NCBI RefSeq assembly: GCF_001457815.1 | Contig: NZ_LN898221.1 | Span: 778,033 to 842,032, forward strand | DNA: 64,000 nucleotides | Direction: 5' to 3' | Source of the DNA: Vitreoscilla massiliensis | GTDB lineage: Bacteria > Pseudomonadota > Gammaproteobacteria > Burkholderiales > Neisseriaceae | Shown here: positions 1 to 64,000 of the stretch, piece by piece | Layout: each line of letters begins with the position of its first letter | Position numbering within the stretch: position 1 is the first letter of the stretch | Translations under genes and position numbers: made by a program | The notes under the pieces: generated by a model | The model's database searches: none | Told to the model about the DNA's origin: nothing | The model's input: the letters and a program-made list of their open reading frames with translations, nothing else

Positions 1-7
1 GCAAGAC

Positions 8-772
8 TTGTATACCTTGGCCGAACTCAGAGATGGGCAGCAATACAATCTGGAGCCGTGGTGTGTGCGCTATGAAGGCCGCTATGAAGTCGATGCCGAG
101 GCCTTGCGCAGCTTGTCTGTGGGCACGCAAGTGTTGCCTGAGACGGTGGTGCGGGTGTTGAAACTGAAATGGCTGAGCCTGCTGCGCAATCCTTACAATG
201 CGCAACACTTTATGCTGCGCCATTTGAGTGCGGCATGGCAGCACGGCTTGGCGCAGTTTGCGCAAGAATTGCAACCGCACCTGCACGAGCGCGATGACCG
301 AGCGCGCTTTCGCTTGGCCAAGCAATTCGGCTTTACCGATAGCGCCTATGTATCGTGGTTAAGCTTTTTGTATGCCTTGCTCAGCGATGCCGTTGCCCAG
401 CCGTCATGGCTGGAGCGCCTCACCGATTTGCTCATCCGCCACCCTGCTGTGCGCATCGAATTGTTCCAAGACCGTGAGCACGCTTACCACACCGTGTTTG
501 CCGATACCGGTTTTGCCTTACAGGCCGCTGCTACAGGTCTGAGCATCGGTTTTGGCACAGACAGCCACCATTGGTTAATATGCCACATCCCTGAGGCGCA
601 TTGGCAAAACTTGGCGCAGTGTTTGTGTGAGCCCGCGCCTGCGGTGGGCGAGCAAAGCCTGCACGTGTTCGCGGCCGATGCCAGCCAAGCGCAGTTATTC
701 AATGAGTTGATGTACAAAAATGCCGAACAATATGTGTATGCGCAAGTGGAAGCTGGCGCACGCATCACTTAA
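8..772 (+). CDS. Hypothetical protein, probably 5'-truncated by the window edge (the frame is open to position 1)
   Basis: Long ORF with protein-like composition. It ends just before an inverted uptake-motif terminator. No recognisable family. Confidence 0.45.
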   Translation: MYTLAELRDGQQYNLEPWCVRYEGRYEVDAEALRSLSVGTQVLPETVVRVLKLKWLSLLRNPYNAQHFMLRHLSAAWQHGLAQFAQELQPHLHERDDRARFRLAKQFGFTDSAYVSWLSFLYALLSDAVAQPSWLERLTDLLIRHPAVRIELFQDREHAYHTVFADTGFALQAAATGLSIGFGTDSHHWLICHIPEAHWQNLAQCLCEPAPAVGEQSLHVFAADASQAQLFNELMYKNAEQYVYAQVEAGARIT

Positions 773-810
773 AGCGGCCTGTAAACATCTGGCTAGAATT
801 TACAGGCCGC
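772..810. terminator. Inverted pair of the uptake-like motif (AAGCGGCCTGTAAAC...TTTACAGGCCGC) forming a hairpin
   Basis: Perfect inverted repeat seen immediately after the stop of the 8..772 ORF. Confidence 0.6.
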
Positions 811-824
811 ACAGTCGATGAATT

Positions 825-1241
825 GTGGACTGTGTGAAGCATGAACCTCATGCCCTACACCTATTGCTTATGAACCTGTCTAGTCATTTAAATGCCTATG
901 GAGGGAAGCGCGTGGATTTTGAGGCCGCATTGACACTGTTGCTGCAAGACTTTGCCCAAGCAAGCAGTCAGCAAAAAACCATTGCATTGCAAGTCTTAGC
1001 CGACTTTTTGCCACTGTCGTCGCCACAGCAACCGCCATGTTCGCAAGCCGTTTTACATGCCTTGCTCGATGCGGCCATCAGCTGTTTTGTGACAGAGCAA
1101 GATAACGATATACAAGAAGCGCTGGCGACGCTGATACGCAATGCCTCGGTTTATGTGGGCGTACTGCCGCGCCAAGACGCCAGACTGTGTGCATGGCTGC
1201 AAGCGCAGCAAGATGATGTGTGGCATGGCTATTTCAGTTAG
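825..1241 (+). CDS. Hypothetical protein
   Basis: ORF of 138 aa followed by an inverted uptake-motif terminator. No family recognised. Confidence 0.4.
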   Translation: MDCVKHEPHALHLLLMNLSSHLNAYGGKRVDFEAALTLLLQDFAQASSQQKTIALQVLADFLPLSSPQQPPCSQAVLHALLDAAISCFVTEQDNDIQEALATLIRNASVYVGVLPRQDARLCAWLQAQQDDVWHGYFS

Positions 1242-1261
1242 ACCCCACACGCAAACATAAC

Positions 1262-1301
1262 AAGCGGCCTGTAAACTCCAAAATGGGTTTACAGGCCGCT
1301 T
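1262..1301. terminator. Inverted uptake-motif pair (AAGCGGCCTGTAAACTCCAAAATGGGTTTACAGGCCGCTT). Bidirectional terminator between convergent genes
   Basis: Perfect inverted repeat between 825..1241 (+) and 1335..2501 (-). Confidence 0.6.
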
Positions 1302-1334
1302 CTTATGTACAACGATGCATGATGTGCGTTGGCT

Positions 1335-2501
1335 TTAACCCAAACGCCCAGTCGGCACCACTTGATGCGCTTGTTGCCAGCGCGTGCACAGTAAAAACGC
1401 CACGCTCAAGCCGACCAAGCCGTACAGCAAACCATTGCTGCCCAAGGCATGCATCAAGCCATTGCTGATGAGGGGGCCGGTCAAACTGCCCACGCCCCAG
1501 ACGATGCCGATGGCGGCATTGGCCGCGACCAAGTCTTGGCCTTCAAAATGGCCGCCGACGCGGATTAAACCCAGTGTGTACAGACCGCCGGCGCTGGCGC
1601 CCAATAACAGCAACAACGGCCACAACAGCATCCCGCCCATCACCCACGGCAATAACAGCAAAAACACGATGAAAAAACGGGCGCAATAGCTGTGCACACG
1701 TTTGGCGCCGAAGCGGTCGGCCAACCAGCCCAACGGCATTTGAAACAGTGCATCACCGATGAACAACACGCTCACCGCCAATACTGCCGCCTGTTCGCTC
1801 AAACCGTATTGCAAGCCATACAAAGGCAATAAGGCCAACATGGCGGTGTCGAAAAATGCGAAGGTGAAGATTGCCAGTATCACTGCTGGCGCAAACCGGA
1901 TGACGGCCAATGGTGTCATGCTGTGTTGGGTATTGTCTTCTCCCAAAGCCATTTCACACTTGCTTGGCAGCAACAAGGCAAAACCGAGCACGTTGCAGGC
2001 AAAGGCAATCCACAACGGCCACACCGCATTGGAACCGAACCACGCCAAGATGCTGGGGCCGGCCACTTGGCAGATGGTGTACATGGTGGCATACGCAGCG
2101 ACGCAGCGGCCGCGCCACCTCGGCGCTGAAATCACATTCACCCATGTCTCACCCAACACCACCAACAAACCACAGCCCACGCCCATCATGAAACGCCATG
2201 CCATCAGCCACAGCAAATCATCGGTGAACGCAATCGCCAAAATGCTGAGTGCACTCAGACCCGAAGCAAACAACAACAGCCATTTGTTGGCGATGCGTTT
2301 GGACAAACGGTGAGCGCACACAGACGCCAGCAACATGCCTATGGCCGGCATGGCGGCGGCGATGCCCAACCAATCGCTGGCGACACCGCGCTGACTCAAT
2401 AACAAACTGACTAAGGGGATGGTTAAACCGGTACTCAAACCTACGATGGACACGCTGGCAAATAAGGCCACCATGTCCAAGCTGAGCCAAGACTTCTTCA
2501 C
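1335..2501 (-). CDS. MFS-family transporter
   Basis: 388 aa, about 12 predicted hydrophobic helices, MFS-like G/A-rich loop motifs. Confidence 0.75.
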   Translation of the reverse strand: MKKSWLSLDMVALFASVSIVGLSTGLTIPLVSLLLSQRGVASDWLGIAAAMPAIGMLLASVCAHRLSKRIANKWLLLFASGLSALSILAIAFTDDLLWLMAWRFMMGVGCGLLVVLGETWVNVISAPRWRGRCVAAYATMYTICQVAGPSILAWFGSNAVWPLWIAFACNVLGFALLLPSKCEMALGEDNTQHSMTPLAVIRFAPAVILAIFTFAFFDTAMLALLPLYGLQYGLSEQAAVLAVSVLFIGDALFQMPLGWLADRFGAKRVHSYCARFFIVFLLLLPWVMGGMLLWPLLLLLGASAGGLYTLGLIRVGGHFEGQDLVAANAAIGIVWGVGSLTGPLISNGLMHALGSNGLLYGLVGLSVAFLLCTRWQQAHQVVPTGRLG

Positions 2502-2624
2502 AAAACACCAACAAACATATCTGATAAGAGGCCGATATTATCCCATAGCGGCACTCTATTTACAATTTAATGTTTTAAAAGAAATATTTACAGGCCGCAT
2601 CAAACATACGACCAGACAAGACGC

Positions 2625-2996
2625 TTATTGCAAGGTGACATCGGCTTTTAAACTGAATTGTGGGATGGCAACAGTAAATCGTTCACCTGTAATCGTTTCA
2701 AATTCATAATGCCCAACCATCTCGCCCCAAGGCGTGTGCAAACGCGCACTGCTGGTGTAATCAAATTCATCGTTGGGTGCCAGCGTCGGCGTTTCACCGA
2801 CCACGCCCTCGCCTTTGACCTCTTCAACGCGACCCAAGGCATCGGTGATGCGCCAATAGCGTTTTTTCAAGGTCACGGTTTGGTCGCCGCGGTTTTCGAT
2901 GGTGATGTGATAGGCAAACACATACTCATCGCGCAACATGTCGCTGTATTCGGGTAAAAAACGCGGCTCTACCGCCACCACTATTGCTCTGACCAT
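2625..2996 (-). CDS. apaG: ApaG (DUF525) protein
   Basis: 123 aa. Motifs HITIEN...WRITDALGRVEEVKGEGVVGETP are typical of ApaG. Confidence 0.8.
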   Translation of the reverse strand: MVRAIVVAVEPRFLPEYSDMLRDEYVFAYHITIENRGDQTVTLKKRYWRITDALGRVEEVKGEGVVGETPTLAPNDEFDYTSSARLHTPWGEMVGHYEFETITGERFTVAIPQFSLKADVTLQ

Positions 2997-3467
2997 TTAC
3001 GCCACCACCATCCAAACCACGCCCATCACCAATAACACAAACAGCGCTGCGATAATGTCGTCGAGCATGATGCCAAAACCGCCGTGCACACGCTGGTCAA
3101 ACCAGCGTATCGGCCACGGTTTAATCGCATCAAACAAACGAAACAACACAAACGCCAACACCCACCACCAAAAGCCGTCGGGCGTCCACGCCAATACCAA
3201 TAACATCGCGACGATTTCATCCCAGACGATGCCACCGTAGTCTTGTATGCCCAAGGCTTGCTCGGTGTAATCGCACACATACACGCCAAACGCAAACAAC
3301 AAGATGGCAATCACCGTGATGCCCCAAGAGCCAAAGCCGCAGGCCAGCAACAAGCCCGCCAACGGCAGTGCTGGCAGCGTGCCAAACGTACCGGGAGCGA
3401 CCGGCGCCAAACCCGTACCAAAACCGAAACCCAAGAAACACAGCGGTCGTTGCAGCAACCAAGCCAT
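2997..3467 (-). CDS. pgpA: Phosphatidylglycerophosphatase A
   Basis: C-terminal WFDQRVHGGFGIMLDDIIAALF motif. Conserved thiL-pgpA adjacency. Start chosen at the MAWLLQRP methionine. Confidence 0.75.
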   Translation of the reverse strand: MAWLLQRPLCFLGFGFGTGLAPVAPGTFGTLPALPLAGLLLACGFGSWGITVIAILLFAFGVYVCDYTEQALGIQDYGGIVWDEIVAMLLVLAWTPDGFWWWVLAFVLFRLFDAIKPWPIRWFDQRVHGGFGIMLDDIIAALFVLLVMGVVWMVVA

Positions 3468-3486
3468 GCTCGGGCGTGTGTGAGTA

Positions 3487-4440
3487 TTATTCAAAATGAT
3501 CAAATCCTTTGTGTGTGAGCACCACTTCTTCGCCGCTGGCATCTATCAGTTTCAGGCCGGTGTCCGCCGTTATCTTGCCAACCAAAGTCACCGCAGTTTG
3601 GCTATCGGCCGCCAGCGCCATGATGGCCTCGCGCGCGGTTGCTGGCGCGGTGAACACCAATTCGTAATCGTCACCGCCGGCGCACACCCACTGTTGCCAC
3701 TGCTCATACTGTTTCAATTCTGGCAAAGTTGGTAAGGCATCGACATTCACCACCGCACCGACTTGCGATGCCGTCAAAATGTGTTGCAAATCTTGGGCAA
3801 AGCCATCGGACACGTCTTGCGCCGCGTGTGCCAAAGTCAATAAGCCTTGTCCCAAAGCCACCCGCGCTTGCGGGCGCAAACGCGCGGCTTCACACATTGT
3901 AAAGACATCGTCGTCCAAATGCACTTCATTCCAGTGGTCATACAAGGCGGCGCAGGCCAAACCCAAACGGCCGCTGACCCACACATCGTCGCCCACTTCT
4001 GCAGCCGCGCGGCGCAAACCCAAGCCTTGCGGCGTTTGTCCCATGATGGTCACATTGAATGCCCAATCGCCACGGGTGGTGTCGCCGCCGACCAATTGCA
4101 AACCATGCGCATCGGCCAAGGCGAACAAACTGTCGCAAAATGCCCGCACCCATGCCTCATCCAATTGCGGCAAGGCCACACTCAAAGTCGCCCATTTCGG
4201 GGTCGCGCCCATCGCCGCCATGTCCGACAAATTCACCGCCAACACCTTGTGCGCCAAGTCAGCAGGTTTAACATCGGTGAAAAAATGGCGGCCACCCAAT
4301 AACATGTCACTGCTGATGTGGATGTCCAAACCCGCTTGCGGGCGGATGATGGCGGCATCATCGCCTATGCCCAACACCACTTGCTCATCCTTGTCTTGTC
4401 TGGCGACTAGGTATTGTTTTATAAAATCAAATTCTTTCAT
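3487..4440 (-). CDS. thiL: Thiamine-monophosphate kinase
   Basis: 317 aa. N-terminal FDFIKQY...GIGDDAAI and AIR-synthase-like fold signature. Confidence 0.85.
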   Translation of the reverse strand: MKEFDFIKQYLVARQDKDEQVVLGIGDDAAIIRPQAGLDIHISSDMLLGGRHFFTDVKPADLAHKVLAVNLSDMAAMGATPKWATLSVALPQLDEAWVRAFCDSLFALADAHGLQLVGGDTTRGDWAFNVTIMGQTPQGLGLRRAAAEVGDDVWVSGRLGLACAALYDHWNEVHLDDDVFTMCEAARLRPQARVALGQGLLTLAHAAQDVSDGFAQDLQHILTASQVGAVVNVDALPTLPELKQYEQWQQWVCAGGDDYELVFTAPATAREAIMALAADSQTAVTLVGKITADTGLKLIDASGEEVVLTHKGFDHFE

Positions 4441-4631
4441 GCATGATCCAAACTGTGTTGCTTAATGGGGGCTCTGCCATCGTTACAGGCCGCTTGCGTT
4501 CGCGCAAACAGGCGCGTTTTTAATGTGAGCTTAAGTAAACATTGTACTGCATTGCAACGTAAACACTGCAAAAAGCGCTATAATCGCGCTTTCTTTTGTT
4601 CCACACCCAGCTTGGTAAAGAGACCACCACC

Positions 4632-5492
4632 ATGAGCGACATAGATTTACAAAAAATTTATTCAGGTAAAGTTCGCGATTTGTACGCCATAGACGACAAA
4701 CGCATGTTAATGGTTGCCACCGACCGTTTATCTGCATTTGATGTGATTTTGGATGAGCCGATTCCAACCAAAGGCGAAATTTTGACGCAAATTTCCAATT
4801 TTTGGTTCGACTACTTAAAAGACGTGATGCCCAACCATTTCATCGGCCAAACCGTATACGATGTTTTGCCCGAAGCCCAAGCGCGCGAGTATGAAAAACG
4901 CGCCGTGGTGGTGAAAAAACTGACCCCGATCAAAATCGAAGCCATTGTGCGCGGTTATTTGGCTGGCAGCGGTTGGAAAGACTACCAAAACACCGGCAAA
5001 TTGTGTGGCATAGACTTGCCAGAGGGTTTGCAACAAGCACAGCAATTGCCTGAAGTGGTATTTACCCCTTCTACCAAAGCCGCTGTGGGCGAACACGACG
5101 AAAACATTTCGTTTGCTGAGGCTGCTGCAATCATCGGCGAAGACTTGGCGCGCCAAGTGCAAACCAAAGCGATAGAATTGTACAAAAAAGCCGCTGCCTA
5201 CGCCGAAAGCCGTGGCATCATCATTTGCGACACCAAATTTGAATTTGGTACCGATGAAAACGGTACTTTGATTTTGATGGATGAAGTATTGACCCCTGAC
5301 TCAAGCCGCTTCTGGCCTGCAGACCAATACGAAGTGGGCACCAACCCACCTTCATTCGACAAACAATTTGTGCGCGACTGGTTAGAAGCTTCTGGCTGGA
5401 ACAAGCAAGCACCTGCACCGAAAGTCCCTGCAGACGTGATTGCCAAAACCGTGGCCAAATACGAAGAAGCTTTGCACTTGCTCACCAAGTAA
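4632..5492 (+). CDS. purC: Phosphoribosylaminoimidazole-succinocarboxamide synthase (SAICAR synthetase, long form)
   Basis: YSGKVRDLY...ATDRLSAFD N-terminal motifs. A TATAAT box at about 4580 precedes it. Confidence 0.9.
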   Translation: MSDIDLQKIYSGKVRDLYAIDDKRMLMVATDRLSAFDVILDEPIPTKGEILTQISNFWFDYLKDVMPNHFIGQTVYDVLPEAQAREYEKRAVVVKKLTPIKIEAIVRGYLAGSGWKDYQNTGKLCGIDLPEGLQQAQQLPEVVFTPSTKAAVGEHDENISFAEAAAIIGEDLARQVQTKAIELYKKAAAYAESRGIIICDTKFEFGTDENGTLILMDEVLTPDSSRFWPADQYEVGTNPPSFDKQFVRDWLEASGWNKQAPAPKVPADVIAKTVAKYEEALHLLTK

Positions 5493-5499
5493 TGTTGCA

Positions 5500-7731
5500 A
5501 TGATCAAGAAGTTACGTTCGGGGAAGTTTTGGCTCAAACTGGTGTTTGGCGGTTTTGTGACATGGTTATTGTTGATGTCGGCCGGCTACGCCATTTCGGT
5601 ATGGGGATTGAGCGATGCACGCATCCAATCCGCCTTACAGCAAGCCATGCCTACAGGCCGCAACATCCACATCGGTGAAATTTCCAACCGCGGTTGGCTG
5701 CCTTACCCGAGCGTGACTTTACACAATGTCAATATCTCTTACCCCAATCGCACCACGCCGCAATTCAAACTGAAAGAATTGCAAATTGGCTTAAGCTGGA
5801 ACAGCTTGTTTGGCCATGCCAAAGTCAAAAAACTGCGTTTGGTGCAACCCGAATTCAACATCGCCCGTTTGCATGACAACACTTGGAATATGGACGATTT
5901 TTACCAAAACCCGCGTGCCACCGCTGGCATAGACGATTTGGAAATCATCGACGGGGTCTTGCAAGTGCAAGAAACCCATCACAGCTACGAATTGAACAGC
6001 GTCAACGCTTCTATTGAGAATTGGCAAAGTGCCAAAAGCACGCTGCATCTGGCGTTTGACTGGAATTCAGCCTTACTTGGCAAACAACAAGTCAATTTAG
6101 AAGCACCGTTGCAAAAGACCGCGCTAGGCTTTAGCAGCAAAGACGTGCGCATCCAAATCGACAATGTCTTGCCCGAAGTCGGCGCAGTAACCTGGTATGC
6201 CAACGCGCAAATGGCGCACCAATGGTTGCCACACCGCAGCGATTTCAGCAACATCAACATCAATGGCAGCGACGAGGCCAACGGTTTTAAAGCCAATTTC
6301 AGCATTCCCAAAGCCAGTTGGCAAAAAATTTGGAAACTGAGCCAAGCCAGTGGCGTGGCGCAGTGGACAGACAGCAACCAGCGCACCAATACCGCCACCC
6401 TCAAACTCAGCCCGACCGAAATCAGCAGCCAACACTTCAAGAGCGAAGACAGCAGCATTGATTTTCTGTCCAAATCGGCGAAAGAAACGCTGTCGGTCAA
6501 GGCCAATGGCCGGTTTGAAGTGCAAAGCAGCGGCCAATTCATGTTCAACAATTGGCAAATCAGCAGCCGCCAAACCGACATGAATCTGCAAACCGATGCC
6601 TTATTCCGCAGCGAAGGTGTGATCAATGCGTTTGGCAACATCCACAAGCAATGGCACGCCACTTGGGATGGCAAGTTTGACGACGACATGCTCAAAATCG
6701 AGCTCAATGCCAACGACAACAAGCAATTGGACATGGATGTGGTGGCGCAACATTTGGATTTGGAGCGCTACCAAAACTGGTTAAACCCGCCACTTGCCAA
6801 CAATAGCACTGCCAGCGAAACGGCGATTTCGGCCCGTCCTGATTCCGCACCAGTGGATGCCAGTGACAGCAATGCCGACCGCAACAACGCACCACAGGCC
6901 GAATGGTGGGTGTGGTGGAGCAAGCTGCCGAGCGATTGGCATTTGAACGGTTCCATCGATGTGGCGAGTTTGATTACCAAGCAAATGCAATTGGCGCAAG
7001 TGCACACCGACATAGACTTGAGCCGCGACAGCTTCAAAGCGTTTAACATCACCGCCGAAGCCTATGGTGGGCAGTTACAGGCCGCTGTAGAAATCCCACG
7101 CGCCGCCGAAGCCGCCAACACCATGCAATTGCAATTGCAAAACATGCAAGTGCAGCCGTGGCTGCAACACTGGCAAGAATACAACCGTTTAAGTGGCACC
7201 GGCAGTTTGGTGTTGAAAGCCACTGCCATCGGCAATCGCTGGGAAGACGTGCAAGACAGCCTCAATGGTGACTTCAGTTTTGAGCTCAAAGACGGCCATT
7301 TCCAAGGCATTGCACTGGAAAGCCTGCTCGAAAAAACCGGCAATAACAACATGCAATTGAAACTCGAAGACGGTGCCGAAACCGATTTCGATGTGTTCAA
7401 AAGCCACAGCAGCATCAAAAACGGCGTGTTCCAAACCGACATCGTCGATTTGAGCATGCCCATGGGTTTGCAATTGAGTGGCGAAGGCCGCTACCACTTG
7501 CCCAATAACAAAATGGATTACCATTTGAAGTTTGGCCAAAGCCTGATTGAAAAAGCGGCCTTGCCGCTGCGCATCTCTGGCCCGTTACAACAACCGATGT
7601 TTGCGCTGGATTACCAAACCCTGACCAAGGGCTTGACCAATTCTACCGACAAATCCAATGCCGTGCGCGAAGCCTTGAAACGCCAATGGCAGCTGTGGCA
7701 AATGCCGGAATTGCCTACTGGCAAACCATGA
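5500..7731 (+). CDS. AsmA-family outer-membrane biogenesis protein
   Basis: About 740 aa, N-terminal membrane anchor, repetitive beta-rich body typical of the AsmA/TamB-like family. Confidence 0.7.
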   Translation: MIKKLRSGKFWLKLVFGGFVTWLLLMSAGYAISVWGLSDARIQSALQQAMPTGRNIHIGEISNRGWLPYPSVTLHNVNISYPNRTTPQFKLKELQIGLSWNSLFGHAKVKKLRLVQPEFNIARLHDNTWNMDDFYQNPRATAGIDDLEIIDGVLQVQETHHSYELNSVNASIENWQSAKSTLHLAFDWNSALLGKQQVNLEAPLQKTALGFSSKDVRIQIDNVLPEVGAVTWYANAQMAHQWLPHRSDFSNININGSDEANGFKANFSIPKASWQKIWKLSQASGVAQWTDSNQRTNTATLKLSPTEISSQHFKSEDSSIDFLSKSAKETLSVKANGRFEVQSSGQFMFNNWQISSRQTDMNLQTDALFRSEGVINAFGNIHKQWHATWDGKFDDDMLKIELNANDNKQLDMDVVAQHLDLERYQNWLNPPLANNSTASETAISARPDSAPVDASDSNADRNNAPQAEWWVWWSKLPSDWHLNGSIDVASLITKQMQLAQVHTDIDLSRDSFKAFNITAEAYGGQLQAAVEIPRAAEAANTMQLQLQNMQVQPWLQHWQEYNRLSGTGSLVLKATAIGNRWEDVQDSLNGDFSFELKDGHFQGIALESLLEKTGNNNMQLKLEDGAETDFDVFKSHSSIKNGVFQTDIVDLSMPMGLQLSGEGRYHLPNNKMDYHLKFGQSLIEKAALPLRISGPLQQPMFALDYQTLTKGLTNSTDKSNAVREALKRQWQLWQMPELPTGKP

Positions 7732-7760
7732 GTGCGGCCGCGTCCAAACCGTGGTTGGCC

Positions 7761-8963
7761 ATGCCTAATAAGCGGCCTGTAAACCATGTCATCGTGATAG
7801 GTGGCGGCATTGCCGGCGCGTTTACCGCCCATGTGTTTGCCCAACATGGCATTGCCGTCACACTGCTAGAACAAGACACCATCGCCAGCGGCGCTTCGGG
7901 CAACCACCAAGGCTTGCTCTACGCCAAAATCTCCGCCGCCGACACCCCACAAAACCAATTGCTGCAACTGGCTTATCCGTTTGTGTTGCAACACTTACAG
8001 GCCGAGTTTGCCAAGGCCGAGTTTTGGCACAGTTGCGGTTTGCTACAGCAAGCGTTTAGCCCACAAGAAGCGCAGCGCCAACACAAACTATTGCAGCGAG
8101 CCAGCGCCGATTTTGACGCATGGCAAGGCCAGAATCCCGATTTACAGCGCTTATTGCCTGATGCCACTGGTGTGTGGTGGCCACAAGGCGCGTGGGTGAG
8201 CCCACCGCTGTGGATACAAGCGCTGCTGCAACATCCGCTCATTCATGTGCATGAACACAGCCCTGTTACTGCTTTACAGGCCGCTCAAGCAGACATTTGG
8301 CATGTACACACTGCTCATGGCGAAGTGCACTCGGCCTCACATGTCATTGTTTGCAATGGCGCTGCGGCCGACACCTTTGCCCAAACCCAACACCTGCAAT
8401 TGCGCCGCATCCGTGGCCAAGTCGCGTATGCCGCCAGCGATGCGTGCAGCTCAGCATTAAGCGCCGCCATCAGCGCCGCCCATTACCTCACCCCTGCCTT
8501 TGCTGGCAAACACACGTTTGGTGCCAGTTTTGTGTTCGGTGACGATAACACCGCGTTTCGCATATCTGAACACCAACACAATCTGCACGGTTTGGCCGAG
8601 ATTTTGCCCGACATTGCCGCAGGTTTTGCCACACAAGCGCCGCAAGGGCGCGCGTCTGTGCGCGCCGACAGCATAGACCATTTGCCCGTGGTCGGGCCGG
8701 TGGGCCAAGCCGAGGCGATGCGCCAGTTGTATGCCAAACTGGCTTTGGATAAGAATTACCGCTTACAGGCCGCTTGTCCGTATTGGGAAGGTTTGTGGCT
8801 AAACTGTGCGCATGGCACCCGCGGTATGCTAACCGCACCACTTTCTGCGTACCATCTGGCGAAACAAATCCTAGAGCAAAAATCCGTTTTGCCTCAAACA
8901 CTTCAGCACTGTTTGCACCCTAATCGCTTGTTAATCCGCCAATTAATTTACGCAAATGCTTAG
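7761..8963 (+). CDS. FAD-dependent oxidoreductase (DAO family, resembling the MnmC C-terminal oxidase domain)
   Basis: N-terminal VIVIGGGIAGAF dinucleotide-binding motif. About 400 aa. An uptake motif is embedded at the start and encodes NKRPVN. Confidence 0.6.
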   Translation: MPNKRPVNHVIVIGGGIAGAFTAHVFAQHGIAVTLLEQDTIASGASGNHQGLLYAKISAADTPQNQLLQLAYPFVLQHLQAEFAKAEFWHSCGLLQQAFSPQEAQRQHKLLQRASADFDAWQGQNPDLQRLLPDATGVWWPQGAWVSPPLWIQALLQHPLIHVHEHSPVTALQAAQADIWHVHTAHGEVHSASHVIVCNGAAADTFAQTQHLQLRRIRGQVAYAASDACSSALSAAISAAHYLTPAFAGKHTFGASFVFGDDNTAFRISEHQHNLHGLAEILPDIAAGFATQAPQGRASVRADSIDHLPVVGPVGQAEAMRQLYAKLALDKNYRLQAACPYWEGLWLNCAHGTRGMLTAPLSAYHLAKQILEQKSVLPQTLQHCLHPNRLLIRQLIYANA

Positions 8964-8979
8964 CATAATGCTATGACAT

Positions 8980-10620
8980 TTGGGGTCTGGCATGTATGAT
9001 GAAGTCAGCCCAATCAATTGTCAGGATGTTTTGAGCATGACTTTGCCGCAGTCAGACAACCCCAAGCCAGCAACAGATTCTTGCCGCCCCGACGGCTTTC
9101 TGTCTGAACGCATCAGCGACAAAGCCGAGCATGTGTTTGCACGCTCATCCAGCGCCCAACTCACCACCGACAACCACATCACTTGCTTGCTCGACAGCCG
9201 CGAAAATTTTCCCGCTTGGCTCACCGCCTTACAACACGCCGAACACTCCATCTGCATCGAAATGTACATCTTCGCCACCGACGCCTTTGGCCAGCAAGTG
9301 CGCGAGGTATTGCTTGAGCGTTTGGCACACGGTGTACAGGTATTTGTGATTTACGATTGGGTGGGCAGCATAGGCGCACACTGCAAACGCTTTTTCCAGC
9401 CTTTAATCAAAGCAGGCGCCAAGGTTCACGCTTACAATAAATTGGGACTGACCACAGGCTTGTCGCTGTTGGGGCGCAACCACCGCAAGTCGTTCACCAT
9501 AGACCAGAAAGTGGCGTTTGTCAGCGGCTTGTGCATCTCCTCGCAATGGGATGGCAATGCCAAACAAGGCATTTCGCCGTGGCGCGATACCGGCTTGATG
9601 TTGCAAGGCCCCATCGTCCAAGACGTGTTAAACGCATTCTTAGACACATGGGTTTCCATGGGTTTGACCCAGCCAGACATCTTGTTACAGGCCGCCCCTA
9701 CTGACGACCAAACCCAAGTCGATGACTATGCCGCAGACATCGCTGCGCACAACGATGCCGAAATGGGCAAACCGAAAAGCTTCGCCAATGCCCGCTTGGT
9801 CGCCACCACCGCGTCCAATGCCAATATGATGCGCTTGGATTTGCTGGCTGTGAGCATGGCGCGCAAAACGCTGTGGATTACCGATGCCTATTTCATGCCC
9901 ACACGCATGTATGTGCAAGGCTTGATCAATGCCGCCAAAGACGGCGTGGACGTGCGCATTTTGGTGCCCAGTACCTCAGACATACGCTGGATAGGCGCGG
10001 TATCGCGCACCCAATACCGCACCTTGCTTGAAGCCGGTGTGCGCGTGTTTGAATGGAATGGCTCGATGATACACGCCAAGATGTCGGTGGTAGACGGCGT
10101 GTGGGCACGCGTCGGCTCTACCAATTTGAATTTCTCCAGCTGGTTCGCCAACCGCGAATTGGACGTGGCCATAGAAGATGGCCCTACTGTCGCTTACTTA
10201 GAACAATGCTATTTACACGATTTGGCCAACAGCACCGAAGTGGTGTTGGATGAAAAATCCCAAGCGCGCTTGGTGGCCGAACGTGAGCGCAACCATTATA
10301 AACAAACCTTGAAATCGGGCTTAAACCGCACCCAACGCCAAAAAGCGCTGCAAAAAATGGCGCAAATCAGTGGTGCTTTGGACTCGATGTTACATGGTTC
10401 GCGTGTGATTGATACCAATGAAGCTTGGGCTTATTTAAGCATAGGCTTGGCTTTGTTGGTGTTTGCTGTGCTGCTGTATTTTTTGCCGCAATTGTTGCTG
10501 TGGCCGGTGCTGTTTTTGTTGGTTGTGGGCGGTGGTGCTGCCACGGTTCATGCTTGCAAACGGTTATACCAATTGCGTCAAACCTCGTTGTCCAACAGTA
10601 ATAACCCTTCCAAGCAGTAA
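8980..10620 (+). CDS. Phospholipase D / cardiolipin synthase family protein with two HKD motifs and C-terminal transmembrane helices
   Basis: HRKSFTIDQ and HAKMSVVDG (HxKxxxxD, twice). Hydrophobic C-terminus. Confidence 0.75.
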   Translation: MGSGMYDEVSPINCQDVLSMTLPQSDNPKPATDSCRPDGFLSERISDKAEHVFARSSSAQLTTDNHITCLLDSRENFPAWLTALQHAEHSICIEMYIFATDAFGQQVREVLLERLAHGVQVFVIYDWVGSIGAHCKRFFQPLIKAGAKVHAYNKLGLTTGLSLLGRNHRKSFTIDQKVAFVSGLCISSQWDGNAKQGISPWRDTGLMLQGPIVQDVLNAFLDTWVSMGLTQPDILLQAAPTDDQTQVDDYAADIAAHNDAEMGKPKSFANARLVATTASNANMMRLDLLAVSMARKTLWITDAYFMPTRMYVQGLINAAKDGVDVRILVPSTSDIRWIGAVSRTQYRTLLEAGVRVFEWNGSMIHAKMSVVDGVWARVGSTNLNFSSWFANRELDVAIEDGPTVAYLEQCYLHDLANSTEVVLDEKSQARLVAERERNHYKQTLKSGLNRTQRQKALQKMAQISGALDSMLHGSRVIDTNEAWAYLSIGLALLVFAVLLYFLPQLLLWPVLFLLVVGGGAATVHACKRLYQLRQTSLSNSNNPSKQ

Positions 10621-10653
10621 TTACAACAAGCCAAATATTGAGGAGAGCGGATT

Positions 10654-11394
10654 ATGTCAAAAAAAATCGCATTGGTAACCGGTGGTTTGGGTGGTATCGG
10701 GCAGGAAATTTGTGCCCAATTGGGGAAAGCAGGCTATGTGGTGGTGAGTACGTTTATGCGTGCTGGTCGCGATGAAGCTTGGACCAAGCACATGAAAGAT
10801 TTGGGCATAGAAGCCAAAGCCTATCAGTGTGATGTCTCGAATTTTGAAGATGCACAAGCCTTGGTGGCCAACATCAAAAAAGATTTCGGCACCCATGTCA
10901 GCGTGTTGGTGAACAATGCCGGCATCACCAAAGACGGCACTTTGAAAAAAATGACGGTTGAACAATGGCAAGACGTGATCAACACCAATTTGAATTCGGT
11001 GTTCAACATGTCCAAAGCAGTGGTAGACGATATGGTGGCGGCGGGACACGGTCGCGTCATCAACATCTCGTCGATTAACGGTCAAAAAGGCCAATTCGGT
11101 CAAACCAATTACTCGGCTGCCAAAGCCGGTATGCACGGTTTCACCATGGCGTTGGCACAAGAAGTGGCCAAAAAAGGCGTGACGGTGAACACCATTTCTC
11201 CAGGTTACATCGCCACCGAAATGGTGATGGCCGTGCCTGAAGACATCCGCAACCAAATCATTGCGCAAATTCCGGTCAATCGCTTGGGCAAACCGGAAGA
11301 AATCGGCGGTTTGGTCACGTATTTGGCCAGCGATGGCGCGGGTTTCATCACCGGTTCTAACATTGCCATCAATGGCGGCCAACACATGAAGTAA
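10654..11394 (+). CDS. phbB: Acetoacetyl-CoA reductase (SDR, PhaB-type)
   Basis: Near-colinear similarity to Ralstonia PhaB (TGGLGGIG, NAG, YSAAKAG, NTISPGYIAT). No phaA or phaC adjacent. Confidence 0.85.
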   Translation: MSKKIALVTGGLGGIGQEICAQLGKAGYVVVSTFMRAGRDEAWTKHMKDLGIEAKAYQCDVSNFEDAQALVANIKKDFGTHVSVLVNNAGITKDGTLKKMTVEQWQDVINTNLNSVFNMSKAVVDDMVAAGHGRVINISSINGQKGQFGQTNYSAAKAGMHGFTMALAQEVAKKGVTVNTISPGYIATEMVMAVPEDIRNQIIAQIPVNRLGKPEEIGGLVTYLASDGAGFITGSNIAINGGQHMK

Positions 11395-11440
11395 GCGGCC
11401 TGTAAACATCGAAAAGCGGCTTACAGGCCGCTTTTTTGCA
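11393..11440. terminator. Inverted uptake-motif pair followed by a T-run (AAGCGGCCTGTAAACATCGAAAAGCGGCTTACAGGCCGCTTTTTT)
   Basis: Hairpin plus U-tract directly after the phbB stop. Confidence 0.7.
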
Positions 11441-11528
11441 TCTTGTTGATGGCAAGCAAGCATCTGCGTTGGGTTTCTGGCCGCAAGCCGCTATAATGCT
11501 GGCTTTATTTCCCAGTGTGGCCTTACGC

Positions 11529-12470
11529 ATGTCCCATCCTCGCGCCTTCGCTTTATTAGGCCCTACAGCCTCGGGTAAAACCCGTTTGGCTTTGAATTTG
11601 GCCACGGTCTTGCCAATCGAAATCATCTCTTTGGATTCGGCCTTGGTCTACCGCGACATGGACATCGGCACGGCCAAACCCACGGTGGCCGAGCTCGCCA
11701 GCGTGCCCCACCATTTGATCGACATCATCAGCCCGATGGACGCGTATTCTGCCGCCGATTTTGTCAGCGACACGCTGCGTTTGGTGAACGACATCCATGC
11801 GCGCGGGCGTTTGCCCATCATTGTGGGTGGCACCATGATGTATTACCAAGCCTTAAACCAAGGCTTGAACGCCTTGCCCAGCGCCGATGCCAGCGTGCGT
11901 GCACAATTGGCCGCTGACAAAGCCAGCATCGGTTTAAGCGGCCTGTACCAACGCTTGCAAGAGATAGACCCCATTACCGCCGCCCGCCTCAGCGCCAACG
12001 ACAGCCAACGCATCGAACGCGCCTTGGAAATCCATGCCTTAACCGGTCAGGCGATGAGCACCTTATTGCAACAGCAAAACCAAGCCAACCCCATCGCCTT
12101 GGAAACCGTGACCCTCATCCCGCAACAGCGCGCACAATTGCACCACACCATCGCCGAGCGCTACGACCAGATGTTACAGGCCGGTTTTGTCGCTGAGGTC
12201 GAACACTTGCAGCAAACCTATCCCGATTTACACGCCGATTTGCCGTCCATGCGCTGCGTCGGTTACCGCCAAGTGTGGGACTATTTGGCTGGCTTGACCG
12301 ATGCCGATGAAATGCGCGAATTGGGCATCATCGCCACGCGCCAATTGGCCAAGCGCCAATTGACTTGGCTGCGCAAAATCGCCGCCGCACACACGTTTGA
12401 CCCTTATGCCAGCGCCGATTTATTGCCGCAAGTGCTGCCTTTAATCCACCAACATTTTGAGTCTTGCTGA
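11529..12470 (+). CDS. miaA: tRNA dimethylallyltransferase
   Basis: GPTASGKT P-loop, [16 protein letters not shown]. Its stop overlaps the next start (ATGA). Confidence 0.9.
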
Positions 12471-12985
12471 TGAGTACCGCCACCGAGCCTGCCTTGTTAA
12501 AACGTTTTTGTGCCTTGGTGTACGAAGGGCTGATTTTCTTGGCCGTCACCATCGTCGCCATCATTGTCGCCCTGCCACTTTCTTATGCCTTAAAATCCAT
12601 GCCAGCGCTGCAACAACTGTGCCTGAGCCTGTGGTTTGTGGCGGCATGGTGGCTGTATGCCAAGCTCAATTGGAAAAAAGGCCAAACGCTGGCGATGAAG
12701 GTGTGGCACATGCAATTGGCGAACGAGCACGGCCACACACCGCCGTTGCCACAATTGCGCATGCGTTTTCTGTGGGCGGTGTTGTTTTTGGTATTGGTGC
12801 CAGCGCTGTCGTATTTGGTCTTAAGCCATGTGTCGCCATTGCCGCCCAAACCGCGTTTTTACCTCAGTTTGGTATGGTGGTTGCTTCCTTGGGGCTTTGC
12901 ATGCTTTCATCCATCCAAGCAATTCTTGTATGATGTGTTGGCAGGCACACGCATTACCCTCAAACCCGCTCAAAGCAAGACTTAA
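12470..12985 (+). CDS. RDD-family membrane protein
   Basis: Small polytopic membrane protein translationally coupled to miaA. Confidence 0.55.
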   Translation: MSTATEPALLKRFCALVYEGLIFLAVTIVAIIVALPLSYALKSMPALQQLCLSLWFVAAWWLYAKLNWKKGQTLAMKVWHMQLANEHGHTPPLPQLRMRFLWAVLFLVLVPALSYLVLSHVSPLPPKPRFYLSLVWWLLPWGFACFHPSKQFLYDVLAGTRITLKPAQSKT

Positions 12986-13054
12986 AACAAGGCGGATGCA
13001 CAATAACGGCGACTTAGGTACAATTTCGCCCACACATCAAAGAAGGACACCATC

Positions 13055-13918
13055 ATGCGTTGGCAAGGACGTAAGCAAAGCGACAATATCGAAGACCGAC
13101 GTGGCTCAGGCAGTGGCGGCGGTGGATTCCCCGGCGGCCGTGGTGGCATGGGCTTGGGTGGTTTAATCATCGTCCTCATCGGCTATTTTGTCTTTGGTGT
13201 GGACTTGTCTGGCTCGGTCGGCGGCAATAGCGCTCCGGCGGAACAAATGGCCACGCAATCGTCTGGCCAAGTCAAACAAACGGGTGAAGAGGCGCAATTG
13301 CGCGAACTCAGCGGCGTGGTCTTGGCCTCTACCGAAGAATCTTGGGCTTCCTATTTCCAAAAACACGGCGCGACTTACCGCGAGCCGAAAATGGTGTTGT
13401 ACCGCGGCGCGACTTCGACTGCATGTGGCACTGGCCAATCGGCAATGGGACCGTTTTACTGCCCTGCCGACGAAAAAGTGTATTTGGACTTGTCTTTTTA
13501 TGACGACATGAAAAACCAATTGGGCGCCGAAGGCGATTTTGCCTTTGCCTATGTCATCGCCCACGAAGTTGGTCACCACGTACAAAACCTGCTTGGCATC
13601 AATCAAAAAGTCACCCAAGCACAGCGCAGCAGCAGCAAAAAACAAGCGAATCAATTGTCGGTGGCCTTGGAATTACAGGCCGATTGTTTCGCTGGCGTGT
13701 GGGGTCAATACGTACAAAAACAAGGCTTGTTGGAAATGGGCGACGTCGAGAAAGCGATGAATGCCGCGGCTGCTGTCGGCGACGACCGCTTGCAACAGCA
13801 AGCGACCGGCCGCATCGTGCCCGACAGTTTCACCCACGGCTCTTCCCAACAACGCATGCAGTGGTTCAATCGCGGCTTCCAATCTGGCGATCCTGAACAA
13901 TGCAATACATTTGGTTAA
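13055..13918 (+). CDS. Putative neutral zinc metallopeptidase (YpfJ-like)
   Basis: Gly-rich N-terminal region, one transmembrane helix, HEVGHHVQ zinc-binding motif. Confidence 0.7.
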
Positions 13919-13936
13919 GCGGCCTGAAAGCACAAT

Positions 13937-14452
13937 ATGAAAATCACACACACTTATCCCCTCGCCCTCGCCGCCTGTTTGGCCTTAAGCGCTTGTAATT
14001 CAGGCGTGGGCATTGGTTTTGGCTTGGGCAATGCCGGCGGCGGCGTCAATTTTGGCACCGGCATCAGCTTTCCTTTGGGCGGCTGGAACACGCGCAACGA
14101 CCCCGCCAAAAGTGGCATCAATCTGATTGATGTGCAAGTGGTCAGCTATTTTGGCAGCGCCGCGCAAGGCTTTAAAGCCAGCGACAATCCGATAGACGGC
14201 GGTTTTTACCGCCGCTTATTGAGCAAACAAGGCAAGCTGTGGTTGGTACAAGACTTTTACAACGACTCCGATCGCAAATACAATGAACCGATGTTGCTCA
14301 GCGTCGACGAGGCTTACCGCTTTGACGCACTGCCTGCGAGCGGCACGTTTTACACCTACCATGAAAATGGCCAAATCGCCAGCAAACGCACTTATGAAAA
14401 CGCGCGCTTGCTGCACAGCGAGCGTTGGGACAATAGCGGCCGTGCCTTATAA
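13937..14452 (+). CDS. Lipoprotein with MORN-variant-like repeats
   Basis: Lipobox LSAC. C-terminal YxYxxNGQ repeats. Confidence 0.5.
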   Translation: MKITHTYPLALAACLALSACNSGVGIGFGLGNAGGGVNFGTGISFPLGGWNTRNDPAKSGINLIDVQVVSYFGSAAQGFKASDNPIDGGFYRRLLSKQGKLWLVQDFYNDSDRKYNEPMLLSVDEAYRFDALPASGTFYTYHENGQIASKRTYENARLLHSERWDNSGRAL

Positions 14453-14522
14453 GCCGCATCTGTCCGCATAACGCCTTACAGGCCGCTTTTTCAACACCCT
14501 CTATCAGAAAAGAACCCGCATC

Positions 14523-15617
14523 ATGCCCGGCAATACTTTTGGTCAAATCTTCACCGTTACCACTTTTGGCGAAAGCCACGGCAAAGCCATAGGCTGCATC
14601 GTCGATGGTTGCCCACCTAACATTGCATTGTCAGAAGCCGACATCCAACCCGATTTGGACCGACGCAAGCCCGGCACCAGTCGCCACGTCACCCAACGCC
14701 GCGAAGCCGATGAAGTGGAAATTTTATCGGGCGTGTTTGAAGGCAAAACCACAGGCACGCCGATTGCCTTGGTCATCCGCAATACTGACCAACGCAGCAA
14801 AGACTATGGCAATATTGCTGAATCCTTCCGCCCAGGCCACGCCGATTACACCTATTGGCACAAATATGGCATCCGCGATTACCGTGGTGGTGGTCGCAGC
14901 TCAGCGCGTGAAACTGCCGCACGTGTGGCCGCTGGTGCGATTGCCAAAAAATGGTTGCGTGCACAATTTGGCACCGAAATCGTCGGCTATGTCACCCAAG
15001 TCGGTGAAAAACACATTGCGTTTGAAGGCGAACAATACATAGCTGAAAACCCATTCTTCGCCGCCAATCAAAGCCAAATCGGCGACTTGGAAGCGTATAT
15101 GGACAGCATCCGCAAGTCTTTGGACTCGGTCGGCGCCAAGCTCACCATCGTCGCCCGCAACATTCCTGTCGGCTTGGGCGAGCCGGTGTTCGACCGCTTG
15201 GACGCCGACATCGCCCATGCAATGATGGGCATTAACGCCGTCAAAGGCGTGGAAATCGGCGACGGCTTCGATGTGGTGGCACAACGCGGCAGCTACCACG
15301 GCGACGAACTCACGCCGACCGGCTTTAAAACCAACCACGCTGGCGGCATCTTGGGCGGCATCTCTACCGGCCAAGACATCAGCGTTAACATCGCCATCAA
15401 ACCAACCAGCTCAATCGCCACCGAACGCGAATCGATTAACATCCACGGCGAAACGATGACGCTCGCCACCCACGGCCGCCACGACCCTTGCGTGGGCCTG
15501 CGCGCCGCCCCCATCGCTGAAGCGATGCTGGCCTTGGTCTTAATCGACCACGCCTTGCGCCACCGCGCCCAAAACGCTGACGTCAAGGTATCGACGCCGG
15601 ACATTGAGCATTTGTAA
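14523..15617 (+). CDS. aroC: Chorismate synthase
   Basis: Full-length canonical AroC motifs ([21 protein letters not shown]). Confidence 0.95.
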
Positions 15618-15633
15618 GTTGTTATAACCATAA

Positions 15634-15672
15634 AAGCGGCCTGTAAACCCCATCTCAGGTTTACAGGCCGCT
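15634..15672. terminator. Inverted uptake-motif pair. Bidirectional terminator between aroC (+) and the hydrolase gene (-)
   Basis: AAGCGGCCTGTAAACCCCATCTCAGGTTTACAGGCCGCTT. Confidence 0.65.
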
Positions 15673-15692
15673 TATGCATTCAATAACGAAGA

Positions 15693-16565
15693 TTAAGCGC
15701 GTACTGCTGTCAATTGTTGCATCACTTCGCGGATGTGCAGTGCGGCTTGTTGCCAGTCTTGCTCCAACATCACACCGTGGCCCATGGCGTCTATCCAGTG
15801 TACTGGCACTTGGTAACTCATGGCGGTTAATTCGGTGATGTTTGGCGGCACGAGGCGGTCTTGTTTGGTTCCCATCACCGCCACTGGGCATTTGCGCCAC
15901 CACGGCGTCAGAATCGAACCTTGTGCCAACTCTGTCCACAAAATCGGTGATTCGGGCACAGCTTGGGCGGCGTATTGCGCCAATAAAACCGGATTAATCG
16001 GTTGTTCAAACAAGCCTTCGCGCAATTGTTCGGCGCTGACGCGGTTGCCTTGTTGAATGAGTTCGGCCATGTGCATCATGTCCATAGGGCGCAAAAACCA
16101 ATTGCTCCACGCCAATGGCGTTAAGCCTTGCGGCGGGATGGAACACAATAATAAAGCGGCCTGTAATTGGCGCGACACCATCAGCCGTTGCAACACCATG
16201 CCACCCATGGAATGGCCGATGACGATGGGCATTTTGCCGGTTTGGCGGTAGATGTAATCGACGGCGATTTCGGCATCGCTGACAAAATCGTTCAAACCAA
16301 ACCAACCATTGGCTTGGCTGTTGCCATGGCCACGGAAACTCAAGGCCCATGCGTCCCAACCGTGGTGGGCAAAGTCGGGCAAGAAATGTTGCCAACACCA
16401 CGCACCAACAAAAATACCGTGTAAAAACAACACCGGCGTACTGTCGTTGTCGTGCACAGACACATGGCGCAACAATTCCAGCGGGTAAGCGCAATTGTCA
16501 GGCTGTATGTGTTGTATGGTTTCCGTTGCCACCAGAAACTGTTGGTTTAAGTCTTGCCACTTCAT
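15693..16565 (-). CDS. Alpha/beta-fold hydrolase
   Basis: HG oxyanion motif and GHSMGG nucleophile elbow. Confidence 0.7.
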   Translation of the reverse strand: MKWQDLNQQFLVATETIQHIQPDNCAYPLELLRHVSVHDNDSTPVLFLHGIFVGAWCWQHFLPDFAHHGWDAWALSFRGHGNSQANGWFGLNDFVSDAEIAVDYIYRQTGKMPIVIGHSMGGMVLQRLMVSRQLQAALLLCSIPPQGLTPLAWSNWFLRPMDMMHMAELIQQGNRVSAEQLREGLFEQPINPVLLAQYAAQAVPESPILWTELAQGSILTPWWRKCPVAVMGTKQDRLVPPNITELTAMSYQVPVHWIDAMGHGVMLEQDWQQAALHIREVMQQLTAVRA

Positions 16566-16568
16566 TGC

Positions 16569-18035
16569 TTATTTGTCCAATCCGTCTTGCACCATGTGCG
16601 CGGCTTTCACCACCGCCATGGATTTATTGCAGGTTTCCAACCACTCCATTTCTGGAACCGAATCAGCCACCACACCACCACCCGCTTGGATGTACAAGGT
16701 TTCATTGCGGATGACGGCGGTGCGTATGGCGATGGCCAAGTCCATGTCCCCACTGAAACTCAAATACCCTGCTGCACCACCGTAAACGCCGCGTTTGGAA
16801 GGTTCCAATTCTTCGATGATTTCCATCGCACGGATTTTCGGGGCGCCGGATAAGGTGCCGGCTGGGAAAGTGGCTTTGATGACGTCCATATTGCTGGTAT
16901 TGGGTTTTAACAAACCTTCTACATTCGATACCATGTGCATCACGTGTGAGTATTTTTCGATGATCATTTTGTCGCTGACGCGCACCGTGCCGGTTTGGCT
17001 GATGCGACCGACATCGTTGCGGCCCAAATCGATTAACATCACGTGTTCTGCCACTTCTTTGGCATCTTGTTGCAAGTCCAGTGCCAACTCCGCATCCTCG
17101 GCCGCATTGGCGCCACGTTTGCGTGTGCCGGCAATCGGGCGCACGGTCACGGTATCGCCTTCTCGGCGCACCAAAATCTCAGGCGACGAGCCGACAATGT
17201 AGAAATCGTCCATGTGGTAATAGAACAAATACGGTGATGGGTTCAAGGTGCGCAAGGCGCGGTACATATTGATGGGTTGCTCGGTAAACGGCATGGCCAT
17301 GCGGCGTGAAGGCACCACTTGCATGCAATCGCCAGCCAAAATGTAGTCGCGCACTTTTTCCACCATCACTTCGTAATCAGCTTGGCTGATTTCGCTCACT
17401 GGCTCACTGCGCGCGCCGCCCAAAGACAAAGGCAAGGCTGGGCTTTGGCGCAATTGCGTGCGCAAGTCTTCCAAGCGGCCACGGGCTTTATTGTAGGCAT
17501 TCGCTTCTTCAGGATTCGCGTAGACGATTAAATGGATTTTGCCGGTTAAATTGTCGATAACGGCCAATTCTTGCGACAGCATCAACATGATGTCGGGCAC
17601 GCCCACAGGATCGGCTTCGGCGTATTTGCCCAAGCGGCTTTCGACATAGCGGTTGATTTCATAACCAAAATAACCGGCCAAACCGCCAGTAAAACGCGGC
17701 AAATTCGGGATTTCAGGCGTGTTAAACCGATCCATATAGCTTTGTACAAAATCGAGCGGATTGCCGTCATGGCTTTCGGTCAATTGGTGTTGCACATACA
17801 CTTCGGTATGGTAAGCCCGCACCTTTAAATAGGTGTGACAAGGCAAACCGATGAAAGAATAGCGACCAAAACGCTCGCCGCCTTCAACCGATTCGAGCAA
17901 ATAACTGAACGGCTTGTTGGCCAATTTCATGTACAAAGACAGCGGCGTGTCCAAATCGGCGAGTAATTCTTGTACCAACGGAATGCGGTTATAACCTTGG
18001 GCGACCAAATCTTGGTATTGTTGGGATGTCAGCAT
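16569..18035 (-). CDS. trpE: Anthranilate synthase component I
   Basis: 488 aa. Chorismate-binding domain motifs (LLESxx[10 protein letters not shown]). Confidence 0.9.
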
Positions 18036-18053
18036 CGTCTTCTTTCCGGGCGC

Positions 18054-19127
18054 TTACACGCGCTCAAGCAAAACACCCGCCTCAACATGGTGGGTGTGTG
18101 GAAATTGATCAAACACCGCCGCTTTGGTGATGCGGTGGGTTTGCGCTAAGGTGTTTAAATTGTCGGCCAGCGTCAAAGGATTGCACGAGATGTAGATGAT
18201 GCGCTCAAAGCCTTGCAACATTTTCAAGGTGTCGTCGTCTATGCCGGCGCGTGGAGGATCGACAAACACGGTCGAAATATCGTATTCGGCCACATTAATG
18301 CCAGCTTCTTGCAAACGGCGAAATTCGCGCACACCATTCATGGCTTCGGTCAATTCTTCCGCCGACAAGCGCGCGATTTTGATATTGTCACAGCTGTTTT
18401 CGGCAATGCTCCATTCAGCGGCCTGTACCGAAGTTTTGGAGATTTCTGTGGCCAAGACTTGGCGGAAACAACGCGACAAGGGCAAGGTGAAATTGCCATT
18501 GCCACAATACAATTCCAATAAATCGCGGTCGTTGTCACCGGCCGCATCTACCGCCCACGCCAGCATTTTTTCGCATACCCACGCATTCGGTTGGGTAAAG
18601 CCGCCTTCGATTTGGCGATAGCGATAGGTGCGGCCTGCCACATTCAATGCTTCGGTTACATAATCTTGGCTTAACACGATTTTTTGTTTGCGGCTGCGAC
18701 CGATGATGTACACGCCCAATTCGGCTGCTAATGCACGCGCAGCGGCTTCCCACTCAGCATCCAAAGCGCGGTGGTAAACCAAGGTAATCAACATGTCGCC
18801 GCTTAAAGTGGCCAAGAATTCCACTTGAAACCATTTGTGCGTCAACACGGTATTGCCCGCTACTGCCGCCAATAATTTCGGCATGATGGCGGCGATGGAC
18901 TCGTGCACAATCGGCCAACTGTCTATGATTTGAACTTGGCGTTTGCCTTCAGGATTGTCGGTGGTGTAAACCGCATAATAAGGTTTGCCCTCTTGATGCC
19001 AGACCCGAAACTCAGCACGCATGCGATAGGCATCGCTTGGAGATGCAAATTGTTCCACTTCACCTTGATAATGGGGCGCGATTAATTGCTTGAGCTTGTC
19101 GGCATGTTGTTGCAACACGTTGGGCAT
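18054..19127 (-). CDS. trmA: tRNA (uracil54-C5)-methyltransferase
   Basis: Colinear with E. coli TrmA (LELYCGNGNF, FVDPPR, ISCNP). Start set at the MPNVLQQH methionine. Confidence 0.85.
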   Translation of the reverse strand: MPNVLQQHADKLKQLIAPHYQGEVEQFASPSDAYRMRAEFRVWHQEGKPYYAVYTTDNPEGKRQVQIIDSWPIVHESIAAIMPKLLAAVAGNTVLTHKWFQVEFLATLSGDMLITLVYHRALDAEWEAAARALAAELGVYIIGRSRKQKIVLSQDYVTEALNVAGRTYRYRQIEGGFTQPNAWVCEKMLAWAVDAAGDNDRDLLELYCGNGNFTLPLSRCFRQVLATEISKTSVQAAEWSIAENSCDNIKIARLSAEELTEAMNGVREFRRLQEAGINVAEYDISTVFVDPPRAGIDDDTLKMLQGFERIIYISCNPLTLADNLNTLAQTHRITKAAVFDQFPHTHHVEAGVLLERV

Positions 19128-19220
19128 TCCTGAATAAAAGGAGAGATTATAATGCCCGCTTCCAGACTTAACCACACCAAACACACTACCGTCTTGATTA
19201 TTTTGTGCGCTGCCACAGAT

Positions 19221-19262
19221 AAGCGGCCTGTAAACACAGTTAAACCCAGTTTACAGGCCGCT
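19221..19262. terminator. Inverted uptake-motif pair
   Basis: AAGCGGCCTGTAAACACAGTTAAACCCAGTTTACAGGCCGCTT lies between trmA and trxC, which face apart. It may mark the end of or insulate the divergent region. Confidence 0.4.
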
Positions 19263-19360
19263 TGTAAACTGCGTATGCTGGCGCCATGCCTTTTTATTTA
19301 AACCATCTTGAAAACAATCTTGCCCGCCCAAGCCAAGGTTCACACCTTAAAGGAATCACC

Positions 19361-19795
19361 ATGAACGAAACCCTGCACTGTGTTTGCCCCCACTGCCATT
19401 CCACCAACCGCGTGCCCGTACAGAAACTCACCGAGCAACCCGTGTGCGGCCATTGCAAGGAAGCCTTGATCACCGGCAAGCCGGTGGTGTTAGACCAAGA
19501 CAGTTTTGCGCGCCACATCCAGCGCAGCCAATTTCCCGTGGTGGTGGATTTTTGGGCGCCGTGGTGTGGCCCGTGTCAAATGATGGCGCCCGCTTTTGCT
19601 GAGGCCGCTGAGCGTTTAAAATTCAAAGCACAATTGTGCAAATTAGACACCGAAGCCCATCCACAAACCGCCGCACCGTATGGCATACGCAGCATCCCTA
19701 CCATGGCAGTGTTCAAAGAAGGACAAGAAATCGCCCGCGTATCAGGCGCCATGCCTGTGGGCGAAATTGTGCGTTGGGTAGAATCGGTGTTGTAA
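19361..19795 (+). CDS. trxC: Thioredoxin 2 (N-terminal CxxC...CxxC zinc finger plus thioredoxin domain with WCGPC)
   Basis: CPHC...CGHC followed by WAPWCGPCQM. Confidence 0.85.
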   Translation: MNETLHCVCPHCHSTNRVPVQKLTEQPVCGHCKEALITGKPVVLDQDSFARHIQRSQFPVVVDFWAPWCGPCQMMAPAFAEAAERLKFKAQLCKLDTEAHPQTAAPYGIRSIPTMAVFKEGQEIARVSGAMPVGEIVRWVESVL

Positions 19796-19837
19796 GCCTT
19801 TGTGTAGGCGGTTTTGCCGCCATACAGACATGAAAAA

Positions 19838-19870
19838 AGCCACTCATTCGTGGCTTTATTGGCGTTTGTC
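19838..19870 (+). terminator. Conventional rho-independent terminator (AGCCACTCATTCGTGGCT plus TTATT)
   Basis: Hairpin plus T-run after trxC. A terminator that does not use the uptake motif. Confidence 0.5.
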
Positions 19871-19878
19871 TGTTGCAC

Positions 19879-20196
19879 CTAGCTGAGCAACTGTCTGAGA
19901 TTGCGCTCGCGTATATAATTGATGGCATCATTGAACGCCTCAAACATCAGCACACTCGCCTGCTCATCCACATACGGCTTGGGCTCACCTCGGGCTTCAA
20001 ATTCCATGATTTGATAATACACCTTATCTTCGGCTGAAAATTGCTGTTTCACTGGCCAATATTTCTTTCCTTGCACGATGCATACTCCCCACTGGTGTCG
20101 AAGTAGTAAGACCATACTAATACTCCATATGAGTTTATTCAAGCATCCTGAAGTCATCCATACGCAATAAAACCTATTCAGGCACAATATCAACAT
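19879..20196 (-). CDS. Small hypothetical protein (start uncertain)
   Basis: Protein-like C-terminal about 75 aa (KVYYQIMEFEARGEPKPYVDE...). No family recognised. Confidence 0.3.
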   Translation of the reverse strand: MLILCLNRFYCVWMTSGCLNKLIWSISMVLLLRHQWGVCIVQGKKYWPVKQQFSAEDKVYYQIMEFEARGEPKPYVDEQASVLMFEAFNDAINYIRERNLRQLLS

Positions 20197-20507
20197 TTTG
20201 TATCAAAAATAAATCTGTATTTACACAAAATTGGTATTTCATATTTAAAACAGCCAAATAAATCAAAAATTATTGCAACAAAGTTAAATCACTCTTGTTT
20301 GCATTGCAACAAAAAACACTGTCTTGATACCAGCTTGCTGTGAATCATTGCCAATACATCATGACATCACTTTGGCAACACCCACCACATCAGCCACCCA
20401 CTGCTTCAACACCATGCTGGGGGCGATGCTCTCGCTGCAATGACATACCTACATTAGCAAGATGCGGCCTGTAAGCCTGTGTTTCGTGTATGAATAAGGT
20501 ACTTGAT

Positions 20508-20535
20508 TTGACTTAATATTTATTTTGGCTATAAT
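20508..20535 (+). promoter_or_regulatory. Near-consensus sigma70 promoter (TTGACT, 16 nt, TATAAT) with no downstream ORF
   Basis: Read directly in an AT-rich gap of about 0.8 kb. Confidence 0.4.
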
Positions 20536-21041
20536 CAACTTGTCTTTGAAACGAGCCTCGCAACGAAGACTCCTAATCAGTGAAGTTGCCTCCCATATTG
20601 GCCTTGTAAACTTGGGAAGCTTGGTCAGCTATTCAGTGCGACTGGATACATTTTAATAAAGGTTTGGTCATTTATTTTTATTAAAACGCATTCTATATCC
20701 TATAGTGTTACCTACTCAGCCCACCTCTGCCATCAGCGGTGGGCTTTCACATGCCTGCAATTTAAAATTCATTCAAACGATTGCTTACGCAATCCCCATA
20801 ATATGCGGCCTGTAAAGTCATGAGAAACTGCCAAACACACTGGCGCAGGTTTGCACAATCACATCTTAATTGAACTTATTCGGTCATCACGCAGACAAAG
20901 ACAGCGGTACGCAACATACAAGCGGCGCTATTTTGAACTTGTGTCAAAAAAACTCACCTGAATTTAAGAAATATTTGTTTGAAATAATTTGATGACAGAG
21001 TCTGGTAACACCCTGCAACTGCTTGAGAGTTAAAACATCTT

Positions 21042-21128
21042 TGGTGCCCAGGAGAAGACTCGAACTTCCACACCATTGCTGGCACATGGACCTGAACCAT
21101 GCGCGTCTACCAATTCCGCCACCTGGGC
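21042..21128 (-). tRNA. tRNA-Leu (anticodon CAG), class II with a long variable arm, CCA encoded
   Basis: Manual cloverleaf. Acceptor GCCCAGG/CCTGGGC, anticodon stem CATGG/CCATG with loop TTCAGGT, T-arm GGAAG-TTCGAGT-CTTCT. Confidence 0.9.
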
Positions 21129-21206
21129 ATAGATGAAAACGCAAATTTGATGCACAATGCGTTTTATTGCGAAGTCCGCATTATAGTTTTCTTATTGAGA
21201 AAGTCA

Positions 21207-23666
21207 ATGACAAAAAGAAAAAATAATTTACGCGCCCAAGATCCGTTTCTTGCGCGTGAACAAGAAAAATACAGCGATCCACTCCCCAGTCGTGAGTGGG
21301 TGATTGAATTATTAGAGAAAAAAGGCGTGCCGGTGAGCACGGAAGAATTGGCCACGGTGTTGTCAATTCGTGAAGATGAGATGGAATTTTTTCGCCGTCG
21401 CTTGGGTGCGATGGTCAGAGATGGTCAGGTTCACATCAACCGCCGTGGTTTGGTGTGTGTGGCGGAGAAGCTGGCTTTGGTCAAATGCCGCATTGAAGCG
21501 CACAGCGATGGCTTTGGTTTTGCAGTGCCGGTAGAAAAAAAAGAAGGCGATACCGATTTGGTATTGTATGAACGCCAAATGCGCGGCCTGATGCATGGCG
21601 ATGTGGTGACGGTGCGGCCTGTAGGCGTGGACAGACGCGGTCGCCGTGAGGGGCAAGTGCTGGACATCATCGAACGAGCCAATACCTCGGTGGTGGCGCG
21701 TTTGGCCAAAGAAGGCGACATCGCCGTGGCCATACCGGAAGACAAACGCATCTCGCAAAGCATCGTCTTGGATGCCAAAAGCATTGGGGATGCCAAAGAT
21801 GGTCAAGTCATCAATGTGGCATTAACGCGCTATCCTGAAAAAAATCTGCCTGCCACTGGTAAAGTGATCGAAGTCTTGGGCGACTATGCCTACAGCGGCA
21901 TGGAAATCGAGATTGCGGTGCGCAAACACCATTTGCCGCACAAATTCTCACCTGCTTGTTTGAAAGCAGCCGGTAAAATCCCGGATAAGGTCAAACCTGC
22001 TGAGCGCAAAGGCCGCGTTGATTTGCGCGACTTGCCTTTGGTCACCATAGACGGCGAAACCGCGCGCGACTTTGACGATGCGGTATATGCCGAGAAAATC
22101 GGTCGCAATTACCGTTTGGTGGTGGCGATTGCTGACGTTAGCCACTATGTCAAAGATGGCGATGGCATCGACATCGATGCACGCGAACGCGGCACCAGCG
22201 TGTATTTCCCGCGCCGTGTCATTCCGATGTTGCCAGAAAACCTGTCCAATGGCATTTGTTCGCTTAATCCGGATGTGGAGCGTTTGTGCATGGTGTGTGA
22301 CATGGTCATCACCAATATGGGCAATGTGAAATCGTATGAGTTTTACCCTGCGGTAATGCGTTCGCATGCGCGCTTGACCTACACCCAAGTGTGGCAATGG
22401 ATAGAATCAGGTGAGCAACACGATTTGAAACCGCAAATCGACACCTTGTACCAGTTGTACCAAAAGCTGTTTAAAAAACGCCAACAACGCGGCGCGATGG
22501 AATTCGATACCGTCGAAACGCAAATGGTGTTCAACGACAATGGCAAAATCGACCGCATCGTCCCTGTGGTACGCAATGAAGCCCACCGCTTGATTGAGGA
22601 ATGCATGCTGGCGGCCAACGTGTGTGCGGCGGAATTCTTGCTCAAGAGCAAACACCCATCGCTGTACCGCAATCACAAAGGCCCAACGCCTGAGAAATTG
22701 GAAACCTTGCGCACGCAACTGGCCTTGTTTGGTTTGGTATTGGGCGGTGGTGACAACCCCACTCCGAAAGACTATGCCACGCTGGCCGAACAGTTTACAG
22801 GCCGCCCTGACAAGGAATTGTTGCAAGTGATGTTGCTGCGCTCGATGCAGCAAGCGATGTACGAAGCGAAGAACGATGGTCACTTTGGCTTGGCCTACCA
22901 AGCCTATACCCATTTCACTTCGCCAATACGCCGGTATCCCGACTTAACCGTACACCGCGCCATCAAAGCGGTGCTGTTGGGTGAAAAATACCAAGTCGAT
23001 TCATGGCCGGGCTTGGGCACGCACACTTCTTACACCGAACGCCGTGCCGACGAGGCCAGCAAAGGGGTGGAAAATTGGCTCAAGACGTATTACATGCAAG
23101 ACAAAGTTGGCGAAGTGTACGAAGGCCGCATTTCTGGCCTCACCAATTTTGGTTTGTTCGTGACCTTAAACGATTTGTACATCGACGGTTTGGTGCACAT
23201 CAGTGATTTGGGCGAAGACTATTTCAACTACCGCCCTGAAATCATGGCCATAGAAGGCGAACGCAGCGGCGTGGTCTTCAAAATGGGCGATGCGGTGGTG
23301 GTGAAAGTGGCCAGCGCCAATTTAGATACTGGCAAGATAGACTTAAGCTTGGTGTCTGGCGGTGGCAAATCGGCCAAAGGCGAACGCAAAACCCGCAGCG
23401 ACAACCGCAGCAAGAACAACAAAACCAGCGCCACGGATGAATCCAGCGCCAGCAGCAAGCGCCGCAAAACCAGTCGTGCGGCCGCGAACCAAGTAGCGCA
23501 ATCGCGCCCACCCAAATCGCGCAAAGCCCGCCGCAGCGCCCAAGGGGTCAGCGCCAGCAGCAACAGCGCCAGTGGTGCGGAGAAAACCACCACCAGCAAA
23601 GCAGCCAAGCGCAACAGCCGCAAAAAGCCCAGCAAACCCAATCGCAATGGCGGCAAAAAAAGCTGA
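21207..23666 (+). CDS. rnr: Ribonuclease R with Lys/Ser-rich C-terminal tail
   Basis: RNB catalytic domain and S1 domain motifs. About 820 aa. Confidence 0.9.
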   Translation: MTKRKNNLRAQDPFLAREQEKYSDPLPSREWVIELLEKKGVPVSTEELATVLSIREDEMEFFRRRLGAMVRDGQVHINRRGLVCVAEKLALVKCRIEAHSDGFGFAVPVEKKEGDTDLVLYERQMRGLMHGDVVTVRPVGVDRRGRREGQVLDIIERANTSVVARLAKEGDIAVAIPEDKRISQSIVLDAKSIGDAKDGQVINVALTRYPEKNLPATGKVIEVLGDYAYSGMEIEIAVRKHHLPHKFSPACLKAAGKIPDKVKPAERKGRVDLRDLPLVTIDGETARDFDDAVYAEKIGRNYRLVVAIADVSHYVKDGDGIDIDARERGTSVYFPRRVIPMLPENLSNGICSLNPDVERLCMVCDMVITNMGNVKSYEFYPAVMRSHARLTYTQVWQWIESGEQHDLKPQIDTLYQLYQKLFKKRQQRGAMEFDTVETQMVFNDNGKIDRIVPVVRNEAHRLIEECMLAANVCAAEFLLKSKHPSLYRNHKGPTPEKLETLRTQLALFGLVLGGGDNPTPKDYATLAEQFTGRPDKELLQVMLLRSMQQAMYEAKNDGHFGLAYQAYTHFTSPIRRYPDLTVHRAIKAVLLGEKYQVDSWPGLGTHTSYTERRADEASKGVENWLKTYYMQDKVGEVYEGRISGLTNFGLFVTLNDLYIDGLVHISDLGEDYFNYRPEIMAIEGERSGVVFKMGDAVVVKVASANLDTGKIDLSLVSGGGKSAKGERKTRSDNRSKNNKTSATDESSASSKRRKTSRAAANQVAQSRPPKSRKARRSAQGVSASSNSASGAEKTTTSKAAKRNSRKKPSKPNRNGGKKS

Positions 23667-23705
23667 TGGGTATTAAACCTTAGCTGATTGTATTCACACG
23701 CATAG

Positions 23706-23748
23706 CAAGCGGCCTGTAAAAGTTTACAGGCCGCTTTTTTATGGCTTT
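23706..23748. terminator. Inverted uptake-motif pair plus T-run (CAAGCGGCCTGTAAAAGTTTACAGGCCGCTTTTTT)
   Basis: Immediately after the rnr stop. Confidence 0.7.
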
Positions 23749-23942
23749 TACAGCAGCAAGCATTAAATAACCAATGGCAATAATATCAAATTAGAATAAA
23801 ACTTGAGATTATATCCATTGTAAAGTACAATGCCTAAAGTTGAATTTCGATAGGAAATTCAAGTGATTAATAGTGATTATTTTTAAATGTTTTTTTAATG
23901 TAGGTACAAAGCATTTAAAAATGGTCGATTGCTTGGTAGGTA

Positions 23943-24326
23943 ATGACGAGAGTAATGGATAAGACCACTATCAGGGTTTCGTTTCTCAGCTTAACGCTGC
24001 CAAACGAAGCCTTGCTCAAAGACAAAATCACTGCGGTAAGCCAATCCATGTCTGTGGATGTGCGTTTCAGCCGTGGCCTTGCTGCTGATTTGTTGTTTCT
24101 GCCAGTTTCCTCCCCTTTTGCGCATGTCTTGCTGCAACAGCCCAAAGATGCCAACACGCCCATGCTGTTTTTCATCAGCGATGAGCAGCAAGGCGGTCAT
24201 ATGGGGCATCCTTGCATCAGTTCCTTGCATCAGTTTGGACATCAGCACCGACAATATGCAGCAATTGTTATCCAGCTATTTGAAGCTAGAACAAGCGCCG
24301 CAAAGCAAACCAGTGACAGCAAGTGA
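23943..24326 (+). CDS. Hypothetical protein. N-terminal part of a probably frameshifted gene that continues in the +1 frame as 24058..24960
   Basis: Protein-like ORF that overlaps the next ORF in a different frame. An AT-rich promoter region lies upstream. Confidence 0.35.
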   Translation: MTRVMDKTTIRVSFLSLTLPNEALLKDKITAVSQSMSVDVRFSRGLAADLLFLPVSSPFAHVLLQQPKDANTPMLFFISDEQQGGHMGHPCISSLHQFGHQHRQYAAIVIQLFEARTSAAKQTSDSK

Positions 24327-24960
24327 AATACCGTTCGCCAATCTGACTGAGCTGGCGCAATTGCTGTTGCAACCGGTATTGAAAGACGGCTTGTTTGCGC
24401 TGAAAACGCCATTACAAAATCTGATTTTGAATTTCCCTGCCGATTTGTTTCATGTCTCTGCTGCCGATAAAAGCCAGTATAACGACAGCAACAAAACGCT
24501 GTTGTCCTTAATCGACAAACTCAAATTGGGCGGCACGGTGTTGGCCATCAAAACCGATGCCAGCAAACAATTGGAACGCAGTTTTACCCCACATTTTTTG
24601 GACAGATTGTTGTGGCTGATAGGCCAGCAACTTCGCCATCAATTATTGGTACCTGTGGCCGACAACAGCCAATTTTTCATCACCCATTATCCCGACTTTG
24701 GTCAGCTGAAAACCGATCATATCTACCTGCGTTTGTGCACCTTAATGGCACAACAAGCCATCAGCATTCAAGAAATGAAAAAGAAATTTCATTTGTCGCA
24801 TGAGCAATGCATGGGGTTTTTGAACAGCTGCTTGCTCAATGATTGCTTGGTGCACACCGGTTTGGACAGTGACCTTAAGCCGCCTCCAACCACGCAGATT
24901 ACCTCCACATTAAGCTTATCTGAAATACAAGGATGTCGCATAGACTTGGGCATCAAGTAA
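24058..24960 (+). CDS. Hypothetical protein. The first roughly 60 codons look non-coding, and the plausible body starts near 24250. First gene of the GTPase/Roadblock module
   Basis: Lower GC than its neighbours. 23 bp gap to the GTPase gene. Confidence 0.45.
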   Translation: MCVSAVALLLICCFCQFPPLLRMSCCNSPKMPTRPCCFSSAMSSKAVIWGILASVPCISLDISTDNMQQLLSSYLKLEQAPQSKPVTASEIPFANLTELAQLLLQPVLKDGLFALKTPLQNLILNFPADLFHVSAADKSQYNDSNKTLLSLIDKLKLGGTVLAIKTDASKQLERSFTPHFLDRLLWLIGQQLRHQLLVPVADNSQFFITHYPDFGQLKTDHIYLRLCTLMAQQAISIQEMKKKFHLSHEQCMGFLNSCLLNDCLVHTGLDSDLKPPPTTQITSTLSLSEIQGCRIDLGIK

Positions 24961-24982
24961 ACACACACTGAAAGTATGAGGC

Positions 24983-25561
24983 ATGTTAAAGAAATTCAAA
25001 GTGCTTTTTGCAGGTGATGTGGGTACGGGCAAGACCACCGCCATCAATAGCATCAGCGATATTCCTACGGTGTATACCGATGTGAGGGCTTCCGACATAG
25101 AAGACATAGGCAAGACCCATACCACCGTGGCGTTTGATTATGGGGAAATCCATTTGGCTTATCTGAACAACCGCTTGCGTTTGTATGGTTTGCCTGGGCA
25201 AGTGAGGTTTTCCTTTATTTGGGACATGTTGTCCGATGGCGTCATCGGCATCGTGTTATTGGCCAACAACCACCGTGACAATGCTTTGCATGAAACCGAA
25301 CAGTTTTTGCAAGCGTTCTTGCCCATATTACAAAAAGAACAGGTGGCGATGGTATTGGGCCTGACCCACGGAGACGTCAGTGCCCATTACAAGTCCAAAG
25401 ATTATTGGAAAATCTTACAAAAATTTCACATCAACGCGCCTATTTTGAGCATAGATGCGCGTGAAAAAAACGATGTATTGCTTTTACTGGAGGCCTTATT
25501 CAGCCAAATCGAAGCAACACACCGTCAAACCTTGCATGAATCAAAGCATTCATGCACTTAA
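24983..25561 (+). CDS. Ras-superfamily small GTPase (MglA-like)
   Basis: 192 aa. G1 P-loop GDVGTGKTT, switch-I threonine, G3-like LPGQ. Size and layout of prokaryotic Ras-like GTPases. Confidence 0.75.
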   Translation: MLKKFKVLFAGDVGTGKTTAINSISDIPTVYTDVRASDIEDIGKTHTTVAFDYGEIHLAYLNNRLRLYGLPGQVRFSFIWDMLSDGVIGIVLLANNHRDNALHETEQFLQAFLPILQKEQVAMVLGLTHGDVSAHYKSKDYWKILQKFHINAPILSIDAREKNDVLLLLEALFSQIEATHRQTLHESKHSCT

Positions 25562-25581
25562 CCCTCCTTAAGGAAACAATT

Positions 25582-25941
25582 ATGGCAAACGCTAAAGAGA
25601 TATTAAACGACATCATGACTTTGGACGGCGCACTGTGTTGCAGCATCGTCGACAGCAAAAGCGGCATGATGTTGGAATCAGCAGGCACAGGTTTGAATTT
25701 GGAAATGGCTTCAGCCGGCAACACCGAAGTGGTGCGTTCTAAATTGAAAACCATGGAAATTTTGGGTTTGGACGATTACATCACCGATATTTTGATTACC
25801 TTGGGCAAGCAATACCACATCATTTACCTGATTCCTGCGGTCAAAGGGGCATTTGTGTACGCGGTATTGGACATCAACAAGGCCAACTTGGCGATGGCAC
25901 GTCGTAAAATCCAAGATGTGGGTGCTACCTTAAAAATCTAA
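25582..25941 (+). CDS. Roadblock/LC7-domain protein (MglB-like)
   Basis: 119 aa with a Roadblock-like profile (LDGALCCSIVDSKSGMMLES...YHIIYLIPAVKGAFVYAVLD). Overlaps the GTPase gene's stop. Confidence 0.7.
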   Translation: MANAKEILNDIMTLDGALCCSIVDSKSGMMLESAGTGLNLEMASAGNTEVVRSKLKTMEILGLDDYITDILITLGKQYHIIYLIPAVKGAFVYAVLDINKANLAMARRKIQDVGATLKI

Positions 25942-26198
25942 CACCAATCAGACAGGGATTACTAACATCATCCCCTTAATGGAAGAGGATTACGTTAACA
26001 ATTCTAAACTTGGGTCGTGAAAACCATTCATGGCCACGAAATCCATTCCCAGCCAGCTGTACCGATTACCCCTCATCTTATCGGTGCCGCTGGCTTTTTC
26101 TGCTTGCCCATCTGCCGTCCTTACCCTGATTCATCCACCCTCTTCCTGCCTGAGCAACTGGACAAAAGCCGCGCCAGCCCCTACACTGCCACCTGTCG

Positions 26199-28210
<2,012 letters not shown>

Positions 28211-28216
28211 GCAAGT

Positions 28217-28293
28217 AAGCGGACTGTAAACCAAGCTGCACACACACCCCAAAACCACGGCCACACTGCCGTGGTTTTTCGTTTACAGGCCGC
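28217..28293. terminator. Compound terminator. A conventional hairpin plus T-run (AAAACCACGGCC...GCCGTGGTTTTT) nested between an inverted pair of uptake-like motifs (one copy variant, AAGCGGACTGTAAAC)
   Basis: Read directly between thiC (+) and the yeiH-like gene (-). Confidence 0.6.
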
Positions 28294-28394
28294 ATGTGTC
28301 TTTTGAAAATAAAACTTCCAACAAATCTACAAAACAAGCAAGTCACCAAACAAGTTTGATGGCTTTCAATCCAGTCGAGCAGAGGACATCTCGC

Positions 28395-29441
28395 TTAATA
28401 ATATGGGTTTAATAAATACACACTGAGGCTGGACAAGCTCAACAACAACACAAACAACACCGTCGCCAACAACATCGGTTTGATGCCAGCTTTACGGATG
28501 ACGCTGATTTGGGTGGTAAAACCCAAGGCCACCATCGCCGTACACAACAGCAACACATCCAAAGCTTGCAAACCATGCAGCAGCGCCGCCGGCAACAGGT
28601 GTAAAGAGTTCAAACCCGCGACCGCGATAAAGCCAAACGCAAACCATGGAATGGTGATACCAGTTTTGCTGCTCGCGGCCTGTTGGTTTGTGCTGGGCAG
28701 AAAACGGGCAAACACCCACATCACCAGCATCAAAAACGGCGCCAACATCATCACCCGCACCATTTTCACAATCACCGCCATTTGCGCAGTGTGCGGGTCT
28801 ATCGCCTTGCCTATCGCCACCACTTGCGCCACTTCGTGCACCGAAGAACCGATGAACAAGCCTTGCAAGACCGGTTGGCCGTCTATCCAGCTCTGCGCTA
28901 CCATTTGTTGCAGCAATACTGGGTATAAGAAAATGCTGAGCGTACCAAACACCACCACCGTGGCCACGGCCACGGCAATGTGCTCGCTTTTGGCCTTAAT
29001 CACCGGCGCAGTGGCCAAGACCGCCGCCGCACCGCACACCGCACTGCCAGCGCCGATTAAGGCCGCTTCATTGGTGTCCAGTTTGAACACACGGGTGCCC
29101 AACAGCAAACCGGTGAAAAACACCGTCAAAATCACCACCACATCGGTGGCCACGCCGGCCCAGCCTATGCTGAACACGTCTTGGAAGGTAATGTTAAAAC
29201 CATACAGTATGATGCCCCAGCGCAAAGCATGGTGTTTGGCCGAGGCAATGCCGGTGTCCAAACGCTGTTGCACGCGTGTGCTGGTGACATTGCCCAACAC
29301 GATGCCGACCACGATTGCCAAAATCAGCGCACTCACACCATGGCTTTGCAGCCACGACCATTGACTCGCCCACAAGCAAGCCACAGCGATGGCCACCATC
29401 GCTGTCCAACCTAAAATCATTTTTTTATCAAAATATGCCAT
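28395..29441 (-). CDS. YeiH/UPF0324-family putative sulfate-exporter-type membrane protein
   Basis: 348 aa polytopic membrane protein, divergent from a LysR regulator as in E. coli yeiE-yeiH. Confidence 0.7.
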   Translation of the reverse strand: MAYFDKKMILGWTAMVAIAVACLWASQWSWLQSHGVSALILAIVVGIVLGNVTSTRVQQRLDTGIASAKHHALRWGIILYGFNITFQDVFSIGWAGVATDVVVILTVFFTGLLLGTRVFKLDTNEAALIGAGSAVCGAAAVLATAPVIKAKSEHIAVAVATVVVFGTLSIFLYPVLLQQMVAQSWIDGQPVLQGLFIGSSVHEVAQVVAIGKAIDPHTAQMAVIVKMVRVMMLAPFLMLVMWVFARFLPSTNQQAASSKTGITIPWFAFGFIAVAGLNSLHLLPAALLHGLQALDVLLLCTAMVALGFTTQISVIRKAGIKPMLLATVLFVLLLSLSSLSVYLLNPYY

Positions 29442-29529
29442 TTTTCAACACTCTTTTCATCGTGTTGACAGTGTAGATGAAGATAATTAAGTGATAAAAC
29501 GAATTTATATGGTTATATTAACCGTATTT

Positions 29530-30453
29530 TTAGGTAGATTTTACGCAGTCCAAACTGTGTAACACATTGAGTAAGGTTTGATTGAGGTGTTTGTTTTGGT
29601 GGCAAATCCACGAACACATGCGGGTAGTGACTGGAAAGACGTGTTCCAACACCATTAAGCGGCCTGTAAGCAATTCTTCTTCCACCACCCAGCGCGACAA
29701 ACAGGCCAAGCCCAAACCCAAGATGGCGCAGCGTTTGATGGCTTCGGAGCTGCTCAATTCCAAAGCATTGGCATATTGCCCCAATACCGGCAACAGCATT
29801 TGGTCGGCAATGACTCGTGTGCCTGAGCCTTGTTCTCGCAACAACCAAGTAGCGGCCTGTAACTGAGTCACATCGACTGTTTCAGGGTGTTGCAACTGTG
29901 TCGCCAGCGCATGCGTCGGCGCCAACACCACCACCATTTCATCGCTGCGCCATGGGTGCACTTGCAGCATAGGGTCCAAACACGGCCCTTCGATTAAGCC
30001 TATGTCCAATTCAAATTGCGCCACTTGTTGGCAGATGTCGGCGGTATTGAGGATGCGCACCTCGGTATTCCACAGCGGGGTGATGGCCACGTTTGCAGCC
30101 AAACGCTGCAGTAATTTCGGCAACACATAATTGCCTATGGTGGTGGTGCTGCCCAAACGCACACTGTGCAAGACCTTATTGTCGTCGTCCAATGCCGTTT
30201 CCAATTGCTCAGCCAAATCCAATAAAGGCCGCGCGTGTTGCAACAGCAAGCGCCCGCTTTCATTTAGCACCAAGCGTTTGCCGACACGATCGAACAATTG
30301 CGTGTCCATCAAACGCTCTAATTCATTTAAGGCCGCACTCACTGCCGATTGCGACAAAGCAATGACTGTGCTCGCCGCCGTGGTGGAACCTTGCTCGGCA
30401 ATGGCGACAAAAATGTGCAATTGTCTTAAGGTAAGCTTGGGCAATTTCATCAC
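29530..30453 (-). CDS. LysR-family transcriptional regulator (YeiE-like)
   Basis: N-terminal HTH (LRQLHIFVAIAEQGSTTAAS), LysR substrate-binding domain. Confidence 0.8.
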   Translation of the reverse strand: MMKLPKLTLRQLHIFVAIAEQGSTTAASTVIALSQSAVSAALNELERLMDTQLFDRVGKRLVLNESGRLLLQHARPLLDLAEQLETALDDDNKVLHSVRLGSTTTIGNYVLPKLLQRLAANVAITPLWNTEVRILNTADICQQVAQFELDIGLIEGPCLDPMLQVHPWRSDEMVVVLAPTHALATQLQHPETVDVTQLQAATWLLREQGSGTRVIADQMLLPVLGQYANALELSSSEAIKRCAILGLGLACLSRWVVEEELLTGRLMVLEHVFPVTTRMCSWICHQNKHLNQTLLNVLHSLDCVKST

Positions 30454-30889
30454 GGTGACAACCTTTTGGACAGGATTAAGAAGACGTTTAAACTACACAT
30501 TTTTGCACAGTCGCATCCTGACCGCGCGCAAAACATCTGCAGCGGTGACTGTATAAGCGGCGTCATGACACCCATTGTGCTCTTTGACGCGGCAAAGATG
30601 TTGCATCATAAATGGGCAAAACCACCAAAATATTAGACCTTAACCCTAAAGTTCCAGCTCAAGGATAAAATTATCCTATTAGCATAATAATTCAAAGCAA
30701 TTAATACTGAAATCAAGAATTTATCATCTATTGATAAAGCCCTTTAAAATCATCCGATTACCCCATATCTCTAATTGATAAGGATTTAGTGTACAAATAC
30801 ATATATTTATTACACATTTTAAATAAATCAATTTTCATTCTGTCACAATAGAAACTATGATGTGTTCACATTAAAAATCAATAAAAAGA

Positions 30890-31129
30890 ATGATTATGAG
30901 AAATCTGAGGCTACTACAGGGAAAACGGCCGGGTTTGAGTACCCCCGAACGCATCATTGCCATGCTGAGGCAATTAGACCATTGCAACAAAACCACTTGC
31001 TTAGAATTGATCATGCAATTGGACATCACCAAACAAATCATCTTCTTAAACAGCTATCTGAACGCACTGGAAGCCTTGCCAGATGAGATGACGGCCGTAA
31101 GTTTTGCCGAGCAGGCCCAAACCAACTGA
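30890..31129 (+). CDS. Small hypothetical protein (79 aa) in an AT-rich islet
   Basis: Protein-like composition. A weak hairpin plus T-run follows the stop. No family recognised. Confidence 0.35.
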   Translation: MIMRNLRLLQGKRPGLSTPERIIAMLRQLDHCNKTTCLELIMQLDITKQIIFLNSYLNALEALPDEMTAVSFAEQAQTN

Positions 31130-31214
31130 ATCAGCGCCAGCTTACCTCACCAGCGCTTTTTGCTGCATTTCACACCAAACAAAACTCAAACCACCCGCAC
31201 ACACACGAGGGGTG

Positions 31215-32786
31215 TTATTGATTTTTGTTTGGGGTTTGGATATTGATTAAGCCATTCAAGATCCCATCCAAGCCACCAAACACCGAAATTTTGTCGATTT
31301 TCTCAGTGACTTTTTCCAAGGTTTCCAATTCTTTCAAACGCAAAGCGGTCGGATTTTCTTCCATCACCCGGGCAGTATTGAGCAGCGAACGCGTGGCAGC
31401 GGTTTCTTCGCGCCGACGGATGTTATTGGCCTGTGCTGATTTTTCCGCTTCCACCACTTTGGTTAAAATTTGGCGGATTTCGCCCGGCAAGATGATGTCT
31501 TTCATGCCCATGCTGTCTATGGCGATGCCGAGGATATTTTGTTGCAACACATGTGCCATCAAGGCCTCGTCTACCGCTTGTTTGTCCGCCAACAATTCGT
31601 CTATGCTGCGACTGCCCACCACGGCACGTACCGCAAATTGCAATTCACGATACAGGTAATCGCTGGCCTTGGCATACAGTTGCGCCCAAGCACTGCTGTC
31701 GGTGACATGGTAATTGCACACCACATTGACGCGAATGGTGACTTTGTCGGCACTGAGCAATTCTTGTCCGCTCACTTCGACGGTTTGCACGCGCAAATCC
31801 ACCACTTGCCATGACTGGGTTTGGTGCAAATGCCAAAAATAATGGCTGCCCGCTTCCAAAATCTGCTCATGCTGATGGTCGGTATTGAACACGGCTTGGT
31901 GTTTGGCCGGCACCATCACCGTTTGTACCATGGCACTGAAATCCGCTCGCTGCTGAAAATTCACTGCCTGCAATTGCGCCAACACCGCTTCATTGATGCG
32001 GCCATCGGCAGGCAACGGTAAACGCTCTACCGTCATGTCCTCGTGCGCTTGGCGCCAAAAAAACGCTTGGGTATTGGGCTGTATGATGTGTTGCAGTTGC
32101 TGTTGGTAAGTACACAGCAACAATTCATCAGCAGCGGCCTGTAAGCATTCAAAATGCGCCGCAACGATGTCAGGGCTTGCGCTGGCCCAGCTTTGCAATT
32201 GTGGCGTGTCGGCATACAAACGCGGCTGGGTCAAGGCAAACAAAACCTTGACCGTGGCCTCATCCACATTCAACACATATTGCCCACGCGTGAGGATGCG
32301 CACCAAACTGCCTTGCTCAAGCACCAACAAGCGCTCATCGGCATTGACGGTATAGGCTTTCAAGGGTTTGGGCAAAGGCGCAGACAACAGCAATGTTTGT
32401 TGTAAAGACTCGTCCAACCAATGTTGTTGTTTGGGCACGATGTGCACATGAAGCTCACCTTGTTCAGGCCGCCAAAACGCGTGTGTTTGTCCACCTTGCA
32501 AGACTTGCAAAGGCTGATAACGGTGCCAGACCAAGGCAATGTGTCCGTCGGGTACGTCGACCACTTGCCAGAATTGCTCACACACATCGCGTTGGTAACG
32601 CAAGGCTTGCGCCAAACCCGACCACGACACTTGCAAATTCTCGGTACTGTCTTTAAAGGTTTTGAGCTGTTTGCCCAAGGTAGATAAGCGGTGTTCGCCA
32701 GCAGCCAAGACCGTCAATAAGCGATTATCGTCGGTCACGATAACCCGTTCACTCGGTGACACTTTGATTTTCAACTGCCAAAACAT
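31215..32786 (-). CDS. SPFH/band-7 (stomatin/HflK-C-like) domain protein with a long repetitive N-terminal extension
   Basis: C-terminal about 200 aa band-7-like (DKVTIRVNVVCNYHV...GMKDIILPGEIRQIL...). N-terminal about 330 aa with three or more repeats of a hydrophobic hairpin motif. Confidence 0.65.
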   Translation of the reverse strand: MFWQLKIKVSPSERVIVTDDNRLLTVLAAGEHRLSTLGKQLKTFKDSTENLQVSWSGLAQALRYQRDVCEQFWQVVDVPDGHIALVWHRYQPLQVLQGGQTHAFWRPEQGELHVHIVPKQQHWLDESLQQTLLLSAPLPKPLKAYTVNADERLLVLEQGSLVRILTRGQYVLNVDEATVKVLFALTQPRLYADTPQLQSWASASPDIVAAHFECLQAAADELLLCTYQQQLQHIIQPNTQAFFWRQAHEDMTVERLPLPADGRINEAVLAQLQAVNFQQRADFSAMVQTVMVPAKHQAVFNTDHQHEQILEAGSHYFWHLHQTQSWQVVDLRVQTVEVSGQELLSADKVTIRVNVVCNYHVTDSSAWAQLYAKASDYLYRELQFAVRAVVGSRSIDELLADKQAVDEALMAHVLQQNILGIAIDSMGMKDIILPGEIRQILTKVVEAEKSAQANNIRRREETAATRSLLNTARVMEENPTALRLKELETLEKVTEKIDKISVFGGLDGILNGLINIQTPNKNQ

Positions 32787-33078
32787 GCGCTTATCCTTTA
32801 AATGTGGGCGGCCTGAACCAAGTGTTTCCAAATCGGCTTGTGGTCAGACTGTGTGTGCAGCAGGAAGCAGCAAATACGGACGGTGCTGGGTTTCACATCT
32901 TGCCTAAACCAGCCACACCGCCAGTGTTTTGCTGCCCGCCACTGCACTTTGCAGTTAACAGACAAGACAACCCGTTTACAAACAGCCCAAACACTGCCGC
33001 TTGCAAATACACCAGGCCCAGACCGCGGGGTATTACACGATACTGCTATGAGACTGCCATAGGGGGAGTTGCCTCCCA

Positions 33079-33153
33079 AGGTTTGCAAAGGTGGAATCGA
33101 ACCACCGCTAAAGACCCGGATAGGGTCTTGCTTTAACCGCTAAGCTATTCGCA
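33079..33153 (-). tRNA. Aberrant tRNA-like element. Full cloverleaf but anticodon loop CTATCCG (anticodon ATC, pyrimidine at position 37), 3' CC only
   Basis: Manual fold. Acceptor TTGCGAA/TTTGCAA, D-arm GCTT-AGCGGTTA-AAGC, anticodon stem AGACC/GGTCT, T-arm GGTGG-TTCGATT-CCACC. Confidence 0.45.
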
Positions 33154-33222
33154 ATAATTGAAGGAGTCGAACCTTCTACCGATGAATTATGAGTTCACTG
33201 CTCTACCATTGAGCTAAATTAT
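33151..33222 (-). tRNA. tRNA-Met/Ile2-like (anticodon CAT) with an unusually AT-rich acceptor stem (GATAATT/AATTATT, G1:U72) and no encoded CCA. It abuts the previous element with a 3-nt overlap
   Basis: Manual fold. D-arm GCTC-AATGGTA-GAGC, anticodon stem GTGAA/TTCAT with loop CTCATAA, T-arm GAAGG-TTCGACT-CCTTC. Confidence 0.5.
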
Positions 33223-33542
33223 CCATGCAACCATGCTCGGCATACAGAACGATACCTCGCCTGCACCAGCCAGCCGTGTAAGCTGAACCAAAGAGCACCA
33301 TCACACGGCTGGGATTATAGACATAAGGCAGTGACACTGACCAGTGTATTTGCTCAAATGGCATACACAGCGAATGATAAAGGCATGAATAGTGTGAGGT
33401 GATTTGTTCAGATGGATGACAAACTTGAGCAAGCATCATATCTTGTGCACTTGTCTGTTCAGCTTGTGTACCAAGCAGCAACCAATACAAATGCGGCCTG
33501 TAAACACTTACAGGCCGCATAAAATATATTACATAAACAGGC

Positions 33543-34457
33543 TTAATGGTCTAAAGAAAAACCCTCTTTCTTGCCACTGAGGCTGTTTTTGATTTTCTTC
33601 CATGTGCGCGACAACGCCGATTTTTGTTCTTTGTGGCGCGTCACATCATTGCCGGAATAATTGACTTGGGTGGCTTTTGGGAAAGCGCCAAACGCAGCAT
33701 GACGGTAGTTTTCTGGCACATAACCTGCCGCCAAGGCTTCGTGGTAATACTGGCGGAACAATTCGCTTAAATCTGCGCGTGGATGCGGCATAACCGCGCC
33801 ATCAAACCAGTGCTTTTGACCCTCGGCTTGCAAGCGTGGGAAAGAGAATTCATGGCTAAACTGCGTGCCCATGTCAGAGTAATGCAGGATTTTGATTTTT
33901 TCTATCGGCAAATCCTCGCCATCGACACAATTGTAAGTGGTGTCTTGGTATGGCTGCACCAAACTTGGCTGGTCTTTTAATTTTTGCATCAATTTGTGGT
34001 GGCCTTCAGGGTCGGCCTGTAAGTCTTTTAAAGCCGGCAAATGTTTCTTGGCTTCAACATTGTCCCACACGCAGGTGCACAAACGCGCATTGTATTGACC
34101 ACCCTTGCCCGCCACCATCGCGCCGGCGGCCATAGGATGGTTCCACAATTCGGCCAAATCGCACAATACCACCACATCGGCATCCATATAAATGGCGCGG
34201 CCTTCAAAGCCACAATATTCAGGAATCGCCCAGCGGAAACCCGAAAACGGCGTGGCCCATTTCTCGGTGCGCCAACCTTGCTGGTTTTGTGGATCGGAAA
34301 ACCACACGCTGTTGTCATCGCGGCTCAACTGCATCCACACAATTTCAACCGGTTGCTGTGTGTGTTTGTGGATGCTGTAATCCAACACCATCATTTGTTC
34401 CAAATCACAGTTGTTGGGGTCGCAGCCCACAAATACCTTAATGGTGTCACCACTCAT
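33543..34457 (-). CDS. Glycosyltransferase, GT8-like (DxD motif YMDADVVV)
   Basis: Nucleotide-sugar-binding region resembling LPS alpha-1,2/1,3-glycosyltransferases. No neighbouring LPS genes. Confidence 0.55.
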   Translation of the reverse strand: MSGDTIKVFVGCDPNNCDLEQMMVLDYSIHKHTQQPVEIVWMQLSRDDNSVWFSDPQNQQGWRTEKWATPFSGFRWAIPEYCGFEGRAIYMDADVVVLCDLAELWNHPMAAGAMVAGKGGQYNARLCTCVWDNVEAKKHLPALKDLQADPEGHHKLMQKLKDQPSLVQPYQDTTYNCVDGEDLPIEKIKILHYSDMGTQFSHEFSFPRLQAEGQKHWFDGAVMPHPRADLSELFRQYYHEALAAGYVPENYRHAAFGAFPKATQVNYSGNDVTRHKEQKSALSRTWKKIKNSLSGKKEGFSLDH

Positions 34458-34688
34458 CTTCGTCTCCTGTTGTGCTACAGCACGCGCGTTTGCATTGATT
34501 AATGGGCACAATTATAGCATTGTTTGCCCTAAAGCCCGAGCTTCATCACTTGACGTACATCATTGTAAAAGATGGATTTTCTTGATTTTTCACACAGCCG
34601 TTGCAGTTTTTTGCCGCGATTTAAGCTGTGGTGCGGCGCTTATCTGCCGTACAATGGCCGCCGTTTCCACCAACTCAAGAGCTGACAC

Positions 34689-35081
34689 ATGAGCAAAAAC
34701 AAAAACGCTGCACTGTGCCCATGCCAATGGCAAGAAAATGTGCTGTTTGCCGAGTGTTGTGGCCGCTACATCAGTGGCGCAGCGCTTGCGCCCACAGCCG
34801 AGGCCTTGATGCGCTCACGTTACAGCGCATTTGTGCAAGAGCAGGCCGCGTATTTGCTGCAAACATGGCACCCGTCTACCCGTCCTGAACACTTGGATTT
34901 TGAGCCCACACAGTGGTTGGGCTTAACAGTGCTGTCTGCCCACGACAGCGACGACGACCATGCCGAAGTCAGTTTTGTGGCGCGCTATAAGATCAATGGT
35001 CGTGCTTACAAACTGCAAGAGCACAGCCGTTTTGTGCGCGAAAACGGTGCATGGTTGTATGTGGATGGCGATGTGGCTTAA
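34689..35081 (+). CDS. ychJ: YchJ-family (UPF0225, SEC-C motif) protein
   Basis: CPCQWQ...CCGRYI cysteine motif plus C-terminal NTF2-like domain. Confidence 0.8.
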   Translation: MSKNKNAALCPCQWQENVLFAECCGRYISGAALAPTAEALMRSRYSAFVQEQAAYLLQTWHPSTRPEHLDFEPTQWLGLTVLSAHDSDDDHAEVSFVARYKINGRAYKLQEHSRFVRENGAWLYVDGDVA

Positions 35082-35343
35082 TACGGTGTTGGCAGGATTT
35101 TTGTTTCACACTTCATAAACGCTCTGCAATTTAATAAGCGGCCTGTAAATCCAATATCCAGTTTACAGGCCGCTTGTTATCACAGCTCAAGTTGTTACAG
35201 GCCGCATCTAAACTTTATTTATACTAATACCACCCATATAAAGCCTTAACCCAACTTACAACCCACACGCAAGCGGCCTGTAAACCCCTCTCAGGCTTAC
35301 AGGCCGCTTATGCTGTAGATTGAAAACATCGAAGCAACAATGC

Positions 35344-36375
35344 TTACGCCAAGGCCTCCAAATCACAACCCAAGCGTTGGCTCAGTTGCAATACTGTGTC
35401 CACTTGGTATTCGGGCAAGACAAAAAAGTGGTAACTGTCGCCGTAGTTTTGGTAATTCATCAACCGTTTTTGTTGCGCCGCCAAGGCTTGTTGTGCGTAC
35501 GGGAACAAGTCTTCGCCATAAGTCTCATCCGGCGCGGCCAGCTCAAAGCTTTCTTGCTCGAGCAAATCGGCCAATACCTCGCTTAAATCGTCGGCGTCGA
35601 ATTTCCAATCGTGGTGAAACACGTTTTCATGGAACAGCCATTCGGCCAAATCACCTTCATTCATGCCCTCGTCCACGATTAAGCGTTGGTGTAAGGCTTC
35701 GGCCGCTAGTGCCAAGGTCGCAGCGGCGGTATTGGGGTTGAGCAATTGCAATAAAGACACATAATCATCGGGCTTGGGCTCAGGCACCAGTTGCGATGGG
35801 TATTGCCACTGCGCAAAATCGGTGGCAGGTTTGCCCAAGTACTCAACCACGGCGGCCAAGACGATGCCCAAGTCTATGTAAGCGGCTTTGTGGATGTCGT
35901 TGCTGAAAAACTGCGAGCTCATCAATTGCTCGTCCAAGGTTTGTGCGCCCAACATCATTTCGGCATGGCTGTCCGACTCTAGGTCTGTCCACAGCAAGCG
36001 GTATTCACACGCTTCGCCGAGTTCATCATAGCCCAACCATATCCACATGCGGTTGATGTTGCCGCTGCGCTCATCAGCGTCGTCCAATACCGGCAACCAT
36101 TCCAAGGCCAACACATAACACCACCAACCGTCGTCCCACGTCGCATCGTCTATGTTGGGAAACGCCATTTGTGCCAACAGACGTTGCGAAAATTCTTTCA
36201 GGCCGCTCATGCCCACCCGTTTAAAGTCTTCTTCGGCAAACGAATCGGGCAAGCCGTACATCACCACGCCCACGGGCGTGTTCAAATGGTTCAAATCCAT
36301 GTTGAATGACCACAGCTCACGCTCGGCCATTTGTTCAAACACATACTTCATGGGCTCAAAATACAGTTTGTTCAT
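35344..36375 (-). CDS. Highly acidic hypothetical protein (343 aa, D/E-rich)
   Basis: Long ORF with clean protein-like composition, bracketed by uptake-motif terminators. No family recognised. Confidence 0.5.
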   Translation of the reverse strand: MNKLYFEPMKYVFEQMAERELWSFNMDLNHLNTPVGVVMYGLPDSFAEEDFKRVGMSGLKEFSQRLLAQMAFPNIDDATWDDGWWCYVLALEWLPVLDDADERSGNINRMWIWLGYDELGEACEYRLLWTDLESDSHAEMMLGAQTLDEQLMSSQFFSNDIHKAAYIDLGIVLAAVVEYLGKPATDFAQWQYPSQLVPEPKPDDYVSLLQLLNPNTAAATLALAAEALHQRLIVDEGMNEGDLAEWLFHENVFHHDWKFDADDLSEVLADLLEQESFELAAPDETYGEDLFPYAQQALAAQQKRLMNYQNYGDSYHFFVLPEYQVDTVLQLSQRLGCDLEALA

Positions 36376-36479
36376 GCGCGTCTTTCAATGCTTAAAGTAA
36401 TGGTGTCAAATCACAATAGAAAACCCTGTTAAAGTGGACTGAAGACTTTAACAGGGCTTATTTAAATCGCTCTTGGCGA

Positions 36480-37937
36480 TTATTTCAATTTTTTAATTTC
36501 GTCGTAGCTGTCGCCCAACATGTTTTGCAAGGCTTCATCATCGCTTAAGTGGTTGTTTTTGGTTTGGATTGCGTACATCACCGCACCTAAAACCACCCAC
36601 AACAATAAAATCACATATTCAGCCGGTTTCAAAGACATGGACGTGCCCGGAATCAAAGTCATCAAGATGATGCCGACCGCGCCCAAGGCACCGACAAACG
36701 GCAAGCATTTCACACTCACTTGGTAAGGACGGCTGTTGTTCGGGTATTTTTGACGGATTTTGTACATGCACATCACCGTCAAGGCCCAAGACAAGCCCAC
36801 ATACACGCCACCAGTGTCCAAGAACCAAATCATCGCACCCTTACCCAACCAACCCAAAGCCAAGGTGATGATTAAAGTCATGGTCAAGGCATTGGCAGGC
36901 ACGCCGTTTTGATTCACTTTGCCCAAGAACGCTGGCAACAAACCACCACGTCCCATGGCGAAAATAATGCGTGAACAACCCATGGCCATGCCCAAAGAAC
37001 CCGTGCCCATGCCCAAGAAGGCAATGCCCATCGCCGCATAGCCCAAAGCAGGATAACCAGCGTGTGTGAAGGTAGAAACCGCGCCAAATTCCATTTGCGC
37101 CGAATCTTGCCAAGGAATGATCATCGCCGTACCGAGCAAGACCAAGCAGTAATACGCACCGGCCAAGAAGATGGTCAACACAATGGCCACGCCGATTTTC
37201 TTAGGCGAAATGCGCGCCTCTTCGGCCAACAACGACACCAAGCTAAAGCCGGTTAAGAAAGTCAAAGCCGGAATCACAAAACGCATGGTCGAGGTCACGC
37301 CGTGCATCACATCGGTTTCAGTGGCACCGACTGCGGTAAACGCCGGAGTAAAATTGTCCCAACTGCCCAAACCGATACCGGCCAAGGCCAAAGCCACACC
37401 CAACAAAACTTTAATGCCAAACAAAATCTTCTGTGTGCCCGCACCGACGTCAACGCTTTTGCTGTTCAGCAAATAAAACACCAACACCAATACCACGCCG
37501 GCCACCAAGCCCCACAAATACACATCGCTGCCGGCAATGCTGTACAAGGTCACGCTTTCTAAAGCCGGTTTTAAAGCCGGAAAGCCTTTGCTGAGCAAGC
37601 CACCAAACGCCGCCATGTAAAACGCGGTCGAACTGATGAAAGCGCCAATCAGCAACCAGCCGATGACAAAAGCCAATTTGCGGTTATACGCAATAAACGT
37701 GAACAAAATCTCGCCACCGGCGCGAGGAAACTGCGCTGCCAATTCAGCGTAAGCAACGGCCACGCAACCGGCCAGTAAACAGGCCAAAACCATGCCCAAA
37801 ACCACGCCACCGGCGGTGTATTCGGTGAAAAACGAACTGGTGGTGTATATCCAACCCGAGCCGATGACGCCGGCCGTACCCAGAGTCACCAAAGAGGTGA
37901 AACTCAGGGATTTCTTTAAAGAGTTACTCATTATCAA
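36480..37937 (-). CDS. Amino-acid permease (APC superfamily)
   Basis: 485 aa, about 12 transmembrane helices, APC-type signature. Operonic with ddpX. Confidence 0.8.
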   Translation of the reverse strand: MIMSNSLKKSLSFTSLVTLGTAGVIGSGWIYTTSSFFTEYTAGGVVLGMVLACLLAGCVAVAYAELAAQFPRAGGEILFTFIAYNRKLAFVIGWLLIGAFISSTAFYMAAFGGLLSKGFPALKPALESVTLYSIAGSDVYLWGLVAGVVLVLVFYLLNSKSVDVGAGTQKILFGIKVLLGVALALAGIGLGSWDNFTPAFTAVGATETDVMHGVTSTMRFVIPALTFLTGFSLVSLLAEEARISPKKIGVAIVLTIFLAGAYYCLVLLGTAMIIPWQDSAQMEFGAVSTFTHAGYPALGYAAMGIAFLGMGTGSLGMAMGCSRIIFAMGRGGLLPAFLGKVNQNGVPANALTMTLIITLALGWLGKGAMIWFLDTGGVYVGLSWALTVMCMYKIRQKYPNNSRPYQVSVKCLPFVGALGAVGIILMTLIPGTSMSLKPAEYVILLLWVVLGAVMYAIQTKNNHLSDDEALQNMLGDSYDEIKKLK

Positions 37938-37955
37938 TCTTCTATCTGTGTGTGT

Positions 37956-38654
37956 TTATAATTGTTCTGCTGCACCGTAAACGGCGTAATCGCGGCCTGA
38001 ATAATGCGCCCACAATTGGTTGCCGTAATCGTAATGCCACCACTCGCTGGTGATGTTGGTGAAACCAACGCTGAGCATGGCGTGGTACAACGTGCGGCGA
38101 TTGGCATGCGCCACATGTTCAGGCTGGTTTTCATACGCGGTGGTAAACGATTTATCGGTAGGCTCATCGAAATCCGAACCCATGTCCAAATACGCGCCGG
38201 TATTGAGGTCAAACAAAGTCACATCTACCGAGCCGCCAGTCAGGTGAGGGCTGACAAAATCGGGGCCTACGGGCGCAACAAACTGCTTTAACATCGCTTT
38301 TTGTTCGTCTGCGCTCAAATGTGGGTAGGTTTGTTTGATGACATCGCCAATTTGGTCTTGCAAGGCTTGTTGCACCTCGCGTGAACGCCACGCGTCCAAA
38401 ACCACGATGCCCAAGTGCTCAGGCAGCTGCGTCGTCGCTTCGCGCAGTTTCTCTATCACGCTCGCGCGCGCTGCACACAGATTGATGGCGTGCGGCACTT
38501 GGTTTTTAAAGTAAATCGGCTCTTGTTTGAGTCGGCTTTCATTCGGCACCGCCACCAATGGCTCTTGGTTGTCGACGATGGCGATGCGCTCCACGATGTT
38601 CCAATCGTGGTGCTCCCTGCTCGGGATGCGTTTGTGTGTGTGCGTGTGATGCAT
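37956..38654 (-). CDS. ddpX: D-alanyl-D-alanine dipeptidase (VanX/DdpX family)
   Basis: SEWWHYDYG zinc-site motif and VanX-like layout. Confidence 0.8.
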   Translation of the reverse strand: MHHTHTHKRIPSREHHDWNIVERIAIVDNQEPLVAVPNESRLKQEPIYFKNQVPHAINLCAARASVIEKLREATTQLPEHLGIVVLDAWRSREVQQALQDQIGDVIKQTYPHLSADEQKAMLKQFVAPVGPDFVSPHLTGGSVDVTLFDLNTGAYLDMGSDFDEPTDKSFTTAYENQPEHVAHANRRTLYHAMLSVGFTNITSEWWHYDYGNQLWAHYSGRDYAVYGAAEQL

Positions 38655-38660
38655 ATTGTT

Positions 38661-39503
38661 CTATTCCTCAAATTGTCTGAATGCGTCTTGCAAGCGTTTA
38701 TTGACCTCCATGCGTTGTTGTAATTGGCCGCCCAATTGGCTGGCCACATCGTTCAGCAGATGCTGCAATAAAGACAGCACCGGCGTCATCGAATCCCAAA
38801 ATTGTTGAATGTCGGTTTCCAGCGTCAGCACATGGCCGTGCAAAGACTGCGCCCATGGGCAATACACATCGGTAATCAAACCGTATGGCAGGCGCAGATT
38901 TTCCGCTGCCATACACAAGCGTTTGGTGTGCACGGCGTAATGGCGAAAGTCGGCCGTCAGCAAAAACGTTTGTTGGCCATTGTTCAAAGCATCGATGTAA
39001 GCGCCCGAGCCGCCATCACTGAAATGCACATTCGGGCGCATGTATTCGAGCAAGCTGTAAAAATAATGCAGCAAGCCACGGCTGGATTGGATGCCGACAA
39101 TGTAGACAGCATCGGCCTGTAAAATCTGTTGCAAGATGCGTTGGTAAGCGGCGGAGTTGCGCAAGGCAAAAACTTGCTCCACATGGCGGATTTCGCGGCG
39201 CAGGCTCAAATCGGCCAAGTCCTCATCACGCTCACGCTCCATGTGATTGCTGACGCGGTCGGTGACAAACCAATGGGTTTTGTAATGGCTTTTCAATTCC
39301 AAACGGAAGTCTTCCATGTTTTGGAAACCCAGTTGGCGCAAATAGCGGCCGACGCTGATGCTGCTCACGCCCACTTCTTTGGCGATGGTTTCTGCCGATT
39401 CAAACGACAGATTGTCAAAATTGCTGAGGAAGTAATCGGCGATTTTTTTCATCGCCGGCGTCAGCTGTTGCAAATTCTCTTGGATGCGTTTGTAGAGTGA
39501 CAT
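38661..39503 (-). CDS. RpiR/MurR-family regulator (HTH plus SIS domain)
   Basis: N-terminal HTH (IAKEVGVSSISVGRYLRQLGF), C-terminal SIS. Confidence 0.8.
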   Translation of the reverse strand: MSLYKRIQENLQQLTPAMKKIADYFLSNFDNLSFESAETIAKEVGVSSISVGRYLRQLGFQNMEDFRLELKSHYKTHWFVTDRVSNHMERERDEDLADLSLRREIRHVEQVFALRNSAAYQRILQQILQADAVYIVGIQSSRGLLHYFYSLLEYMRPNVHFSDGGSGAYIDALNNGQQTFLLTADFRHYAVHTKRLCMAAENLRLPYGLITDVYCPWAQSLHGHVLTLETDIQQFWDSMTPVLSLLQHLLNDVASQLGGQLQQRMEVNKRLQDAFRQFEE

Positions 39504-39949
39504 GTTATTCAGATAACTTATTTTGTTGTTGATGTTAGGATAACAACATTTGTTTGATTTCGTAAAGATGGTAAACCACTATTAACAATGAAATTTTAAT
39601 AAGCCCAAACTGAGTATAGATGGTCACTGTCATGGTTCCACACCGCCAACACCCATGCTCAAGCAAGCACAAATGACCACTGGCACAGCAGCAGCCACAG
39701 CGGCTTAGTCCATGATAAGCAGCTGAATTGACTGTAATAAACCGATTTAGAGGTTTTATTTGTGAATAAGTGATTGATAGCGCGTAGCAGCGCTGCTGCT
39801 CGGGCTGATTGAAGCTGCAAATCGCGCTTTATGCTCACTCAGACCCTAAAGACGCAAAAGCAATAAATGCCAATAATCAGAAAATTAACGCATTTAAAGC
39901 CATAACGATGGCACTCACCAAGCCAGAATAAAAGGAAGAAAACAGACAA

Positions 39950-39982
39950 AAGCGGCCTGTAAATACCTTACAGGCCGCTTTT
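39950..39982. terminator. Inverted uptake-motif pair (AAGCGGCCTGTAAATACCTTACAGGCCGCTTTT)
   Basis: Downstream of the efflux operon on the minus strand. Confidence 0.6.
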
Positions 39983-40042
39983 GAGGTGCTGGCTGAGCCT
40001 GACAAGCTGTCAGACTGCTAACACACTCAGACATAAAGCGCA

Positions 40043-41434
40043 TTAAGAAGCAGCGCGATACCGCCCTGCCATCGCTTGGTAGACTTTGTTTTCCGCTTGC
40101 AAACGCGCATAACGGCCATTTAACCACGCCAAATAAGCGCTGTCGTAACTGGTTTGGGCAGAAATATAGTCTTTGAATTCGGCCGCACCGTGTTTGTAAC
40201 GCACCGCATAATATTGCTTGATTTTGGCCTCGGCCGCGAGTTTGCTGGCCAAGGTTTGCTCATTGGCCAAGCTTTGGCGGTAGCTGTAATACAGCCCATC
40301 GACCTCGTTCAAAGCGCTGTTGATGCTTTGTTCAAACGTCAGCAATTGCGCTTGGTACTGGGCTTCAGACGATTTGATGTTCCATTTGAGCTCGTTCCAA
40401 TTCAAAAACGGCAAGGAAATGCCAACATTGCCGCCCAAGAATGGCACGTTCAGCGCCTTGCTGAAATCTTTGGAAGACGAAGACAGGCTCGCGCCCAAGC
40501 TCACGCTTGGATACACCGATTTGCGCACTGCCGACCAGTCTTTAAACGATGAACGCAGTGTGTATTCGGCCGCACGCAAATCAGGACGGTTGGCAAGTAC
40601 GCTCAAAGGCACGTTGGTATTCACGCCCAAAGGCTGCAAACCAGACAATTTCGGCAGGCTCAAACCCAAGCTTTGATTCGGCTTCAAGTTAAGCAGATTG
40701 CGCAGCGTTTGCTCGGCGCTTTGGCGCTGGCTTTGCAAATCTATCAATGTCGCCTCGGTGCTGGCCAACGCCTGTTTGGCTTGCGCAGGCTCTATCGAAG
40801 CGACTTTGCCATGGCGGTATTTGGCATCGGAGATGCGCAGCAATTCTTGATACGAGCGAATATTGCTGTTGGCATTGTCTATGGCGGCCTGTAAATACAC
40901 CAATTCAAAATAGGCGTTTACTGTGGCATTGATCAAGCTTAATTTGGCGGTGGCAATGTCTTGCTCACTGGCACGGTAAGCCCAAGCCTTGGCATCGGCA
41001 CTGTCGCGCAGACGTTGCCACAAATCGACTTCGTAAGACAAACCCAGTTGACCACCGTAGCTGCGCGAGCTGTTGCCACCGTCTTTGATGTTTTTCGAGG
41101 TCGAGCCTGATAAAGAACCCGACAACGATGGCACCAAATCTGTACCGGCAGCACGCGCACTGTACAAGGCTTGTTCGGCAGTTAAGGCCGCTTTTTGCAA
41201 GTCGATGTTATTGGTCAGCGCGGTGGCGACCAATTGGTTCAATTGCGCATCGTGGTATTGCTGCCACCATGCATCATCAACCGAGTATTGTTCGGCCACG
41301 TTTTCATCCCAAGCCAGTGCTTGTTCCACGCGAGTAGGCTCAGGCATTTGTGCGGTTTGACAGGCGGCCAAGCCTAGGCTTAACACAGCCGCCACACAAG
41401 CGGCCTGTAAACGAGAATAAGGGTGTTTTTGCAT
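40043..41434 (-). CDS. Outer-membrane efflux factor (TolC/NodT-family lipoprotein)
   Basis: Lipobox LGLAAC. Two repeat halves with coiled-coil segments. Last gene of the macAB operon. Confidence 0.8.
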   Translation of the reverse strand: MQKHPYSRLQAACVAAVLSLGLAACQTAQMPEPTRVEQALAWDENVAEQYSVDDAWWQQYHDAQLNQLVATALTNNIDLQKAALTAEQALYSARAAGTDLVPSLSGSLSGSTSKNIKDGGNSSRSYGGQLGLSYEVDLWQRLRDSADAKAWAYRASEQDIATAKLSLINATVNAYFELVYLQAAIDNANSNIRSYQELLRISDAKYRHGKVASIEPAQAKQALASTEATLIDLQSQRQSAEQTLRNLLNLKPNQSLGLSLPKLSGLQPLGVNTNVPLSVLANRPDLRAAEYTLRSSFKDWSAVRKSVYPSVSLGASLSSSSKDFSKALNVPFLGGNVGISLPFLNWNELKWNIKSSEAQYQAQLLTFEQSINSALNEVDGLYYSYRQSLANEQTLASKLAAEAKIKQYYAVRYKHGAAEFKDYISAQTSYDSAYLAWLNGRYARLQAENKVYQAMAGRYRAAS

Positions 41435-41435
41435 A

Positions 41436-43370
41436 TTAATCATGGGCCAAAGCATCTATGGGGTTCAGTTTCGAGGCATTGCGCGCCGGCATATAGCCAA
41501 AGGCAACACCAATTAAAGTCGAGCAAGTCAGCGCCAGTATGATGGAACCGCTAGAGAACGACATTGGGAAACTGCTGACAAATTGGTTGAAAATCAGGCC
41601 GATTAAACCCGACAAGGCAATGCCGATGAAACCACCGAGCAAACAAATCAACACCGCTTCAATTAAGAATTGCGACAAGATGTTCATTTGTCGTGCACCG
41701 ATGGCCATGCGCACACCGATTTCCTTGGTGCGCTCGGTCACCGACACCAACATGATGTTCATCACACCGATGCCGCCGACAATCAGCGAAATCAAGGCGA
41801 TACTGGAAATCAACATGGTCATGGTGCCGGTGGTCGATTCTATGGTTTGTTTAATCGAGTCGCTGTTGCGGGTGAAAAAGTCTTTGCTGCCGTGGCGCGC
41901 GGTCAGCAAGGCGGTAATGCTTTGCTCGGCCACTTGCGTGGACACATTGTCTTTGATTTTCACTGTTACCGAACTGATGTTGCGCGCACCGGTGATTTTG
42001 TTCATCACCGTGGTGTAAGGCGACCACATATTGAGGTTTTCATTGGCACCAAAGCCGGTGTCTACCGCGGTGACGCCGATGACTTTCAGCGGCACATTGT
42101 TAAACAAAATGACTTTGCCCAATGGCCGCTCGCCCTCTCCAAACAATTGTTTCAGCGTGTTTTGGTCTATCACCACCACCGATTCGTTGTTTTTAACATC
42201 GTCTTCGGTGAAAAAACGCCCTGCCGCCAGTTTCTTGCCGTTAACATCAAAATACTGATCGCCCGCACCGGTCAATGAGCCAGTCAATGAGATGCTGCCC
42301 GACACCAATAAGCCACTGGTGGAGACGCTGGGCGTGACATTGTCGACATACGTCTGTTCGGCCAAGGCATCGGCATCGGCCACCACCAAGGTTTTCACTT
42401 TATTGGAGCGTCGGTCACCAAAGCCTGAGCCCGGGTAAATCGAGATGGTATTGGTGCCGATAGAAGAAATGTTTTGCAAAATCTGCTCTTGTGAGCCGCG
42501 CCCCAAAGCCACCACCGACACCACCGAGGCGATGCCGATGATGATGCCGAGCATGGTCAGCAGCGAGCGCATTTTGTGCGCAATAATCGCTTGCACCGCC
42601 ATTTTGAACGATTCGCCCACTTGATCTTTGTAAAAACCAAACGTCGATTTCTCTTTCAATTTGGCTTGCGGCTCATGCGCCTTCACCGCCTCTTTGCTGA
42701 CATCGGCAACGATTTCACCGTCTTTGATTTCTATCACACGGTTGGCGTAATCGGCGATTTTGGCATCGTGGGTGACCAACACGATGGTATGGCCCTCTGC
42801 ATACAAGTCTTGCAAAATGCCCATCACCATCACGCCCGAAGCCGAATCCAGCGCACCGGTCGGTTCGTCAGCCAAGATGATTTCGCCGCCATTCATCAGC
42901 GCCCGCGCAATCGACACACGCTGTTGCTGACCACCGGACAATTCACTGGGCAGATTATTGGTTTTGTCGCCCAAACCCAAATCGGTGAGCAATTGCACTG
43001 CGCGCTCATGGCGCAGCTTCTCATCCACACCTGCATACACCGCCGGCAACGCGACGTTGTCACGCGCACTCAAACTAGACAGCAAATTGTAACGCTGGAA
43101 AATAAAACCAAACTTTTTGCGCCGCAGCGCCGCCAAATCGTCGGCTTCCATGTTCAAGGTTTCGATACCGTCGACTTGGTAAGAACCGGAACTGGGCGTG
43201 TCCAAGCAGCCAATCGCATTCATCAGCGTCGATTTGCCCGAACCCGATTGACCGATGATGGCAATAAAATCGCCTTGCTCTACCGACAAATTGATGTCTT
43301 TTAAGATGTGAACTTGGTTCTCACCCTCACCAAAATACTTGTTCAGGTTTTTGATTTCTATCATCGCCAT
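41436..43370 (-). CDS. macB: MacB-type ABC transporter (N-terminal ATPase plus C-terminal FtsX-like permease)
   Basis: Walker A GQSGSGKST, signature LSGGQQQRV, 644 aa. Confidence 0.9.
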   Translation of the reverse strand: MAMIEIKNLNKYFGEGENQVHILKDINLSVEQGDFIAIIGQSGSGKSTLMNAIGCLDTPSSGSYQVDGIETLNMEADDLAALRRKKFGFIFQRYNLLSSLSARDNVALPAVYAGVDEKLRHERAVQLLTDLGLGDKTNNLPSELSGGQQQRVSIARALMNGGEIILADEPTGALDSASGVMVMGILQDLYAEGHTIVLVTHDAKIADYANRVIEIKDGEIVADVSKEAVKAHEPQAKLKEKSTFGFYKDQVGESFKMAVQAIIAHKMRSLLTMLGIIIGIASVVSVVALGRGSQEQILQNISSIGTNTISIYPGSGFGDRRSNKVKTLVVADADALAEQTYVDNVTPSVSTSGLLVSGSISLTGSLTGAGDQYFDVNGKKLAAGRFFTEDDVKNNESVVVIDQNTLKQLFGEGERPLGKVILFNNVPLKVIGVTAVDTGFGANENLNMWSPYTTVMNKITGARNISSVTVKIKDNVSTQVAEQSITALLTARHGSKDFFTRNSDSIKQTIESTTGTMTMLISSIALISLIVGGIGVMNIMLVSVTERTKEIGVRMAIGARQMNILSQFLIEAVLICLLGGFIGIALSGLIGLIFNQFVSSFPMSFSSGSIILALTCSTLIGVAFGYMPARNASKLNPIDALAHD

Positions 43371-43375
43371 GGCGC

Positions 43376-44569
43376 TTACCTCGGGCCCATGCCACCGCTA
43401 GGACGACGACCTTGTCCTTGTTGGACGGCTTGCGATTTCTCACTCGCGCTCATGCTGCCCATGATGACTTTGTCGCCCTCTTTCAAGCCAGACAAAACTT
43501 GGGTATTCAAACCATCGGTCAGACCGACTTTGATGTCGCGTTCTTCTACTTTGCCATCGGCCTGTAACACCTGCACCACGCGTTTGCCTTTTTGTTTCTT
43601 AATCGCCATCGTCGGCACGATTAAGGTGTTTTTCACTTCTTGCGAGGTAATCACGTTTTGCGTGGTCATGCCGATGCGCAACTTGCCTTCTTCATTCGGC
43701 ACCAACAATTTGGCGTAGTAATACACCGCCGCATCGCTGCTGGAAGATTCGGTGTAAGTACCGTCGGTCAAAGTGGTCAAACCGGGGTCTATCGATTGCA
43801 GCGTGGTGTGGAATTTCTCATTTGGCTCAGACAAGATGGTGTATTCCACCGGCAAGCCGGCTTTGACCTTGGTGATGTCGCCTTCGGCGATTTCCAATTT
43901 CACTTCCATTTGGCTCAAATCGGCAATTTCCGCAATCGTCGGTGTGGTTTGGTTGGCATTGACGGTTTGGCCTTCCTCCACTGGCACAGACACCACCGTA
44001 CCGGTAAACGGCGCGATGATTTTGGTATAGCCCAATTCCACTTCGGCGGTGTTAATCGCCACCGTGGTTTGCTTAATCGACGCCTGCGTTTGTTTTAAGG
44101 CCGCTTGTGCTGCCGACCACGCGTCTTTGGCGTTTTCCACCGCTTCGCGCGAGCTGGCGTCTTCGCTTAACAAGGCTTGTTCACGTTGGTATTGTTTGGA
44201 AGCGATGTCCAATTGGATTTTCTGATTCGCCACTTGCGCATTCAATGAAGCCAATTCGGCTTGTTTGGTTTGCAAGGTGTTTTGTTGGGTGATGGGGTCG
44301 ATTTGCGCAATCAAATCGCCTTTTTTCACTTGGTCGCCCACTTTGATGTAAAGCTTTTTGATTTGACCCGACGCTTGCGCACCGACCGTCACTTTTTGCG
44401 CCGCCGATACCGTACCGGTGGCATTCACCGTCACCGCCAAATCGCCGCGTGACACGGTTTCGGTAATGTAATCGACTTTCTCTTGCTTGTTAAACCAGAA
44501 AAAATAAGCGGCCAGCGCCAGCGCCACGACCCCGATGGCCAGCAGCAGCCATTTGATTTTTTTATTCAT
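43376..44569 (-). CDS. macA: Periplasmic adaptor (HlyD/MacA family)
   Basis: One transmembrane helix plus coiled-coil and lipoyl/beta-barrel domains. Immediately upstream of macB. Confidence 0.85.
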   Translation of the reverse strand: MNKKIKWLLLAIGVVALALAAYFFWFNKQEKVDYITETVSRGDLAVTVNATGTVSAAQKVTVGAQASGQIKKLYIKVGDQVKKGDLIAQIDPITQQNTLQTKQAELASLNAQVANQKIQLDIASKQYQREQALLSEDASSREAVENAKDAWSAAQAALKQTQASIKQTTVAINTAEVELGYTKIIAPFTGTVVSVPVEEGQTVNANQTTPTIAEIADLSQMEVKLEIAEGDITKVKAGLPVEYTILSEPNEKFHTTLQSIDPGLTTLTDGTYTESSSSDAAVYYYAKLLVPNEEGKLRIGMTTQNVITSQEVKNTLIVPTMAIKKQKGKRVVQVLQADGKVEERDIKVGLTDGLNTQVLSGLKEGDKVIMGSMSASEKSQAVQQGQGRRPSGGMGPR

Positions 44570-44717
44570 AAGCGAATAAACCCATTTGAAATAATTGTTT
44601 ACTGTGCGACGACCAACTGCCACTCAAAAGTACAGCCAGTCTACATGATTTTTGCAGTGCATTATGCCAGCGCAAACTTAGTACAAACTTAGCACATGCA
44701 AATAAGGCGCATTTTCA

Positions 44718-45203
44718 TCAGATGTCCACAGCCACATTCACCGCTTGTGGGTTCAACACACGCAAATCAGCGGCCTGCATCGCCACCAAAAATCCGCGTT
44801 TACCGCCATTGATGTAAATGGTGTCCAACTCCAAAATACTGGCTTCCACATACACTGGCAAAGCCACTTTGGTGCCGAACGGGCTGGTGCCGCCAACCAA
44901 ATAACCGGTCCATTTGTTCGCTTGTTTGGGGTCGGCCGGCTCAATGTGTTTCATGCCCAAATCGCGTGCCAATTGGCGCGTGGAGATGTGTTTGTCGCCG
45001 TGCATCAACACGATTAAGCCTTGCTTTTTTTCGTTCTCACACACGATGGTTTTGATGACCAAGTGCTCATCCACGCCCAAACACTCAGCCGAATGGGCGG
45101 TGCCGCCGCGTTCTTCGTATTCATACAGATGCGGCACATGGGCGACGCTGTGCTGGCGCAAAAATCGAATTGCTTGGGTCACGGGAAAATCTTGTTTAGC
45201 CAT
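44718..45203 (-). CDS. ybaK: Cys-tRNA(Pro)/Cys-tRNA(Cys) deacylase
   Basis: 161 aa. YbaK motifs (KTIVCE, GGTSPFG). Confidence 0.85.
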   Translation of the reverse strand: MAKQDFPVTQAIRFLRQHSVAHVPHLYEYEERGGTAHSAECLGVDEHLVIKTIVCENEKKQGLIVLMHGDKHISTRQLARDLGMKHIEPADPKQANKWTGYLVGGTSPFGTKVALPVYVEASILELDTIYINGGKRGFLVAMQAADLRVLNPQAVNVAVDI

Positions 45204-45244
45204 TTTTATGCTCTTCTGCTAACATCAACCTCCCTATTGTAAGG

Positions 45245-45601
45245 ATGATTACCATGAGCATACAACGTCACATCACCAATCACCGCTTGTCTGAAGCGGT
45301 AGTCGCCAACGGCTTTATCTTCTTGGCCGGTCAAGTGCCTAGCATAGACACGCCAGACGCGGAAGCCCAAACCGTTGATGTGTTAAAACAAATCGACAAA
45401 TTGTTGGCTGAATTGGGTTCTGACAAAAGCAAAATCTTGGAAGCCACCATTTATTTGACCGACTTGGCCAATTACGATGCCTTGAATCGCGCTTGGGATG
45501 CTTGGGTTCCTGCCGGTCACGCGCCTGCGCGCGCTTGCGTGAAAGCCGACATTGCCAATCCTAACTGGTTGGTAGAAATCAAATTAACGGCATTGGCGTA
45601 A
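45245..45601 (+). CDS. RidA/YjgF-family protein
   Basis: 118 aa. C-terminal PARACVKA...NWLVEI motif. Confidence 0.75.
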   Translation: MITMSIQRHITNHRLSEAVVANGFIFLAGQVPSIDTPDAEAQTVDVLKQIDKLLAELGSDKSKILEATIYLTDLANYDALNRAWDAWVPAGHAPARACVKADIANPNWLVEIKLTALA

Positions 45602-45614
45602 TGTCATGTTAAAA

Positions 45615-45650
45615 CAAGCGGCCTGTAAAGCATTTACAGGCCGCTTTTTT
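45615..45650. terminator. Inverted uptake-motif pair plus T-run
   Basis: CAAGCGGCCTGTAAAGCATTTACAGGCCGCTTTTTT. Confidence 0.7.
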
Positions 45651-45784
45651 CATGTTTAAAAATCACTTCAGCGCATAGAAACCATGCCCATGCGGCCTGT
45701 AAACACTGGCAATCCACGCTGTACAAGTTTCCAGTGTTGCTGCATGATAGACCTGAAGCCATTAACTCATCATAAGGAGTGTGC

Positions 45785-46837
45785 ATGACCACGTACACAC
45801 AATTGCAGTTAACCCGCCCCATCATCCAAGCGCCCATGGCCGGCGGTGCCTCCTCACCACAATTGGTCGCAGCCGTCAGCAATGCCGGCGGACTTGGCAG
45901 TTTCGCCTGCGGCATGATTTCATCGCAGCAAATGCGCGAAGGCGTGGCGCACATCCGCAGCCTCACCAGCAAAGCGTTTGCGCTGAATCTGTTTATCTTA
46001 CCCGAATCGGTACAGCCCGATGCCGCTGCTTTGGCCGCCAGCAAGGCATGGCTAGACCCAGCGCTGCGCCAAGTCGGCTTGAGCATGCCCACACCGGCCG
46101 CATGGTCGCAGTCCTTCCAAGCCCAATTCGCCACTTTGCTTGAGCTCGCGCCTACCGTTGCCAGCTTCGCCTTTGGCATCTTGAATCCTGCCCAAGTCGC
46201 CGCCTTGAAACAGCGCAATATCTTGGTCATCGGCACCGCCAACAGTGTTGAACACATGCAAGCATGGCTGGACGTCGGTGCCGATGCCGTCATCGTGCAA
46301 GGCGTGGAAGCCGGTGGTCACCGCGGCGGCCCAACGGAATTGGCTGCCGCACAAGAACTGGCTTTGGACGATTTGCTCGCCGCTTGCCGCCCCTTAAGCG
46401 ACAAACCGCTCATCGCCGCCGGTGGCATCATGAATGGCGAACGCATCAGCGCCTTACTCGAGGCCGGTGCCAATGCGGTACAAATGGGCACGGTATTTTT
46501 GTGCAGCGACGAATGTGGCGCCTCAGCAGTGATGAAACAAGCCTTGTGGCAACGCCGCGACCAGCCTACGCGCTTAACGCGCTTGTTCTCAGGCAAACCC
46601 GCGCGCGGTGTGGTCAACGCTTGGATGCAACAATTGGCCGAACACGAGTCCGATACCTTGCCCTATCCTTACCACAACGCCTTAACCACGCCACTGCGCA
46701 CGTGGGCCAACCAAGCCAACGAACCCGATTACTTGGCCTTGTGGGCTGGCACTGGTTTGCCACATATTCAAAAAACCAGCGCCACCAACATCCTCGACGC
46801 GCTGTATCCCGTCGTCGCCACGGAATCGGCCTCATGA
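45785..46837 (+). CDS. Nitronate monooxygenase (NMO, FMN-dependent)
   Basis: N-terminal IIQAPMAGG..S..LV.AVSNAGGLG motif. Confidence 0.85.
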   Translation: MTTYTQLQLTRPIIQAPMAGGASSPQLVAAVSNAGGLGSFACGMISSQQMREGVAHIRSLTSKAFALNLFILPESVQPDAAALAASKAWLDPALRQVGLSMPTPAAWSQSFQAQFATLLELAPTVASFAFGILNPAQVAALKQRNILVIGTANSVEHMQAWLDVGADAVIVQGVEAGGHRGGPTELAAAQELALDDLLAACRPLSDKPLIAAGGIMNGERISALLEAGANAVQMGTVFLCSDECGASAVMKQALWQRRDQPTRLTRLFSGKPARGVVNAWMQQLAEHESDTLPYPYHNALTTPLRTWANQANEPDYLALWAGTGLPHIQKTSATNILDALYPVVATESAS

Positions 46838-46931
46838 AGCCTGACATACACAAGCGGCCTGTAAATGTTACAGGCCGCTTTTTTTTTGTATTGATACCCA
46901 TGCTTTTATTCTAAAACAACTGAGTTTTTTC

Positions 46932-47513
46932 TTATTGCTTAGGGATGACTGCATCTCCTCTACCACTACCACAAAGCGTCATGACTATAAACCTCACATC
47001 GGCCTTCACGGACATATCGTTTAAATACCGAGCATCACTTTTTGCCAAAATTTCTGCATTTGACATATCTATCCCTGCTACTTGCGAAATCCCAGTAATG
47101 CCTGGTCGTATATCGTATAAAGACAAAGCACGTCTGGCTTGAATCAACTCTTTTTGACAGGGCAAGCATGGTCTCGGCCCCACAAAACTCATGTCTCCCC
47201 GCACGATATTCCATAACTGCGGCAATTCATCTAGTTTGGTCTGCCGCAATAATTTACCAATAGGTGTAATGACATGTTCATGTACTTCATGGCTTGGCGC
47301 TTGTTTGGTCTCCACATTCATGGTTCGCAATTTATAACAAATAAACTTTTGTTCATGCAAACCCACTCGCTCTTGCCTGAATATAGCAGGCCCTCTAGAA
47401 GTTATGCGAATCACACAGATACAAATTAAGATAAGTGGAATGACCAAAATTAATCCTAAAACGGCCACAGGCCATTCCATCAATCTTTTACAACATAATT
47501 GTTTCTTCAACAT
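46932..47513 (-). CDS. Monotopic phosphoglycosyl transferase (bacterial sugar transferase, Campylobacter PglC-like)
   Basis: 193 aa, colinear with PglC (KRL.EW...GDMSFVGPRP...RPGITG). Lower GC than its flanks. No glycan-biosynthesis neighbours. Confidence 0.75.
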   Translation of the reverse strand: MLKKQLCCKRLMEWPVAVLGLILVIPLILICICVIRITSRGPAIFRQERVGLHEQKFICYKLRTMNVETKQAPSHEVHEHVITPIGKLLRQTKLDELPQLWNIVRGDMSFVGPRPCLPCQKELIQARRALSLYDIRPGITGISQVAGIDMSNAEILAKSDARYLNDMSVKADVRFIVMTLCGSGRGDAVIPKQ

Positions 47514-47610
47514 TTATCACAGTCCCCTATTCTATGGCTACCGTTTATAACATTACCATGCCTGCTTTAATGAGTATTGATTCAATATATTTCCAGCTTA
47601 CTCAACTTAC

Positions 47611-47988
47611 TCACTTCACCGTAAACGTCCCGATTAACACCGACTCCTGATTCGCTTGTCCCTGTTGTTCTTGCGCCATTTTCACACGCAGGATTTGTTC
47701 GCTTTGATTCGGTTTGCCCCAATGGCGAATCAGGCGCACGTGCGCAGTGGTGGGACCGGTGACGATTTGCTGTCTGTCGCCGTAAAAATGGGCGCGGATT
47801 TCGTATTCGCCGGCTTTCGGGTCTTTCAACCAAAACACTTCTGGGCCATAGCCGCCAGTGAAATCTTGAGAAATGCGCCCGCCTTGGTAGCTTTGCGGAT
47901 GGGCGTAATACACTTTTTCGCCATTCGGGTCGAGCACCCACAAATCCATGTCGGAATTGTCGCTGTCCCAAGTGAGCACCACGCGCAT
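47611..47988 (-). CDS. C-terminal domain ORF (125 aa) placed 2 nt downstream of, and out of frame with, the VIT-domain ORF. Probably the detached tail of the same gene
   Basis: Protein-like. Starts 2 nt after the upstream stop. Confidence 0.4.
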   Translation of the reverse strand: MRVVLTWDSDNSDMDLWVLDPNGEKVYYAHPQSYQGGRISQDFTGGYGPEVFWLKDPKAGEYEIRAHFYGDRQQIVTGPTTAHVRLIRHWGKPNQSEQILRVKMAQEQQGQANQESVLIGTFTVK

Positions 47989-47990
47989 GT

Positions 47991-48905
47991 CTATTGCAGG
48001 CTCACTTGGGCATTGGGCACGGCTTTAAAATACGCGGCCAACACCGCCAGTTGTGAGGCCACATCGGCATCTTGGCGCGATAAAGACGCATCCCAGACGA
48101 TGGCCAGATGTTGCGGCGGCGTGCGCACATAGGCGCTGTCGGCTACAGGAATATTGGCGAGGAAATAGCGCTCGGCGCCCACTTGTTGCAACAACACTTG
48201 GCCGCTGTTGGGTGCGGCAAATTCCCAGTTCAGGCCACTGAGTAGTTCATGCTGCGTCAACCGAGCCTGCGCGACAAAACCACCAGCGTGATAATCGCTT
48301 TGCTGAAAACCCGCCGGCACGGCAAAGTCAGCGGCAGTAGCGACGCTGCTGTTGATGCGCACTTGCGCCGCCGCCACTTTGCCAAATTGCAGCGGCAATT
48401 GGTAGCGCATGCGGCCGTTGGCCATGTTTAAGGCTTGCTTGATGGTCATCGACACGGTGCGGCTGCCTTGCGCTGGTATCGGATAAACGCGCAAACGAAA
48501 TTGGTTACCACTGATTTGTTCCAGCAAAGCAGGGTCGACTTGACGACGCTCAACGGCTTCAAACACTTGCTGCGCTTGCGCCTTGGGCACAGGCACGGCC
48601 GGCCGCATTTCGCCATTGATGTCCAAAGCCATGGCGGTGATTTTTTGGCCCTCGGCCAAAGGCACCACCAATTCGCCTTCTAAGGGACGGGAATTGGGAT
48701 TGTAAAAACGCATCGTCAGCTGTGTTTGCGCGATGGCTGGCAAGATTTCGACTTGCACATCCAGTTGTTGCAAGACAATGGCTTGGCTGTTGTTGGCTTG
48801 GGGCACACGCATCTGCACCACGTCAGCCACAGCAATGGATTTGGATTCGGCCGCGAACGCGGTGAAAGCGATGAGCACGCTTAAGAGCAAGGGAGTGGGT
48901 TTCAT
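47991..48905 (-). CDS. Secreted VIT-domain protein. Its vWA domain is cut off after the first strand (HLAIVWDASLS). Likely frameshifted or deleted
   Basis: Signal peptide. VIT-like block (EGELVVPLAEG...LLEQISGNQFRLRVYPIP). The start of a vWA MIDAS strand comes just before the stop. Confidence 0.55.
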   Translation of the reverse strand: MKPTPLLLSVLIAFTAFAAESKSIAVADVVQMRVPQANNSQAIVLQQLDVQVEILPAIAQTQLTMRFYNPNSRPLEGELVVPLAEGQKITAMALDINGEMRPAVPVPKAQAQQVFEAVERRQVDPALLEQISGNQFRLRVYPIPAQGSRTVSMTIKQALNMANGRMRYQLPLQFGKVAAAQVRINSSVATAADFAVPAGFQQSDYHAGGFVAQARLTQHELLSGLNWEFAAPNSGQVLLQQVGAERYFLANIPVADSAYVRTPPQHLAIVWDASLSRQDADVASQLAVLAAYFKAVPNAQVSLQ

Positions 48906-49059
48906 GGTAAGCCTTGGGAAAGTTTACAGGCCGCATGTCTCTGTCTATCTCAGACCAACAGCACACACGCCATCAGCATGAAACCAATATGCGGTGTTTA
49001 AACCAGAAACGCAATCTGCACGCGCTGTACAACAGATGGGTAGCGAGCAAATACCACAC

Positions 49060-49458
49060 TCACCACCATGCATGCCACGCATGTTGGCGCAATAAATAAT
49101 GATTGTACGGCGTGCGCACCGCCGCCCAGATTTGCATCGCCGCATACGGCAATACCCACCACATGGCGTCGAAATACCAACTCAAGGTAATGCACAACAT
49201 CAATACCGACAACAACACGATGGCAGGATTGATTAAACCGATGTAAGCCAAATACAACCAGCCCAACAACAAGGTGCCCCAACTGCCCAAGATGGCCAAT
49301 TTGTGTGGGAAACCGGTATAAAAAGCGGCCTGTAACTTCTCAGACCAACTCAAACCACCGAATTTATCGAAGAAATCAAACAGCAGCCATTGCTTGTCGC
49401 TGAATGACGGCGGCGCAGGCTGAGGTTTGAGTGGAGGTGGCGTTTGCTGCTGGTTCAT
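49060..49458 (-). CDS. Hypothetical membrane protein with a Pro-rich N-terminus
   Basis: Three or four hydrophobic helices. Trp-rich. Confidence 0.45.
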   Translation of the reverse strand: MNQQQTPPPLKPQPAPPSFSDKQWLLFDFFDKFGGLSWSEKLQAAFYTGFPHKLAILGSWGTLLLGWLYLAYIGLINPAIVLLSVLMLCITLSWYFDAMWWVLPYAAMQIWAAVRTPYNHYLLRQHAWHAWW

Positions 49459-49647
49459 ACCCTTCCTACGAATCTGATACACGGTTACGGCATAGAGGCT
49501 GCCACTTTGCAGCCATCAAACCACAAACCCTGCCCAACAGCAAATTAAATGGCATATTTTTACCAATAAACCCCAATTTATGGCAGAAAGCCACGCACGC
49601 CGCCACTATATTGAGCCGCGTGCATGGTCAAACCGCTAATACTTCAA

Positions 49648-50130
49648 TCAGCGTTCAAACAAATGCTGTGTTGAGGCTTTAGCCAGACAGTGGGCATTGA
49701 TCATAAAGCCGGCCATCGACGTGCTGGCGTCGGCAGGCAAATCTATGTGGTCGGTATCCAAGGCATACACGGTATGGATGTAACGATGCCGCTCGCCCTC
49801 AGGCGGCATACAGCCCATATAGCCTAGGCCACCGCCATCGTGGCGCATTTGGCGCACACCGGCTGGCAAACCACTGCCATCGGCCGCACCGGCGCCACGC
49901 GCCAAACTGCTGACATCGGCGGGCAAGACCAACAACATCCAATGCCACCAACCCGCACCACCAGTAGGTGCATCGGGGTCGTGCATGGCAATGGCAAAAC
50001 CTTTGGTGCCAGCGGGCGCACCGCTCCAACTCAATTGCGGTGATGCACACTCAGGATGGTCGGCCTGAAAGGTGGCACCCATCAATTGGTTCTCAGAAAA
50101 ATCGCTGCTGTTTAAGGTGAAATCAGTCAT
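49648..50130 (-). CDS. YbhB/YbcL-family (PEBP/RKIP-like) protein
   Basis: HDPDAPTGG...WHW and CMPPEGERHRY motifs. Confidence 0.8.
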   Translation of the reverse strand: MTDFTLNSSDFSENQLMGATFQADHPECASPQLSWSGAPAGTKGFAIAMHDPDAPTGGAGWWHWMLLVLPADVSSLARGAGAADGSGLPAGVRQMRHDGGGLGYMGCMPPEGERHRYIHTVYALDTDHIDLPADASTSMAGFMINAHCLAKASTQHLFER

Positions 50131-50350
50131 CACAAATCCTTTTTTAGACCTTGACAAAGGCGGGTTTTAGACAAGCGTTGCAAAATAACCAATATATCAT
50201 AAAAATTTTTCAGCACCGGTTTTAGGCTGATTTATCTAGCCCAGCTGCATAGAATCATGCAAAACAAACCGTTAAACCCTGTCAAATAAAACTGTGCTAA
50301 ACAGTTTTACAAAGCCATAGTTTTTTACATCTTGCCAAGTGCCAAGCTAT

Positions 50351-50397
50351 CCCCTATATTGTGTTCTAAATTTCTACCACACACTATATCGTGTGTC
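50351..50397 (+). promoter_or_regulatory. Two NrdR-box-like palindromes upstream of nrdA (CCCCTATATTGTGTTC and CACACTATATCGTGTG)
   Basis: Match to the NrdR box consensus acaCwAtATaTwGtgt. About 28 bp apart. Confidence 0.55.
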
Positions 50398-50483
50398 TGA
50401 TTCAAGTTTTCCCAAATGTTGAAAGTAAGCCACTATCGGCATTTGTCAAGCATTTTTACCAATATTACTTTAAGGATTTATTC

Positions 50484-52769
50484 ATGAATGCAGCCGCAGC
50501 CGCCGAGCTTAAAGTGACCAAACGCGATGGGCGTTTAGAAGCAATTGATTTGGATAAAATTCACCGTGTCATCACTTGGGCGGCCGAAGGTTTAAGCAAT
50601 GTGTCGGTATCACAAGTGGAACTCAAATCCCACATCCAGTTTTACAACGGTATCCGTACCGACGACATCCATGAAACCATCATCAAAGCTGCTGCCGATT
50701 TGATTTCGACAGACACGCCTGATTACCAGTACTTGGCTGCCCGTTTGGCCATCTTCCATTTGCGCAAAATCGCTTTTGGTCAGTTTGAACCGCCACATTT
50801 GTACGACCATGTTGCCAAACTCACTGCCGATGGCAAATACGATGGGCACATTTTGGCCGATTACTCGCGCGCCGAGTTTGATGAATTGAATGCCGCCATC
50901 GTGCACGACCGCGATTTGACCTTCTCTTACGGTGCGGTCAAACAATTGGAAGGCAAATACTTGGTACAAAACCGCGTCACCCGCGAGTTGTACGAGTCAC
51001 CGCAATTCTTGTACATGTTGGTGGCGATGTGTTTGTTTGCCAAATACCCACAAGACACGCGCTTGGGCTATGTGAAACGCTTTTACGATGCGATTTCTGA
51101 ATTCAAAATCTCGTTGCCTACGCCGATCATGTCGGGTGTGCGCACGCCGTCACGCCAATTCTCATCTTGCGTGTTGATTGAATGTGATGACAGCTTGGAC
51201 AGCATCAACGCTACTGCCTCAGCGATTGTAAAATACGTGTCACAACGCGCAGGCATCGGCATCAATGCCGGTCGCATCCGCGCCTTGGGCAGCGAAATCC
51301 GCGGCGGTGAAGCGCAACACACTGGCTGTATTCCGTTTTATAAATTGTTCCAAACCGCAGTGAAATGCTGCTCACAAGGCGGCGTGCGCGGTGGTGCAGC
51401 GACTTTGTTCTACCCAATGTGGCATTTGGAAGTGGAAAGCCTGTTGGTATTGAAAAACAACCGCGGCGTGGAAGAAAACCGTGTCCGTCACATGGACTAT
51501 GGCGTGCAAATCAACCGCTGTTTGTACCAACGTTTGTTGAAAAACCAAGACATCACCTTGTTCTCACCTTCGGATGTGCCAGGTTTGTACGATGCTTTCT
51601 TTGCCGACCAAGACGAATTTGAACGCTTGTACGAATTGTACGAACAAGACAAGAGCATCCGCCAACGCAAAGTATCGGCGATGGACTTGTTCTCGATGTT
51701 GATGCAAGAGCGCGCCGGTACAGGCCGCATCTACATCCAAAACGTCGACCATTGCAATACCCACAGTCCGTTCAATCCAGCGGTAGCGCCGGTGCGTCAA
51801 TCGAATTTGTGCTTGGAAATTGCCTTGCCAACCAAACCGTTGGACAACGTCAACGACCCAGAAGGCGAAATCGCCTTGTGCACTTTGTCGGCGTTTAACT
51901 TGGGCAAAATCGAAAACATCAGCGACATCGAAGAATGGGCTGAATTGGCCGTGCGTGCCTTGGATGCCTTATTAGACTACCAAGATTACCCTATCGAAGC
52001 AGCGCGCCAAGCAACAATGAACCGCCGCACCTTGGGCATAGGCGTGATTAACTACGCTTACTACTTGGCCAAAAACGGTGTGCGCTATTCCGACGGTTCG
52101 GCTTTGGGCTTGACCCACCGCACCTTTGAAGCGATTCAATACTATTTGTTAAAAGCCTCAGTGAAATTGGCGCAAGAATACGGTGCTTGCCCGAAATTCG
52201 GTGAAACCACATATTCACAAGGCATCTTGCCAATCGACACTTACAAAAAAGATTTGGACGCATTCTGCACCGAACCTTTGCATTTGGATTGGGAAGGCTT
52301 GCGCGCCGACATCGTCAAATACGGTTTGCGCAACTCGACTTTGACCGCCTTGATGCCATCCGAAACCTCTAGCCAAATCTCCAATGCCACCAACGGCATC
52401 GAGCCTCCGCGCGGTTTGGTCACAGTCAAAGCGTCTAAAGACGGCATCTTGAAACAAGTGGTGCCTGAATACGAACGCTTAAAAGGCGATTACGAATTGT
52501 TGTGGCAAATGCCAAACAACGATGGCTATTTGAAACTGGTGGGCGTGATGCAAAAATTCGTCGACCAAGCGATTTCTGCCAACACCAATTACGACCCTAG
52601 CCGCTTTGACGGCGGCAAAGTACCGATGAAGCAATTGATTAAAGACTTGCTCTCGGCTTACAAATATGGCTTGAAAACCTTGTATTACCATAACACCCGC
52701 GACGGTGCCGATGACGTACAACAAGACTTACAAGACGATGGTTGCGCTGGCGGTGCCTGCAAAATCTAA
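50484..52769 (+). CDS. nrdA: Ribonucleotide reductase class Ia alpha subunit
   Basis: 761 aa. ATP-cone, catalytic cysteines, C-terminal CxxC tail. Confidence 0.95.
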   Translation: MNAAAAAELKVTKRDGRLEAIDLDKIHRVITWAAEGLSNVSVSQVELKSHIQFYNGIRTDDIHETIIKAAADLISTDTPDYQYLAARLAIFHLRKIAFGQFEPPHLYDHVAKLTADGKYDGHILADYSRAEFDELNAAIVHDRDLTFSYGAVKQLEGKYLVQNRVTRELYESPQFLYMLVAMCLFAKYPQDTRLGYVKRFYDAISEFKISLPTPIMSGVRTPSRQFSSCVLIECDDSLDSINATASAIVKYVSQRAGIGINAGRIRALGSEIRGGEAQHTGCIPFYKLFQTAVKCCSQGGVRGGAATLFYPMWHLEVESLLVLKNNRGVEENRVRHMDYGVQINRCLYQRLLKNQDITLFSPSDVPGLYDAFFADQDEFERLYELYEQDKSIRQRKVSAMDLFSMLMQERAGTGRIYIQNVDHCNTHSPFNPAVAPVRQSNLCLEIALPTKPLDNVNDPEGEIALCTLSAFNLGKIENISDIEEWAELAVRALDALLDYQDYPIEAARQATMNRRTLGIGVINYAYYLAKNGVRYSDGSALGLTHRTFEAIQYYLLKASVKLAQEYGACPKFGETTYSQGILPIDTYKKDLDAFCTEPLHLDWEGLRADIVKYGLRNSTLTALMPSETSSQISNATNGIEPPRGLVTVKASKDGILKQVVPEYERLKGDYELLWQMPNNDGYLKLVGVMQKFVDQAISANTNYDPSRFDGGKVPMKQLIKDLLSAYKYGLKTLYYHNTRDGADDVQQDLQDDGCAGGACKI

Positions 52770-52780
52770 GTCCTCCTAGG

Positions 52781-52810
52781 TTTACAGGCCGCATACAAGC
52801 GGCCTGTAAG
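52781..52810. terminator. Inverted uptake-motif pair (TTTACAGGCCGCATACAAGCGGCCTGTAAG)
   Basis: Directly after the nrdA stop. Confidence 0.55.
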
Positions 52811-52842
52811 TTCTCAGCCTCAGCGTATATAAAGTAAAGCCC

Positions 52843-53976
52843 ATGAAGTATTCCACTTTCAGCAAGACCCCCAATAACCAATTATTGGAACCGATGTTTT
52901 TCGGTCAATCGGTGAACATTGCCCGTTACGACCAGCAAAAATACGAAATTTTTGAAAAACTGATAGAAAAACAACTGTCGTTTTTCTGGCGCCCAGAAGA
53001 AGTCGACGTGTCACAAGACCGTTTGGACTACAGCAATTTGCCCGAGCATGAAAAACACATTTTCATCAGCAATTTGAAATACCAAACCTTATTGGATTCG
53101 ATTCAAGGCCGCAGCCCTAACGTGGCTTTGTTGCCCATCGTGTCGATACCCGAATTGGAAACGTGGATCGAAACGTGGTCGTTCTCCGAAACCATACACT
53201 CGCGCTCGTATACCCACATCATCCGTAATATTGTGCACGAACCGTCTACCGTGTTTGACGACATCGTGACCAACGAATACATCATTCGCCGCGCCGAAGA
53301 AATCGCCCAATACTACGATGATTTGATTCAAGCCACGCAACACTACCATTTGTTTGGCGAAGGCACGCACCAAGTCGCTGGCGAAACCATCACCGTGTCG
53401 CTGCGCGAACTCAAACGCAAATTGTACCGTTGCATGATGTGCGTCAACGCCTTGGAAGCCATCCGTTTTTATGTGTCGTTCGCCTGCTCGTTTGCCTTTG
53501 CCGAACGCGAATTGATGGAAGGCAATGCCAAAATCATCAAATTGATTGCCCGCGATGAAGCCTTACATCTCACTGGCACGCAACACATTTTGAACCTGTT
53601 GCGCTCAGGCCAAGACGATCCTGAAATGGCCGAAGTGGCTGCTGAATGTGAACAAGACTGTTACGACTTGTTCAAACGCGCCGCCATGCAAGAAAAAGAA
53701 TGGGCCGAATACCTGTTCAAAGACGGTTCTATGATCGGCCTGAATAAAGACATTTTGGGGCAATACATCGAGTACATCACCAATTTGCGCATGATTGCCG
53801 TTGGCTTACAGCCCGCATTTGAAGGCGCCAACCAAAATCCGATTCCGTGGATTAACGCGTGGCTCTCCAGCGACAATGTGCAAGTGGCACCGCAAGAAGT
53901 GGAATTAAGCTCTTACCTCATCGGTCAGATTGATTCTGAATTGTCGGCCGACGACTTAGGCGATTTCGAGCTGTAA
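52843..53976 (+). CDS. nrdB: Ribonucleotide reductase class Ia beta subunit
   Basis: 377 aa. Di-iron ligands and the tyrosyl-radical region. Its stop overlaps the yfaE start (TAATG). Confidence 0.95.
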
Positions 53977-54281
53977 TGGCCATCATCACCACTTGCGACA
54001 AATCGTTTGCGCTGCGCGAAAACGAAACTCTGCTTGAAGCCCTAGAGCGCACTGGTCACGATGTCGAATACCAGTGCCGCGAGGGCTATTGCGGCTCATG
54101 TCGCACCAAAATCCTCAAAGGCAGCGTCAGCTACAGCGAGCTGCCACTGGCTTTTGTCGGCTCAGACGAATGCCTGCCCTGCTGCTGCACCGTCACCGAA
54201 GACCTCAGCATCGAGGCTTATGCACGGCAAGAGGAGATGTTTGGGGAAAGAGAGGGGCTGTTGGGGGATTTGTTTGAGTAA
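53976..54281 (+). CDS. yfaE: 2Fe-2S ferredoxin YfaE-like
   Basis: 101 aa. CREGYCGSC...C motifs. Confidence 0.85.
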   Translation: MAIITTCDKSFALRENETLLEALERTGHDVEYQCREGYCGSCRTKILKGSVSYSELPLAFVGSDECLPCCCTVTEDLSIEAYARQEEMFGEREGLLGDLFE

Positions 54282-54316
54282 CACAGTTTACAAAATTAAA
54301 TATATGCAACATTAAG

Positions 54317-54973
54317 TTGACGTTTTTTAAATTTAGCAATAAAATTCATCCATCTCTAGCAGCTTTTGGTATTCAATTTATGTACTCTGTAAACAAATTA
54401 CTAAATATAGATGAATCAATATCTAAAAATTTATGCTCGCTGGTCGAAGCTAGATTGAATGAGTTTGAAAATGTTTACATATCAATGAAACATCTCTGTT
54501 CAACTGAGCAAACTAGAGGTACAGCTCGAGTAGATGTTTTAAATCGTGCAATATCAGACTACGCTGACTCAAATGATTTAGTTCAAATTATCGACCCAAC
54601 TAGCAATTTCATATTTAGAATTAATGGCCACGAGTTTAGGACATTAGTCCATTCACTCCATGCAAATCCTCAAACCAAATTAAGCAAAGTAGCAAAATAT
54701 AATAAAAATGAACTCTTACCTTTTGTTGAATTTGAAAATTCAGTTGAAATTATCACTTGGCTTATAGAAGTTGATGATATTTATTTTGAAGATACTGTTA
54801 ATTTCTCCATCTTTATACGTGGATACAATTTAGAAACTCAAGCAATTGTAGCTGAATATAAATATGTACGAGATGAAATGATTTCTACCCCTGAAATTAC
54901 CACCCCATACTCGCCTTCTCAGCCAGTAGTTGAAATTGATAATCCTATTATCTCGTTAAAAAATAGTAATTAA
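54317..54973 (+). CDS. Hypothetical protein (about 200 aa). Very AT-rich. Start may be TTG at 54317 or ATG at 54380
   Basis: Protein-like, no transmembrane helices. Separated from the next gene by 3 bp. Confidence 0.5.
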   Translation: MTFFKFSNKIHPSLAAFGIQFMYSVNKLLNIDESISKNLCSLVEARLNEFENVYISMKHLCSTEQTRGTARVDVLNRAISDYADSNDLVQIIDPTSNFIFRINGHEFRTLVHSLHANPQTKLSKVAKYNKNELLPFVEFENSVEIITWLIEVDDIYFEDTVNFSIFIRGYNLETQAIVAEYKYVRDEMISTPEITTPYSPSQPVVEIDNPIISLKNSN

Positions 54974-54976
54974 ACC

Positions 54977-56068
54977 ATGTCCATACGCATTCACAATGAG
55001 TTTGATAGCTTTATTCCAAATCGTTTGAGCACTTTAAGGCATGCAAACAAACTTTCACTTGATGAAATTGCTTTGAAATTAGAAATTTCAAAGCAATCCA
55101 TTCATCTTTTTGAAACAGGTCAACGCGAGCCAAGTAAATCACATATTGAACAGTTATCCATTTTATTTGGAGTTAAAACTGATTTTTTTTATAAAACAAA
55201 ACAGTTAAGTGATATTCCATTAGAAAAAGTACATTTTAGAAAATTAAAAAGTACTCCTATTTCTTTAAAAAAAACCACTGTTTCTAAATTAGAGCTAATT
55301 AATTTTATAATTGAGAATTTAGAGAATTATTTAAATCTTCCTAAAATAAATATTCCCTATATTGTAAATGAGCATATTGAAAATATTGCATTACAAGCTC
55401 GTGAGCATTGGAAATTAGGACTAGGCCCTATTTCTAATGTCACTCTACTTGCTGAAAGCAATGGCGCATTTGTATTAGAAATGACAGATATCGATACAAA
55501 AGTTGATGCTCTATCTGTATTTAAAGATAACCAACGCCCATTGATATTAAGAAATACTTCTAAAGAATCTCCTTGCCGAAATAGATTCGATATTGTTCAT
55601 GAGATTGGGCATTTGATTATGCATCGATTTATTGAAACTGGAGACAACCTGACAGAAAGCGAAGCAAATTCGTTTAGTGCGGCATTTCTATTGCCAAAAG
55701 AGATTATGCTTACTGATTTCAGTAGGTATATTTTTAGGCGCAGTCAAATCAATTGGGAGTTTCTTTCAGAATTCAAATTAGAATGGAAAGTCAGTAAAGC
55801 TGCCATTTTATACCGAGCGCACAAATTGAATATTATAAGCGATGCACAGTACAAAAGCGCAGTCATCTCATTAAAACGAAAAGGTGAAGCCATTACAGAA
55901 AAAGAAGATTACTTAATCCAACAAGAAAAACCTATGTTAATCTCACAGTGTATTGATTTATTAACCCCCGACTTACTAAACCAGCTCCTGAATGATATTT
56001 CCATGAATAAATCAGCTTTTTATGAATTAATAAACAAAGATTATAATCATGTAATTCAATTCAAATAA
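54977..56068 (+). CDS. Fusion of an N-terminal HTH-XRE DNA-binding domain and an ImmA/IrrE-type (COG2856, HExxH) zinc metallopeptidase domain
   Basis: LSLDEIALKLEISKQSIHLFETGQREPS is an XRE helix-turn-helix. HEIGHLIMH with a downstream E...F block is the ImmA/IrrE family signature. Confidence 0.8.
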   Translation: MSIRIHNEFDSFIPNRLSTLRHANKLSLDEIALKLEISKQSIHLFETGQREPSKSHIEQLSILFGVKTDFFYKTKQLSDIPLEKVHFRKLKSTPISLKKTTVSKLELINFIIENLENYLNLPKINIPYIVNEHIENIALQAREHWKLGLGPISNVTLLAESNGAFVLEMTDIDTKVDALSVFKDNQRPLILRNTSKESPCRNRFDIVHEIGHLIMHRFIETGDNLTESEANSFSAAFLLPKEIMLTDFSRYIFRRSQINWEFLSEFKLEWKVSKAAILYRAHKLNIISDAQYKSAVISLKRKGEAITEKEDYLIQQEKPMLISQCIDLLTPDLLNQLLNDISMNKSAFYELINKDYNHVIQFK

Positions 56069-56073
56069 CATCT

Positions 56074-56102
56074 GTCCTGTAAACCTTACAGGACGCTTTT
56101 TT
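56074..56102 (+). terminator. Hairpin plus T-run built from a degenerate uptake-like motif (GTCCTGTAAACCTTACAGGAC TTTTTT)
   Basis: Same architecture as the host terminators, but GGCC is replaced by GTCC in both arms. Confidence 0.6.
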
Positions 56103-56161
56103 ACCCATCTCTTACCTAAGTTATTATCTCTATCTAGCATTCCCAATAGAAACCATACTCA

Positions 56162-56437
56162 ATGAATCACTCCTCCAAAGACCCCCTCCACGGCAAGAAG
56201 CTTGCCGATATCTTAGACGAATTGCTGGAATACTATGGCGGCTTTGATGGTCTTAGCCGTGAAATCGACATTCGCTGTTTTTGCATAGACCCGAGCGTGA
56301 AATCGTCGTTGAAATTCTTGCGCACCACGCCATGGGCGCGCGAAAAAGTTGAGAGTTTGTATTTGTATGTGTTGCGCCGCCAAGCGCGTGAGCAAGCACG
56401 TGAGCAAGCGGCCTTGCAGCCACCTGAAGCAGAATAA
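56162..56437 (+). CDS. Small conserved protein (91 aa), possibly DUF2132-like. C-terminal REQAREQA repeat
   Basis: Clean ORF followed by an inverted uptake-motif terminator at 56458..56497. Confidence 0.45.
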   Translation: MNHSSKDPLHGKKLADILDELLEYYGGFDGLSREIDIRCFCIDPSVKSSLKFLRTTPWAREKVESLYLYVLRRQAREQAREQAALQPPEAE

Positions 56438-56592
56438 CACCTCATCGCTATCATCAATGCGGCCTGTAAATCACGTTAAGGATTTACAGGCCGCATTAAG
56501 TCTGTGCGCGAAGATGTGCAGACACGTTGTATGCCCCACTACACAACAATCTGCATCACAATATAGATGATTCCAGCTTACAGGCCGCTTTC

Positions 56593-57300
56593 TTACTCCT
56601 CATTTAAGCGGCCTGTAATGCGCATCCACACATAGCACAGAAACAATACCATATTGTTCAGCAGCCATAAGCGCACCCAAGCAAAGCCCAAGCTGGCAAT
56701 GAGCCAAATGGGATAATGCTCAAGCAGCAACAGCCTCACATTGTCACGGTCCAAGGCAGCACCAGCGGTCGCATGGAGTAAGTCCCGCACATGCGTGAGC
56801 GACATTCCCCAAGCCAAGCCCGTGAACAACAGCAAGCAGAACACGCCGATTATCATGCCCCACCATGCAGAGCCCAACATGATGCTGTGAAAACCATATT
56901 CCATATCATTCTTAAAATCAGCATCGTGTTTGAGCGCAAACAACCATGCGCGCACACTTGCCGGCGCCTGTTTTAACATCCAGAAGCCTATGCCCACACT
57001 CAACAGCAAACTGCCGATAAACGCACTCAAGACATAGTAAGAATACAATTGGCTTAAATCACATTGCCCTGAGCGCACCTGCCATCCCAGCAGTCGATTC
57101 ACGCCTGCAAACACAGTCGTTTCACACTGCGCATAAGCACACAGCCATGCGATGCCTTGCAGCAGCAGCGTGCCCCATAACCACGGTTTGACGATGTGCC
57201 AATGCAGGGTCAGGGTCAGTCGCTGGGAAACAGACATGGCTTTGGTGGTTTTCAGCGGCAGCTTGGGTTTTATCATCGGTATGGTTTGCATCGGAGGCAC
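56593..57300 (-). CDS. Integral membrane protein, paralogue A (tandem duplicate of 57337..58062)
   Basis: About 230 aa, 4-5 transmembrane helices, conserved MIKPKLP...CETxxxxxxNRLxGWQ...CDLS...YVWMRITGRL. An uptake motif is read through at the 3' end, encoding ITGRL. Confidence 0.55.
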   Translation of the reverse strand: MPPMQTIPMIKPKLPLKTTKAMSVSQRLTLTLHWHIVKPWLWGTLLLQGIAWLCAYAQCETTVFAGVNRLLGWQVRSGQCDLSQLYSYYVLSAFIGSLLLSVGIGFWMLKQAPASVRAWLFALKHDADFKNDMEYGFHSIMLGSAWWGMIIGVFCLLLFTGLAWGMSLTHVRDLLHATAGAALDRDNVRLLLLEHYPIWLIASLGFAWVRLWLLNNMVLFLCYVWMRITGRLNEE

Positions 57301-57336
57301 CTATGCGTGGCTATATGACGATATCTTATGAGCAAG

Positions 57337-58062
57337 TTACAGGCCACTTTCATGCGCCTGATGCAAGCGGCCTGTAATGCGCATCCACACATAGCTCAGA
57401 TAGATTACGACATTGGCAAGCAACCATAAGCGCAGCAAACCCATGACGATGTGGATGACAAACCAAGTTGGAAAATAATACTCACTCAGCAACAAACCAA
57501 GGTTGTGGCTGTCGATGGCTGCACCTTCGATGTATCCATACCAAGATTTTGGATAATTTAAAGACGCATCAATGCTGGCCATGGTCAAAAGCAGCCACAT
57601 CATAATGGCCAGCAGCACAGCCAAGCAGCGCATCACTCCATCCCAGCGTCCCCAACCCGACAACCAACCATCAGAGGCATATTCCAAGTTCCGCTTTAAA
57701 TCAGGATCGTGTTTGAACCAAAACAACCATGTGCGCACGGTGGCGGGTGCCACTTTCAGCATCCATATGACGGTGCCCACCCACAACAGCAAGCCCAGCC
57801 TGCCAGCGATGAACACTTGGTAACGCAACAAGTGGCTTAAATCACATAGCCCTGTGTACAGCTGCCAACCCATGAGCCGATTCAAGCACACATGCAGCGC
57901 TGTTTCACACTGCACAAAAGCACACAGCCAAGCGATGCATTGCACCAACACCATGCCCAATAACCATGGCTTGCTTACCCGCCAATGCGTGACCAAAGCC
58001 AGAGAGGTGGCCTTAGGTATGGTTAGTGTGTGGGGTTTAATGGGCAATTTGGGTTTTATCAT
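57337..58062 (-). CDS. Integral membrane protein, paralogue B
   Basis: About 45-50% identity to paralogue A by eye. The same C-terminal embedded uptake motif and duplicated downstream segment. Confidence 0.55.
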   Translation of the reverse strand: MIKPKLPIKPHTLTIPKATSLALVTHWRVSKPWLLGMVLVQCIAWLCAFVQCETALHVCLNRLMGWQLYTGLCDLSHLLRYQVFIAGRLGLLLWVGTVIWMLKVAPATVRTWLFWFKHDPDLKRNLEYASDGWLSGWGRWDGVMRCLAVLLAIMMWLLLTMASIDASLNYPKSWYGYIEGAAIDSHNLGLLLSEYYFPTWFVIHIVMGLLRLWLLANVVIYLSYVWMRITGRLHQAHESGL

Positions 58063-58471
58063 CGGTGTGCTCGGTAGCAGGTATCACGGTGTAGCAGCGA
58101 TATGGCATGGACATGGCTGGCTTAAAAAGCAAGTTACAGGCCGCATTAAACTTAAACAAGAGCACTGCCCAAGCACACGACCAACAATAAGTTTGATTCT
58201 TCCTGAGCCTCATCCTCTGCAGCACAGGCTTATCTTATTGTGTACGGTCGCGGCAGCAGCCACACCCAATACCACAAACTGTTGTTTATTCAACACATTA
58301 ATAACATCATCTGCACACCTACCAGCGCTGAAAACCCAGCCAGATGGGCCTGACATTTCTAGGTTAAACAGTTTATAAAGTTTCCAACTCTAAATTGATT
58401 TGCATCAAACCTTGACCATTTCAGATGCATCAAAATACAGCGTTTCCACAAATAAATCATGAGGATATAAA

Positions 58472-59023
58472 ATGCAATTGCTCGTTAATCCAGCCAGCGA
58501 TGCCGATTTTGCAGAGTTTCTCGGTCACAATGGTTTGGCCAATGATAATGTGGCCTGTTTGAAGGCCTTGGCGCCGTTGGTGGCACCGCACATCCCTGCT
58601 TTAACCGAGTCTTTCTACGAACGCATTTTGGCTTCTGATGCGATGAGTCCGTTCGTAGAGGGACGCGTCGATACTTTAAAGCAAACCCACATGCGTTGGA
58701 TGAACATGTTGTTCAGCGGGCCGTTTGACGCCGAATTCGTCAAAATACACCAACACATCGGTGAAGTGCACTTGCGCCAAAAAATTCCGCCCTTGTTTGT
58801 GTCGGCCAGCGTCGCCTTTTTGCGTGCGGAAATGCCAAAATTATTTACACCTGAATTATTGGCCAATGTCCCACAATACGATTACGCCTTTTGTACCTCA
58901 GCGCTGCTGCGCGTATTGGACACGTGCCAATACCTGATAGACTGCACCTATTACAAAGCCTTGATGGAATTGCTCGGCATCTCGCCACAATTGTTCCTGC
59001 GCTTGATGACCACCACCAAGTAA
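58472..59023 (+). CDS. Stand-alone sensor-globin (protoglobin/globin-coupled-sensor-type) domain protein
   Basis: 183 aa. Colinear with the HemAT sensor domain (FYERIL...TLKQTHMRWMNMLFSG..DAEF..I..IGEVHLR..IP). No transmitter domain attached. Confidence 0.6.
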   Translation: MQLLVNPASDADFAEFLGHNGLANDNVACLKALAPLVAPHIPALTESFYERILASDAMSPFVEGRVDTLKQTHMRWMNMLFSGPFDAEFVKIHQHIGEVHLRQKIPPLFVSASVAFLRAEMPKLFTPELLANVPQYDYAFCTSALLRVLDTCQYLIDCTYYKALMELLGISPQLFLRLMTTTK

Positions 59024-59050
59024 ACCTGCGCTTGCAGTGTTAAGCCATAA

Positions 59051-59082
59051 AAAGCGGCCTGTAAACATTTACAGGCCGCTTT
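59051..59082. terminator. Inverted uptake-motif pair, bidirectional (globin gene + / MFS gene -)
   Basis: AAAGCGGCCTGTAAACATTTACAGGCCGCTTT. Confidence 0.65.
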
Positions 59083-59102
59083 ATTCATGTGCATTCGTAT
59101 TG

Positions 59103-60368
59103 TTAAGCGGTGGCCTTGCCTATCTTCATTTGTGTCAATGCCATGGCGGCGATGCACAAGATGGCAGTCAGAGCGACGATGGCGAGCCAACCGCCGTTAA
59201 TCCAAAACCAGCCGCCTATCGAGCCTATGCTGCTGGAGCCCAAATAGTAAAACAGCAAATACAAGGAAGAAGCGTGGCCTTTGGTGGTTTTGGCTTCGGC
59301 GCCAACCAAGCTGCTGGCAATAGAATGGGTGACAAAGAAGCCAAACGTTACCATGGCGATGCCGACGATGATGGCGGGCAAATTGCTCATTAAGGTAATC
59401 AACACGCCCAGCAACATCAACACAAAACCAAACATCAATATTTGTTTTTGGCCAAAGCGCTTGCCCATGCTGCCGGCGGTAGACGACGCCACCATGCCGA
59501 TGTTGTAACACAAGAACAGCCATGAGATTTGCGTAGGACTCAGGGCAAACGGCTCGCCCGACAAGCGGAAAGTCATGTAATTAAACGTGGTGACAAAAAT
59601 ACTGCACAATAAGAAACCCAAACCATACAGCGTTAACAAGCGACGGTTTTGAAGGTGTTGTCCCCATGCGCGCAGATGAAACGACATTTGAAAGTGTTTT
59701 TGGGCGACAAAGTTTTGCGAGGCTGGCAACAAGACCAAGAAGCCCAAACTTGAAGCCAAGCACAATACGCCCAAGGTCAACATCGCGGTTTGCCATGAGA
59801 AATACTCCAGCAACATGCCCATGCCAACACGGCCCATCATGCCGCCGAAGGCATTACCGGCAATCAATACCCCCATTGCCTTGCCCAAATCATCGGGATG
59901 GATTTCTTCCGCCACCCAAGCCATGGCCACGGCAGGCACGCCACCCAATACAAAACCTTCTAAGGCGCGGATGACGATTAAAGTATTCCAATCGTGGGTC
60001 AAGGCGGTGGCGATGTTCAAAATCGAGGCGATGAACATGGACACAAACATCAATTTCTTGCGCCCCAATACCTGTGAAAACGCGCTTGATAACACGATGG
60101 ACACGGCCAAAAAACCAGTGGTCAACGATAAAGCCAGCGCGCTGTTGGCAGGGCTGATGTTGAAACTGCTGGTGAATTGTGGCAACAGCGGTTGCACACA
60201 GTAAATCATTGAAAAGCTGGCAAAGCCAAGCAAGAACAAGGCGATGCGCGCCTTGGTGTAAGTCGGGGTACCGATGCGTGTCCATTTGGGTGCGGCTATG
60301 CTGCCCGTGGTTTGGTTTAAGGTTTTGCGGTCGGCAGCGCCGACGGTGGTAGAAGCCATTTTAAACAT
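59103..60368 (-). CDS. MFS transporter
   Basis: 421 aa, 12 transmembrane helices, divergent from a LysR regulator. Confidence 0.8.
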   Translation of the reverse strand: MFKMASTTVGAADRKTLNQTTGSIAAPKWTRIGTPTYTKARIALFLLGFASFSMIYCVQPLLPQFTSSFNISPANSALALSLTTGFLAVSIVLSSAFSQVLGRKKLMFVSMFIASILNIATALTHDWNTLIVIRALEGFVLGGVPAVAMAWVAEEIHPDDLGKAMGVLIAGNAFGGMMGRVGMGMLLEYFSWQTAMLTLGVLCLASSLGFLVLLPASQNFVAQKHFQMSFHLRAWGQHLQNRRLLTLYGLGFLLCSIFVTTFNYMTFRLSGEPFALSPTQISWLFLCYNIGMVASSTAGSMGKRFGQKQILMFGFVLMLLGVLITLMSNLPAIIVGIAMVTFGFFVTHSIASSLVGAEAKTTKGHASSLYLLFYYLGSSSIGSIGGWFWINGGWLAIVALTAILCIAAMALTQMKIGKATA

Positions 60369-60481
60369 CCGAATGCCGCAACAAGCGGCCTATCAACATG
60401 GTGTTTACGATAGCAATTCGGGTGATATATGTCTAATATATAGATATTGAATAGTTGATACTTTTTATATATAGGACTCAA

Positions 60482-61387
60482 ATGGAATTGCGACACATAC
60501 GCTATTTTTTGGTGGTGGCAGAGGAACAAAACTTCACCCGCGCTGCTGCCCGTTTGGGCATCAGCCAGCCGCCGCTGTCGATGCAAATCAAGCAATTAGA
60601 GCAGGAAATAGGCGCGGAATTGTTTTACCGCACCACCAATGGCGCCGAGCTCACCGCCGCCGGCAGCGCGTTTTATCAAGCGGTGAAACCGATAGAGCAG
60701 CGTTTACAGGCCGCTGTGACCACCACCCAAGAAGTCGCCAATGGCTCGCTCGGTACGCTGCGCTTGGGCTATACCGGCACGGCCATGCTCCATCCCTTGC
60801 TGCGGCGGGTGATACGTTTGTTTCAGCAACAATACCCCAACATCCAATTGCAATTATCGGAAGCCAATTCCTTGATTTTAATGGAGCGTTTGCAACGCGA
60901 TGAGCTCGACATCGCCGTGGTGCGCCCGCCGCAAACCACCCCGCCCGATTTGAACATGCAAATCTTGCTCACCGAAATCATGGTGGCCGCGCTACCGACC
61001 GAACACCCTTGCCAAGCGATGACGGAAATTCCCCTGGGTTTGCTGCAACACGACATGTTCATTGTCTCCCCCGCCACCGTCAGCTCAGGGCTGTTTGATG
61101 CCATACGCGAAGCCTGTTTTGCGCATGGCTTTGAACCGAAGATGTGGCAAAATGCCCCGCAAATCGTGTCCATCTTGTCGCTGGTGGCGGCCAATTTGGG
61201 CGTGACTTTGGTGCCAGAATCGGCAAAGCAATTGCAAATCAGCGGCTTGCGCTACCGCAGCATCAGCGCGCCGACGCCGACCGTCGACATGGCCTTGGCC
61301 TATCCCAAGCTCACCCATTCACAAGCGGCGATTAATTTTTCCAGTTTGATACATACCCTATTAAAGCGGCCTGTAAACCCTGATTGA
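60482..61387 (+). CDS. LysR-family transcriptional regulator
   Basis: HTH (IRYFLVVAEEQNFTRAAARLGISQPPLS). The C-terminal residues LKRPVNPD are encoded by an embedded uptake motif. Confidence 0.85.
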   Translation: MELRHIRYFLVVAEEQNFTRAAARLGISQPPLSMQIKQLEQEIGAELFYRTTNGAELTAAGSAFYQAVKPIEQRLQAAVTTTQEVANGSLGTLRLGYTGTAMLHPLLRRVIRLFQQQYPNIQLQLSEANSLILMERLQRDELDIAVVRPPQTTPPDLNMQILLTEIMVAALPTEHPCQAMTEIPLGLLQHDMFIVSPATVSSGLFDAIREACFAHGFEPKMWQNAPQIVSILSLVAANLGVTLVPESAKQLQISGLRYRSISAPTPTVDMALAYPKLTHSQAAINFSSLIHTLLKRPVNPD

Positions 61388-61526
61388 GTCGCTGCTATTG
61401 GCTCACAAAACAAACAGATACCGCACATGACAGCCGTGCCACGAGACTCGGCCCATGCATGCTGCAACACAGTATTGCCATTTTTGGGGCTACAAATCTT
61501 GCAACCAAGCGCGTATAGTGGTCGCC

Positions 61527-61700
61527 ATCTTCAGGGCGGGGTGTAATTCCCCACCGGTGGTAAGCCTCACAGCAAGCCCACGAGCCTTTATGGCAGATTT
61601 GGTGTAAATCCAAAGCCGACGGTCACAGTCCGGATGAAAGAAGACACACAACAGGCTTTTTGCGTGCGCAAAAAGTCTCGCTGTGCATTTCTTGGCTCTG
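61527..61700 (+). promoter_or_regulatory. FMN riboswitch (RFN element) with downstream expression-platform hairpin, upstream of ribB
   Basis: CTTCAGGGCGGGGTGTAATTCCCCACCGGTGGTAAGCC...GGTGTAAATCCAAAGCCGACGGTCACAGTCCGGATGAAAGAAG, then GGCTTTTTGCG/CGCAAAAAGTC. Confidence 0.8.
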
Positions 61701-61732
61701 AAATGTTTTTTCAACTTAACGAAAGCATTTCA

Positions 61733-62416
61733 ATGACTGATTTGTATCAAAACGCCTCAGCACACGCTGTTGCCAACCCTAACCAACACACCATTCCCAC
61801 CCACATGCCCGCAGCCATCGCGCGCGCCATCGCCGCCATACAAGCTGGCACACCGGTGATTTTGCTCGACGACCACGACCGCGAAGACGAAGCCGATTTG
61901 ATCATTGCCGCCGAAACCTTAAGCGTGCCAGTGATGGCGCAAATGATACGCGACGGCAGCGGCATTGTTTGTTTGTGCCTGAGCAATGCCCTCGCCGACC
62001 ATTTGGCCTTGGCTCCGATGGTGGCAGACAACCACAGCCGTTTCAGCACCGCGTTTACCGTGTCCATAGAGGCCAAAACCGGCGTCACCACCGATGTATC
62101 GGCGCAAGACCGCGTCACCACCATCCAAGCGGCCATCGCCGCCGATGCCAAGCGCGGCGATGTGGTCAGCCCCGGCCATGTGTTCCCACTGCGCGCCCGC
62201 GATGGCGGCGTGTTAGAACGCGGCGGCCACACCGAAGGCTCGGTGGATTTGGCGCTGTTGGCAGGTTTTCCCGCCGCGGCGGTATTGTGCGAATTGATGA
62301 ACCCAGACGGCACCATGATGCGCGGCGCGCAATTGCACGCTTATGCCCAAGCGCACCAATTGCCTATGCTCAGCATCGCCGAGTTAAAACAATACCGATT
62401 GCGCAGTCGCAATTAG
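61733..62416 (+). CDS. ribB: 3,4-dihydroxy-2-butanone 4-phosphate synthase
   Basis: [15 protein letters not shown]... colinear with RibB. Start chosen by homology at the MTDLYQN methionine. Confidence 0.85.
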
Positions 62417-62481
62417 GCTGAACGTAAGCCATTGCGGATGTTTAAGGCTGTATTGTTGTTTTAGATGCTCGCCTTAATAGC

Positions 62482-62521
62482 AAGCGGCCTGTAAACCCTT
62501 GTTTAGGTTTACAGGCCGCTT
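62482..62521. terminator. Inverted uptake-motif pair, bidirectional
   Basis: CAAGCGGCCTGTAAACCCTTGTTTAGGTTTACAGGCCGCTT. Confidence 0.65.
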
Positions 62522-62541
62522 GTATGTTTCTATGACAACTA

Positions 62542-62832
62542 TCAGGCTTGCACAGGCTCGCGCTGCTTGAGTTTGGCATCAAACACAAACGGGCCAAACG
62601 GCAAAATGGCCGCCAACAAACCCATCACAAACACCGATAACGGCCATTTGTTGACATGGCAGCTGACAAACAACACCACCAAAAACAGCAAGAACAACAC
62701 CCCATGCGCCATGCCCATAGGCGGTATCAAGCTGGCATTTTCAAACACATATTTCATCGGCATCGCCACAAACAGCAATAACAAAAACGAAATGCCTTCC
62801 AAAAAACCGACCACGCGCAATAATTTATGCAT
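62542..62832 (-). CDS. Small membrane protein (DUF3817-like)
   Basis: 96 aa, three transmembrane helices. Confidence 0.45.
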   Translation of the reverse strand: MHKLLRVVGFLEGISFLLLLFVAMPMKYVFENASLIPPMGMAHGVLFLLFLVVLFVSCHVNKWPLSVFVMGLLAAILPFGPFVFDAKLKQREPVQA

Positions 62833-63142
62833 ATTTCATTCCCAGCAAGTCCAAATTAAGTCCATGATTATAGTTGATAATAGATTTAAATGCCGTTTAA
62901 ATTCAACAAATGCCGCGATATTTCATGTTTTTCATCATCAAAACACACAGTGTGCCATGCCTAAGAAGCATGTACCGACTTGAAACATGACAACAAACAT
63001 AGACGACACGCAGACAGCCACACACATGAACCATGTTTAAGAAACCGCTACTGTTCTGATGGCAAATGCGCACTAAGGCAGCAAAGACCACATGATGTGT
63101 TGCCCATACCGCACAGACATTTGCACAGCTGCACACATAACC

Positions 63143-63182
63143 AAGCGGCCTGTAAACCTCTAACAGTGTTTACAGGCCGCTT
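63143..63182. terminator. Inverted uptake-motif pair after nadC
   Basis: CAAGCGGCCTGTAAACCTCTAACAGTGTTTACAGGCCGCTT. Confidence 0.65.
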
Positions 63183-63194
63183 GTTACAAGCCAA

Positions 63195-64000
63195 TCAGTC
63201 CAAATAATCCATGCCTATGTCCAAATAGCGGGCGCTGTGGGTGACATAGCCCATGGCCAAGAAGTCGACACCGGTTTCGGCAACGATGACGGCGGTGTCA
63301 GGATTGAGGCCACCTGAGGCTTCGGTTTGGCACTGACCTTGGCACATGTCCACGGCGGTGCGCAAATCTTCGACGCTCATATTGTCGAGCAAGACCAAGG
63401 ACACGCCTTCTTGCAATACTTTTTCCAATTGGCGCAAATTGTCGACCTCGATTTCAATCGGTATCAAATGGCCGGCATAGGCCTTGGCTTGTTGGATGAC
63501 CGCGCTCAAATCGCCACCAGCCAAGGCGATGTGGTTGTCTTTGATTAAGATGGCATCGTCCAAGCCCAAACGGTGGTTGCGGCCGCCGCCCACGCGCACG
63601 GCAAATTTTTGCAACACCCGCAACCCCGGCATGGTTTTGCGTGTGCACGTCACTTGCGCTTGGGTGTAAGCAATGCTGGCTTGGATTTGCTGGGTGGTGG
63701 TGGCGATGCCGCTTAAATGGGTGAGGAAATTCAAGGCGGTGCGCTCGGCCGATAAAATGGCGCGGGCATTGCCTTGGACGGTGGCAATGATGTCACCGCG
63801 TTGCAACACATCGCCATCATTGACCTTGGTTTCAAACGCCAAACCCACGCCCATCGCTTCAAAACTCAAGCGCGCCAAATCTATGCCGCAGAGTACGCCT
63901 TGTTCGCGCGCGACGATGTGCAATTGGCAGGTCTGCGCGGCGGCAATGACGGCTTCCGACGTCACATCGGCGCGACGCCCCAAATCTTCCAACAATGCGG
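63195..64000 (-). CDS. nadC: Nicotinate-nucleotide pyrophosphorylase (quinolinate phosphoribosyltransferase). N-terminus lies beyond the window edge
   Basis: Colinear with NadC from about residue 25 onward (ERTALNFL..SGIAT, GGGRNHRLGLDDAILIKDNH). Confidence 0.85.
   Translation of the reverse strand, partial: ALLEDLGRRADVTSEAVIAAAQTCQLHIVAREQGVLCGIDLARLSFEAMGVGLAFETKVNDGDVLQRGDIIATVQGNARAILSAERTALNFLTHLSGIATTTQQIQASIAYTQAQVTCTRKTMPGLRVLQKFAVRVGGGRNHRLGLDDAILIKDNHIALAGGDLSAVIQQAKAYAGHLIPIEIEVDNLRQLEKVLQEGVSLVLLDNMSVEDLRTAVDMCQGQCQTEASGGLNPDTAVIVAETGVDFLAMGYVTHSARYLDIGMDYLD

What the first reader, a model, noticed from the sequence alone, without database searches (positions are those of the whole stretch)
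1..64000. Genome-wide over-represented 14-mer AAGCGGCCTGTAAA behaves like a DNA uptake sequence of an undescribed dialect
Seen in sequence: the motif or its reverse complement recurs about once per kb on both strands, with an invariant GCGGCCTGTAA core. Most copies sit as closely spaced inverted pairs exactly at gene ends. Many of these pairs are followed by T-runs, so they double as rho-independent terminators. Several single copies are read through inside coding sequence, where they encode -KRPVN- (at the start of the FAD oxidoreductase at 7772, and at the LysR C-terminus at 61363). Two copies encode -ITGRL- at the 3' ends of the duplicated membrane genes. This genomic behaviour is what is established for the 10-12 nt DUS of Neisseriaceae and the USS of Pasteurellaceae. 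The sequence shares the CTG-containing layout of Neisseriaceae DUS variants (compare AT-DUS ATGCCGTCTGAA) but is not any DUS or USS I can recall. The gene content (orphan phaB, long-form purC) fits a betaproteobacterium.
Basis: partly seen in the sequence, partly recalled or inferred. Interest (0 to 1): 0.75.

Follow-up and report, generated by a model that had tools for sequence, protein, structure and literature searches.

The report
Vitreoscilla massiliensis DNA uptake sequence (vitDUS)
The repeated 11-13-base word is real and behaves just like the DNA uptake sequences that Neisseria relatives use to recognise their own DNA, but this dialect of Vitreoscilla massiliensis was already named "vitDUS" in an October 2025 preprint and its uptake function remains untested.

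Summary
GCGGCCTGTAA occurs 64 times in 64 kb (31 +, 33 -) against 0.03 expected. The conserved unit is A-[A/T]-GCGGCCTGTA-A. Thirty-four copies form 17 inverted pairs, 16 of them within 70 nt downstream of a stop codon. These fold into hairpins of -18 to -27 kcal/mol, and 12 of the 16 convergent pairs have a T-rich tail behind a gene end. Nineteen copies lie inside ORFs in only three frames: LQAA 13, TGR 4, KRPVN 2.

The window is Vitreoscilla massiliensis DSM 100958 (Neisseriaceae), chromosome CP091511. The DUS interpretation is supported. CTG sits at +6 to +8 and A at +10, as in every published dialect.

The "undescribed dialect" claim is out of date. bioRxiv 10.1101/2025.10.24.684340 names GCGGCCTGTA "vitDUS" in this strain. 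It reports 3,105 genome copies of CGGCCTGTAA (observed/expected 65) and states that ComP is encoded.

I could not retrieve the V. massiliensis ComP gene with the tools available. No transformation data exist. The function is therefore inferred, not shown.

One side observation is not in the preprint. The motif's 5' half, AAGCGG, equals positions 3-8 of the Apl-type Pasteurellaceae USS, including its GCGG core. This is probably coincidence.

The parts
774..810 (.). convergent vitDUS inverted pair. Hairpin of 15 bp, dG -20.8. It starts 2 nt after the stop of ORF 8-772(+). No T-rich tail.
1264..1299 (.). convergent pair between convergent genes 825-1241(+) and MFS 1335-2501(-). dG -26.5. T-rich tails on both strands, so a candidate bidirectional terminator.
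11395..11431 (.). convergent pair starting 1 nt after the stop of the adh_short/phaB-like gene 10654-11394(+). The -2/-1 'AA' is part of the TAA stop. Tail TTTTTT.
15636..15671 (.). convergent pair between aroC 14523-15617(+) and hydrolase 15693-16565(-). dG -26.3. TTTT tail on the - strand. Also called by the terminator scan.
19223..19261 (.). convergent pair in the divergent promoter region between trmA(-) and trx(+). This is the only pair not at a gene end.
23709..23734 (.). convergent pair 43 nt after the RNase R stop. 11-bp stem, 4-nt loop, tail TTTTTT.
33493..33518 (.). convergent pair 25 nt after the stop of GT8 gene 33543-34511(-). T-rich tail on the - strand.
35138..35173 (.). convergent pair 57 nt after the stop of YchJ-like 34689-35081(+).
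35273..35307 (.). convergent pair 37 nt after the stop of DUF6630 gene 35344-36375(-).
39952..39978 (.). convergent pair 65 nt after the stop of TolC-like 40043-41455(-). TTTT tails on both strands.
45618..45644 (.). convergent pair 17 nt after the RidA stop (45245-45601 +). Tail TTTTTT.
46854..46878 (.). convergent pair between NMO 45779-46837(+) and sugar transferase 46932-47513(-). Tail of nine T.
52782..52809 (.). the only true divergent pair (revDUS-6 nt-DUS), between the nrdA stop and the nrdB start. No T tail.
56459..56494 (.). convergent pair 22 nt after the stop of 56162-56437(+). No T-rich tail.
59054..59079 (.). convergent pair between protoglobin 58472-59023(+) and MFS 59103-60368(-). 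T-rich tails on both strands.
62484..62519 (.). convergent pair 68 nt after the ribB stop.
63145..63180 (.). convergent pair 15 nt after the stop of nadC 63195-63995(-).
518..528 (-). single copy inside ORF 8-772(+), read as LQAA
2588..2598 (-). single intergenic copy (AT- prefix)
4483..4493 (-). single intergenic copy between divergent genes thiL-like(-) and purC(+)
7075..7085 (-). single copy in the AsmA-family gene, read as LQAA
7772..7782 (+). single copy read as KRPVN, residues 4-8 of the FAD oxidoreductase (start ATG 7761)
8274..8284 (-). single copy in the FAD oxidoreductase, LQAA
8763..8773 (-). single copy in the FAD oxidoreductase, LQAA
9685..9695 (-). single copy in the PLD-family gene, LQAA
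14476..14486 (-). single intergenic copy 24 nt after the stop of 13937-14452(+)
16156..16166 (+). single copy in the hydrolase gene (-), LQAA
20464..20474 (+). single intergenic copy
20805..20815 (+). single intergenic copy (AT- prefix)
22795..22805 (-). single copy in RNase R, read as FTGRP
26318..26328 (-). single copy 15 nt 3' of the TPP riboswitch aptamer. It lies in the 5' extension of the thiC ORF and is probably in the 5' UTR.
28283..28293 (-). single copy 73 nt after the thiC stop, with a one-mismatch inverted partner at 28219-28229
29659..29669 (+). single copy in LysR gene 29530-30453(-), LTGRL
29852..29862 (+). single copy in the same LysR gene, LQAA
32134..32144 (+). single copy in the SPFH gene (-), LQAA
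35195..35205 (-). single intergenic copy between the two pairs at 35.1-35.3 kb
40884..40894 (+). single copy in the TolC-like gene (-), LQAA
41400..41410 (+). single copy in the TolC-like gene (-), LQAA
45692..45702 (+). single intergenic copy (AT- prefix)
48924..48934 (-). single intergenic copy
49325..49335 (+). single copy in ORF 49060-49482(-), LQAA
56578..56588 (-). single copy 5 nt downstream of the stop of paralog 56593-57300(-)
56608..56618 (+). copy read as ITGRL at the C-terminus of membrane paralog 56593-57300(-)
57367..57377 (+). copy read as ITGRL at the C-terminus of membrane paralog 57337-58062(-). A one-mismatch inverted partner at 57337 overlaps the stop codon.
58134..58144 (-). 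single intergenic copy
60704..60714 (-). single copy in LysR gene 60455-61387(+), LQAA
61366..61376 (+). single copy read as KRPVN at the LysR C-terminus (...LLKRPVNPD*)

Best explanation
The repeat is the DNA uptake sequence dialect of Vitreoscilla massiliensis, called 'vitDUS'. The 10-mer is GCGGCCTGTA. In this window the conserved unit is the 13-mer A-[A/T]-GCGGCCTGTA-A.

The proposed mechanism is carried over from Neisseria and is not shown in Vitreoscilla. A ComP-type minor pilin, displayed on type IV pili, binds double-stranded DNA carrying the motif. Pilus retraction then imports that DNA preferentially, and RecA-dependent recombination installs it. This uptake bias enriches the motif across the core genome.

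Copies persist only where they are tolerated. In genes they are found in a few harmless reading frames, mostly LQAA on the complementary strand. Between genes, two inverted copies make a stable hairpin. The motif's own 5' AA gives the first two T of a tail on the other arm, so pairs have been co-opted as intrinsic, often bidirectional, terminators.

Shown here: the over-representation, the anatomy, the layout shared with other DUS, the host identity, and hairpin plus T-tail geometry. Inferred: binding by ComP, biased uptake, and actual termination.
For: 1. There are 64 exact copies against 0.03 expected, on both strands equally. Another 9 copies lie in the 7.4 kb of CP091511 just outside the window.
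2. The window is 99.99% identical to CP091511.1. That record is V. massiliensis DSM 100958, family Neisseriaceae.
3. The layout matches the published invariants of all DUS dialects, namely CTG at +6 to +8 and A at +10. Mismatched copies are rare and mostly differ at the motif ends.
4. Only the 11-13 nt word is conserved. Loops (3-17 nt) and flanks differ between pairs. The -2/-1 AA preference also holds in the 30 unpaired copies. This fits a short recognition word, not a mobile element.
5. ORF-internal copies use 3 of 6 frames, 13 of 19 as LQAA. The preprint reports QAA above 50% genome-wide for the Vitreoscilla dialect whose sequence can encode it.
6. The hairpins are -18.5 to -26.5 kcal/mol. 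Sixteen of 17 pairs lie within 70 nt after a stop codon, and 12 of 16 convergent pairs have at least 5 T in 8 nt on the strand of the ending gene.
7. There is no strand bias among unpaired copies (14 + / 16 -) although GC skew is negative in all but one of the sixteen 4-kb bins.
8. Independent publication: CGGCCTGTAA has 3,105 copies genome-wide with observed/expected 65 in V. massiliensis SN6. The sister species V. stercoraria carries the one-base variant GCGTCCTGTA, and both genomes are said to encode ComP.
9. A 1.8-kb insert of 28-35% GC at 54.3-56.1 kb has no copy, as expected for recently acquired DNA (the principle is).
Against: There is no experimental evidence of natural transformation or motif-dependent uptake in any Vitreoscilla.

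I could not retrieve a ComP gene from this genome. ComP presence therefore rests on one sentence in a preprint.

The Pfam ComP_DUS domain is not specific. It is carried by pilins named from Thiobacillus, Leeia and Aquabacterium, none of them among the DUS-bearing Neisseriaceae. It also occurs in a contig (L019) with no DUS enrichment.

No competence or pilus gene lies in the window. Terminator function is predicted from geometry only. Four of 16 convergent pairs lack a T-rich tail.
Confidence: 0.85

Rival explanations
1. The motif is primarily a terminator or REP-like palindromic unit, spread by selection for transcription termination or by a REP-associated transposase. It has nothing to do with DNA uptake.
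For: Fifty-three percent of copies are in inverted pairs placed after stop codons, with strong hairpins and often T tails. Forty-five of 64 copies are in the 12.7% non-coding DNA. Isolated GCGGCCTGTAA hairpins also occur once each in unrelated genomes.
Against: Thirty copies are unpaired, and 19 lie inside ORFs, where a terminator would be harmful. The conserved word is asymmetric and only 11-13 nt long, with variable loops and flanks. Perfect copies outnumber one-mismatch copies 64 to 17, unlike degenerate REP families. No transposase-like gene was found in the window. [quoted passage not shown]
Confidence: 0.07
2. It is a polar chromosome-organising or recombination signal, such as a Chi-like or KOPS-like site, or the target of a restriction-modification or site-specific nuclease system.
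For: It is short, exact and genome-wide over-represented, like Chi and KOPS.
Against: Chi and KOPS are skewed to one replication strand. Here the counts are 31 + / 33 - overall and 14 + / 16 - among unpaired copies, although GC skew is negative in 15 of 16 bins. The density of about 1 per kb, with most copies as inverted pairs after genes, does not fit those signals. R-M targets are normally avoided, not enriched.
Confidence: 0.03
3. It is a relic DUS. The motif accumulated in a competent ancestor and now survives only because it is embedded in terminators and tolerated codons. Present-day V. massiliensis no longer takes up DNA specifically.
For: No competence phenotype has been reported. I could not find ComP.
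Against: The motif is extremely well preserved: 64 perfect against 17 one-mismatch copies, with interior positions almost invariant. The dialect differs by one base from the sister species, so the motif must have been homogenised after the two species diverged. A relic without drive should be decaying. The preprint states that ComP is present.
Confidence: 0.05

Closest known systems
vitDUS of Vitreoscilla massiliensis SN6 (bioRxiv 10.1101/2025.10.24.684340, Oct 2025)
   Same: It is the identical sequence (10-mer GCGGCCTGTA, 12-mer AGCGGCCTGTAA) in the same organism. Density agrees: 3,105 genome copies is about 0.83 per kb, and the window has 70 copies of CGGCCTGTAA in 64 kb. The terminator association and the QAA reading-frame bias also agree.
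   Different: Nothing essential differs. The window adds detail. The conserved unit extends to -2 (A in 54 of 64) and +11 (A in 64 of 69 10-mers). There is an AA- majority form and an AT- minority form (47 and 14 copies). Loop lengths fall into two groups, 3-6 and 13-17 nt. The preprint swaps the names vitDUS and vit3DUS between its Results and Discussion. Its evidence is purely computational.
vit3DUS of Vitreoscilla stercoraria (GCGTCCTGTA; same preprint)
   Same: Nine of 10 positions are the same, including the T at +9 that is unique to the two Vitreoscilla dialects. It comes from the sister species.
   Different: Position +4 is T instead of G. The window has 69 G-type and 1 T-type 10-mers. 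One 8-kb V. stercoraria locus (L011) has 4 G-type and 2 T-type copies.
AA-king3DUS of Kingella denitrificans (AAGCAGCCTGCA; sequence recalled from Frye et al. 2013 and consistent with the SLX/QAA frames)
   Same: Ten of 12 positions match, including the AA prefix, GC at +1/+2, GCCTG at +4 to +8, and A at +10. It has been shown experimentally to raise transformation 90-fold in its host.
   Different: Position +3 is G rather than A, and +9 is T rather than C. The genus differs. There is no experimental test for the Vitreoscilla motif.
AT-DUS / AG-DUS of Neisseria meningitidis and N. gonorrhoeae (ATGCCGTCTGAA; ComP receptor, PDB 2m3k/5hz7)
   Same: It is a word of 12 nt or so at about 1 per kb on both strands. 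CTG sits at +6 to +8 and A at +10. Inverted pairs act as terminators, and coding copies sit in restricted frames.
   Different: The 10-mers differ at +3, +5 and +9 (G, C, T against C, T, A), and the prefix differs at -1. Receptor binding and uptake are proven only for Neisseria.
Pasteurellaceae USS (Hin-USS AAGTGCGGT, Apl-USS ACAAGCGGT)
   Same: The genomic behaviour is the same. In addition, the 5' half of vitDUS, AAGCGG, equals Apl-USS positions 3-8 and contains the USS inner core GCGG. Ten of 64 window copies carry ACAAGCGG.
   Different: No phased AT-rich tracts follow the core. The next base is C, not T. The host is not a Pasteurellaceae. The predicted USS receptor is ComN/PpdA, not ComP. 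The 6-mer match has a chance probability of roughly 3% per dialect and was noticed post hoc.

Membership tests
Neisseriaceae DNA uptake sequence (DUS) | A short (10-12 nt) exact word, hugely over-represented, on both strands | tested here: met
   There are 64 copies against 0.03 expected, 31 + and 33 -. Nine more lie in the 7.4 kb outside the window. Genome-wide the preprint reports 3,105 copies with observed/expected 65.
Neisseriaceae DNA uptake sequence (DUS) | CTG core at positions +6 to +8 and A at +10, conserved in all dialects (Frye 2013) | tested here: met
   In GCGGCCTGTA, C6 T7 G8 and A10 are invariant in all 64 copies. The criterion is quoted.
Neisseriaceae DNA uptake sequence (DUS) | Host belongs to the Neisseriaceae | tested here: met
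   The window is 99.99% identical to CP091511.1, which is V. massiliensis DSM 100958.
Neisseriaceae DNA uptake sequence (DUS) | Many copies occur as inverted pairs forming intrinsic terminators at gene ends | tested here: met
   There are 17 pairs, 16 of them within 70 nt after a stop codon. Hairpin dG is -18.5 to -26.5 kcal/mol, and 12 of 16 convergent pairs have a T-rich tail. Geometry only; termination was not measured.
Neisseriaceae DNA uptake sequence (DUS) | Copies inside genes are confined to a few tolerated reading frames | tested here: met
   The 19 ORF-internal copies read LQAA 13, TGR 4 and KRPVN 2. Three of six frames are unused.
Neisseriaceae DNA uptake sequence (DUS) | Lineage-specific dialect, with close relatives carrying a near-identical variant | tested here: inconclusive
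   The V. stercoraria locus L011 carries both GCGTCCTGTA (2) and GCGGCCTGTA (4), but that locus was selected by the G-type pattern. Genome-wide figures come only from the preprint.
Neisseriaceae DNA uptake sequence (DUS) | Scarce in recently acquired DNA | tested here: inconclusive
   The 1.8-kb low-GC insert at 54.3-56.1 kb has no copy. However, DUS-free gaps of 3-4.6 kb also occur in DNA of ordinary composition.
Neisseriaceae DNA uptake sequence (DUS) | A cognate ComP minor-pilin receptor, plus type IV pilus and competence genes, in the same genome | tested here: inconclusive
   None lies in the window. Three homology searches, one exhaustive profile search, three cluster look-ups and five contig look-ups did not return a V. 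massiliensis protein. The preprint states that ComP is encoded.
Neisseriaceae DNA uptake sequence (DUS) | The motif raises DNA uptake or transformation in the host | not testable with these tools
   No experimental report was found.
Pasteurellaceae USS | 9-mer core AAGTGCGGT or ACAAGCGGT followed by phased AT-rich tracts, in a Pasteurellaceae host | tested here: not met
   Only AAGCGG is shared. There are no downstream AT tracts in the 30 unpaired copies, and the host is a Neisseriaceae.
REP / palindromic mobile repeat | An imperfect palindromic unit of 20-40 nt, confined to intergenic DNA, with conserved loop or flanks and often a RAYT transposase | tested here: not met
   The word is an asymmetric 11-13-mer. 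Thirty copies are unpaired and 19 lie in ORFs. Loops vary in sequence and length. No transposase-like gene was found in the window.

The most novel reading that the evidence does not exclude
The V. massiliensis dialect is a composite. Its 5' half, AAGCGG, is identical to positions 3-8 of the Apl-type Pasteurellaceae USS, including the USS inner core GCGG. Its 3' half carries the DUS inner core CTG. Vitreoscilla does not group with the Neisseria, Eikenella or Kingella/Alysiella/Simonsiella (CWASK) clusters of the Neisseriaceae. The motif could therefore be a surviving intermediate that links DUS and USS by descent. That would support the recent suggestion that the two systems and their minor-pilin receptors (ComP, ComN/PpdA) diverged from one ancestor rather than converging. 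A related reading concerns the G-type and T-type words found side by side in one V. stercoraria locus. That could be a dialect switch caught in progress.
Probability: 0.06. Interest if true: 0.75.

Novelty: already known. Interest (0 to 1): 0.22.

Why it matters
The finding shows that a reader without tools can recognise an uptake-sequence system from raw sequence alone. It also gives independent, window-level confirmation of a dialect so far reported only in a preprint. The window adds anatomy: an extended 13-nt unit, AA- and AT- prefix forms, two groups of loop lengths, and frame usage.

Biologically, a DUS in Vitreoscilla extends sequence-specific DNA uptake to a lineage outside the main Neisseriaceae clusters that is not known as a pathogen. 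That bears on how old the ComP-DUS system is. The practical consequence is a testable prediction. Adding AAGCGGCCTGTAA to a construct should make V. massiliensis genetically tractable by natural transformation.

The dialect is already described and behaves as expected for the family, so the surprise value for a specialist is low.

Tried and rejected
It gave no genome-wide map and no taxonomic range. Only L011 (V. stercoraria) was useful.

2. The search for the V. massiliensis ComP failed.
- My recalled N. meningitidis ComP sequence was verified against PDB 2m3k/5hz7.
- A word-indexed search found only close Neisseria relatives.
- An exhaustive profile search gave about 35 ComP-like representatives.
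- Two further alignment searches, three cluster look-ups and five contig look-ups identified proteins named from Crenobacter, Stenoxybacter, Snodgrassella, Kingella negevensis, Conchiformibius, Wielerella and Aquitalea. None came from Vitreoscilla.
- By-products: two ComP-like loci (L019, L020) sit upstream of DUF493-lipB-lipA. L020 carries 16 AG-simDUS copies in 13 kb. L019 has a ComP_DUS-domain pilin but no DUS enrichment, so that Pfam domain alone does not indicate a DUS system.

4. A first look-up with the RNase R ORF failed. The gene is not called in the Nanopore-only assembly CP091511.

5. I looked for USS-like phased AT tracts around the unpaired copies and found none.

6. I considered a Chi/KOPS-like polar signal and rejected it for lack of strand bias.

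7. The supplement of the N. leonii paper mentions seven unnamed candidate dialects, but the held text does not contain this motif.

Full report
OBSERVATION

GCGGCCTGTAA occurs 64 times in the 64-kb window (31 +, 33 -). One hundred dinucleotide-preserving shuffles gave 0.03 +/- 0.17. AAGCGGCCTGTAAA occurs 53 times at up to one mismatch, against 0.02 expected. The two overlapping 10-mers CGGCCTGTAA (70 copies) and GCGGCCTGTA (69) are by far the most frequent 10-mers in the window.

Aligning all copies gives the unit A(-2, 54/64) - A/T(-1, 47/14) - GCGGCCTGTA - A(+11) - A(+12, 41/64) - C(+13, 34/64). The AA preference at -2/-1 also holds in the 30 unpaired copies (21/30 and 19/30). It is therefore part of the word and not a by-product of terminator tails. 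Only 17 copies carry one mismatch, and 11 of these differ at the first or last position.

ANATOMY

Thirty-four copies form 17 inverted pairs. Sixteen are convergent (5'-DUS-loop-revDUS-3') and one is divergent (52782-52809). An apparent 18th pair at 56578/56608 is really one copy inside a gene plus one just past its stop codon.

Loops fall into two length groups, 3-6 nt and 13-17 nt. Their sequences are unrelated, and the longer ones often extend the stem by 2-4 bp. Predicted RNA hairpins are -18.5 to -26.5 kcal/mol for the bare pairs, and -21 to -31 with the AA/TT flank.

Sixteen of 17 pairs lie 1-68 nt downstream of at least one stop codon. Five sit between convergent genes. The pair at 19223-19261 lies between two divergent gene starts. 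Seven of the 16 convergent pairs have at least 4 consecutive T right after the stem on the strand of a gene that ends there. Twelve of 16 have at least 5 T in 8 nt. In the part of the window I ran through the consensus terminator scan (1-20 kb) it calls only one of the five pairs, because of its loop and tail limits.

Forty-five of 64 copies lie in the 12.7% of the window that is non-coding. Nineteen copies are inside ORFs and use three frames only:
- LQAA on the complementary strand: 13 copies.
- TGR(L/P) on the complementary strand: 4 copies.
- KRPVN on the motif strand: 2 copies.

- MPNKRPVNHVIVIGGG at the start of the FAD oxidoreductase.
- ...LLKRPVNPD* at the LysR C-terminus.
- ...YVWMRITGRL... 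at the ends of two tandem membrane-protein paralogs that are 45% identical.

HOST AND GENOME-WIDE STATUS

Chorismate synthase and ApaG of the window are encoded identically on NCBI record CP091511.1 (3,727,721 bp). The retrieved 21-kb locus is 99.99% identical to window 4522-25619. Supplementary Data 1 of Nyongesa et al. 2022 identifies CP091511 / GCA_022870925.1 as Vitreoscilla massiliensis DSM 100958, sequenced by Nanopore only. To my knowledge this is the type strain SN6. The family is Neisseriaceae.

The 7.4 kb of CP091511 immediately outside the window holds 9 more copies. For the whole genome I rely on bioRxiv 10.1101/2025.10.24.684340. It reports CGGCCTGTAA at 3,105 copies (observed/expected 65) and AGCGGCCTGT at 2,129 copies in V. 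massiliensis SN6. That is 0.83 per kb, in line with the window. The motif is therefore not a local repeat.

WHAT IT IS

Frye et al. 2013 found CTG at +6 to +8 and A at +10 conserved in all DUS dialects. They showed that the CTG core is required for transformation. GCGGCCTGTA satisfies both. The following features are those documented for DUS and USS:
- An exact short asymmetric word.
- Equal use of both strands.
- Unpaired copies inside genes in a few frames.
- Pairs co-opted as terminators.
- Absence from a 1.8-kb insert of 28-35% GC (54.3-56.1 kb).
- A one-base-different variant in the sister species V. stercoraria.

The same preprint names exactly this sequence. In its Discussion, "vitDUS" is GCGGCCTGTA and "vit3DUS" is GCGTCCTGTA for V. 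stercoraria. Its Results attach the QAA frame to "vit3DUS", although only GCGGCCTGTA can encode QAA. The names are therefore swapped somewhere in the text.

MECHANISM

By analogy with Neisseria, a ComP-type minor pilin on type IV pili would bind the word in double-stranded DNA and pilus retraction would import it. Biased uptake plus recombination would then spread and homogenise the word. Copies survive in tolerated codon frames and, as inverted pairs, are recruited as terminators. The motif's own 5' AA supplies the first TT of the tail on the opposite arm.

None of these steps has been shown in Vitreoscilla. I found no report of natural transformation in the genus.

I tried hard to find the ComP gene of this genome and failed. 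ComP presence thus rests on one sentence of the preprint.

That evidence is weaker than it sounds. The Pfam ComP_DUS domain is found in pilins named from Thiobacillus, Leeia and Aquabacterium, none of them among the DUS-bearing Neisseriaceae. It also occurs in a contig (L019) with no DUS enrichment. By contrast, a metagenomic contig with two ComP-like genes (L020) carries 16 AG-simDUS copies in 13 kb. Two ComP-like loci sit upstream of DUF493-lipB-lipA, which tells where to look in V. massiliensis.

RIVALS

A pure terminator or REP-like element is contradicted by four things: the 30 unpaired copies, the 19 ORF-internal copies, the variable loops, and the 64:17 ratio of perfect to one-mismatch copies.

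A Chi/KOPS-type polar signal is contradicted by the lack of strand bias where GC skew is negative in all but one 4-kb bin.

A relic DUS without present function is unlikely, given the near-perfect conservation and the species-specific base at +4. It cannot be excluded without an experiment.

COMPARISON WITH KNOWN DIALECTS

The published dialects are:
- AT-DUS ATGCCGTCTGAA, AG-DUS AGGCCGTCTGAA and AG-eikDUS AGGCTACCTGAA.
- AG-kingDUS AGGCAGCCTGAA, AG-simDUS AGGCTGCCTGAA and AG-mucDUS AGGTCGTCTGAA.
- AA-king3DUS AAGCAGCCTGCA and TG-wadDUS TGCCTGTCTGAA (recalled from Frye 2013).

The nearest experimentally validated dialect is AA-king3DUS, with 10 of 12 positions identical. The T at +9 is unique to the two Vitreoscilla dialects.

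A SIDE OBSERVATION NOT IN THE PREPRINT

The 5' half of the word, AAGCGG, is identical to positions 3-8 of the Apl-type USS ACAAGCGGT and contains the USS inner core GCGG. Ten of 64 window copies carry ACAAGCGG. The preprint does not mention this.

The same group has suggested that DUS and USS may share ancestry. However, a 6-mer match has roughly a 3% chance per dialect. It was noticed post hoc among 11 dialects, the V. stercoraria variant lacks GCGG, and no USS-like AT tracts follow the core. I rate it as probably coincidental.

VERDICT

The claim of novelty is not supported, because the dialect was described in October 2025. Interest is low to moderate.

Noticed in passing
window, all 64 copies (for example 1262-1275 and 46850-46865): The 5' half of the motif, AAGCGG, equals positions 3-8 of the Apl-type Pasteurellaceae USS ACAAGCGGT and includes the USS inner core GCGG, directly 5' of the DUS core CTG. 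Ten of 64 copies carry ACAAGCGG. The preprint that named vitDUS does not discuss this. The chance of such a match is roughly 3% per dialect.
   Followed up: partly
window 54300-56100: A 1.8-kb segment of 28-35% GC (the window average is about 50%) holds an ORF with no family (54317-54973) and an HTH + IrrE/M78-peptidase gene (54977-56068). It contains no vitDUS and is probably recently acquired. A single V. stercoraria-type word, GCGTCCTGTAA, lies at its right edge (56086).
   Followed up: partly
L011 (V. stercoraria DSM 513, NZ_KB908031.1), 8 kb: This locus carries 4 copies of the V. massiliensis-type GCGGCCTGTA next to 2 copies of the species' own GCGTCCTGTA. That could mean mixed dialects or imported DNA. 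The locus was selected by the G-type pattern, so the ratio is biased.
   Followed up: partly
L004 (IMGVR_UViG_2775506858_000003, 13.6 kb of a 96-kb contig): A lambda-like tail module (minor tail protein, tail assembly protein, a 1,963-aa central tail fibre J, and a baseplate hub/tail lysozyme homologue, by PHROGs) carries 4 vitDUS 10-mers, including one inverted pair. It is a prophage or phage of a vitDUS-bearing host.
   Followed up: partly
L005 (JBATSI010000073.1, 'Ca. Saccharimonas' MAG, 3.1 kb) and L010 (CALJUC010000218.1, 'uncultured Moraxella' MAG, 5.6 kb): Each short contig carries 3 exact AAGCGGCCTGTAA-type copies, far above chance. They are probably mis-binned contigs from a Vitreoscilla-like organism.
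   Followed up: no
window 56593-57300 and 57337-58062 (- strand): These are tandem paralogous genes for hydrophobic proteins with no Pfam family, 45% identical. Both end in YVWMRITGRL, encoded across a vitDUS, and each is followed by an inverted (or one-mismatch) partner around its stop codon. The DUS arrangement was duplicated together with the gene.
   Followed up: partly
window 26195-26303 and 61523-61649: A TPP riboswitch lies upstream of thiC and an FMN riboswitch upstream of ribB (Rfam 80.5 and 110.2 bits). A single vitDUS (26318-26328, - strand) sits 15 nt 3' of the TPP aptamer, inside what ORF listing treats as the thiC ORF extension.
   Followed up: no
window 33080-33154: ARAGORN predicts a tRNA-Asp with the odd anticodon ATC, overlapping tRNA-Met by 4 nt. 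Rfam supports only the tRNA at 33152-33223 and the tRNA-Leu at 21045-21128. The Asp call is probably a false positive.
   Followed up: no
window 4522-25619 vs L001; 49843-56635 vs L003: The window differs from the Nanopore-only assembly CP091511 by 3 indels in 21 kb. RNase R (21099-23666) is not called in that assembly. The HTH-IrrE gene is split in two in the Logan assembly of the same strain's reads. The window therefore comes from a different assembly of the same strain.
   Followed up: partly
L019, L020-L022, L027: In L019 and L020-L022, ComP_DUS-domain pilin genes sit immediately upstream of DUF493-lipB-lipA. L020 has two such pilin genes in tandem and 16 AG-simDUS copies in 13 kb. L019 has the pilin but no enriched word. 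In L027 the pilin gene follows a ComEA-like (HHH_3) gene.
   Followed up: partly
bioRxiv 10.1101/2025.10.24.684340: The preprint assigns the QAA frame to 'vit3DUS' and QDA to 'vitDUS' in its Results. Its Discussion defines vitDUS = GCGGCCTGTA (which encodes QAA) and vit3DUS = GCGTCCTGTA (which encodes QDA). The Figure 1 panel labels B and C are also crossed between legend and text.
   Followed up: yes

Follow-up and report, generated by a model that had tools for sequence, protein, structure and literature searches.

The locus described here lies between rnr and thiC in a 64,000-nucleotide stretch of Vitreoscilla massiliensis DNA (the whole stretch that was analysed, hereafter the window) and consists of three genes on the plus strand: a partner gene, which we call X (23943..24960), a gene for a small GTPase of 192 aa (24983..25561) and a gene for a Roadblock/LC7-fold protein of 119 aa (25582..25941). 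The upstream boundary of the unit is marked by the intrinsic terminator of rnr (23707..23736, plus strand), whose 13-bp stem, followed by a T-run, is formed by two copies of the species' DNA uptake sequence (AAGCGGCCTGTA) in inverted orientation, with 100% complementary arms. The uptake 12-mer is present in 69 copies in the window against 0.27 expected, and because the direct repeat at 23722-23736 and 26316-26330 is this very sequence, its interpretation as an insertion scar was rejected. The original prediction let the unit start right after the rnr terminator; the terminator is indeed located there, but the unit begins about 200 nt later, behind a promoter-like site upstream of X (TTGAGA-17-TACAAT, 23803..23831, plus strand), which is a consensus match only, at 10 of 12 positions. 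The promoter-like block is near-identical in the related contig L003, though the synonymous divergence of the coding sequences reaches 0.4-0.7. Just 3' of the -10-like hexamer there is a perfect 9-bp inverted repeat, TTGAATTTC-N5-GAAATTCAA (23840..23862), a candidate operator whose arms are the same in L003 and whose spacer is different. The regions upstream of the modules of Neisseria sp. Ec49 are extremely AT-rich.

The locus was also expected to be more AT-rich than its flanks, and its GC content of 45-50% is lower than the 52.6-53.2% found in rnr and thiC. The difference is mild, however: the module as a whole (45.7% GC) falls at the 8th percentile of the 2-kb segments of the window (mean 50.3%, standard deviation 3.6). 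In six other genomes of low or intermediate GC, homologous modules lie 1-5 GC points under their flanks as well, therefore the composition is intrinsic to these genes and was ruled out as a mark of recent transfer.

The GTPase and the Roadblock protein

The assignment of the 192-aa protein as a Ras-like small GTPase is borne out by a match to PF03029 in the Pfam search (1.2e-10) and by the comparison of its family profile with PDB sequences, where Rab/Sec4 was found at 1e-11 and MglA at 8e-8. The ORF contains FAGDVGTGKTTAI, YGLPGQ and LGLTHGD, and its full motif set comprises the P-loop GDVGTGKTT, G2 HTTV (within KTHTTVAFDYG), G3 GLPGQ, G4 THGD and G5 IDAR (within IDAREK). Residues T47, T48, G69, G72 and Q73 are invariant among 36 sequences, as are D158 and R160 of G5 in the family alignment. 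Neither the intrinsic Arg finger next to the G2 Thr nor the TVPGQ form of G3, both hallmarks of MglA Group 1, is present in the GTPase sequence, which has TT and GLPGQ instead. According to the catalogue of Wuichet and Søgaard-Andersen, G2 TT and G3 GxPGQ are common to Groups 2-5 and the DAR form of G5 to Groups 2 and 3 (PMC4316618). The Vitreoscilla protein combines a P-loop G domain of the Ras superfamily, a G2 Thr in place of the Arg finger, GxPGQ and a DAR G5 with a G4 that deviates from [NT]KxD, as it often does, by loss of Lys, in Group 3 (here LTHGD). Judged by its sequence, it is thus a Ras-superfamily GTPase with every Group 3 motif. The divergence of G4 that had been pointed out is real, His replacing the Lys of the TKxD found in the closest relatives, but it does not mark the protein as an unusually divergent member, since the whole family is characterized by an odd G4.

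The 119-aa protein, which belongs to a clade of MglB homologues termed here Robl119, was recognized by its fold. Its AlphaFold (AF2) model has a pLDDT of 94.5 and the topology a-b-b-a-b-b-b-a, and the best Foldseek matches are MglB (1j3w, 6hjm, 3t12, 6h5b), an Asgard Roadblock protein and LAMTOR2, at E about 5e-7 and TM 0.74-0.81; solved MglB chains taken separately give TM 0.74-0.80. All 50 listed matches have the Roadblock fold (MglB, MglC, Roadblock, LAMTOR/Ragulator and dynein LC7). The predicted Roadblock/LC7 protein of 119 aa behind the GTPase is therefore real, though the sequence check proposed for it gave a different result: Pfam and NCBIfam searches with the 119-aa and 129-aa versions of the protein returned no match at E <= 1, PF03259 included. 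A profile of 49 Robl119 sequences found only chance-level matches among PDB sequences, so it is the fold search, through a superposable structure, that shows the Roadblock fold. In other sub-types, the neighbouring Roadblock proteins of 134 aa and 120 aa are recognized by PF03259.

The start of the Roadblock gene is ATG 25582, with AAGGA 7 nt upstream, and the homologues are all 118-120 aa long with the N-terminus MAN. With this start the gene begins 20 nt after the GTPase stop codon. Hence the 4-codon overlap of the two genes assumed earlier does not exist; only an unlikely 129-aa ORF from 25552 would overlap, by 10 nt. We collected 4386 Robl119 homologues, the best 120 of which are about 60-72% identical. 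Between Neisseriaceae and Burkholderiales, Robl119 is about 60-70% identical, the GTPase about 40-45% and X about 20%. By analogy with characterized Roadblock proteins, Robl119 may well act as a GTPase-activating protein (GAP) on the adjacent GTPase.

The partner gene X and its duplication

The existence of a third gene upstream of the pair was correctly anticipated, and in the survey of 80-odd loci X almost always adjoins the GTPase gene. What had been taken for an ORF of about 300 aa is in fact a 334-aa gene split by a frameshift that the earlier reading missed. The region reads as a 127-aa ORF (23943-24326) in one frame and a 300-aa ORF (24058-24960) in another, and the region contains a perfect 13-bp tandem duplication (TCCTTGCATCAGT twice, 24209..24234, plus strand). 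Removal of one copy (24209-24221 or 24222-24234) takes away the +13 shift and fuses both ORFs into the 334-aa frame. The two assemblies, CP091511.1 and the Logan contig SRR20281129, each carry the duplication, which is missing from the L003 orthologue; because of this absence, programmed frameshifting was ruled out. The database annotation records only a 234-aa C-terminal part, from ATG 24256, as a hypothetical protein, and upstream of this internal ATG we found no convincing Shine-Dalgarno sequence. X is thus interrupted after its receiver-like domain, and at best a truncated 234-aa protein is made from ATG 24256. All three genes are under purifying selection relative to their L003 orthologues, with dN/dS lowest for Robl119 (0.009), higher for the GTPase (0.045) and highest for X (0.17), therefore the frameshift must be recent.

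An intact X orthologue of 336 aa (P0241) is present in a related metagenomic contig. In its model a degenerate receiver domain is followed by an alpha/beta middle domain and a winged helix, and the C-terminal helix carries an Arg (R330) that is nearly invariant in 41 sequences. The winged helix is predicted from the secondary structure of the model and from weak Pfam matches of X family members to winged-helix families; both fragments of the Vitreoscilla X itself gave no matches in Pfam and NCBIfam. A word-indexed homologue search with the repaired X yielded two proteins, and an exhaustive HMMER search yielded 46 representatives. Neither DUF742 nor HATPase was detected at E <= 0.1 in 37 proteins of the X family. 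The receiver domain has a CheY-like fold, and in an alignment of 84 X sequences the Asp column at the end of strand 3 is kept in 70-71 members and the Lys/Pro column after strand 5 in 71 of 80. At these columns the alignment places P54/S56 and M94-D95 or L94-D95 in P0241 and in the repaired Vitreoscilla X, so that by this alignment the phospho-acceptor Asp and the Lys(-Pro) are both lacking in their lineage. Phosphorylation input is therefore unlikely here. Retention of the conserved C-terminal region in an X whose receiver domain has lost the phospho-acceptor positions argues that, at its core, the system couples the GTPase to the C-terminal part of X.

Distribution and sub-type

Group 3 MglA systems, made of a regulator-like protein, a Ras-like GTPase and a Roadblock protein, were catalogued in 2015 (Wuichet and Søgaard-Andersen, Genome Biol Evol, PMC4316618) and are nearly exclusive to beta- and gammaproteobacteria, Neisseria included. 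The neighbourhood and host of the present locus agree with this description: a receiver-like/winged-helix-like protein is encoded upstream of the GTPase and, of the one or two MglB homologues expected downstream, one is found, in a member of the Neisseriaceae. A scan of a collection with one genome per species listed at least 600 stretches, of which 594 were confirmed as relatives, Neisseria and Kingella among them; the relatives listed are beta- and gammaproteobacterial. The view that such pairs are uncommon in betaproteobacteria has thus to be abandoned.

Our survey also showed that the architecture in classical Neisseria and Kingella is different, with a GTPase, a protein of about 213 aa and a 120-aa Robl_LC7 protein, and in a neighbour-joining tree the Vitreoscilla GTPase groups with the Robl119-bearing lineage, away from classical Neisseria and Kingella. 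The locus copy is a reduced form of a two-Roadblock sub-type, in which the canonical 134-aa Robl_LC7 gene was lost and the atypical but very conserved 119-aa paralogue was kept. The idea of an accessory islet holds in so far as the position between rnr and thiC and the presence of just one Roadblock gene are specific to this lineage; it fails for the low GC, which modules of this kind show generally.

Discussion

Our data make it probable that the locus is a three-gene operon of the MglA-family Group 3 with a GTPase switch, a Roadblock protein as putative GAP and the regulator-like X; it is probably impaired in this strain. The structure of the genes, their motifs and folds, the family to which they belong, its distribution, the frameshift and the purifying selection are shown here. 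GAP activity, DNA binding, the direction of regulation and the biological output are what we infer beyond the genes themselves. The 192-aa GTPase would work as a nucleotide switch without the intrinsic Arg finger of the Myxococcus and Thermus MglA. Robl119, most likely dimeric, would bind the switch regions and serve as the GTPase-activating partner, a role with solved or assayed precedents in MglB and in the mycobacterial MfpD. X would be coupled to the switch as its input/output component and would most likely be an output that binds DNA depending on the nucleotide state of the GTPase; alternatively, it could be an exchange factor or a co-GAP of the GTPase. The Robl119 proteins are unusually conserved and escape Pfam detection, and one could imagine that they form a distinct subfamily and that in this reduced lineage Robl119 serves the GTPase by itself, with the near-invariant Arg in the C-terminal helix of X as the finger that Groups 2-5 lack, supplied in trans, and X acting both as a co-GAP and as a winged-helix output. 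If this were true, the module would be a G-protein-gated transcription factor, a signalling logic that, to our knowledge, has not yet been demonstrated in bacteria; we regard this elaboration as improbable.

The frameshift in X makes it probable that the system is impaired in this strain, and the operon may do nothing at all. One would then argue that it is a decaying remnant whose GTPase and Roadblock genes are heading to loss, a reading that is compatible with the Group 3 assignment and that we consider a serious one, at somewhat less than an even chance. The 13-bp duplication in two assemblies, the replacement of the G4 Lys by His and the poor ribosome-binding context of ATG 24256 all point this way. 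However, the strong purifying selection described above does not suit a remnant, neither the GTPase ORF nor the Roadblock ORF is disrupted, every invariant family residue being in place, and a two-copy tandem repeat is able to revert. A different possibility, which we hold only tentatively, is that the module works like an actinobacterial conservon (Cvn/Mfp) and not as a transcription-factor switch, with X as the exchange factor (the role of MfpC/CvnC) or as a sensor, the Roadblock protein as the GAP and the GTPase as an output acting on an unlinked target. The G2, G3 and G5 forms that Group 3 has in common with Group 2 are consistent with it, and so are the match to PF03029, which is found in CvnD-type proteins too, the GAP and GEF activities of MfpD and MfpC, and the proposal that conservons have the GTPase as their output (Wuichet and Søgaard-Andersen, PMC4316618). 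Against it speak the lack of a histidine-kinase gene in or beside the module, the 0 of 37 X-family proteins that match DUF742, and the three-domain architecture of X, which differs.

The original prediction named control of the pilus or of cell-pole polarity as one possibility, which in the manner of Myxococcus would mean that the GTP-bound GTPase at one pole drives the pilus or gliding and that the Roadblock GAP bars it from the other pole. Such a role can draw on Snodgrassella, where a point mutation in the orphan mglB of a Group 3 system altered the soft-agar colony-edge morphology and host colonisation and where Tn-seq scored the mglB genes as beneficial (PMC11112851), and on the gliding motility of free-living Vitreoscilla, described in a preprint. 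Yet the Snodgrassella system is of another sub-type and the mutated gene lies outside its operon, while the Vitreoscilla GTPase has none of the features of the Myxococcus polarity MglA (Arg beside the G2 Thr, TVPGQ, canonical NKxD). Moreover, the constant partner is a receiver/winged-helix-like protein and no polarity factor, and in the gene tables examined no pilus genes stand beside the module, except for a gene with a FimW_N domain about 3 kb downstream in Methylomarinum. The polarity role has indirect support, and we consider it unlikely. Far less credible still is the idea that the islet was acquired horizontally and serves in defence or as a mobile element. Its GC somewhat under the flanks, the rnr-thiC position seen in this lineage only and a sub-type unlike that of classical Neisseria and Kingella could suggest this, but the AT shift recurs in the homologous modules of the six other genomes, the sole flanking repeat is the uptake sequence, and no integrase, transposase or tRNA is located nearby. 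The defence reading was rejected on a PADLOC search that gave a trivial P-loop match only, and the plasmid-borne or mobile reading on plasmid matches that proved to be chromids, mislabelled chromosomes and Streptomyces conservons.

Comparison with known systems

With the MglA-MglB pair of Myxococcus xanthus and Thermus thermophilus (Group 1) the locus shares a Ras-superfamily GTPase and a superposable Roadblock fold, but its GTPase lacks the Arg finger, has GLPGQ for TVPGQ and a non-canonical G4, and the partner proteins differ. The kinship with MglA/MglB and CvnD/CvnB that had been proposed for the pair proved right. Conservons (CvnA-D; MfpB/MfpC/MfpD; MglA Group 2) likewise combine a PF03029-type GTPase without an intrinsic Arg finger with a Roadblock protein. 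In this sister group MfpD is the GAP and MfpC the GEF of the GTPase MfpB, and as GAP activity has been demonstrated for MfpD, the same division of roles between GTPase and GAP probably applies here. The Vitreoscilla operon differs in having neither the histidine-kinase-like CvnA nor the DUF742 protein CvnC/MfpC; its constant partner is receiver/winged-helix-like. The GTPases of classical Neisseria and Kingella belong to another clade and their architecture is different.

The Group 3 mgl operon of Snodgrassella (Microbiome 2024, PMC11112851) is of the same MglA group and comes from the same family, Neisseriaceae; by the description in its paper, it has two coupled mglB genes and an orphan mglB, the orphan being the one mutated. 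Its colony-edge morphology and gut colonisation are the only experimental Group 3 phenotypes that we found, and no biochemical study of a Group 3 system was found in the literature searched. Such systems are spread over hundreds of species of beta- and gammaproteobacteria, among them Neisseria, Kingella, Xanthomonadales and methanotrophs, and the minimal form, three genes with just one, very conserved Roadblock paralogue, should be the simplest to reconstitute. Compared with the Group 3 systems as catalogued (PMC4316618), the Vitreoscilla locus has one Roadblock gene, of a clade that is usually the second in two-Roadblock systems, the receiver of its X is without the conserved Asp and Lys-Pro, and its first gene is frameshifted, X having been knocked out naturally by the 13-bp duplication documented here. 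The locus is a system of known type and brings little of a new kind: it has the gene order of Group 3 (receiver-like/winged-helix-like protein, MglA homologue, MglB homologue or homologues), the same GTPase motifs (TT G2, GxPGQ G3, G4 without Lys, DAR G5) and the same taxonomic range, Neisseriaceae included.

Organization of the locus

Three genes on the same strand occupy the interval between the rnr terminator (23707-23736) and the TPP riboswitch upstream of thiC (RF00059, 26195-26303, + strand, 80.5 bits): the partner gene X (23943-24960), a GTPase gene (24983-25561, 192 aa) and a Roadblock gene (25582-25941). The start of thiC is more likely ATG 26408 than GTG 26291, the start of the longest ORF, because the latter ORF overlaps the riboswitch. 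The Roadblock gene likely begins at ATG 25582, because AAGGA lies 7 nt upstream of it, ATG 25552 has no ribosome-binding site, and the homologues are 118-120 aa long and begin with MAN. With this start, the 4-codon overlap with the GTPase gene seen in the original prediction becomes a 20-nt spacer.

The leader of X carries two inverted repeats, the 9-bp palindrome TTGAATTTC-N5-GAAATTCAA (23840-23862), directly after a promoter-like -10, and ATTTTTAAATG...CATTTAAAAAT (23879-23922). Over the roughly 110 nt that contain both, V. massiliensis and the related metagenomic contig L003 (324-411) are almost the same, in contrast to the synonymous divergence of 0.4-0.7 in the coding parts. The repeats may be regulatory sites, and the conserved palindrome 23840-23862 is a candidate operator.

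The first gene is broken in this strain. In its region two ORFs overlap in different frames, one of 127 aa (23943-24326) and one of 300 aa (24058-24960), and the database gene call covers only the last 234 aa. Deletion of one copy of a perfect 13-bp tandem duplication (24209-24234) fuses both frames into a 334-aa protein, which aligns end to end with the intact 336-aa orthologue P0241 at 81% identity. Both V. massiliensis assemblies carry the duplication, whereas L003, the contig that encodes P0241 and has the same gene order (X, GTPase, Roadblock, thiC), lacks it. Against L003, dN/dS is 0.17 (X), 0.045 (GTPase gene) and 0.009 (Roadblock gene); purifying selection has thus acted on all three, and the lesion of X is therefore recent.

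The NCBI entry "ATP/GTP-binding protein" from V. massiliensis (Neisseriaceae) is 100% identical to the 192-aa protein, and a Logan assembly contig of run SRR20281129 is base-for-base the same as the window. The complete genome CP091511.1 differs solely by two single-base homopolymer deletions, A8 to A7 at window position 21535 in rnr and T4 to T3 at 24111 in X. The window version is the credible one at both sites, because rnr is intact there and the orthologous protein is matched at the second one. In CP091511.1 the first deletion breaks rnr, for which the record has no gene call, and a spurious 338-aa X ORF results from the second deletion combined with the 13-bp duplication.

Distribution and origin of the module

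Relatives of the module comprise at least 594 confirmed stretches among the 600 listed (one genome per species). The kept loci include Neisseria and Kingella (N. mucosa, N. sicca, N. subflava, N. oralis, N. wadsworthii, K. denitrificans, K. oralis) as well as Chromobacteriaceae, Methylococcaceae, Thiotrichales, Xanthomonadales and Burkholderiales. X is directly upstream of the GTPase gene at nearly all surveyed loci, and the downstream genes define three arrangements. In arrangement A (Neisseria, Kingella, Chromobacteriaceae, methanotrophs, Thiotrichales) a protein of about 213 aa and a 120-aa PF03259 Roadblock protein follow; in arrangement B (Xanthomonadales/Nevskiales, Burkholderiales, Zoogloeaceae) a 134-aa PF03259 Roadblock protein and Robl119, the clade of our 119-aa protein; in arrangement C Robl119 only, as in V. 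massiliensis, L003 and the two tandem modules of Neisseria sp. Ec49-e6-T10. In the metagenomic relative L090 (2405-4428) the Robl119 gene (118 aa) has moved from behind the GTPase gene to a place upstream of X. A neighbour-joining GTPase tree, rough and without support values, groups Vitreoscilla and Ec49 with arrangement B and keeps them separate from the classical Neisseria/Kingella clade. No other surveyed locus outside the V. massiliensis lineage has rnr or thiC near the module. The V. massiliensis module is therefore no rarity but a reduced form, specific to its lineage, of a family that occurs widely.

Some loci deserve separate mention. The Burkholderiales locus L005 (6170-7360, Ramlibacter-like contig) has a 133-aa Roadblock gene, two consecutive 119-aa genes and then a GAF-domain gene. 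Neisseria sp. Ec49-e6-T10 (CP152375.1, locus L004, 6977-11333; genome about 37% GC) carries two complete X-GTPase-Robl119 modules in tandem. Its 3.2-Mb contig also has a third paralogue of the GTPase (P0010) and a third 119-aa protein on record, an unusual case of the system being amplified locally. A DNA similarity search of a plasmid collection showed that N. gonorrhoeae also has a GTPase homologue; its match is made up of two joined pieces, no feature is annotated at that place, and the gene may be a pseudogene there. The two N. gonorrhoeae "plasmid" records (H1, H2) are chromosome-sized, about 2.17 Mb.

The module has 45.7% GC against the window mean of 50.3% (8th percentile). Homologous modules are likewise lower in GC than their flanks, by 1-5 points, in L003, L004, L034, L056, L090 and L091, a dip not seen in high-GC hosts; no mobile genes and no PADLOC match were found, nor any real plasmid association; and the 15-nt repeat on either side of the region represents the V. 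massiliensis DNA uptake sequence. We therefore take the AT shift to be intrinsic to these genes and no evidence of recent transfer. The 12-mer AAGCGGCCTGTA (at most 1 mismatch) occurs 69 times in the 64-kb window against 0.27 expected, for example at 23707-23736 and 26319-26330, often in inverted pairs forming terminators, and is the uptake sequence dialect of V. massiliensis SN6, reported as AGCGGCCTGTAA (bioRxiv 10.1101/2025.10.24.684340). A genuinely low-GC islet (28-35% versus about 50%) is located at 54317-56068 (+), just downstream of the ribonucleotide reductase small-subunit gene (52843-53976); it encodes a 218-aa protein without Pfam match and a 363-aa HTH_3 plus Peptidase_M78 (ImmA/IrrE-like) protein, and is far more suggestive of horizontal acquisition than the rnr-thiC module is.

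The three proteins

The 192-aa GTPase matches Pfam PF03029 at 1.2e-10, over the gathering score, and weakly Arf, Ras and RsgA. Searched singly, it comes closest, among solved structures, to MglA of Thermus and Myxococcus (E 0.015-0.03); a 36-sequence family profile reaches Rab/Sec4 at 1e-11 and MglA at 8e-8. Invariant in the family alignment are the P-loop GKTT, the switch I TT pair, YGxPGQ and a D-x-R near the C-terminus, and the G4 position is degenerate. MglA Group 3 is defined by a Thr in G2 where Group 1 has its arginine finger, by a GTPGQ-like G3, by a G4 deviating from [NT]KxD, often without the Lys, and by an unusual DAR in G5 (Wuichet and Søgaard-Andersen, 2015, PMC4316618); our GTPase family shows these features. 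The original prediction rightly found NKxD "not obvious": V. massiliensis has THGD where its nearest relatives have TKxD, thus a Lys-to-His change in a family whose G4 was already relaxed. The locus is an ordinary member of the family described computationally in 2015, in a variant architecture.

The predicted Roadblock/LC7 nature of the 119-aa protein holds at the level of structure. Pfam (including PF03259) and NCBIfam searches gave no match, and a 49-sequence profile found nothing significant among PDB sequences. The lack of a PF03259 match is formally the outcome that the original prediction had named as refuting it, but the fold bears the claim out. The AlphaFold model (49-sequence alignment, pLDDT 94.5) has the topology alpha-beta-beta-alpha-beta-beta-beta-alpha, and its top Foldseek matches (E about 5e-7, TM 0.74-0.81) are Thermus and Myxococcus MglB, MglC, Asgard Roadblock proteins and LAMTOR2. 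The family is large and strikingly conserved, with 4386 clusters at E <= 1e-3; the best 120 of these share about 60-72% identity with the query and, where named, come mostly from Burkholderiales.

An exhaustive HMMER search with P0241 gave 46 representatives, related mainly via residues 205-320. Its AlphaFold model (41-sequence alignment, pLDDT 86.5) has four parts: an alpha/beta domain (residues 10-109), a second one (128-212), a helical domain (218-304) and a terminal helix (323-332). The model reproduces the 2015 Phyre2 prediction for the Group 3 partner, receiver-like at the N-terminus and winged-helix-like at the C-terminus (PMC4316618). Most sequences in an 84-sequence alignment keep the Asp ending strand 3 and the Lys-Pro after strand 5. 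In the Vitreoscilla lineage these columns hold Pro/Ser and Met/Leu-Asp instead, so the receiver domain is degenerate there. W223, a W-P motif and the terminal-helix Arg (R330) are invariant or nearly so.

Comparison with known systems

The GTPase is a switch of the Ras superfamily that lacks an arginine finger of its own; one of its partners has the Roadblock fold, and the other is receiver/winged-helix-like and genomically locked to it. By analogy with solved and assayed relatives, a Roadblock dimer would act as GAP for the GTPase: MglB acts as a GAP (PMC4316618), and its co-crystal entries are among the Foldseek matches of our model. MfpD is likewise a GAP, and MfpC an exchange factor. X could provide the output through DNA binding, be an MfpC-like exchange factor, or serve as a co-GAP via its conserved arginine. 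The literature searched yielded Group 3 phenotypes from Snodgrassella and no further ones. There, mutation of an orphan mglB altered colony edges and host colonisation (PMC11112851). This lends some indirect support to a possible pilus or polarity role, but the Snodgrassella system belongs to another sub-type than the V. massiliensis module.

Follow-up and report, generated by a model that had tools for sequence, protein, structure and literature searches.

A probable RosmerTA-type toxin-antitoxin pair downstream of nrdAB-yfaE in Vitreoscilla massiliensis

In the genome of Vitreoscilla massiliensis (about 50% GC), an AT-rich pair of genes, both on the forward strand, lies between yfaE and a VF530-family gene. 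The pair raises the question of what an insertion of foreign composition does at the end of a housekeeping operon. The preliminary description of this DNA, made on a window of 64,000 nucleotides (the whole stretch analysed), proposed a defence or abortive-infection-type regulator-effector module, and this proposal is supported. The pair has the architecture of RosmerTA systems, in which an antitoxin with an XRE-HTH and an M78 peptidase is paired with a toxin, and which protect against phages (Millman 2022 preprint; Ernits 2023, PMC10440598). It is very likely a RosmerTA-type toxin-antitoxin module (rmrT-rmrA) of the phage-defence type, horizontally acquired and retained in three lineages. Given that RosmerTA is already named and has experimental precedent, the pair is less novel than was implied at first.

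An AT-rich slot behind yfaE

The locus is made up of the following features, in positions of the window.

54282..56072, forward strand: cargo slot of low GC, bounded by the yfaE stop codon and the terminator hairpin of the host operon
54317..54973, forward strand: ORF1 in its longest form, 218 aa from a TTG
54977..56068, forward strand: gene 2, rmrA, 363 aa, a fusion of an XRE-HTH and an M78 (ImmA/IrrE) Zn-peptidase, putative antitoxin/regulator
56073..56102, forward strand: intrinsic-terminator-like element (hairpin and T-run at 56073-56095), built on a degenerate uptake-sequence-like motif

Two ORFs set 3 bp apart, one of about 200 aa without a domain and one of 363 aa, are found as they were first described, with a gap of 3 nt between the end of ORF1 and the ATG of rmrA. 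The sharp fall in GC reported after the yfaE stop is found as well: GC drops from about 0.50-0.54 to 0.24-0.35 right past that stop (54281) and goes back up after about 56100. By gene, GC/GC3 is 0.31/0.22 for ORF1 and 0.31/0.24 for rmrA, and 0.48-0.56/0.58-0.67 for nrdA, nrdB, yfaE and the VF530 gene.

The slot borders were placed by comparison with V. stercoraria, in which similarity stops exactly at the yfaE TAA and restarts at the hairpin. The host motif CCTGTAAA occurs 43 times in the window, with 1.6 copies expected; zero copies lie within the slot, 54282..56072, and the hairpin holds one degenerate copy. A terminator built from a mutated uptake-like motif was therefore correctly recognised in the preliminary description, but not its membership in the unit. 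The hairpin is conserved at loci L002 and L008 and also in V. stercoraria, where unrelated cargo precedes it, and since it is common to that species with different cargo, it is host backbone and not part of the module. The sole match of an Rfam scan of 53800-56700 was a sub-threshold miRNA, at the next hairpin.

A search of the slot borders for direct repeats, att-like repeats, a tRNA or an integrase found none, and no other phage or mobility genes were found at the locus. The locus is outside any defence island, with housekeeping genes as neighbours. In V. stercoraria the slot holds a different AT-rich gene, for a membrane protein, and in Conchiformibius it holds PsyrTA.

RmrA and its candidate partner

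Judged by its sequence, gene 2 is a full-length, bona fide RmrA. The PADLOC model PDLC03943 matches it with E=6.2e-114 over aa 15-358 of 363, 13 further RmrA models match, and so does phrog_2439 of PHROGs (2.5e-100). NCBIfam NF052239, the spr1629/RipB equivalog, scores 182.8 bits (E=1e-53) and does not reach its cutoff of 335. The XRE helix-turn-helix and the ImmA/IrrE peptidase with its HEIGH signature, both read from the DNA at the outset, are borne out by Pfam scores above cutoff, as given below.

55022..55198, forward strand: XRE-type helix-turn-helix domain of RmrA, aa 16-74 (Pfam HTH_3/HTH_19/HTH_31; HTH_3 at aa 20-71, 31.9 bits, cutoff 23)
55267..55274, forward strand: A8 homopolymer in rmrA; the tract reads A7 in a second assembly, made from an independent read set
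55487..55819, forward strand: Peptidase_M78 domain of RmrA, aa 171-281 (PF06114, 2.7e-13, 50.2 bits against a cutoff of 22)
55598..55612, forward strand: HEIGH zinc-binding/catalytic motif with H208, E209 and H212, read from the sequence

H208, E209 and H212, as well as H216 and E227, are invariant across 19 RmrA homologues, and the identity of RmrA to homologues beyond its own cluster does not exceed 52%. A linker in RmrA, H86-F87-R88, is invariant as well. The AF2 model of RmrA has a pLDDT of 88. Fold matches of its HTH include the ImmR DNA-binding domain (7t8i), DdrO, SinR and 434 Cro, and Foldseek matches its M78 domain to CapP (7t5t, 1.5e-4) and IrrE (3dti, 4.4e-3). No separate XRE repressor gene lies beside RmrA, the neighbours being ORF1, yfaE and the VF530 gene.

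The A7 version of the homopolymer, from the independent assembly, splits rmrA into an HTH ORF and a peptidase ORF. The difference possibly reflects an error in sequencing or assembly, or else a mutation of the strain; if the frameshift is real, the cell would tolerate a split antitoxin. The A8 tract was considered as a phase-variation device for rmrA and rejected as a conserved mechanism, given that sister lineages have no run of seven or more A there and a T8 tract is invariant in length.

Of 86 loci with an RmrA homologue, 74 also encode, upstream and on the same strand, a partner no shorter than 150 aa, in most cases 193-216 aa long. The 36 unique partners make up a single family of soluble proteins of about 200 aa without a Pfam domain, and the PADLOC RmrT model PDLC03929 matches all of the partners tested (8/8, 1e-24 to 5e-93). 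The GC of a RosmerTA pair is usually below that of its host, and the analysis confirmed 476 relatives of RmrA on viral or prophage contigs.

ORF1 has no significant match in Pfam, NCBIfam, PHROGs or PADLOC, and the searches gave it no metabolic assignment. The curated PADLOC RmrT models return nothing for it, even at E<=10. Because the curated RmrT profile misses ORF1, automated callers of the PADLOC/DefenseFinder type would report no complete system. A search of ORF1 in 1.84 billion protein representatives and 5.8 billion clusters returned its own cluster only.

A custom profile was made from the proteins encoded upstream of RmrA homologues, that is, from the family of PADLOC RmrT PDLC03929, which includes the ClpP-dependent toxin of E. 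coli E101. This RmrT-family HMM scores ORF1 at 24.2 bits, with HMM positions 31-181 on ORF1 30-189, as compared to a maximum of 8.2 bits on 2000 shuffles of ORF1 and 3.2 bits for the best other ORF in the window. Alignment of ORF1 with the RmrT family by hhalign gives a probability of 85.8% and E=5e-6 over 162 columns, and in phmmer ranks partners supply 9 of the 12 top matches among 748 ORFs (P=1e-10). The reverse search, with an ORF1-family HMM against all ORFs of the RmrA loci, yielded no single significant match (best E 0.057 to 2.9). ORF1 and the RmrT family agree in size, pI and absence of TM segments, with maximum KD19 hydropathy of 0.94 for ORF1 and 1.58 for its family, and have in common the motifs TRGT, FxIxG...R, NPK/Q, W and GYN, at an identity of 13-21% between ORF1 and family members. 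By the custom profile, ORF1 is a very diverged, remote homologue of the RmrT family.

One of the common motifs bears on toxin function.

54512..54523, forward strand: toxin-candidate motif T45-R46-G47-T48, aligned with the Y-T-R-G-T motif of the RmrT family

T45 of ORF1 corresponds in the alignment to T46 of the E. coli E101 prophage toxin, which makes clpP essential and in which the T46S change acts as a suppressor that relieves this essentiality (Rousset et al. 2021). At the aligned position, S occurs naturally in 6 of 26 RmrT family members.

AlphaFold2 gave ORF1 a mean pLDDT of 40 from a 6-sequence alignment, too low for a usable model. A PDB sequence search with ORF1 produced no convincing match (HemS and Argonaute fragments, E 0.039 at best), one with the RmrT family profile produced no matches, and a sequence search with the partner at locus L012 found only itself. 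Two labels for ORF1 were rejected: a Pfam match to CusS, which is noise (E=0.0079, 16.7 bits with a cutoff of 24.1), and the automatic UniRef name 'BTB domain-containing protein', which has no Pfam support even at E<=1.

Expression, selection and history of the pair

The region around the start of the first gene holds three features that may govern its expression or define its product.

54317..54345, forward strand: sigma-70-like candidate promoter TTGACG-17-TAAAAT for the pair, by consensus match only (10/12)
54350..54379, forward strand: conserved 5' leader ATCTCTAG[C/T]AGCTTTTGGTATTCAATTT, candidate operator or translation-initiation region
54380..54973, forward strand: rmrT-like toxin candidate, 197 aa, acidic (pI 4.8), soluble, without a TM segment

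The reading frame described from 54317 exists, but ORF1 probably starts at the ATG at 54380 (197 aa) rather than at the TTG at 54317. The ATG is the start chosen by NCBI and other gene callers, and the TTG, the 'start' of the 218-aa ORF, coincides with the -35 box of the candidate promoter, from which transcription would start near 54352. TTGAC is kept in three lineages, with the -10-like hexamers TAAAAT, CATAAT and TATAGT at the same position; the count of promoter-like sites in the region is not above shuffled expectation. The leader has 1 substitution in 30 nt across lineages with coding DNA about 10% different. A search for an operator gave only short or imperfect inverted repeats, none of them clearly palindromic or convincingly conserved.

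In the proposed explanation, rmrT and rmrA would be co-transcribed from their own promoter, TTGACG-17-TAAAAT. Extra read-through from nrdAB-yfaE is probable, since no terminator intervenes between yfaE and rmrT, and translation of rmrA may be coupled to that of rmrT via the 3-nt gap. RmrA would neutralise RmrT, and its HTH would autoregulate the operon; the toxin may also be restrained by housekeeping ClpXP. Phage infection or other stress would then upset the balance, such that free RmrT arrests the cell in an abortive-infection-type defence. RmrA might have a sensing role here, although the literature treats it as an antitoxin and not as a sensor. The toxin candidate lacks a membrane segment, so a cytoplasmic target, as for RipA on the DnaN clamp, is likelier than the membrane, as for Kita RmrT-D5.

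The pair is syntenic, with its 3-nt gap, in three V. massiliensis-like lineages, and both genes are under purifying selection. Among these lineages dN/dS is 0.03 for rmrA, as compared to 0.17-0.57 for rmrT, the latter ratio going up to 0.57 between close lineages. At the protein level, change in the toxin candidate is about 8 times faster than in the antitoxin. The dS of the pair is 0.27-0.33 and that of the flanks 0.40-0.75, i.e. within about twofold. The foreign GC3 of 0.20-0.26 persists in every lineage, so that codon usage is not host-like. The pair is absent from 80 other species among those listed (V. stercoraria and 79 more); synteny with nrdAB is thus confined to V. massiliensis-like lineages rather than family-wide. 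The foreign composition and limited distribution uphold the original claim of horizontal acquisition, with a refinement as to its date: the pair was acquired before the three V. massiliensis-like lineages diverged, and was then kept and inherited vertically, so that the acquisition is old, not recent.

Alternatives and known systems

The alternative that survives best is a selfish, addiction-type TA with the same parts and biochemistry but no anti-phage role in this host, which is unlikely though a serious contender. Such a pair would persist through the lethality of antitoxin loss or by stabilising the region. The extreme constraint on the antitoxin (dN/dS 0.03) fits this account, whereas the fast evolution of the toxin suits an arms race better. 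A long stay at one chromosomal site without adjoining defence genes is also in its favor, but the presence of PsyrTA, another defence TA, in the same slot of Conchiformibius is not. RosmerTA members do act as classical TA systems with essential antitoxins: a delta-rmrA mutant was not obtainable (Millman 2022 preprint), and rmrA is essential by Tn-seq in three Pectobacteriaceae. The pneumococcal RipAB is discussed for competence rather than defence (PMC12795458), yet several RosmerTA systems give measurable phage protection.

A reading without a toxin-antitoxin pair, in which ORF2 acts alone on host genes as an XRE/COG2856 transcriptional regulator of the RamB/PrpR type and ORF1 is an unrelated, lineage-specific orphan, is very improbable. 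XRE-COG2856 metabolic regulators do exist, M. tuberculosis regulator structures are among the fold matches of RmrA, and the GenBank name of ORF2 is merely 'XRE family transcriptional regulator'. The RamB profile, however, matches RmrA at 0.0066 in the HTH part only, as opposed to the full-length RmrA match at 6e-114. The lack of a curated family match for ORF1 would suit an orphan, but the partner architecture is conserved, ORF1 has profile-level homology to RmrT, and the 3-nt coupling is present in all lineages.

The weakest alternative, a functionless last remnant of a decayed prophage/ICE immunity region (a fused ImmR/ImmA-like repressor-antirepressor), could draw on the phage family match, the viral and prophage relatives and the foreign composition, but is hardly credible given that the borders hold neither further phage or mobility genes nor att-like repeats or a tRNA, that across three lineages about 0.3 dS apart each ORF is intact and shows purifying selection, and that prophage pairs are RosmerTA cargo rather than a lysogeny switch, with the E. 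coli UMNF18 pair found among accessory genes.

A RosmerTA-type defence module, the preferred reading, leaves the current understanding of RosmerTA unchanged; the V. massiliensis pair is a real and largely ordinary mobile defence module. It does suggest that defence-system callers miss RosmerTA systems with drifted toxins, where the antitoxin is found at 6e-114 and the toxin not at all, so that system counts are too low. Antitoxin-anchored partner profiling recovers pairs missed by curated HMMs. The pair carries the E. coli E101-type RmrT family into the Neisseriaceae, and the distant sequence of ORF1 singles out the few conserved positions listed above as useful for mutagenesis. The slot from yfaE to the terminator, with different TA or defence cargo by genus, offers a testable hotspot that is free of mobility genes, within a housekeeping operon of naturally transformable bacteria. 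A bolder extension, which we regard as doubtful, would make the slot a dedicated landing site for TA-type defence cargo in the Neisseriaceae, with the cargo co-transcribed with ribonucleotide reductase and its dosage tied to replication stress or dNTP demand, and with the orphan-like RmrT of this lineage diverged because it senses or hits a lineage-specific, possibly replication-linked target. If true, phage perturbation of replication stress or dNTP demand would reach toxin/antitoxin dosage through the slot.

As compared to RosmerTA of the PDLC03929 and PDLC03943 subfamily, the V. massiliensis pair is alike in having the toxin gene first, a two-gene operon and an antitoxin that fuses an XRE HTH to M78. 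It differs in that its toxin candidate is too diverged for the curated RmrT models, and in that its site is chromosomal, in the 3' end of the nrdAB-yfaE operon, rather than in a prophage or defence island. The E. coli pair E101_02645/E101_02644 belongs to the same RmrT/RmrA subfamily. E101_02644, the antitoxin WP_000481765.1, is the RmrA of loci L020 and L175 and is 45% identical to V. massiliensis RmrA. The E101 toxin has 197 aa, as does ORF1, and its T46 suppressor site is the counterpart of T45; however, the E101 pair is prophage-borne with a GC of 0.43, and its toxin is about 17% identical to ORF1.

RipA/RipB of S. pneumoniae (Spr1630/Spr1629; PMC12795458) is likewise a Rosmer-family TA with an XRE and ImmA-like antitoxin. 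RipA is restrained with the help of ClpX and targets the DnaN sliding clamp, in the cytoplasm (Maziero et al. 2025, PMC12795458). RipB is of a different subfamily from V. massiliensis RmrA, as the sub-cutoff NF052239 score indicates (182.8 against 335), and DnaN targeting is not transferable to ORF1. RmrT-D5/RmrA-D25 of Gordonia phage Kita, a validated TA with narrow-spectrum phage defence (Ernits et al. 2023, PMC10440598), has the same RosmerTA architecture, and its toxin belongs to no known family. TM regions are predicted in the Kita toxin, which depolarises the membrane (PMC10440598), whereas neither ORF1 nor its family has a TM segment.

Finally, ImmR/ImmA of ICEBs1, DdrO/IrrE of Deinococcus and CapH/CapP of CBASS also combine an XRE HTH with an M78/COG2856 HExxH metallopeptidase. 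In each of these, repressor and protease come as two proteins, and a regulon is derepressed when the protease cleaves the repressor. Unlike ImmA, IrrE and CapP, V. massiliensis RmrA has HTH and protease fused in one protein, and would serve as the antitoxin to the adjoining toxin.

The low-GC gene pair behind yfaE

A two-gene, AT-rich insert after nrdAB-yfaE had been claimed in the preliminary description, and its ORFs, GC drop and hairpin were all located in the sequence. The features of the locus are, in window coordinates:

50391 or 50484-52769: nrdA
52843-53976: nrdB
53976-54281: yfaE, 2Fe-2S ferredoxin
54317-54973, + strand: ORF1, upstream gene, co-oriented with ORF2; "hypothetical protein" in GenBank
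54977-56068, + strand: ORF2 (rmrA); "XRE family transcriptional regulator" in GenBank
55598-55612: HEIGH motif of ORF2
56073-56095: hairpin with T-run
56162-56437: VF530-family gene, downstream of ORF2

As had been noted, the GC content falls directly past the yfaE stop codon, from ~0.50-0.54 to 0.24-0.35, and it rises again after ~56100. The GC3 is 0.22 for ORF1 and 0.24 for ORF2, versus 0.58-0.67 in four flanking genes.

The first ORF was described as beginning at 54317. The ORF is present, but this start is probably not the true one, given that NCBI and most gene callers use ATG 54380, for a protein of 197 aa, and that a promoter-like site, TTGACG-17-TAAAAT, has its first hexamer at TTG 54317. 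Three lineages conserve the TTGAC, the 30-nt leader ahead of the ATG and, in the same place, a -10-like hexamer; the remainder of the 21 extra codons diverges as non-coding DNA does. ORF1 is a real gene, as judged by dN/dS ratios of 0.17-0.23 in comparison to two sister lineages and of 0.57 when these two are compared with each other (dS 0.11-0.33). It is also domain-less, as first described, with no significant match in Pfam, NCBIfam, PHROGs or PADLOC. Among 5.8 billion clusters searched, three matched, all 83-100% identical, and an exhaustive profile search with HMMER across 1.84 billion representatives returned nothing beyond its own cluster. The 218-aa version (54317-54973) is named "BTB domain-containing protein" in UniRef100_A0ABY4DZ23, a name that appears spurious because even at E<=1 no BTB domain is matched in Pfam.

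An RmrA antitoxin and its diverged partner

ORF2 is an unambiguous member of the RmrA antitoxins. The XRE-HTH and ImmA/IrrE fusion read from its sequence is borne out by Pfam HTH_3 (aa 20-71) and Peptidase_M78 (aa 171-281), each exceeding its gathering score. The PADLOC RmrA model PDLC03943 covers residues 15-358 of 363 (E=6.2e-114), 13 further PADLOC RmrA models give E of 1e-32 to 1e-65, and the NCBIfam spr1629 (RipB) antitoxin model matches at 1e-53, under its equivalog cutoff. A word-index search returned 757 homologues at E<=1e-20, the nearest beyond its own 98%-identical cluster being only 48-52% identical. The HExxH residues H208, E209 and H212 are invariant across 19 homologues, as are H216, E227 and a linker motif, H86-F87-R88 (55232-55240), between the HTH and peptidase domains; the latter could be an autocleavage or pseudo-substrate site. 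An AlphaFold2 model (pLDDT 88.4, pTM 0.85) resembles CapP (7t5t) and IrrE (3dti) in its peptidase part and the DNA-binding domains of ImmR, DdrO, SinR and Cro in its N-terminal part; no solved structure among the fold matches spans the whole protein. Elsewhere, RmrA has been described as an antitoxin with a protease domain and, in many cases, an N-terminal HTH; it has diverse toxin partners, and the toxin gene precedes it in 58% of cases (Ernits 2023, PMC10440598).

The A8 tract within rmrA (55267-55274) is A7 in an independent Logan assembly, SRR20281129 (L001 8387-8393), otherwise identical to the window along 1.9 kb. The A7 version, which breaks rmrA into ORFs of 104 aa (HTH) and 195 aa (peptidase), reflects either an error in the homopolymer or a true frameshift variant tolerated by the cell.

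The closest RmrA homologues in the partner survey (46-47% identity) have an unannotated gene of 193-198 aa 2-3 nt upstream that matches the PADLOC RmrT model PDLC03929 (1e-37 to 3e-39). Scanning viral contigs with an RmrA alignment yielded 476 confirmed relatives. Of the 86 RmrA-homologue loci examined, 74 have upstream, on the same strand, a partner of 150 aa or more, mostly 193-216 aa; 36 unique partners form one BLAST-connected family, and every further partner tested matches PDLC03929 (1e-24 to 5e-93) and is without a Pfam domain. An HMM of the 36 partners scores 24.2 bits against ORF1 (HMM 31-181, ORF1 30-189), compared to a best of 8.2 bits for 2000 composition-preserving shuffles and of 3.2 bits for the window's 120 other stop-free stretches that reach 120 aa or more. 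Alignment of ORF1 with the family by hhalign gives a probability of 85.8% (E=5e-6, 162 columns). The reverse search, from the ORF1 side against 748 ORFs of RmrA loci, gave zero individually significant matches; partners are nine of the 12 top phmmer matches, at a base rate of 36/748 (P=1e-10). ORF1 and the family share the motifs TRGT, FxIxG...R, NPK/Q, W, an invariant G in "GYN" and a C-terminal P, and all are acidic and without TM segments. AlphaFold2 on the shallow ORF1 alignment reached a pLDDT of 40.

ORF1 is thus very likely a highly diverged RmrT of the PDLC03929 family, and by sequence it would be an extreme outlier within a known toxin family, of some interest given that the curated models miss it. 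The pair very probably belongs to the RosmerTA family of toxin-antitoxin systems, a kind already known and named.

Age of the insertion and use of the slot

Metagenomic contigs from two or more other lineages repeat the order nrdA-nrdB-yfaE-rmrT-rmrA-VF530. Measured against the sister lineages, the pair has a dS of 0.27-0.33 and the flanks one of 0.40-0.75, the pair GC3 is 0.20-0.26 in every lineage, and RmrA, with dN/dS of 0.03, is constrained equally to NrdA and NrdB. The insertion is therefore older than the lineage divergence and has not ameliorated; such persistence of low-GC composition is of some interest. Comparison with relatives had been proposed to establish whether the pair is absent there, and neither gene was found at the post-yfaE site among the 80 listed species reached via NrdB.

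PDLC03929-type RmrT-RmrA pairs are usually GC-poorer than their flanks (median -0.04 over 23 representative loci, L009-L094), with the largest deficit, -0.21, in a 67% GC host. Low GC could be intrinsic to the module as well as a sign of recent transfer. One of the closest relatives (L009 1-9080) has mobile, TA-rich surroundings, with a PemK toxin, a DUF2958/SNF2 protein, a BrnT toxin, a resolvase and a DDE transposase, whereas the Vitreoscilla pair has a housekeeping context.

In Vitreoscilla stercoraria the yfaE-VF530 synteny is kept, and the gap is filled by a different AT-rich gene. The similarity between the two species ends at the yfaE stop codon and restarts at the hairpin. Therefore, the hairpin and T-run described as closing the unit are present, and probably are the operon terminator, but belong to the backbone rather than to the insert. 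The V. stercoraria DSM 513 gene (L097 6458-7072) encodes 204 aa with an N-terminal TM helix, is unrelated to the pair, has no family match, including in Pfam and PADLOC, and is a candidate single-gene Abi-like cargo.

The hairpin is built on the sole degenerate copy among 43 of the host motif AAGCGGCCTGTAAA. This 12-14-mer (core CCTGTAAA) has 43 window copies versus 1.6 expected, often as inverted pairs past genes (for example 778/799, 15640/15660, 56463/56483), and is a DUS-like uptake sequence that also serves as terminator stems in V. massiliensis.

Conchiformibius kuhniae DSM 17694 (L127 6445-9503) carries a complete PsyrTA/RqlHI, another TA-type defence system, directly past yfaE in the same orientation (PsyrT 2e-273, PsyrA 1.6e-114; GC 0.37-0.47 versus a 0.57 baseline), such that the slot recurrently holds TA-type defence cargo in Neisseriaceae. 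It appears to be a cargo site used repeatedly and devoid of mobility genes, and its acceptance of different cargo in different genera is of some interest. In Neisseria species (regions N. meningitidis L113 6632-7057 and uncultured Neisseria sp. L118 6632-8580), yfaE is immediately followed by a low-GC ORF of 141 aa, and one MAG has two further ORFs ahead of uvrC (148 and 158 aa), both small, low in GC and without annotation; none of these ORFs has a family match. A second variable segment, of host-like GC, is the VF530-to-MFS interval, 56593-59023, which holds:

within 56593-59023, - strand: two tandem paralogous membrane-protein genes, 235 and 241 aa, no Pfam match
within 56593-59023: protoglobin-domain gene, 183 aa

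The sister-lineage contigs (L002, L003, L008) are without these genes, and the MFS gene is within ~200 bp of VF530.

Proposed operation and studied relatives

The rmrT-rmrA pair probably forms a type II-like TA operon with a promoter of its own. Given that there is no terminator-like site between yfaE and rmrT, read-through from nrdAB is plausible and would probably be a second transcription input. RmrA would neutralise the toxin and autoregulate the operon, ClpXP would assist in control of RmrT, and perturbation would release a soluble toxin. A role in phage defence of V. massiliensis is putative.

At L020, the partner/RmrA pair matches, with 99.9-100% identity, a prophage pair carried by 23 complete E. 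coli genomes. In the UMNF18 copy, the antitoxin, WP_000481765.1, has the accession given for E101_02644, and the toxin, WP_001179381.1, is one accession off E101_02645. The E101-type toxin renders clpP essential, which a T46S change relieves (Rousset et al.). T46 belongs to a YTRG motif, and its aligned counterpart in ORF1 is T45; serine occurs naturally at this position in 6/26 family members. By Tn-seq, rmrA is essential in three Pectobacteriaceae. In pneumococcus, RipA targets the DnaN clamp and is ClpX-dependent (PMC12795458), and the phage Kita toxin depolarises the membrane, its system defending against two BASEL phages (PMC10440598). The targets of the Kita and RipA toxins are not transferable to ORF1, and, in contrast to the membrane-depolarising Kita toxin, ORF1 has no TM segment, which argues against a Kita-type mechanism.
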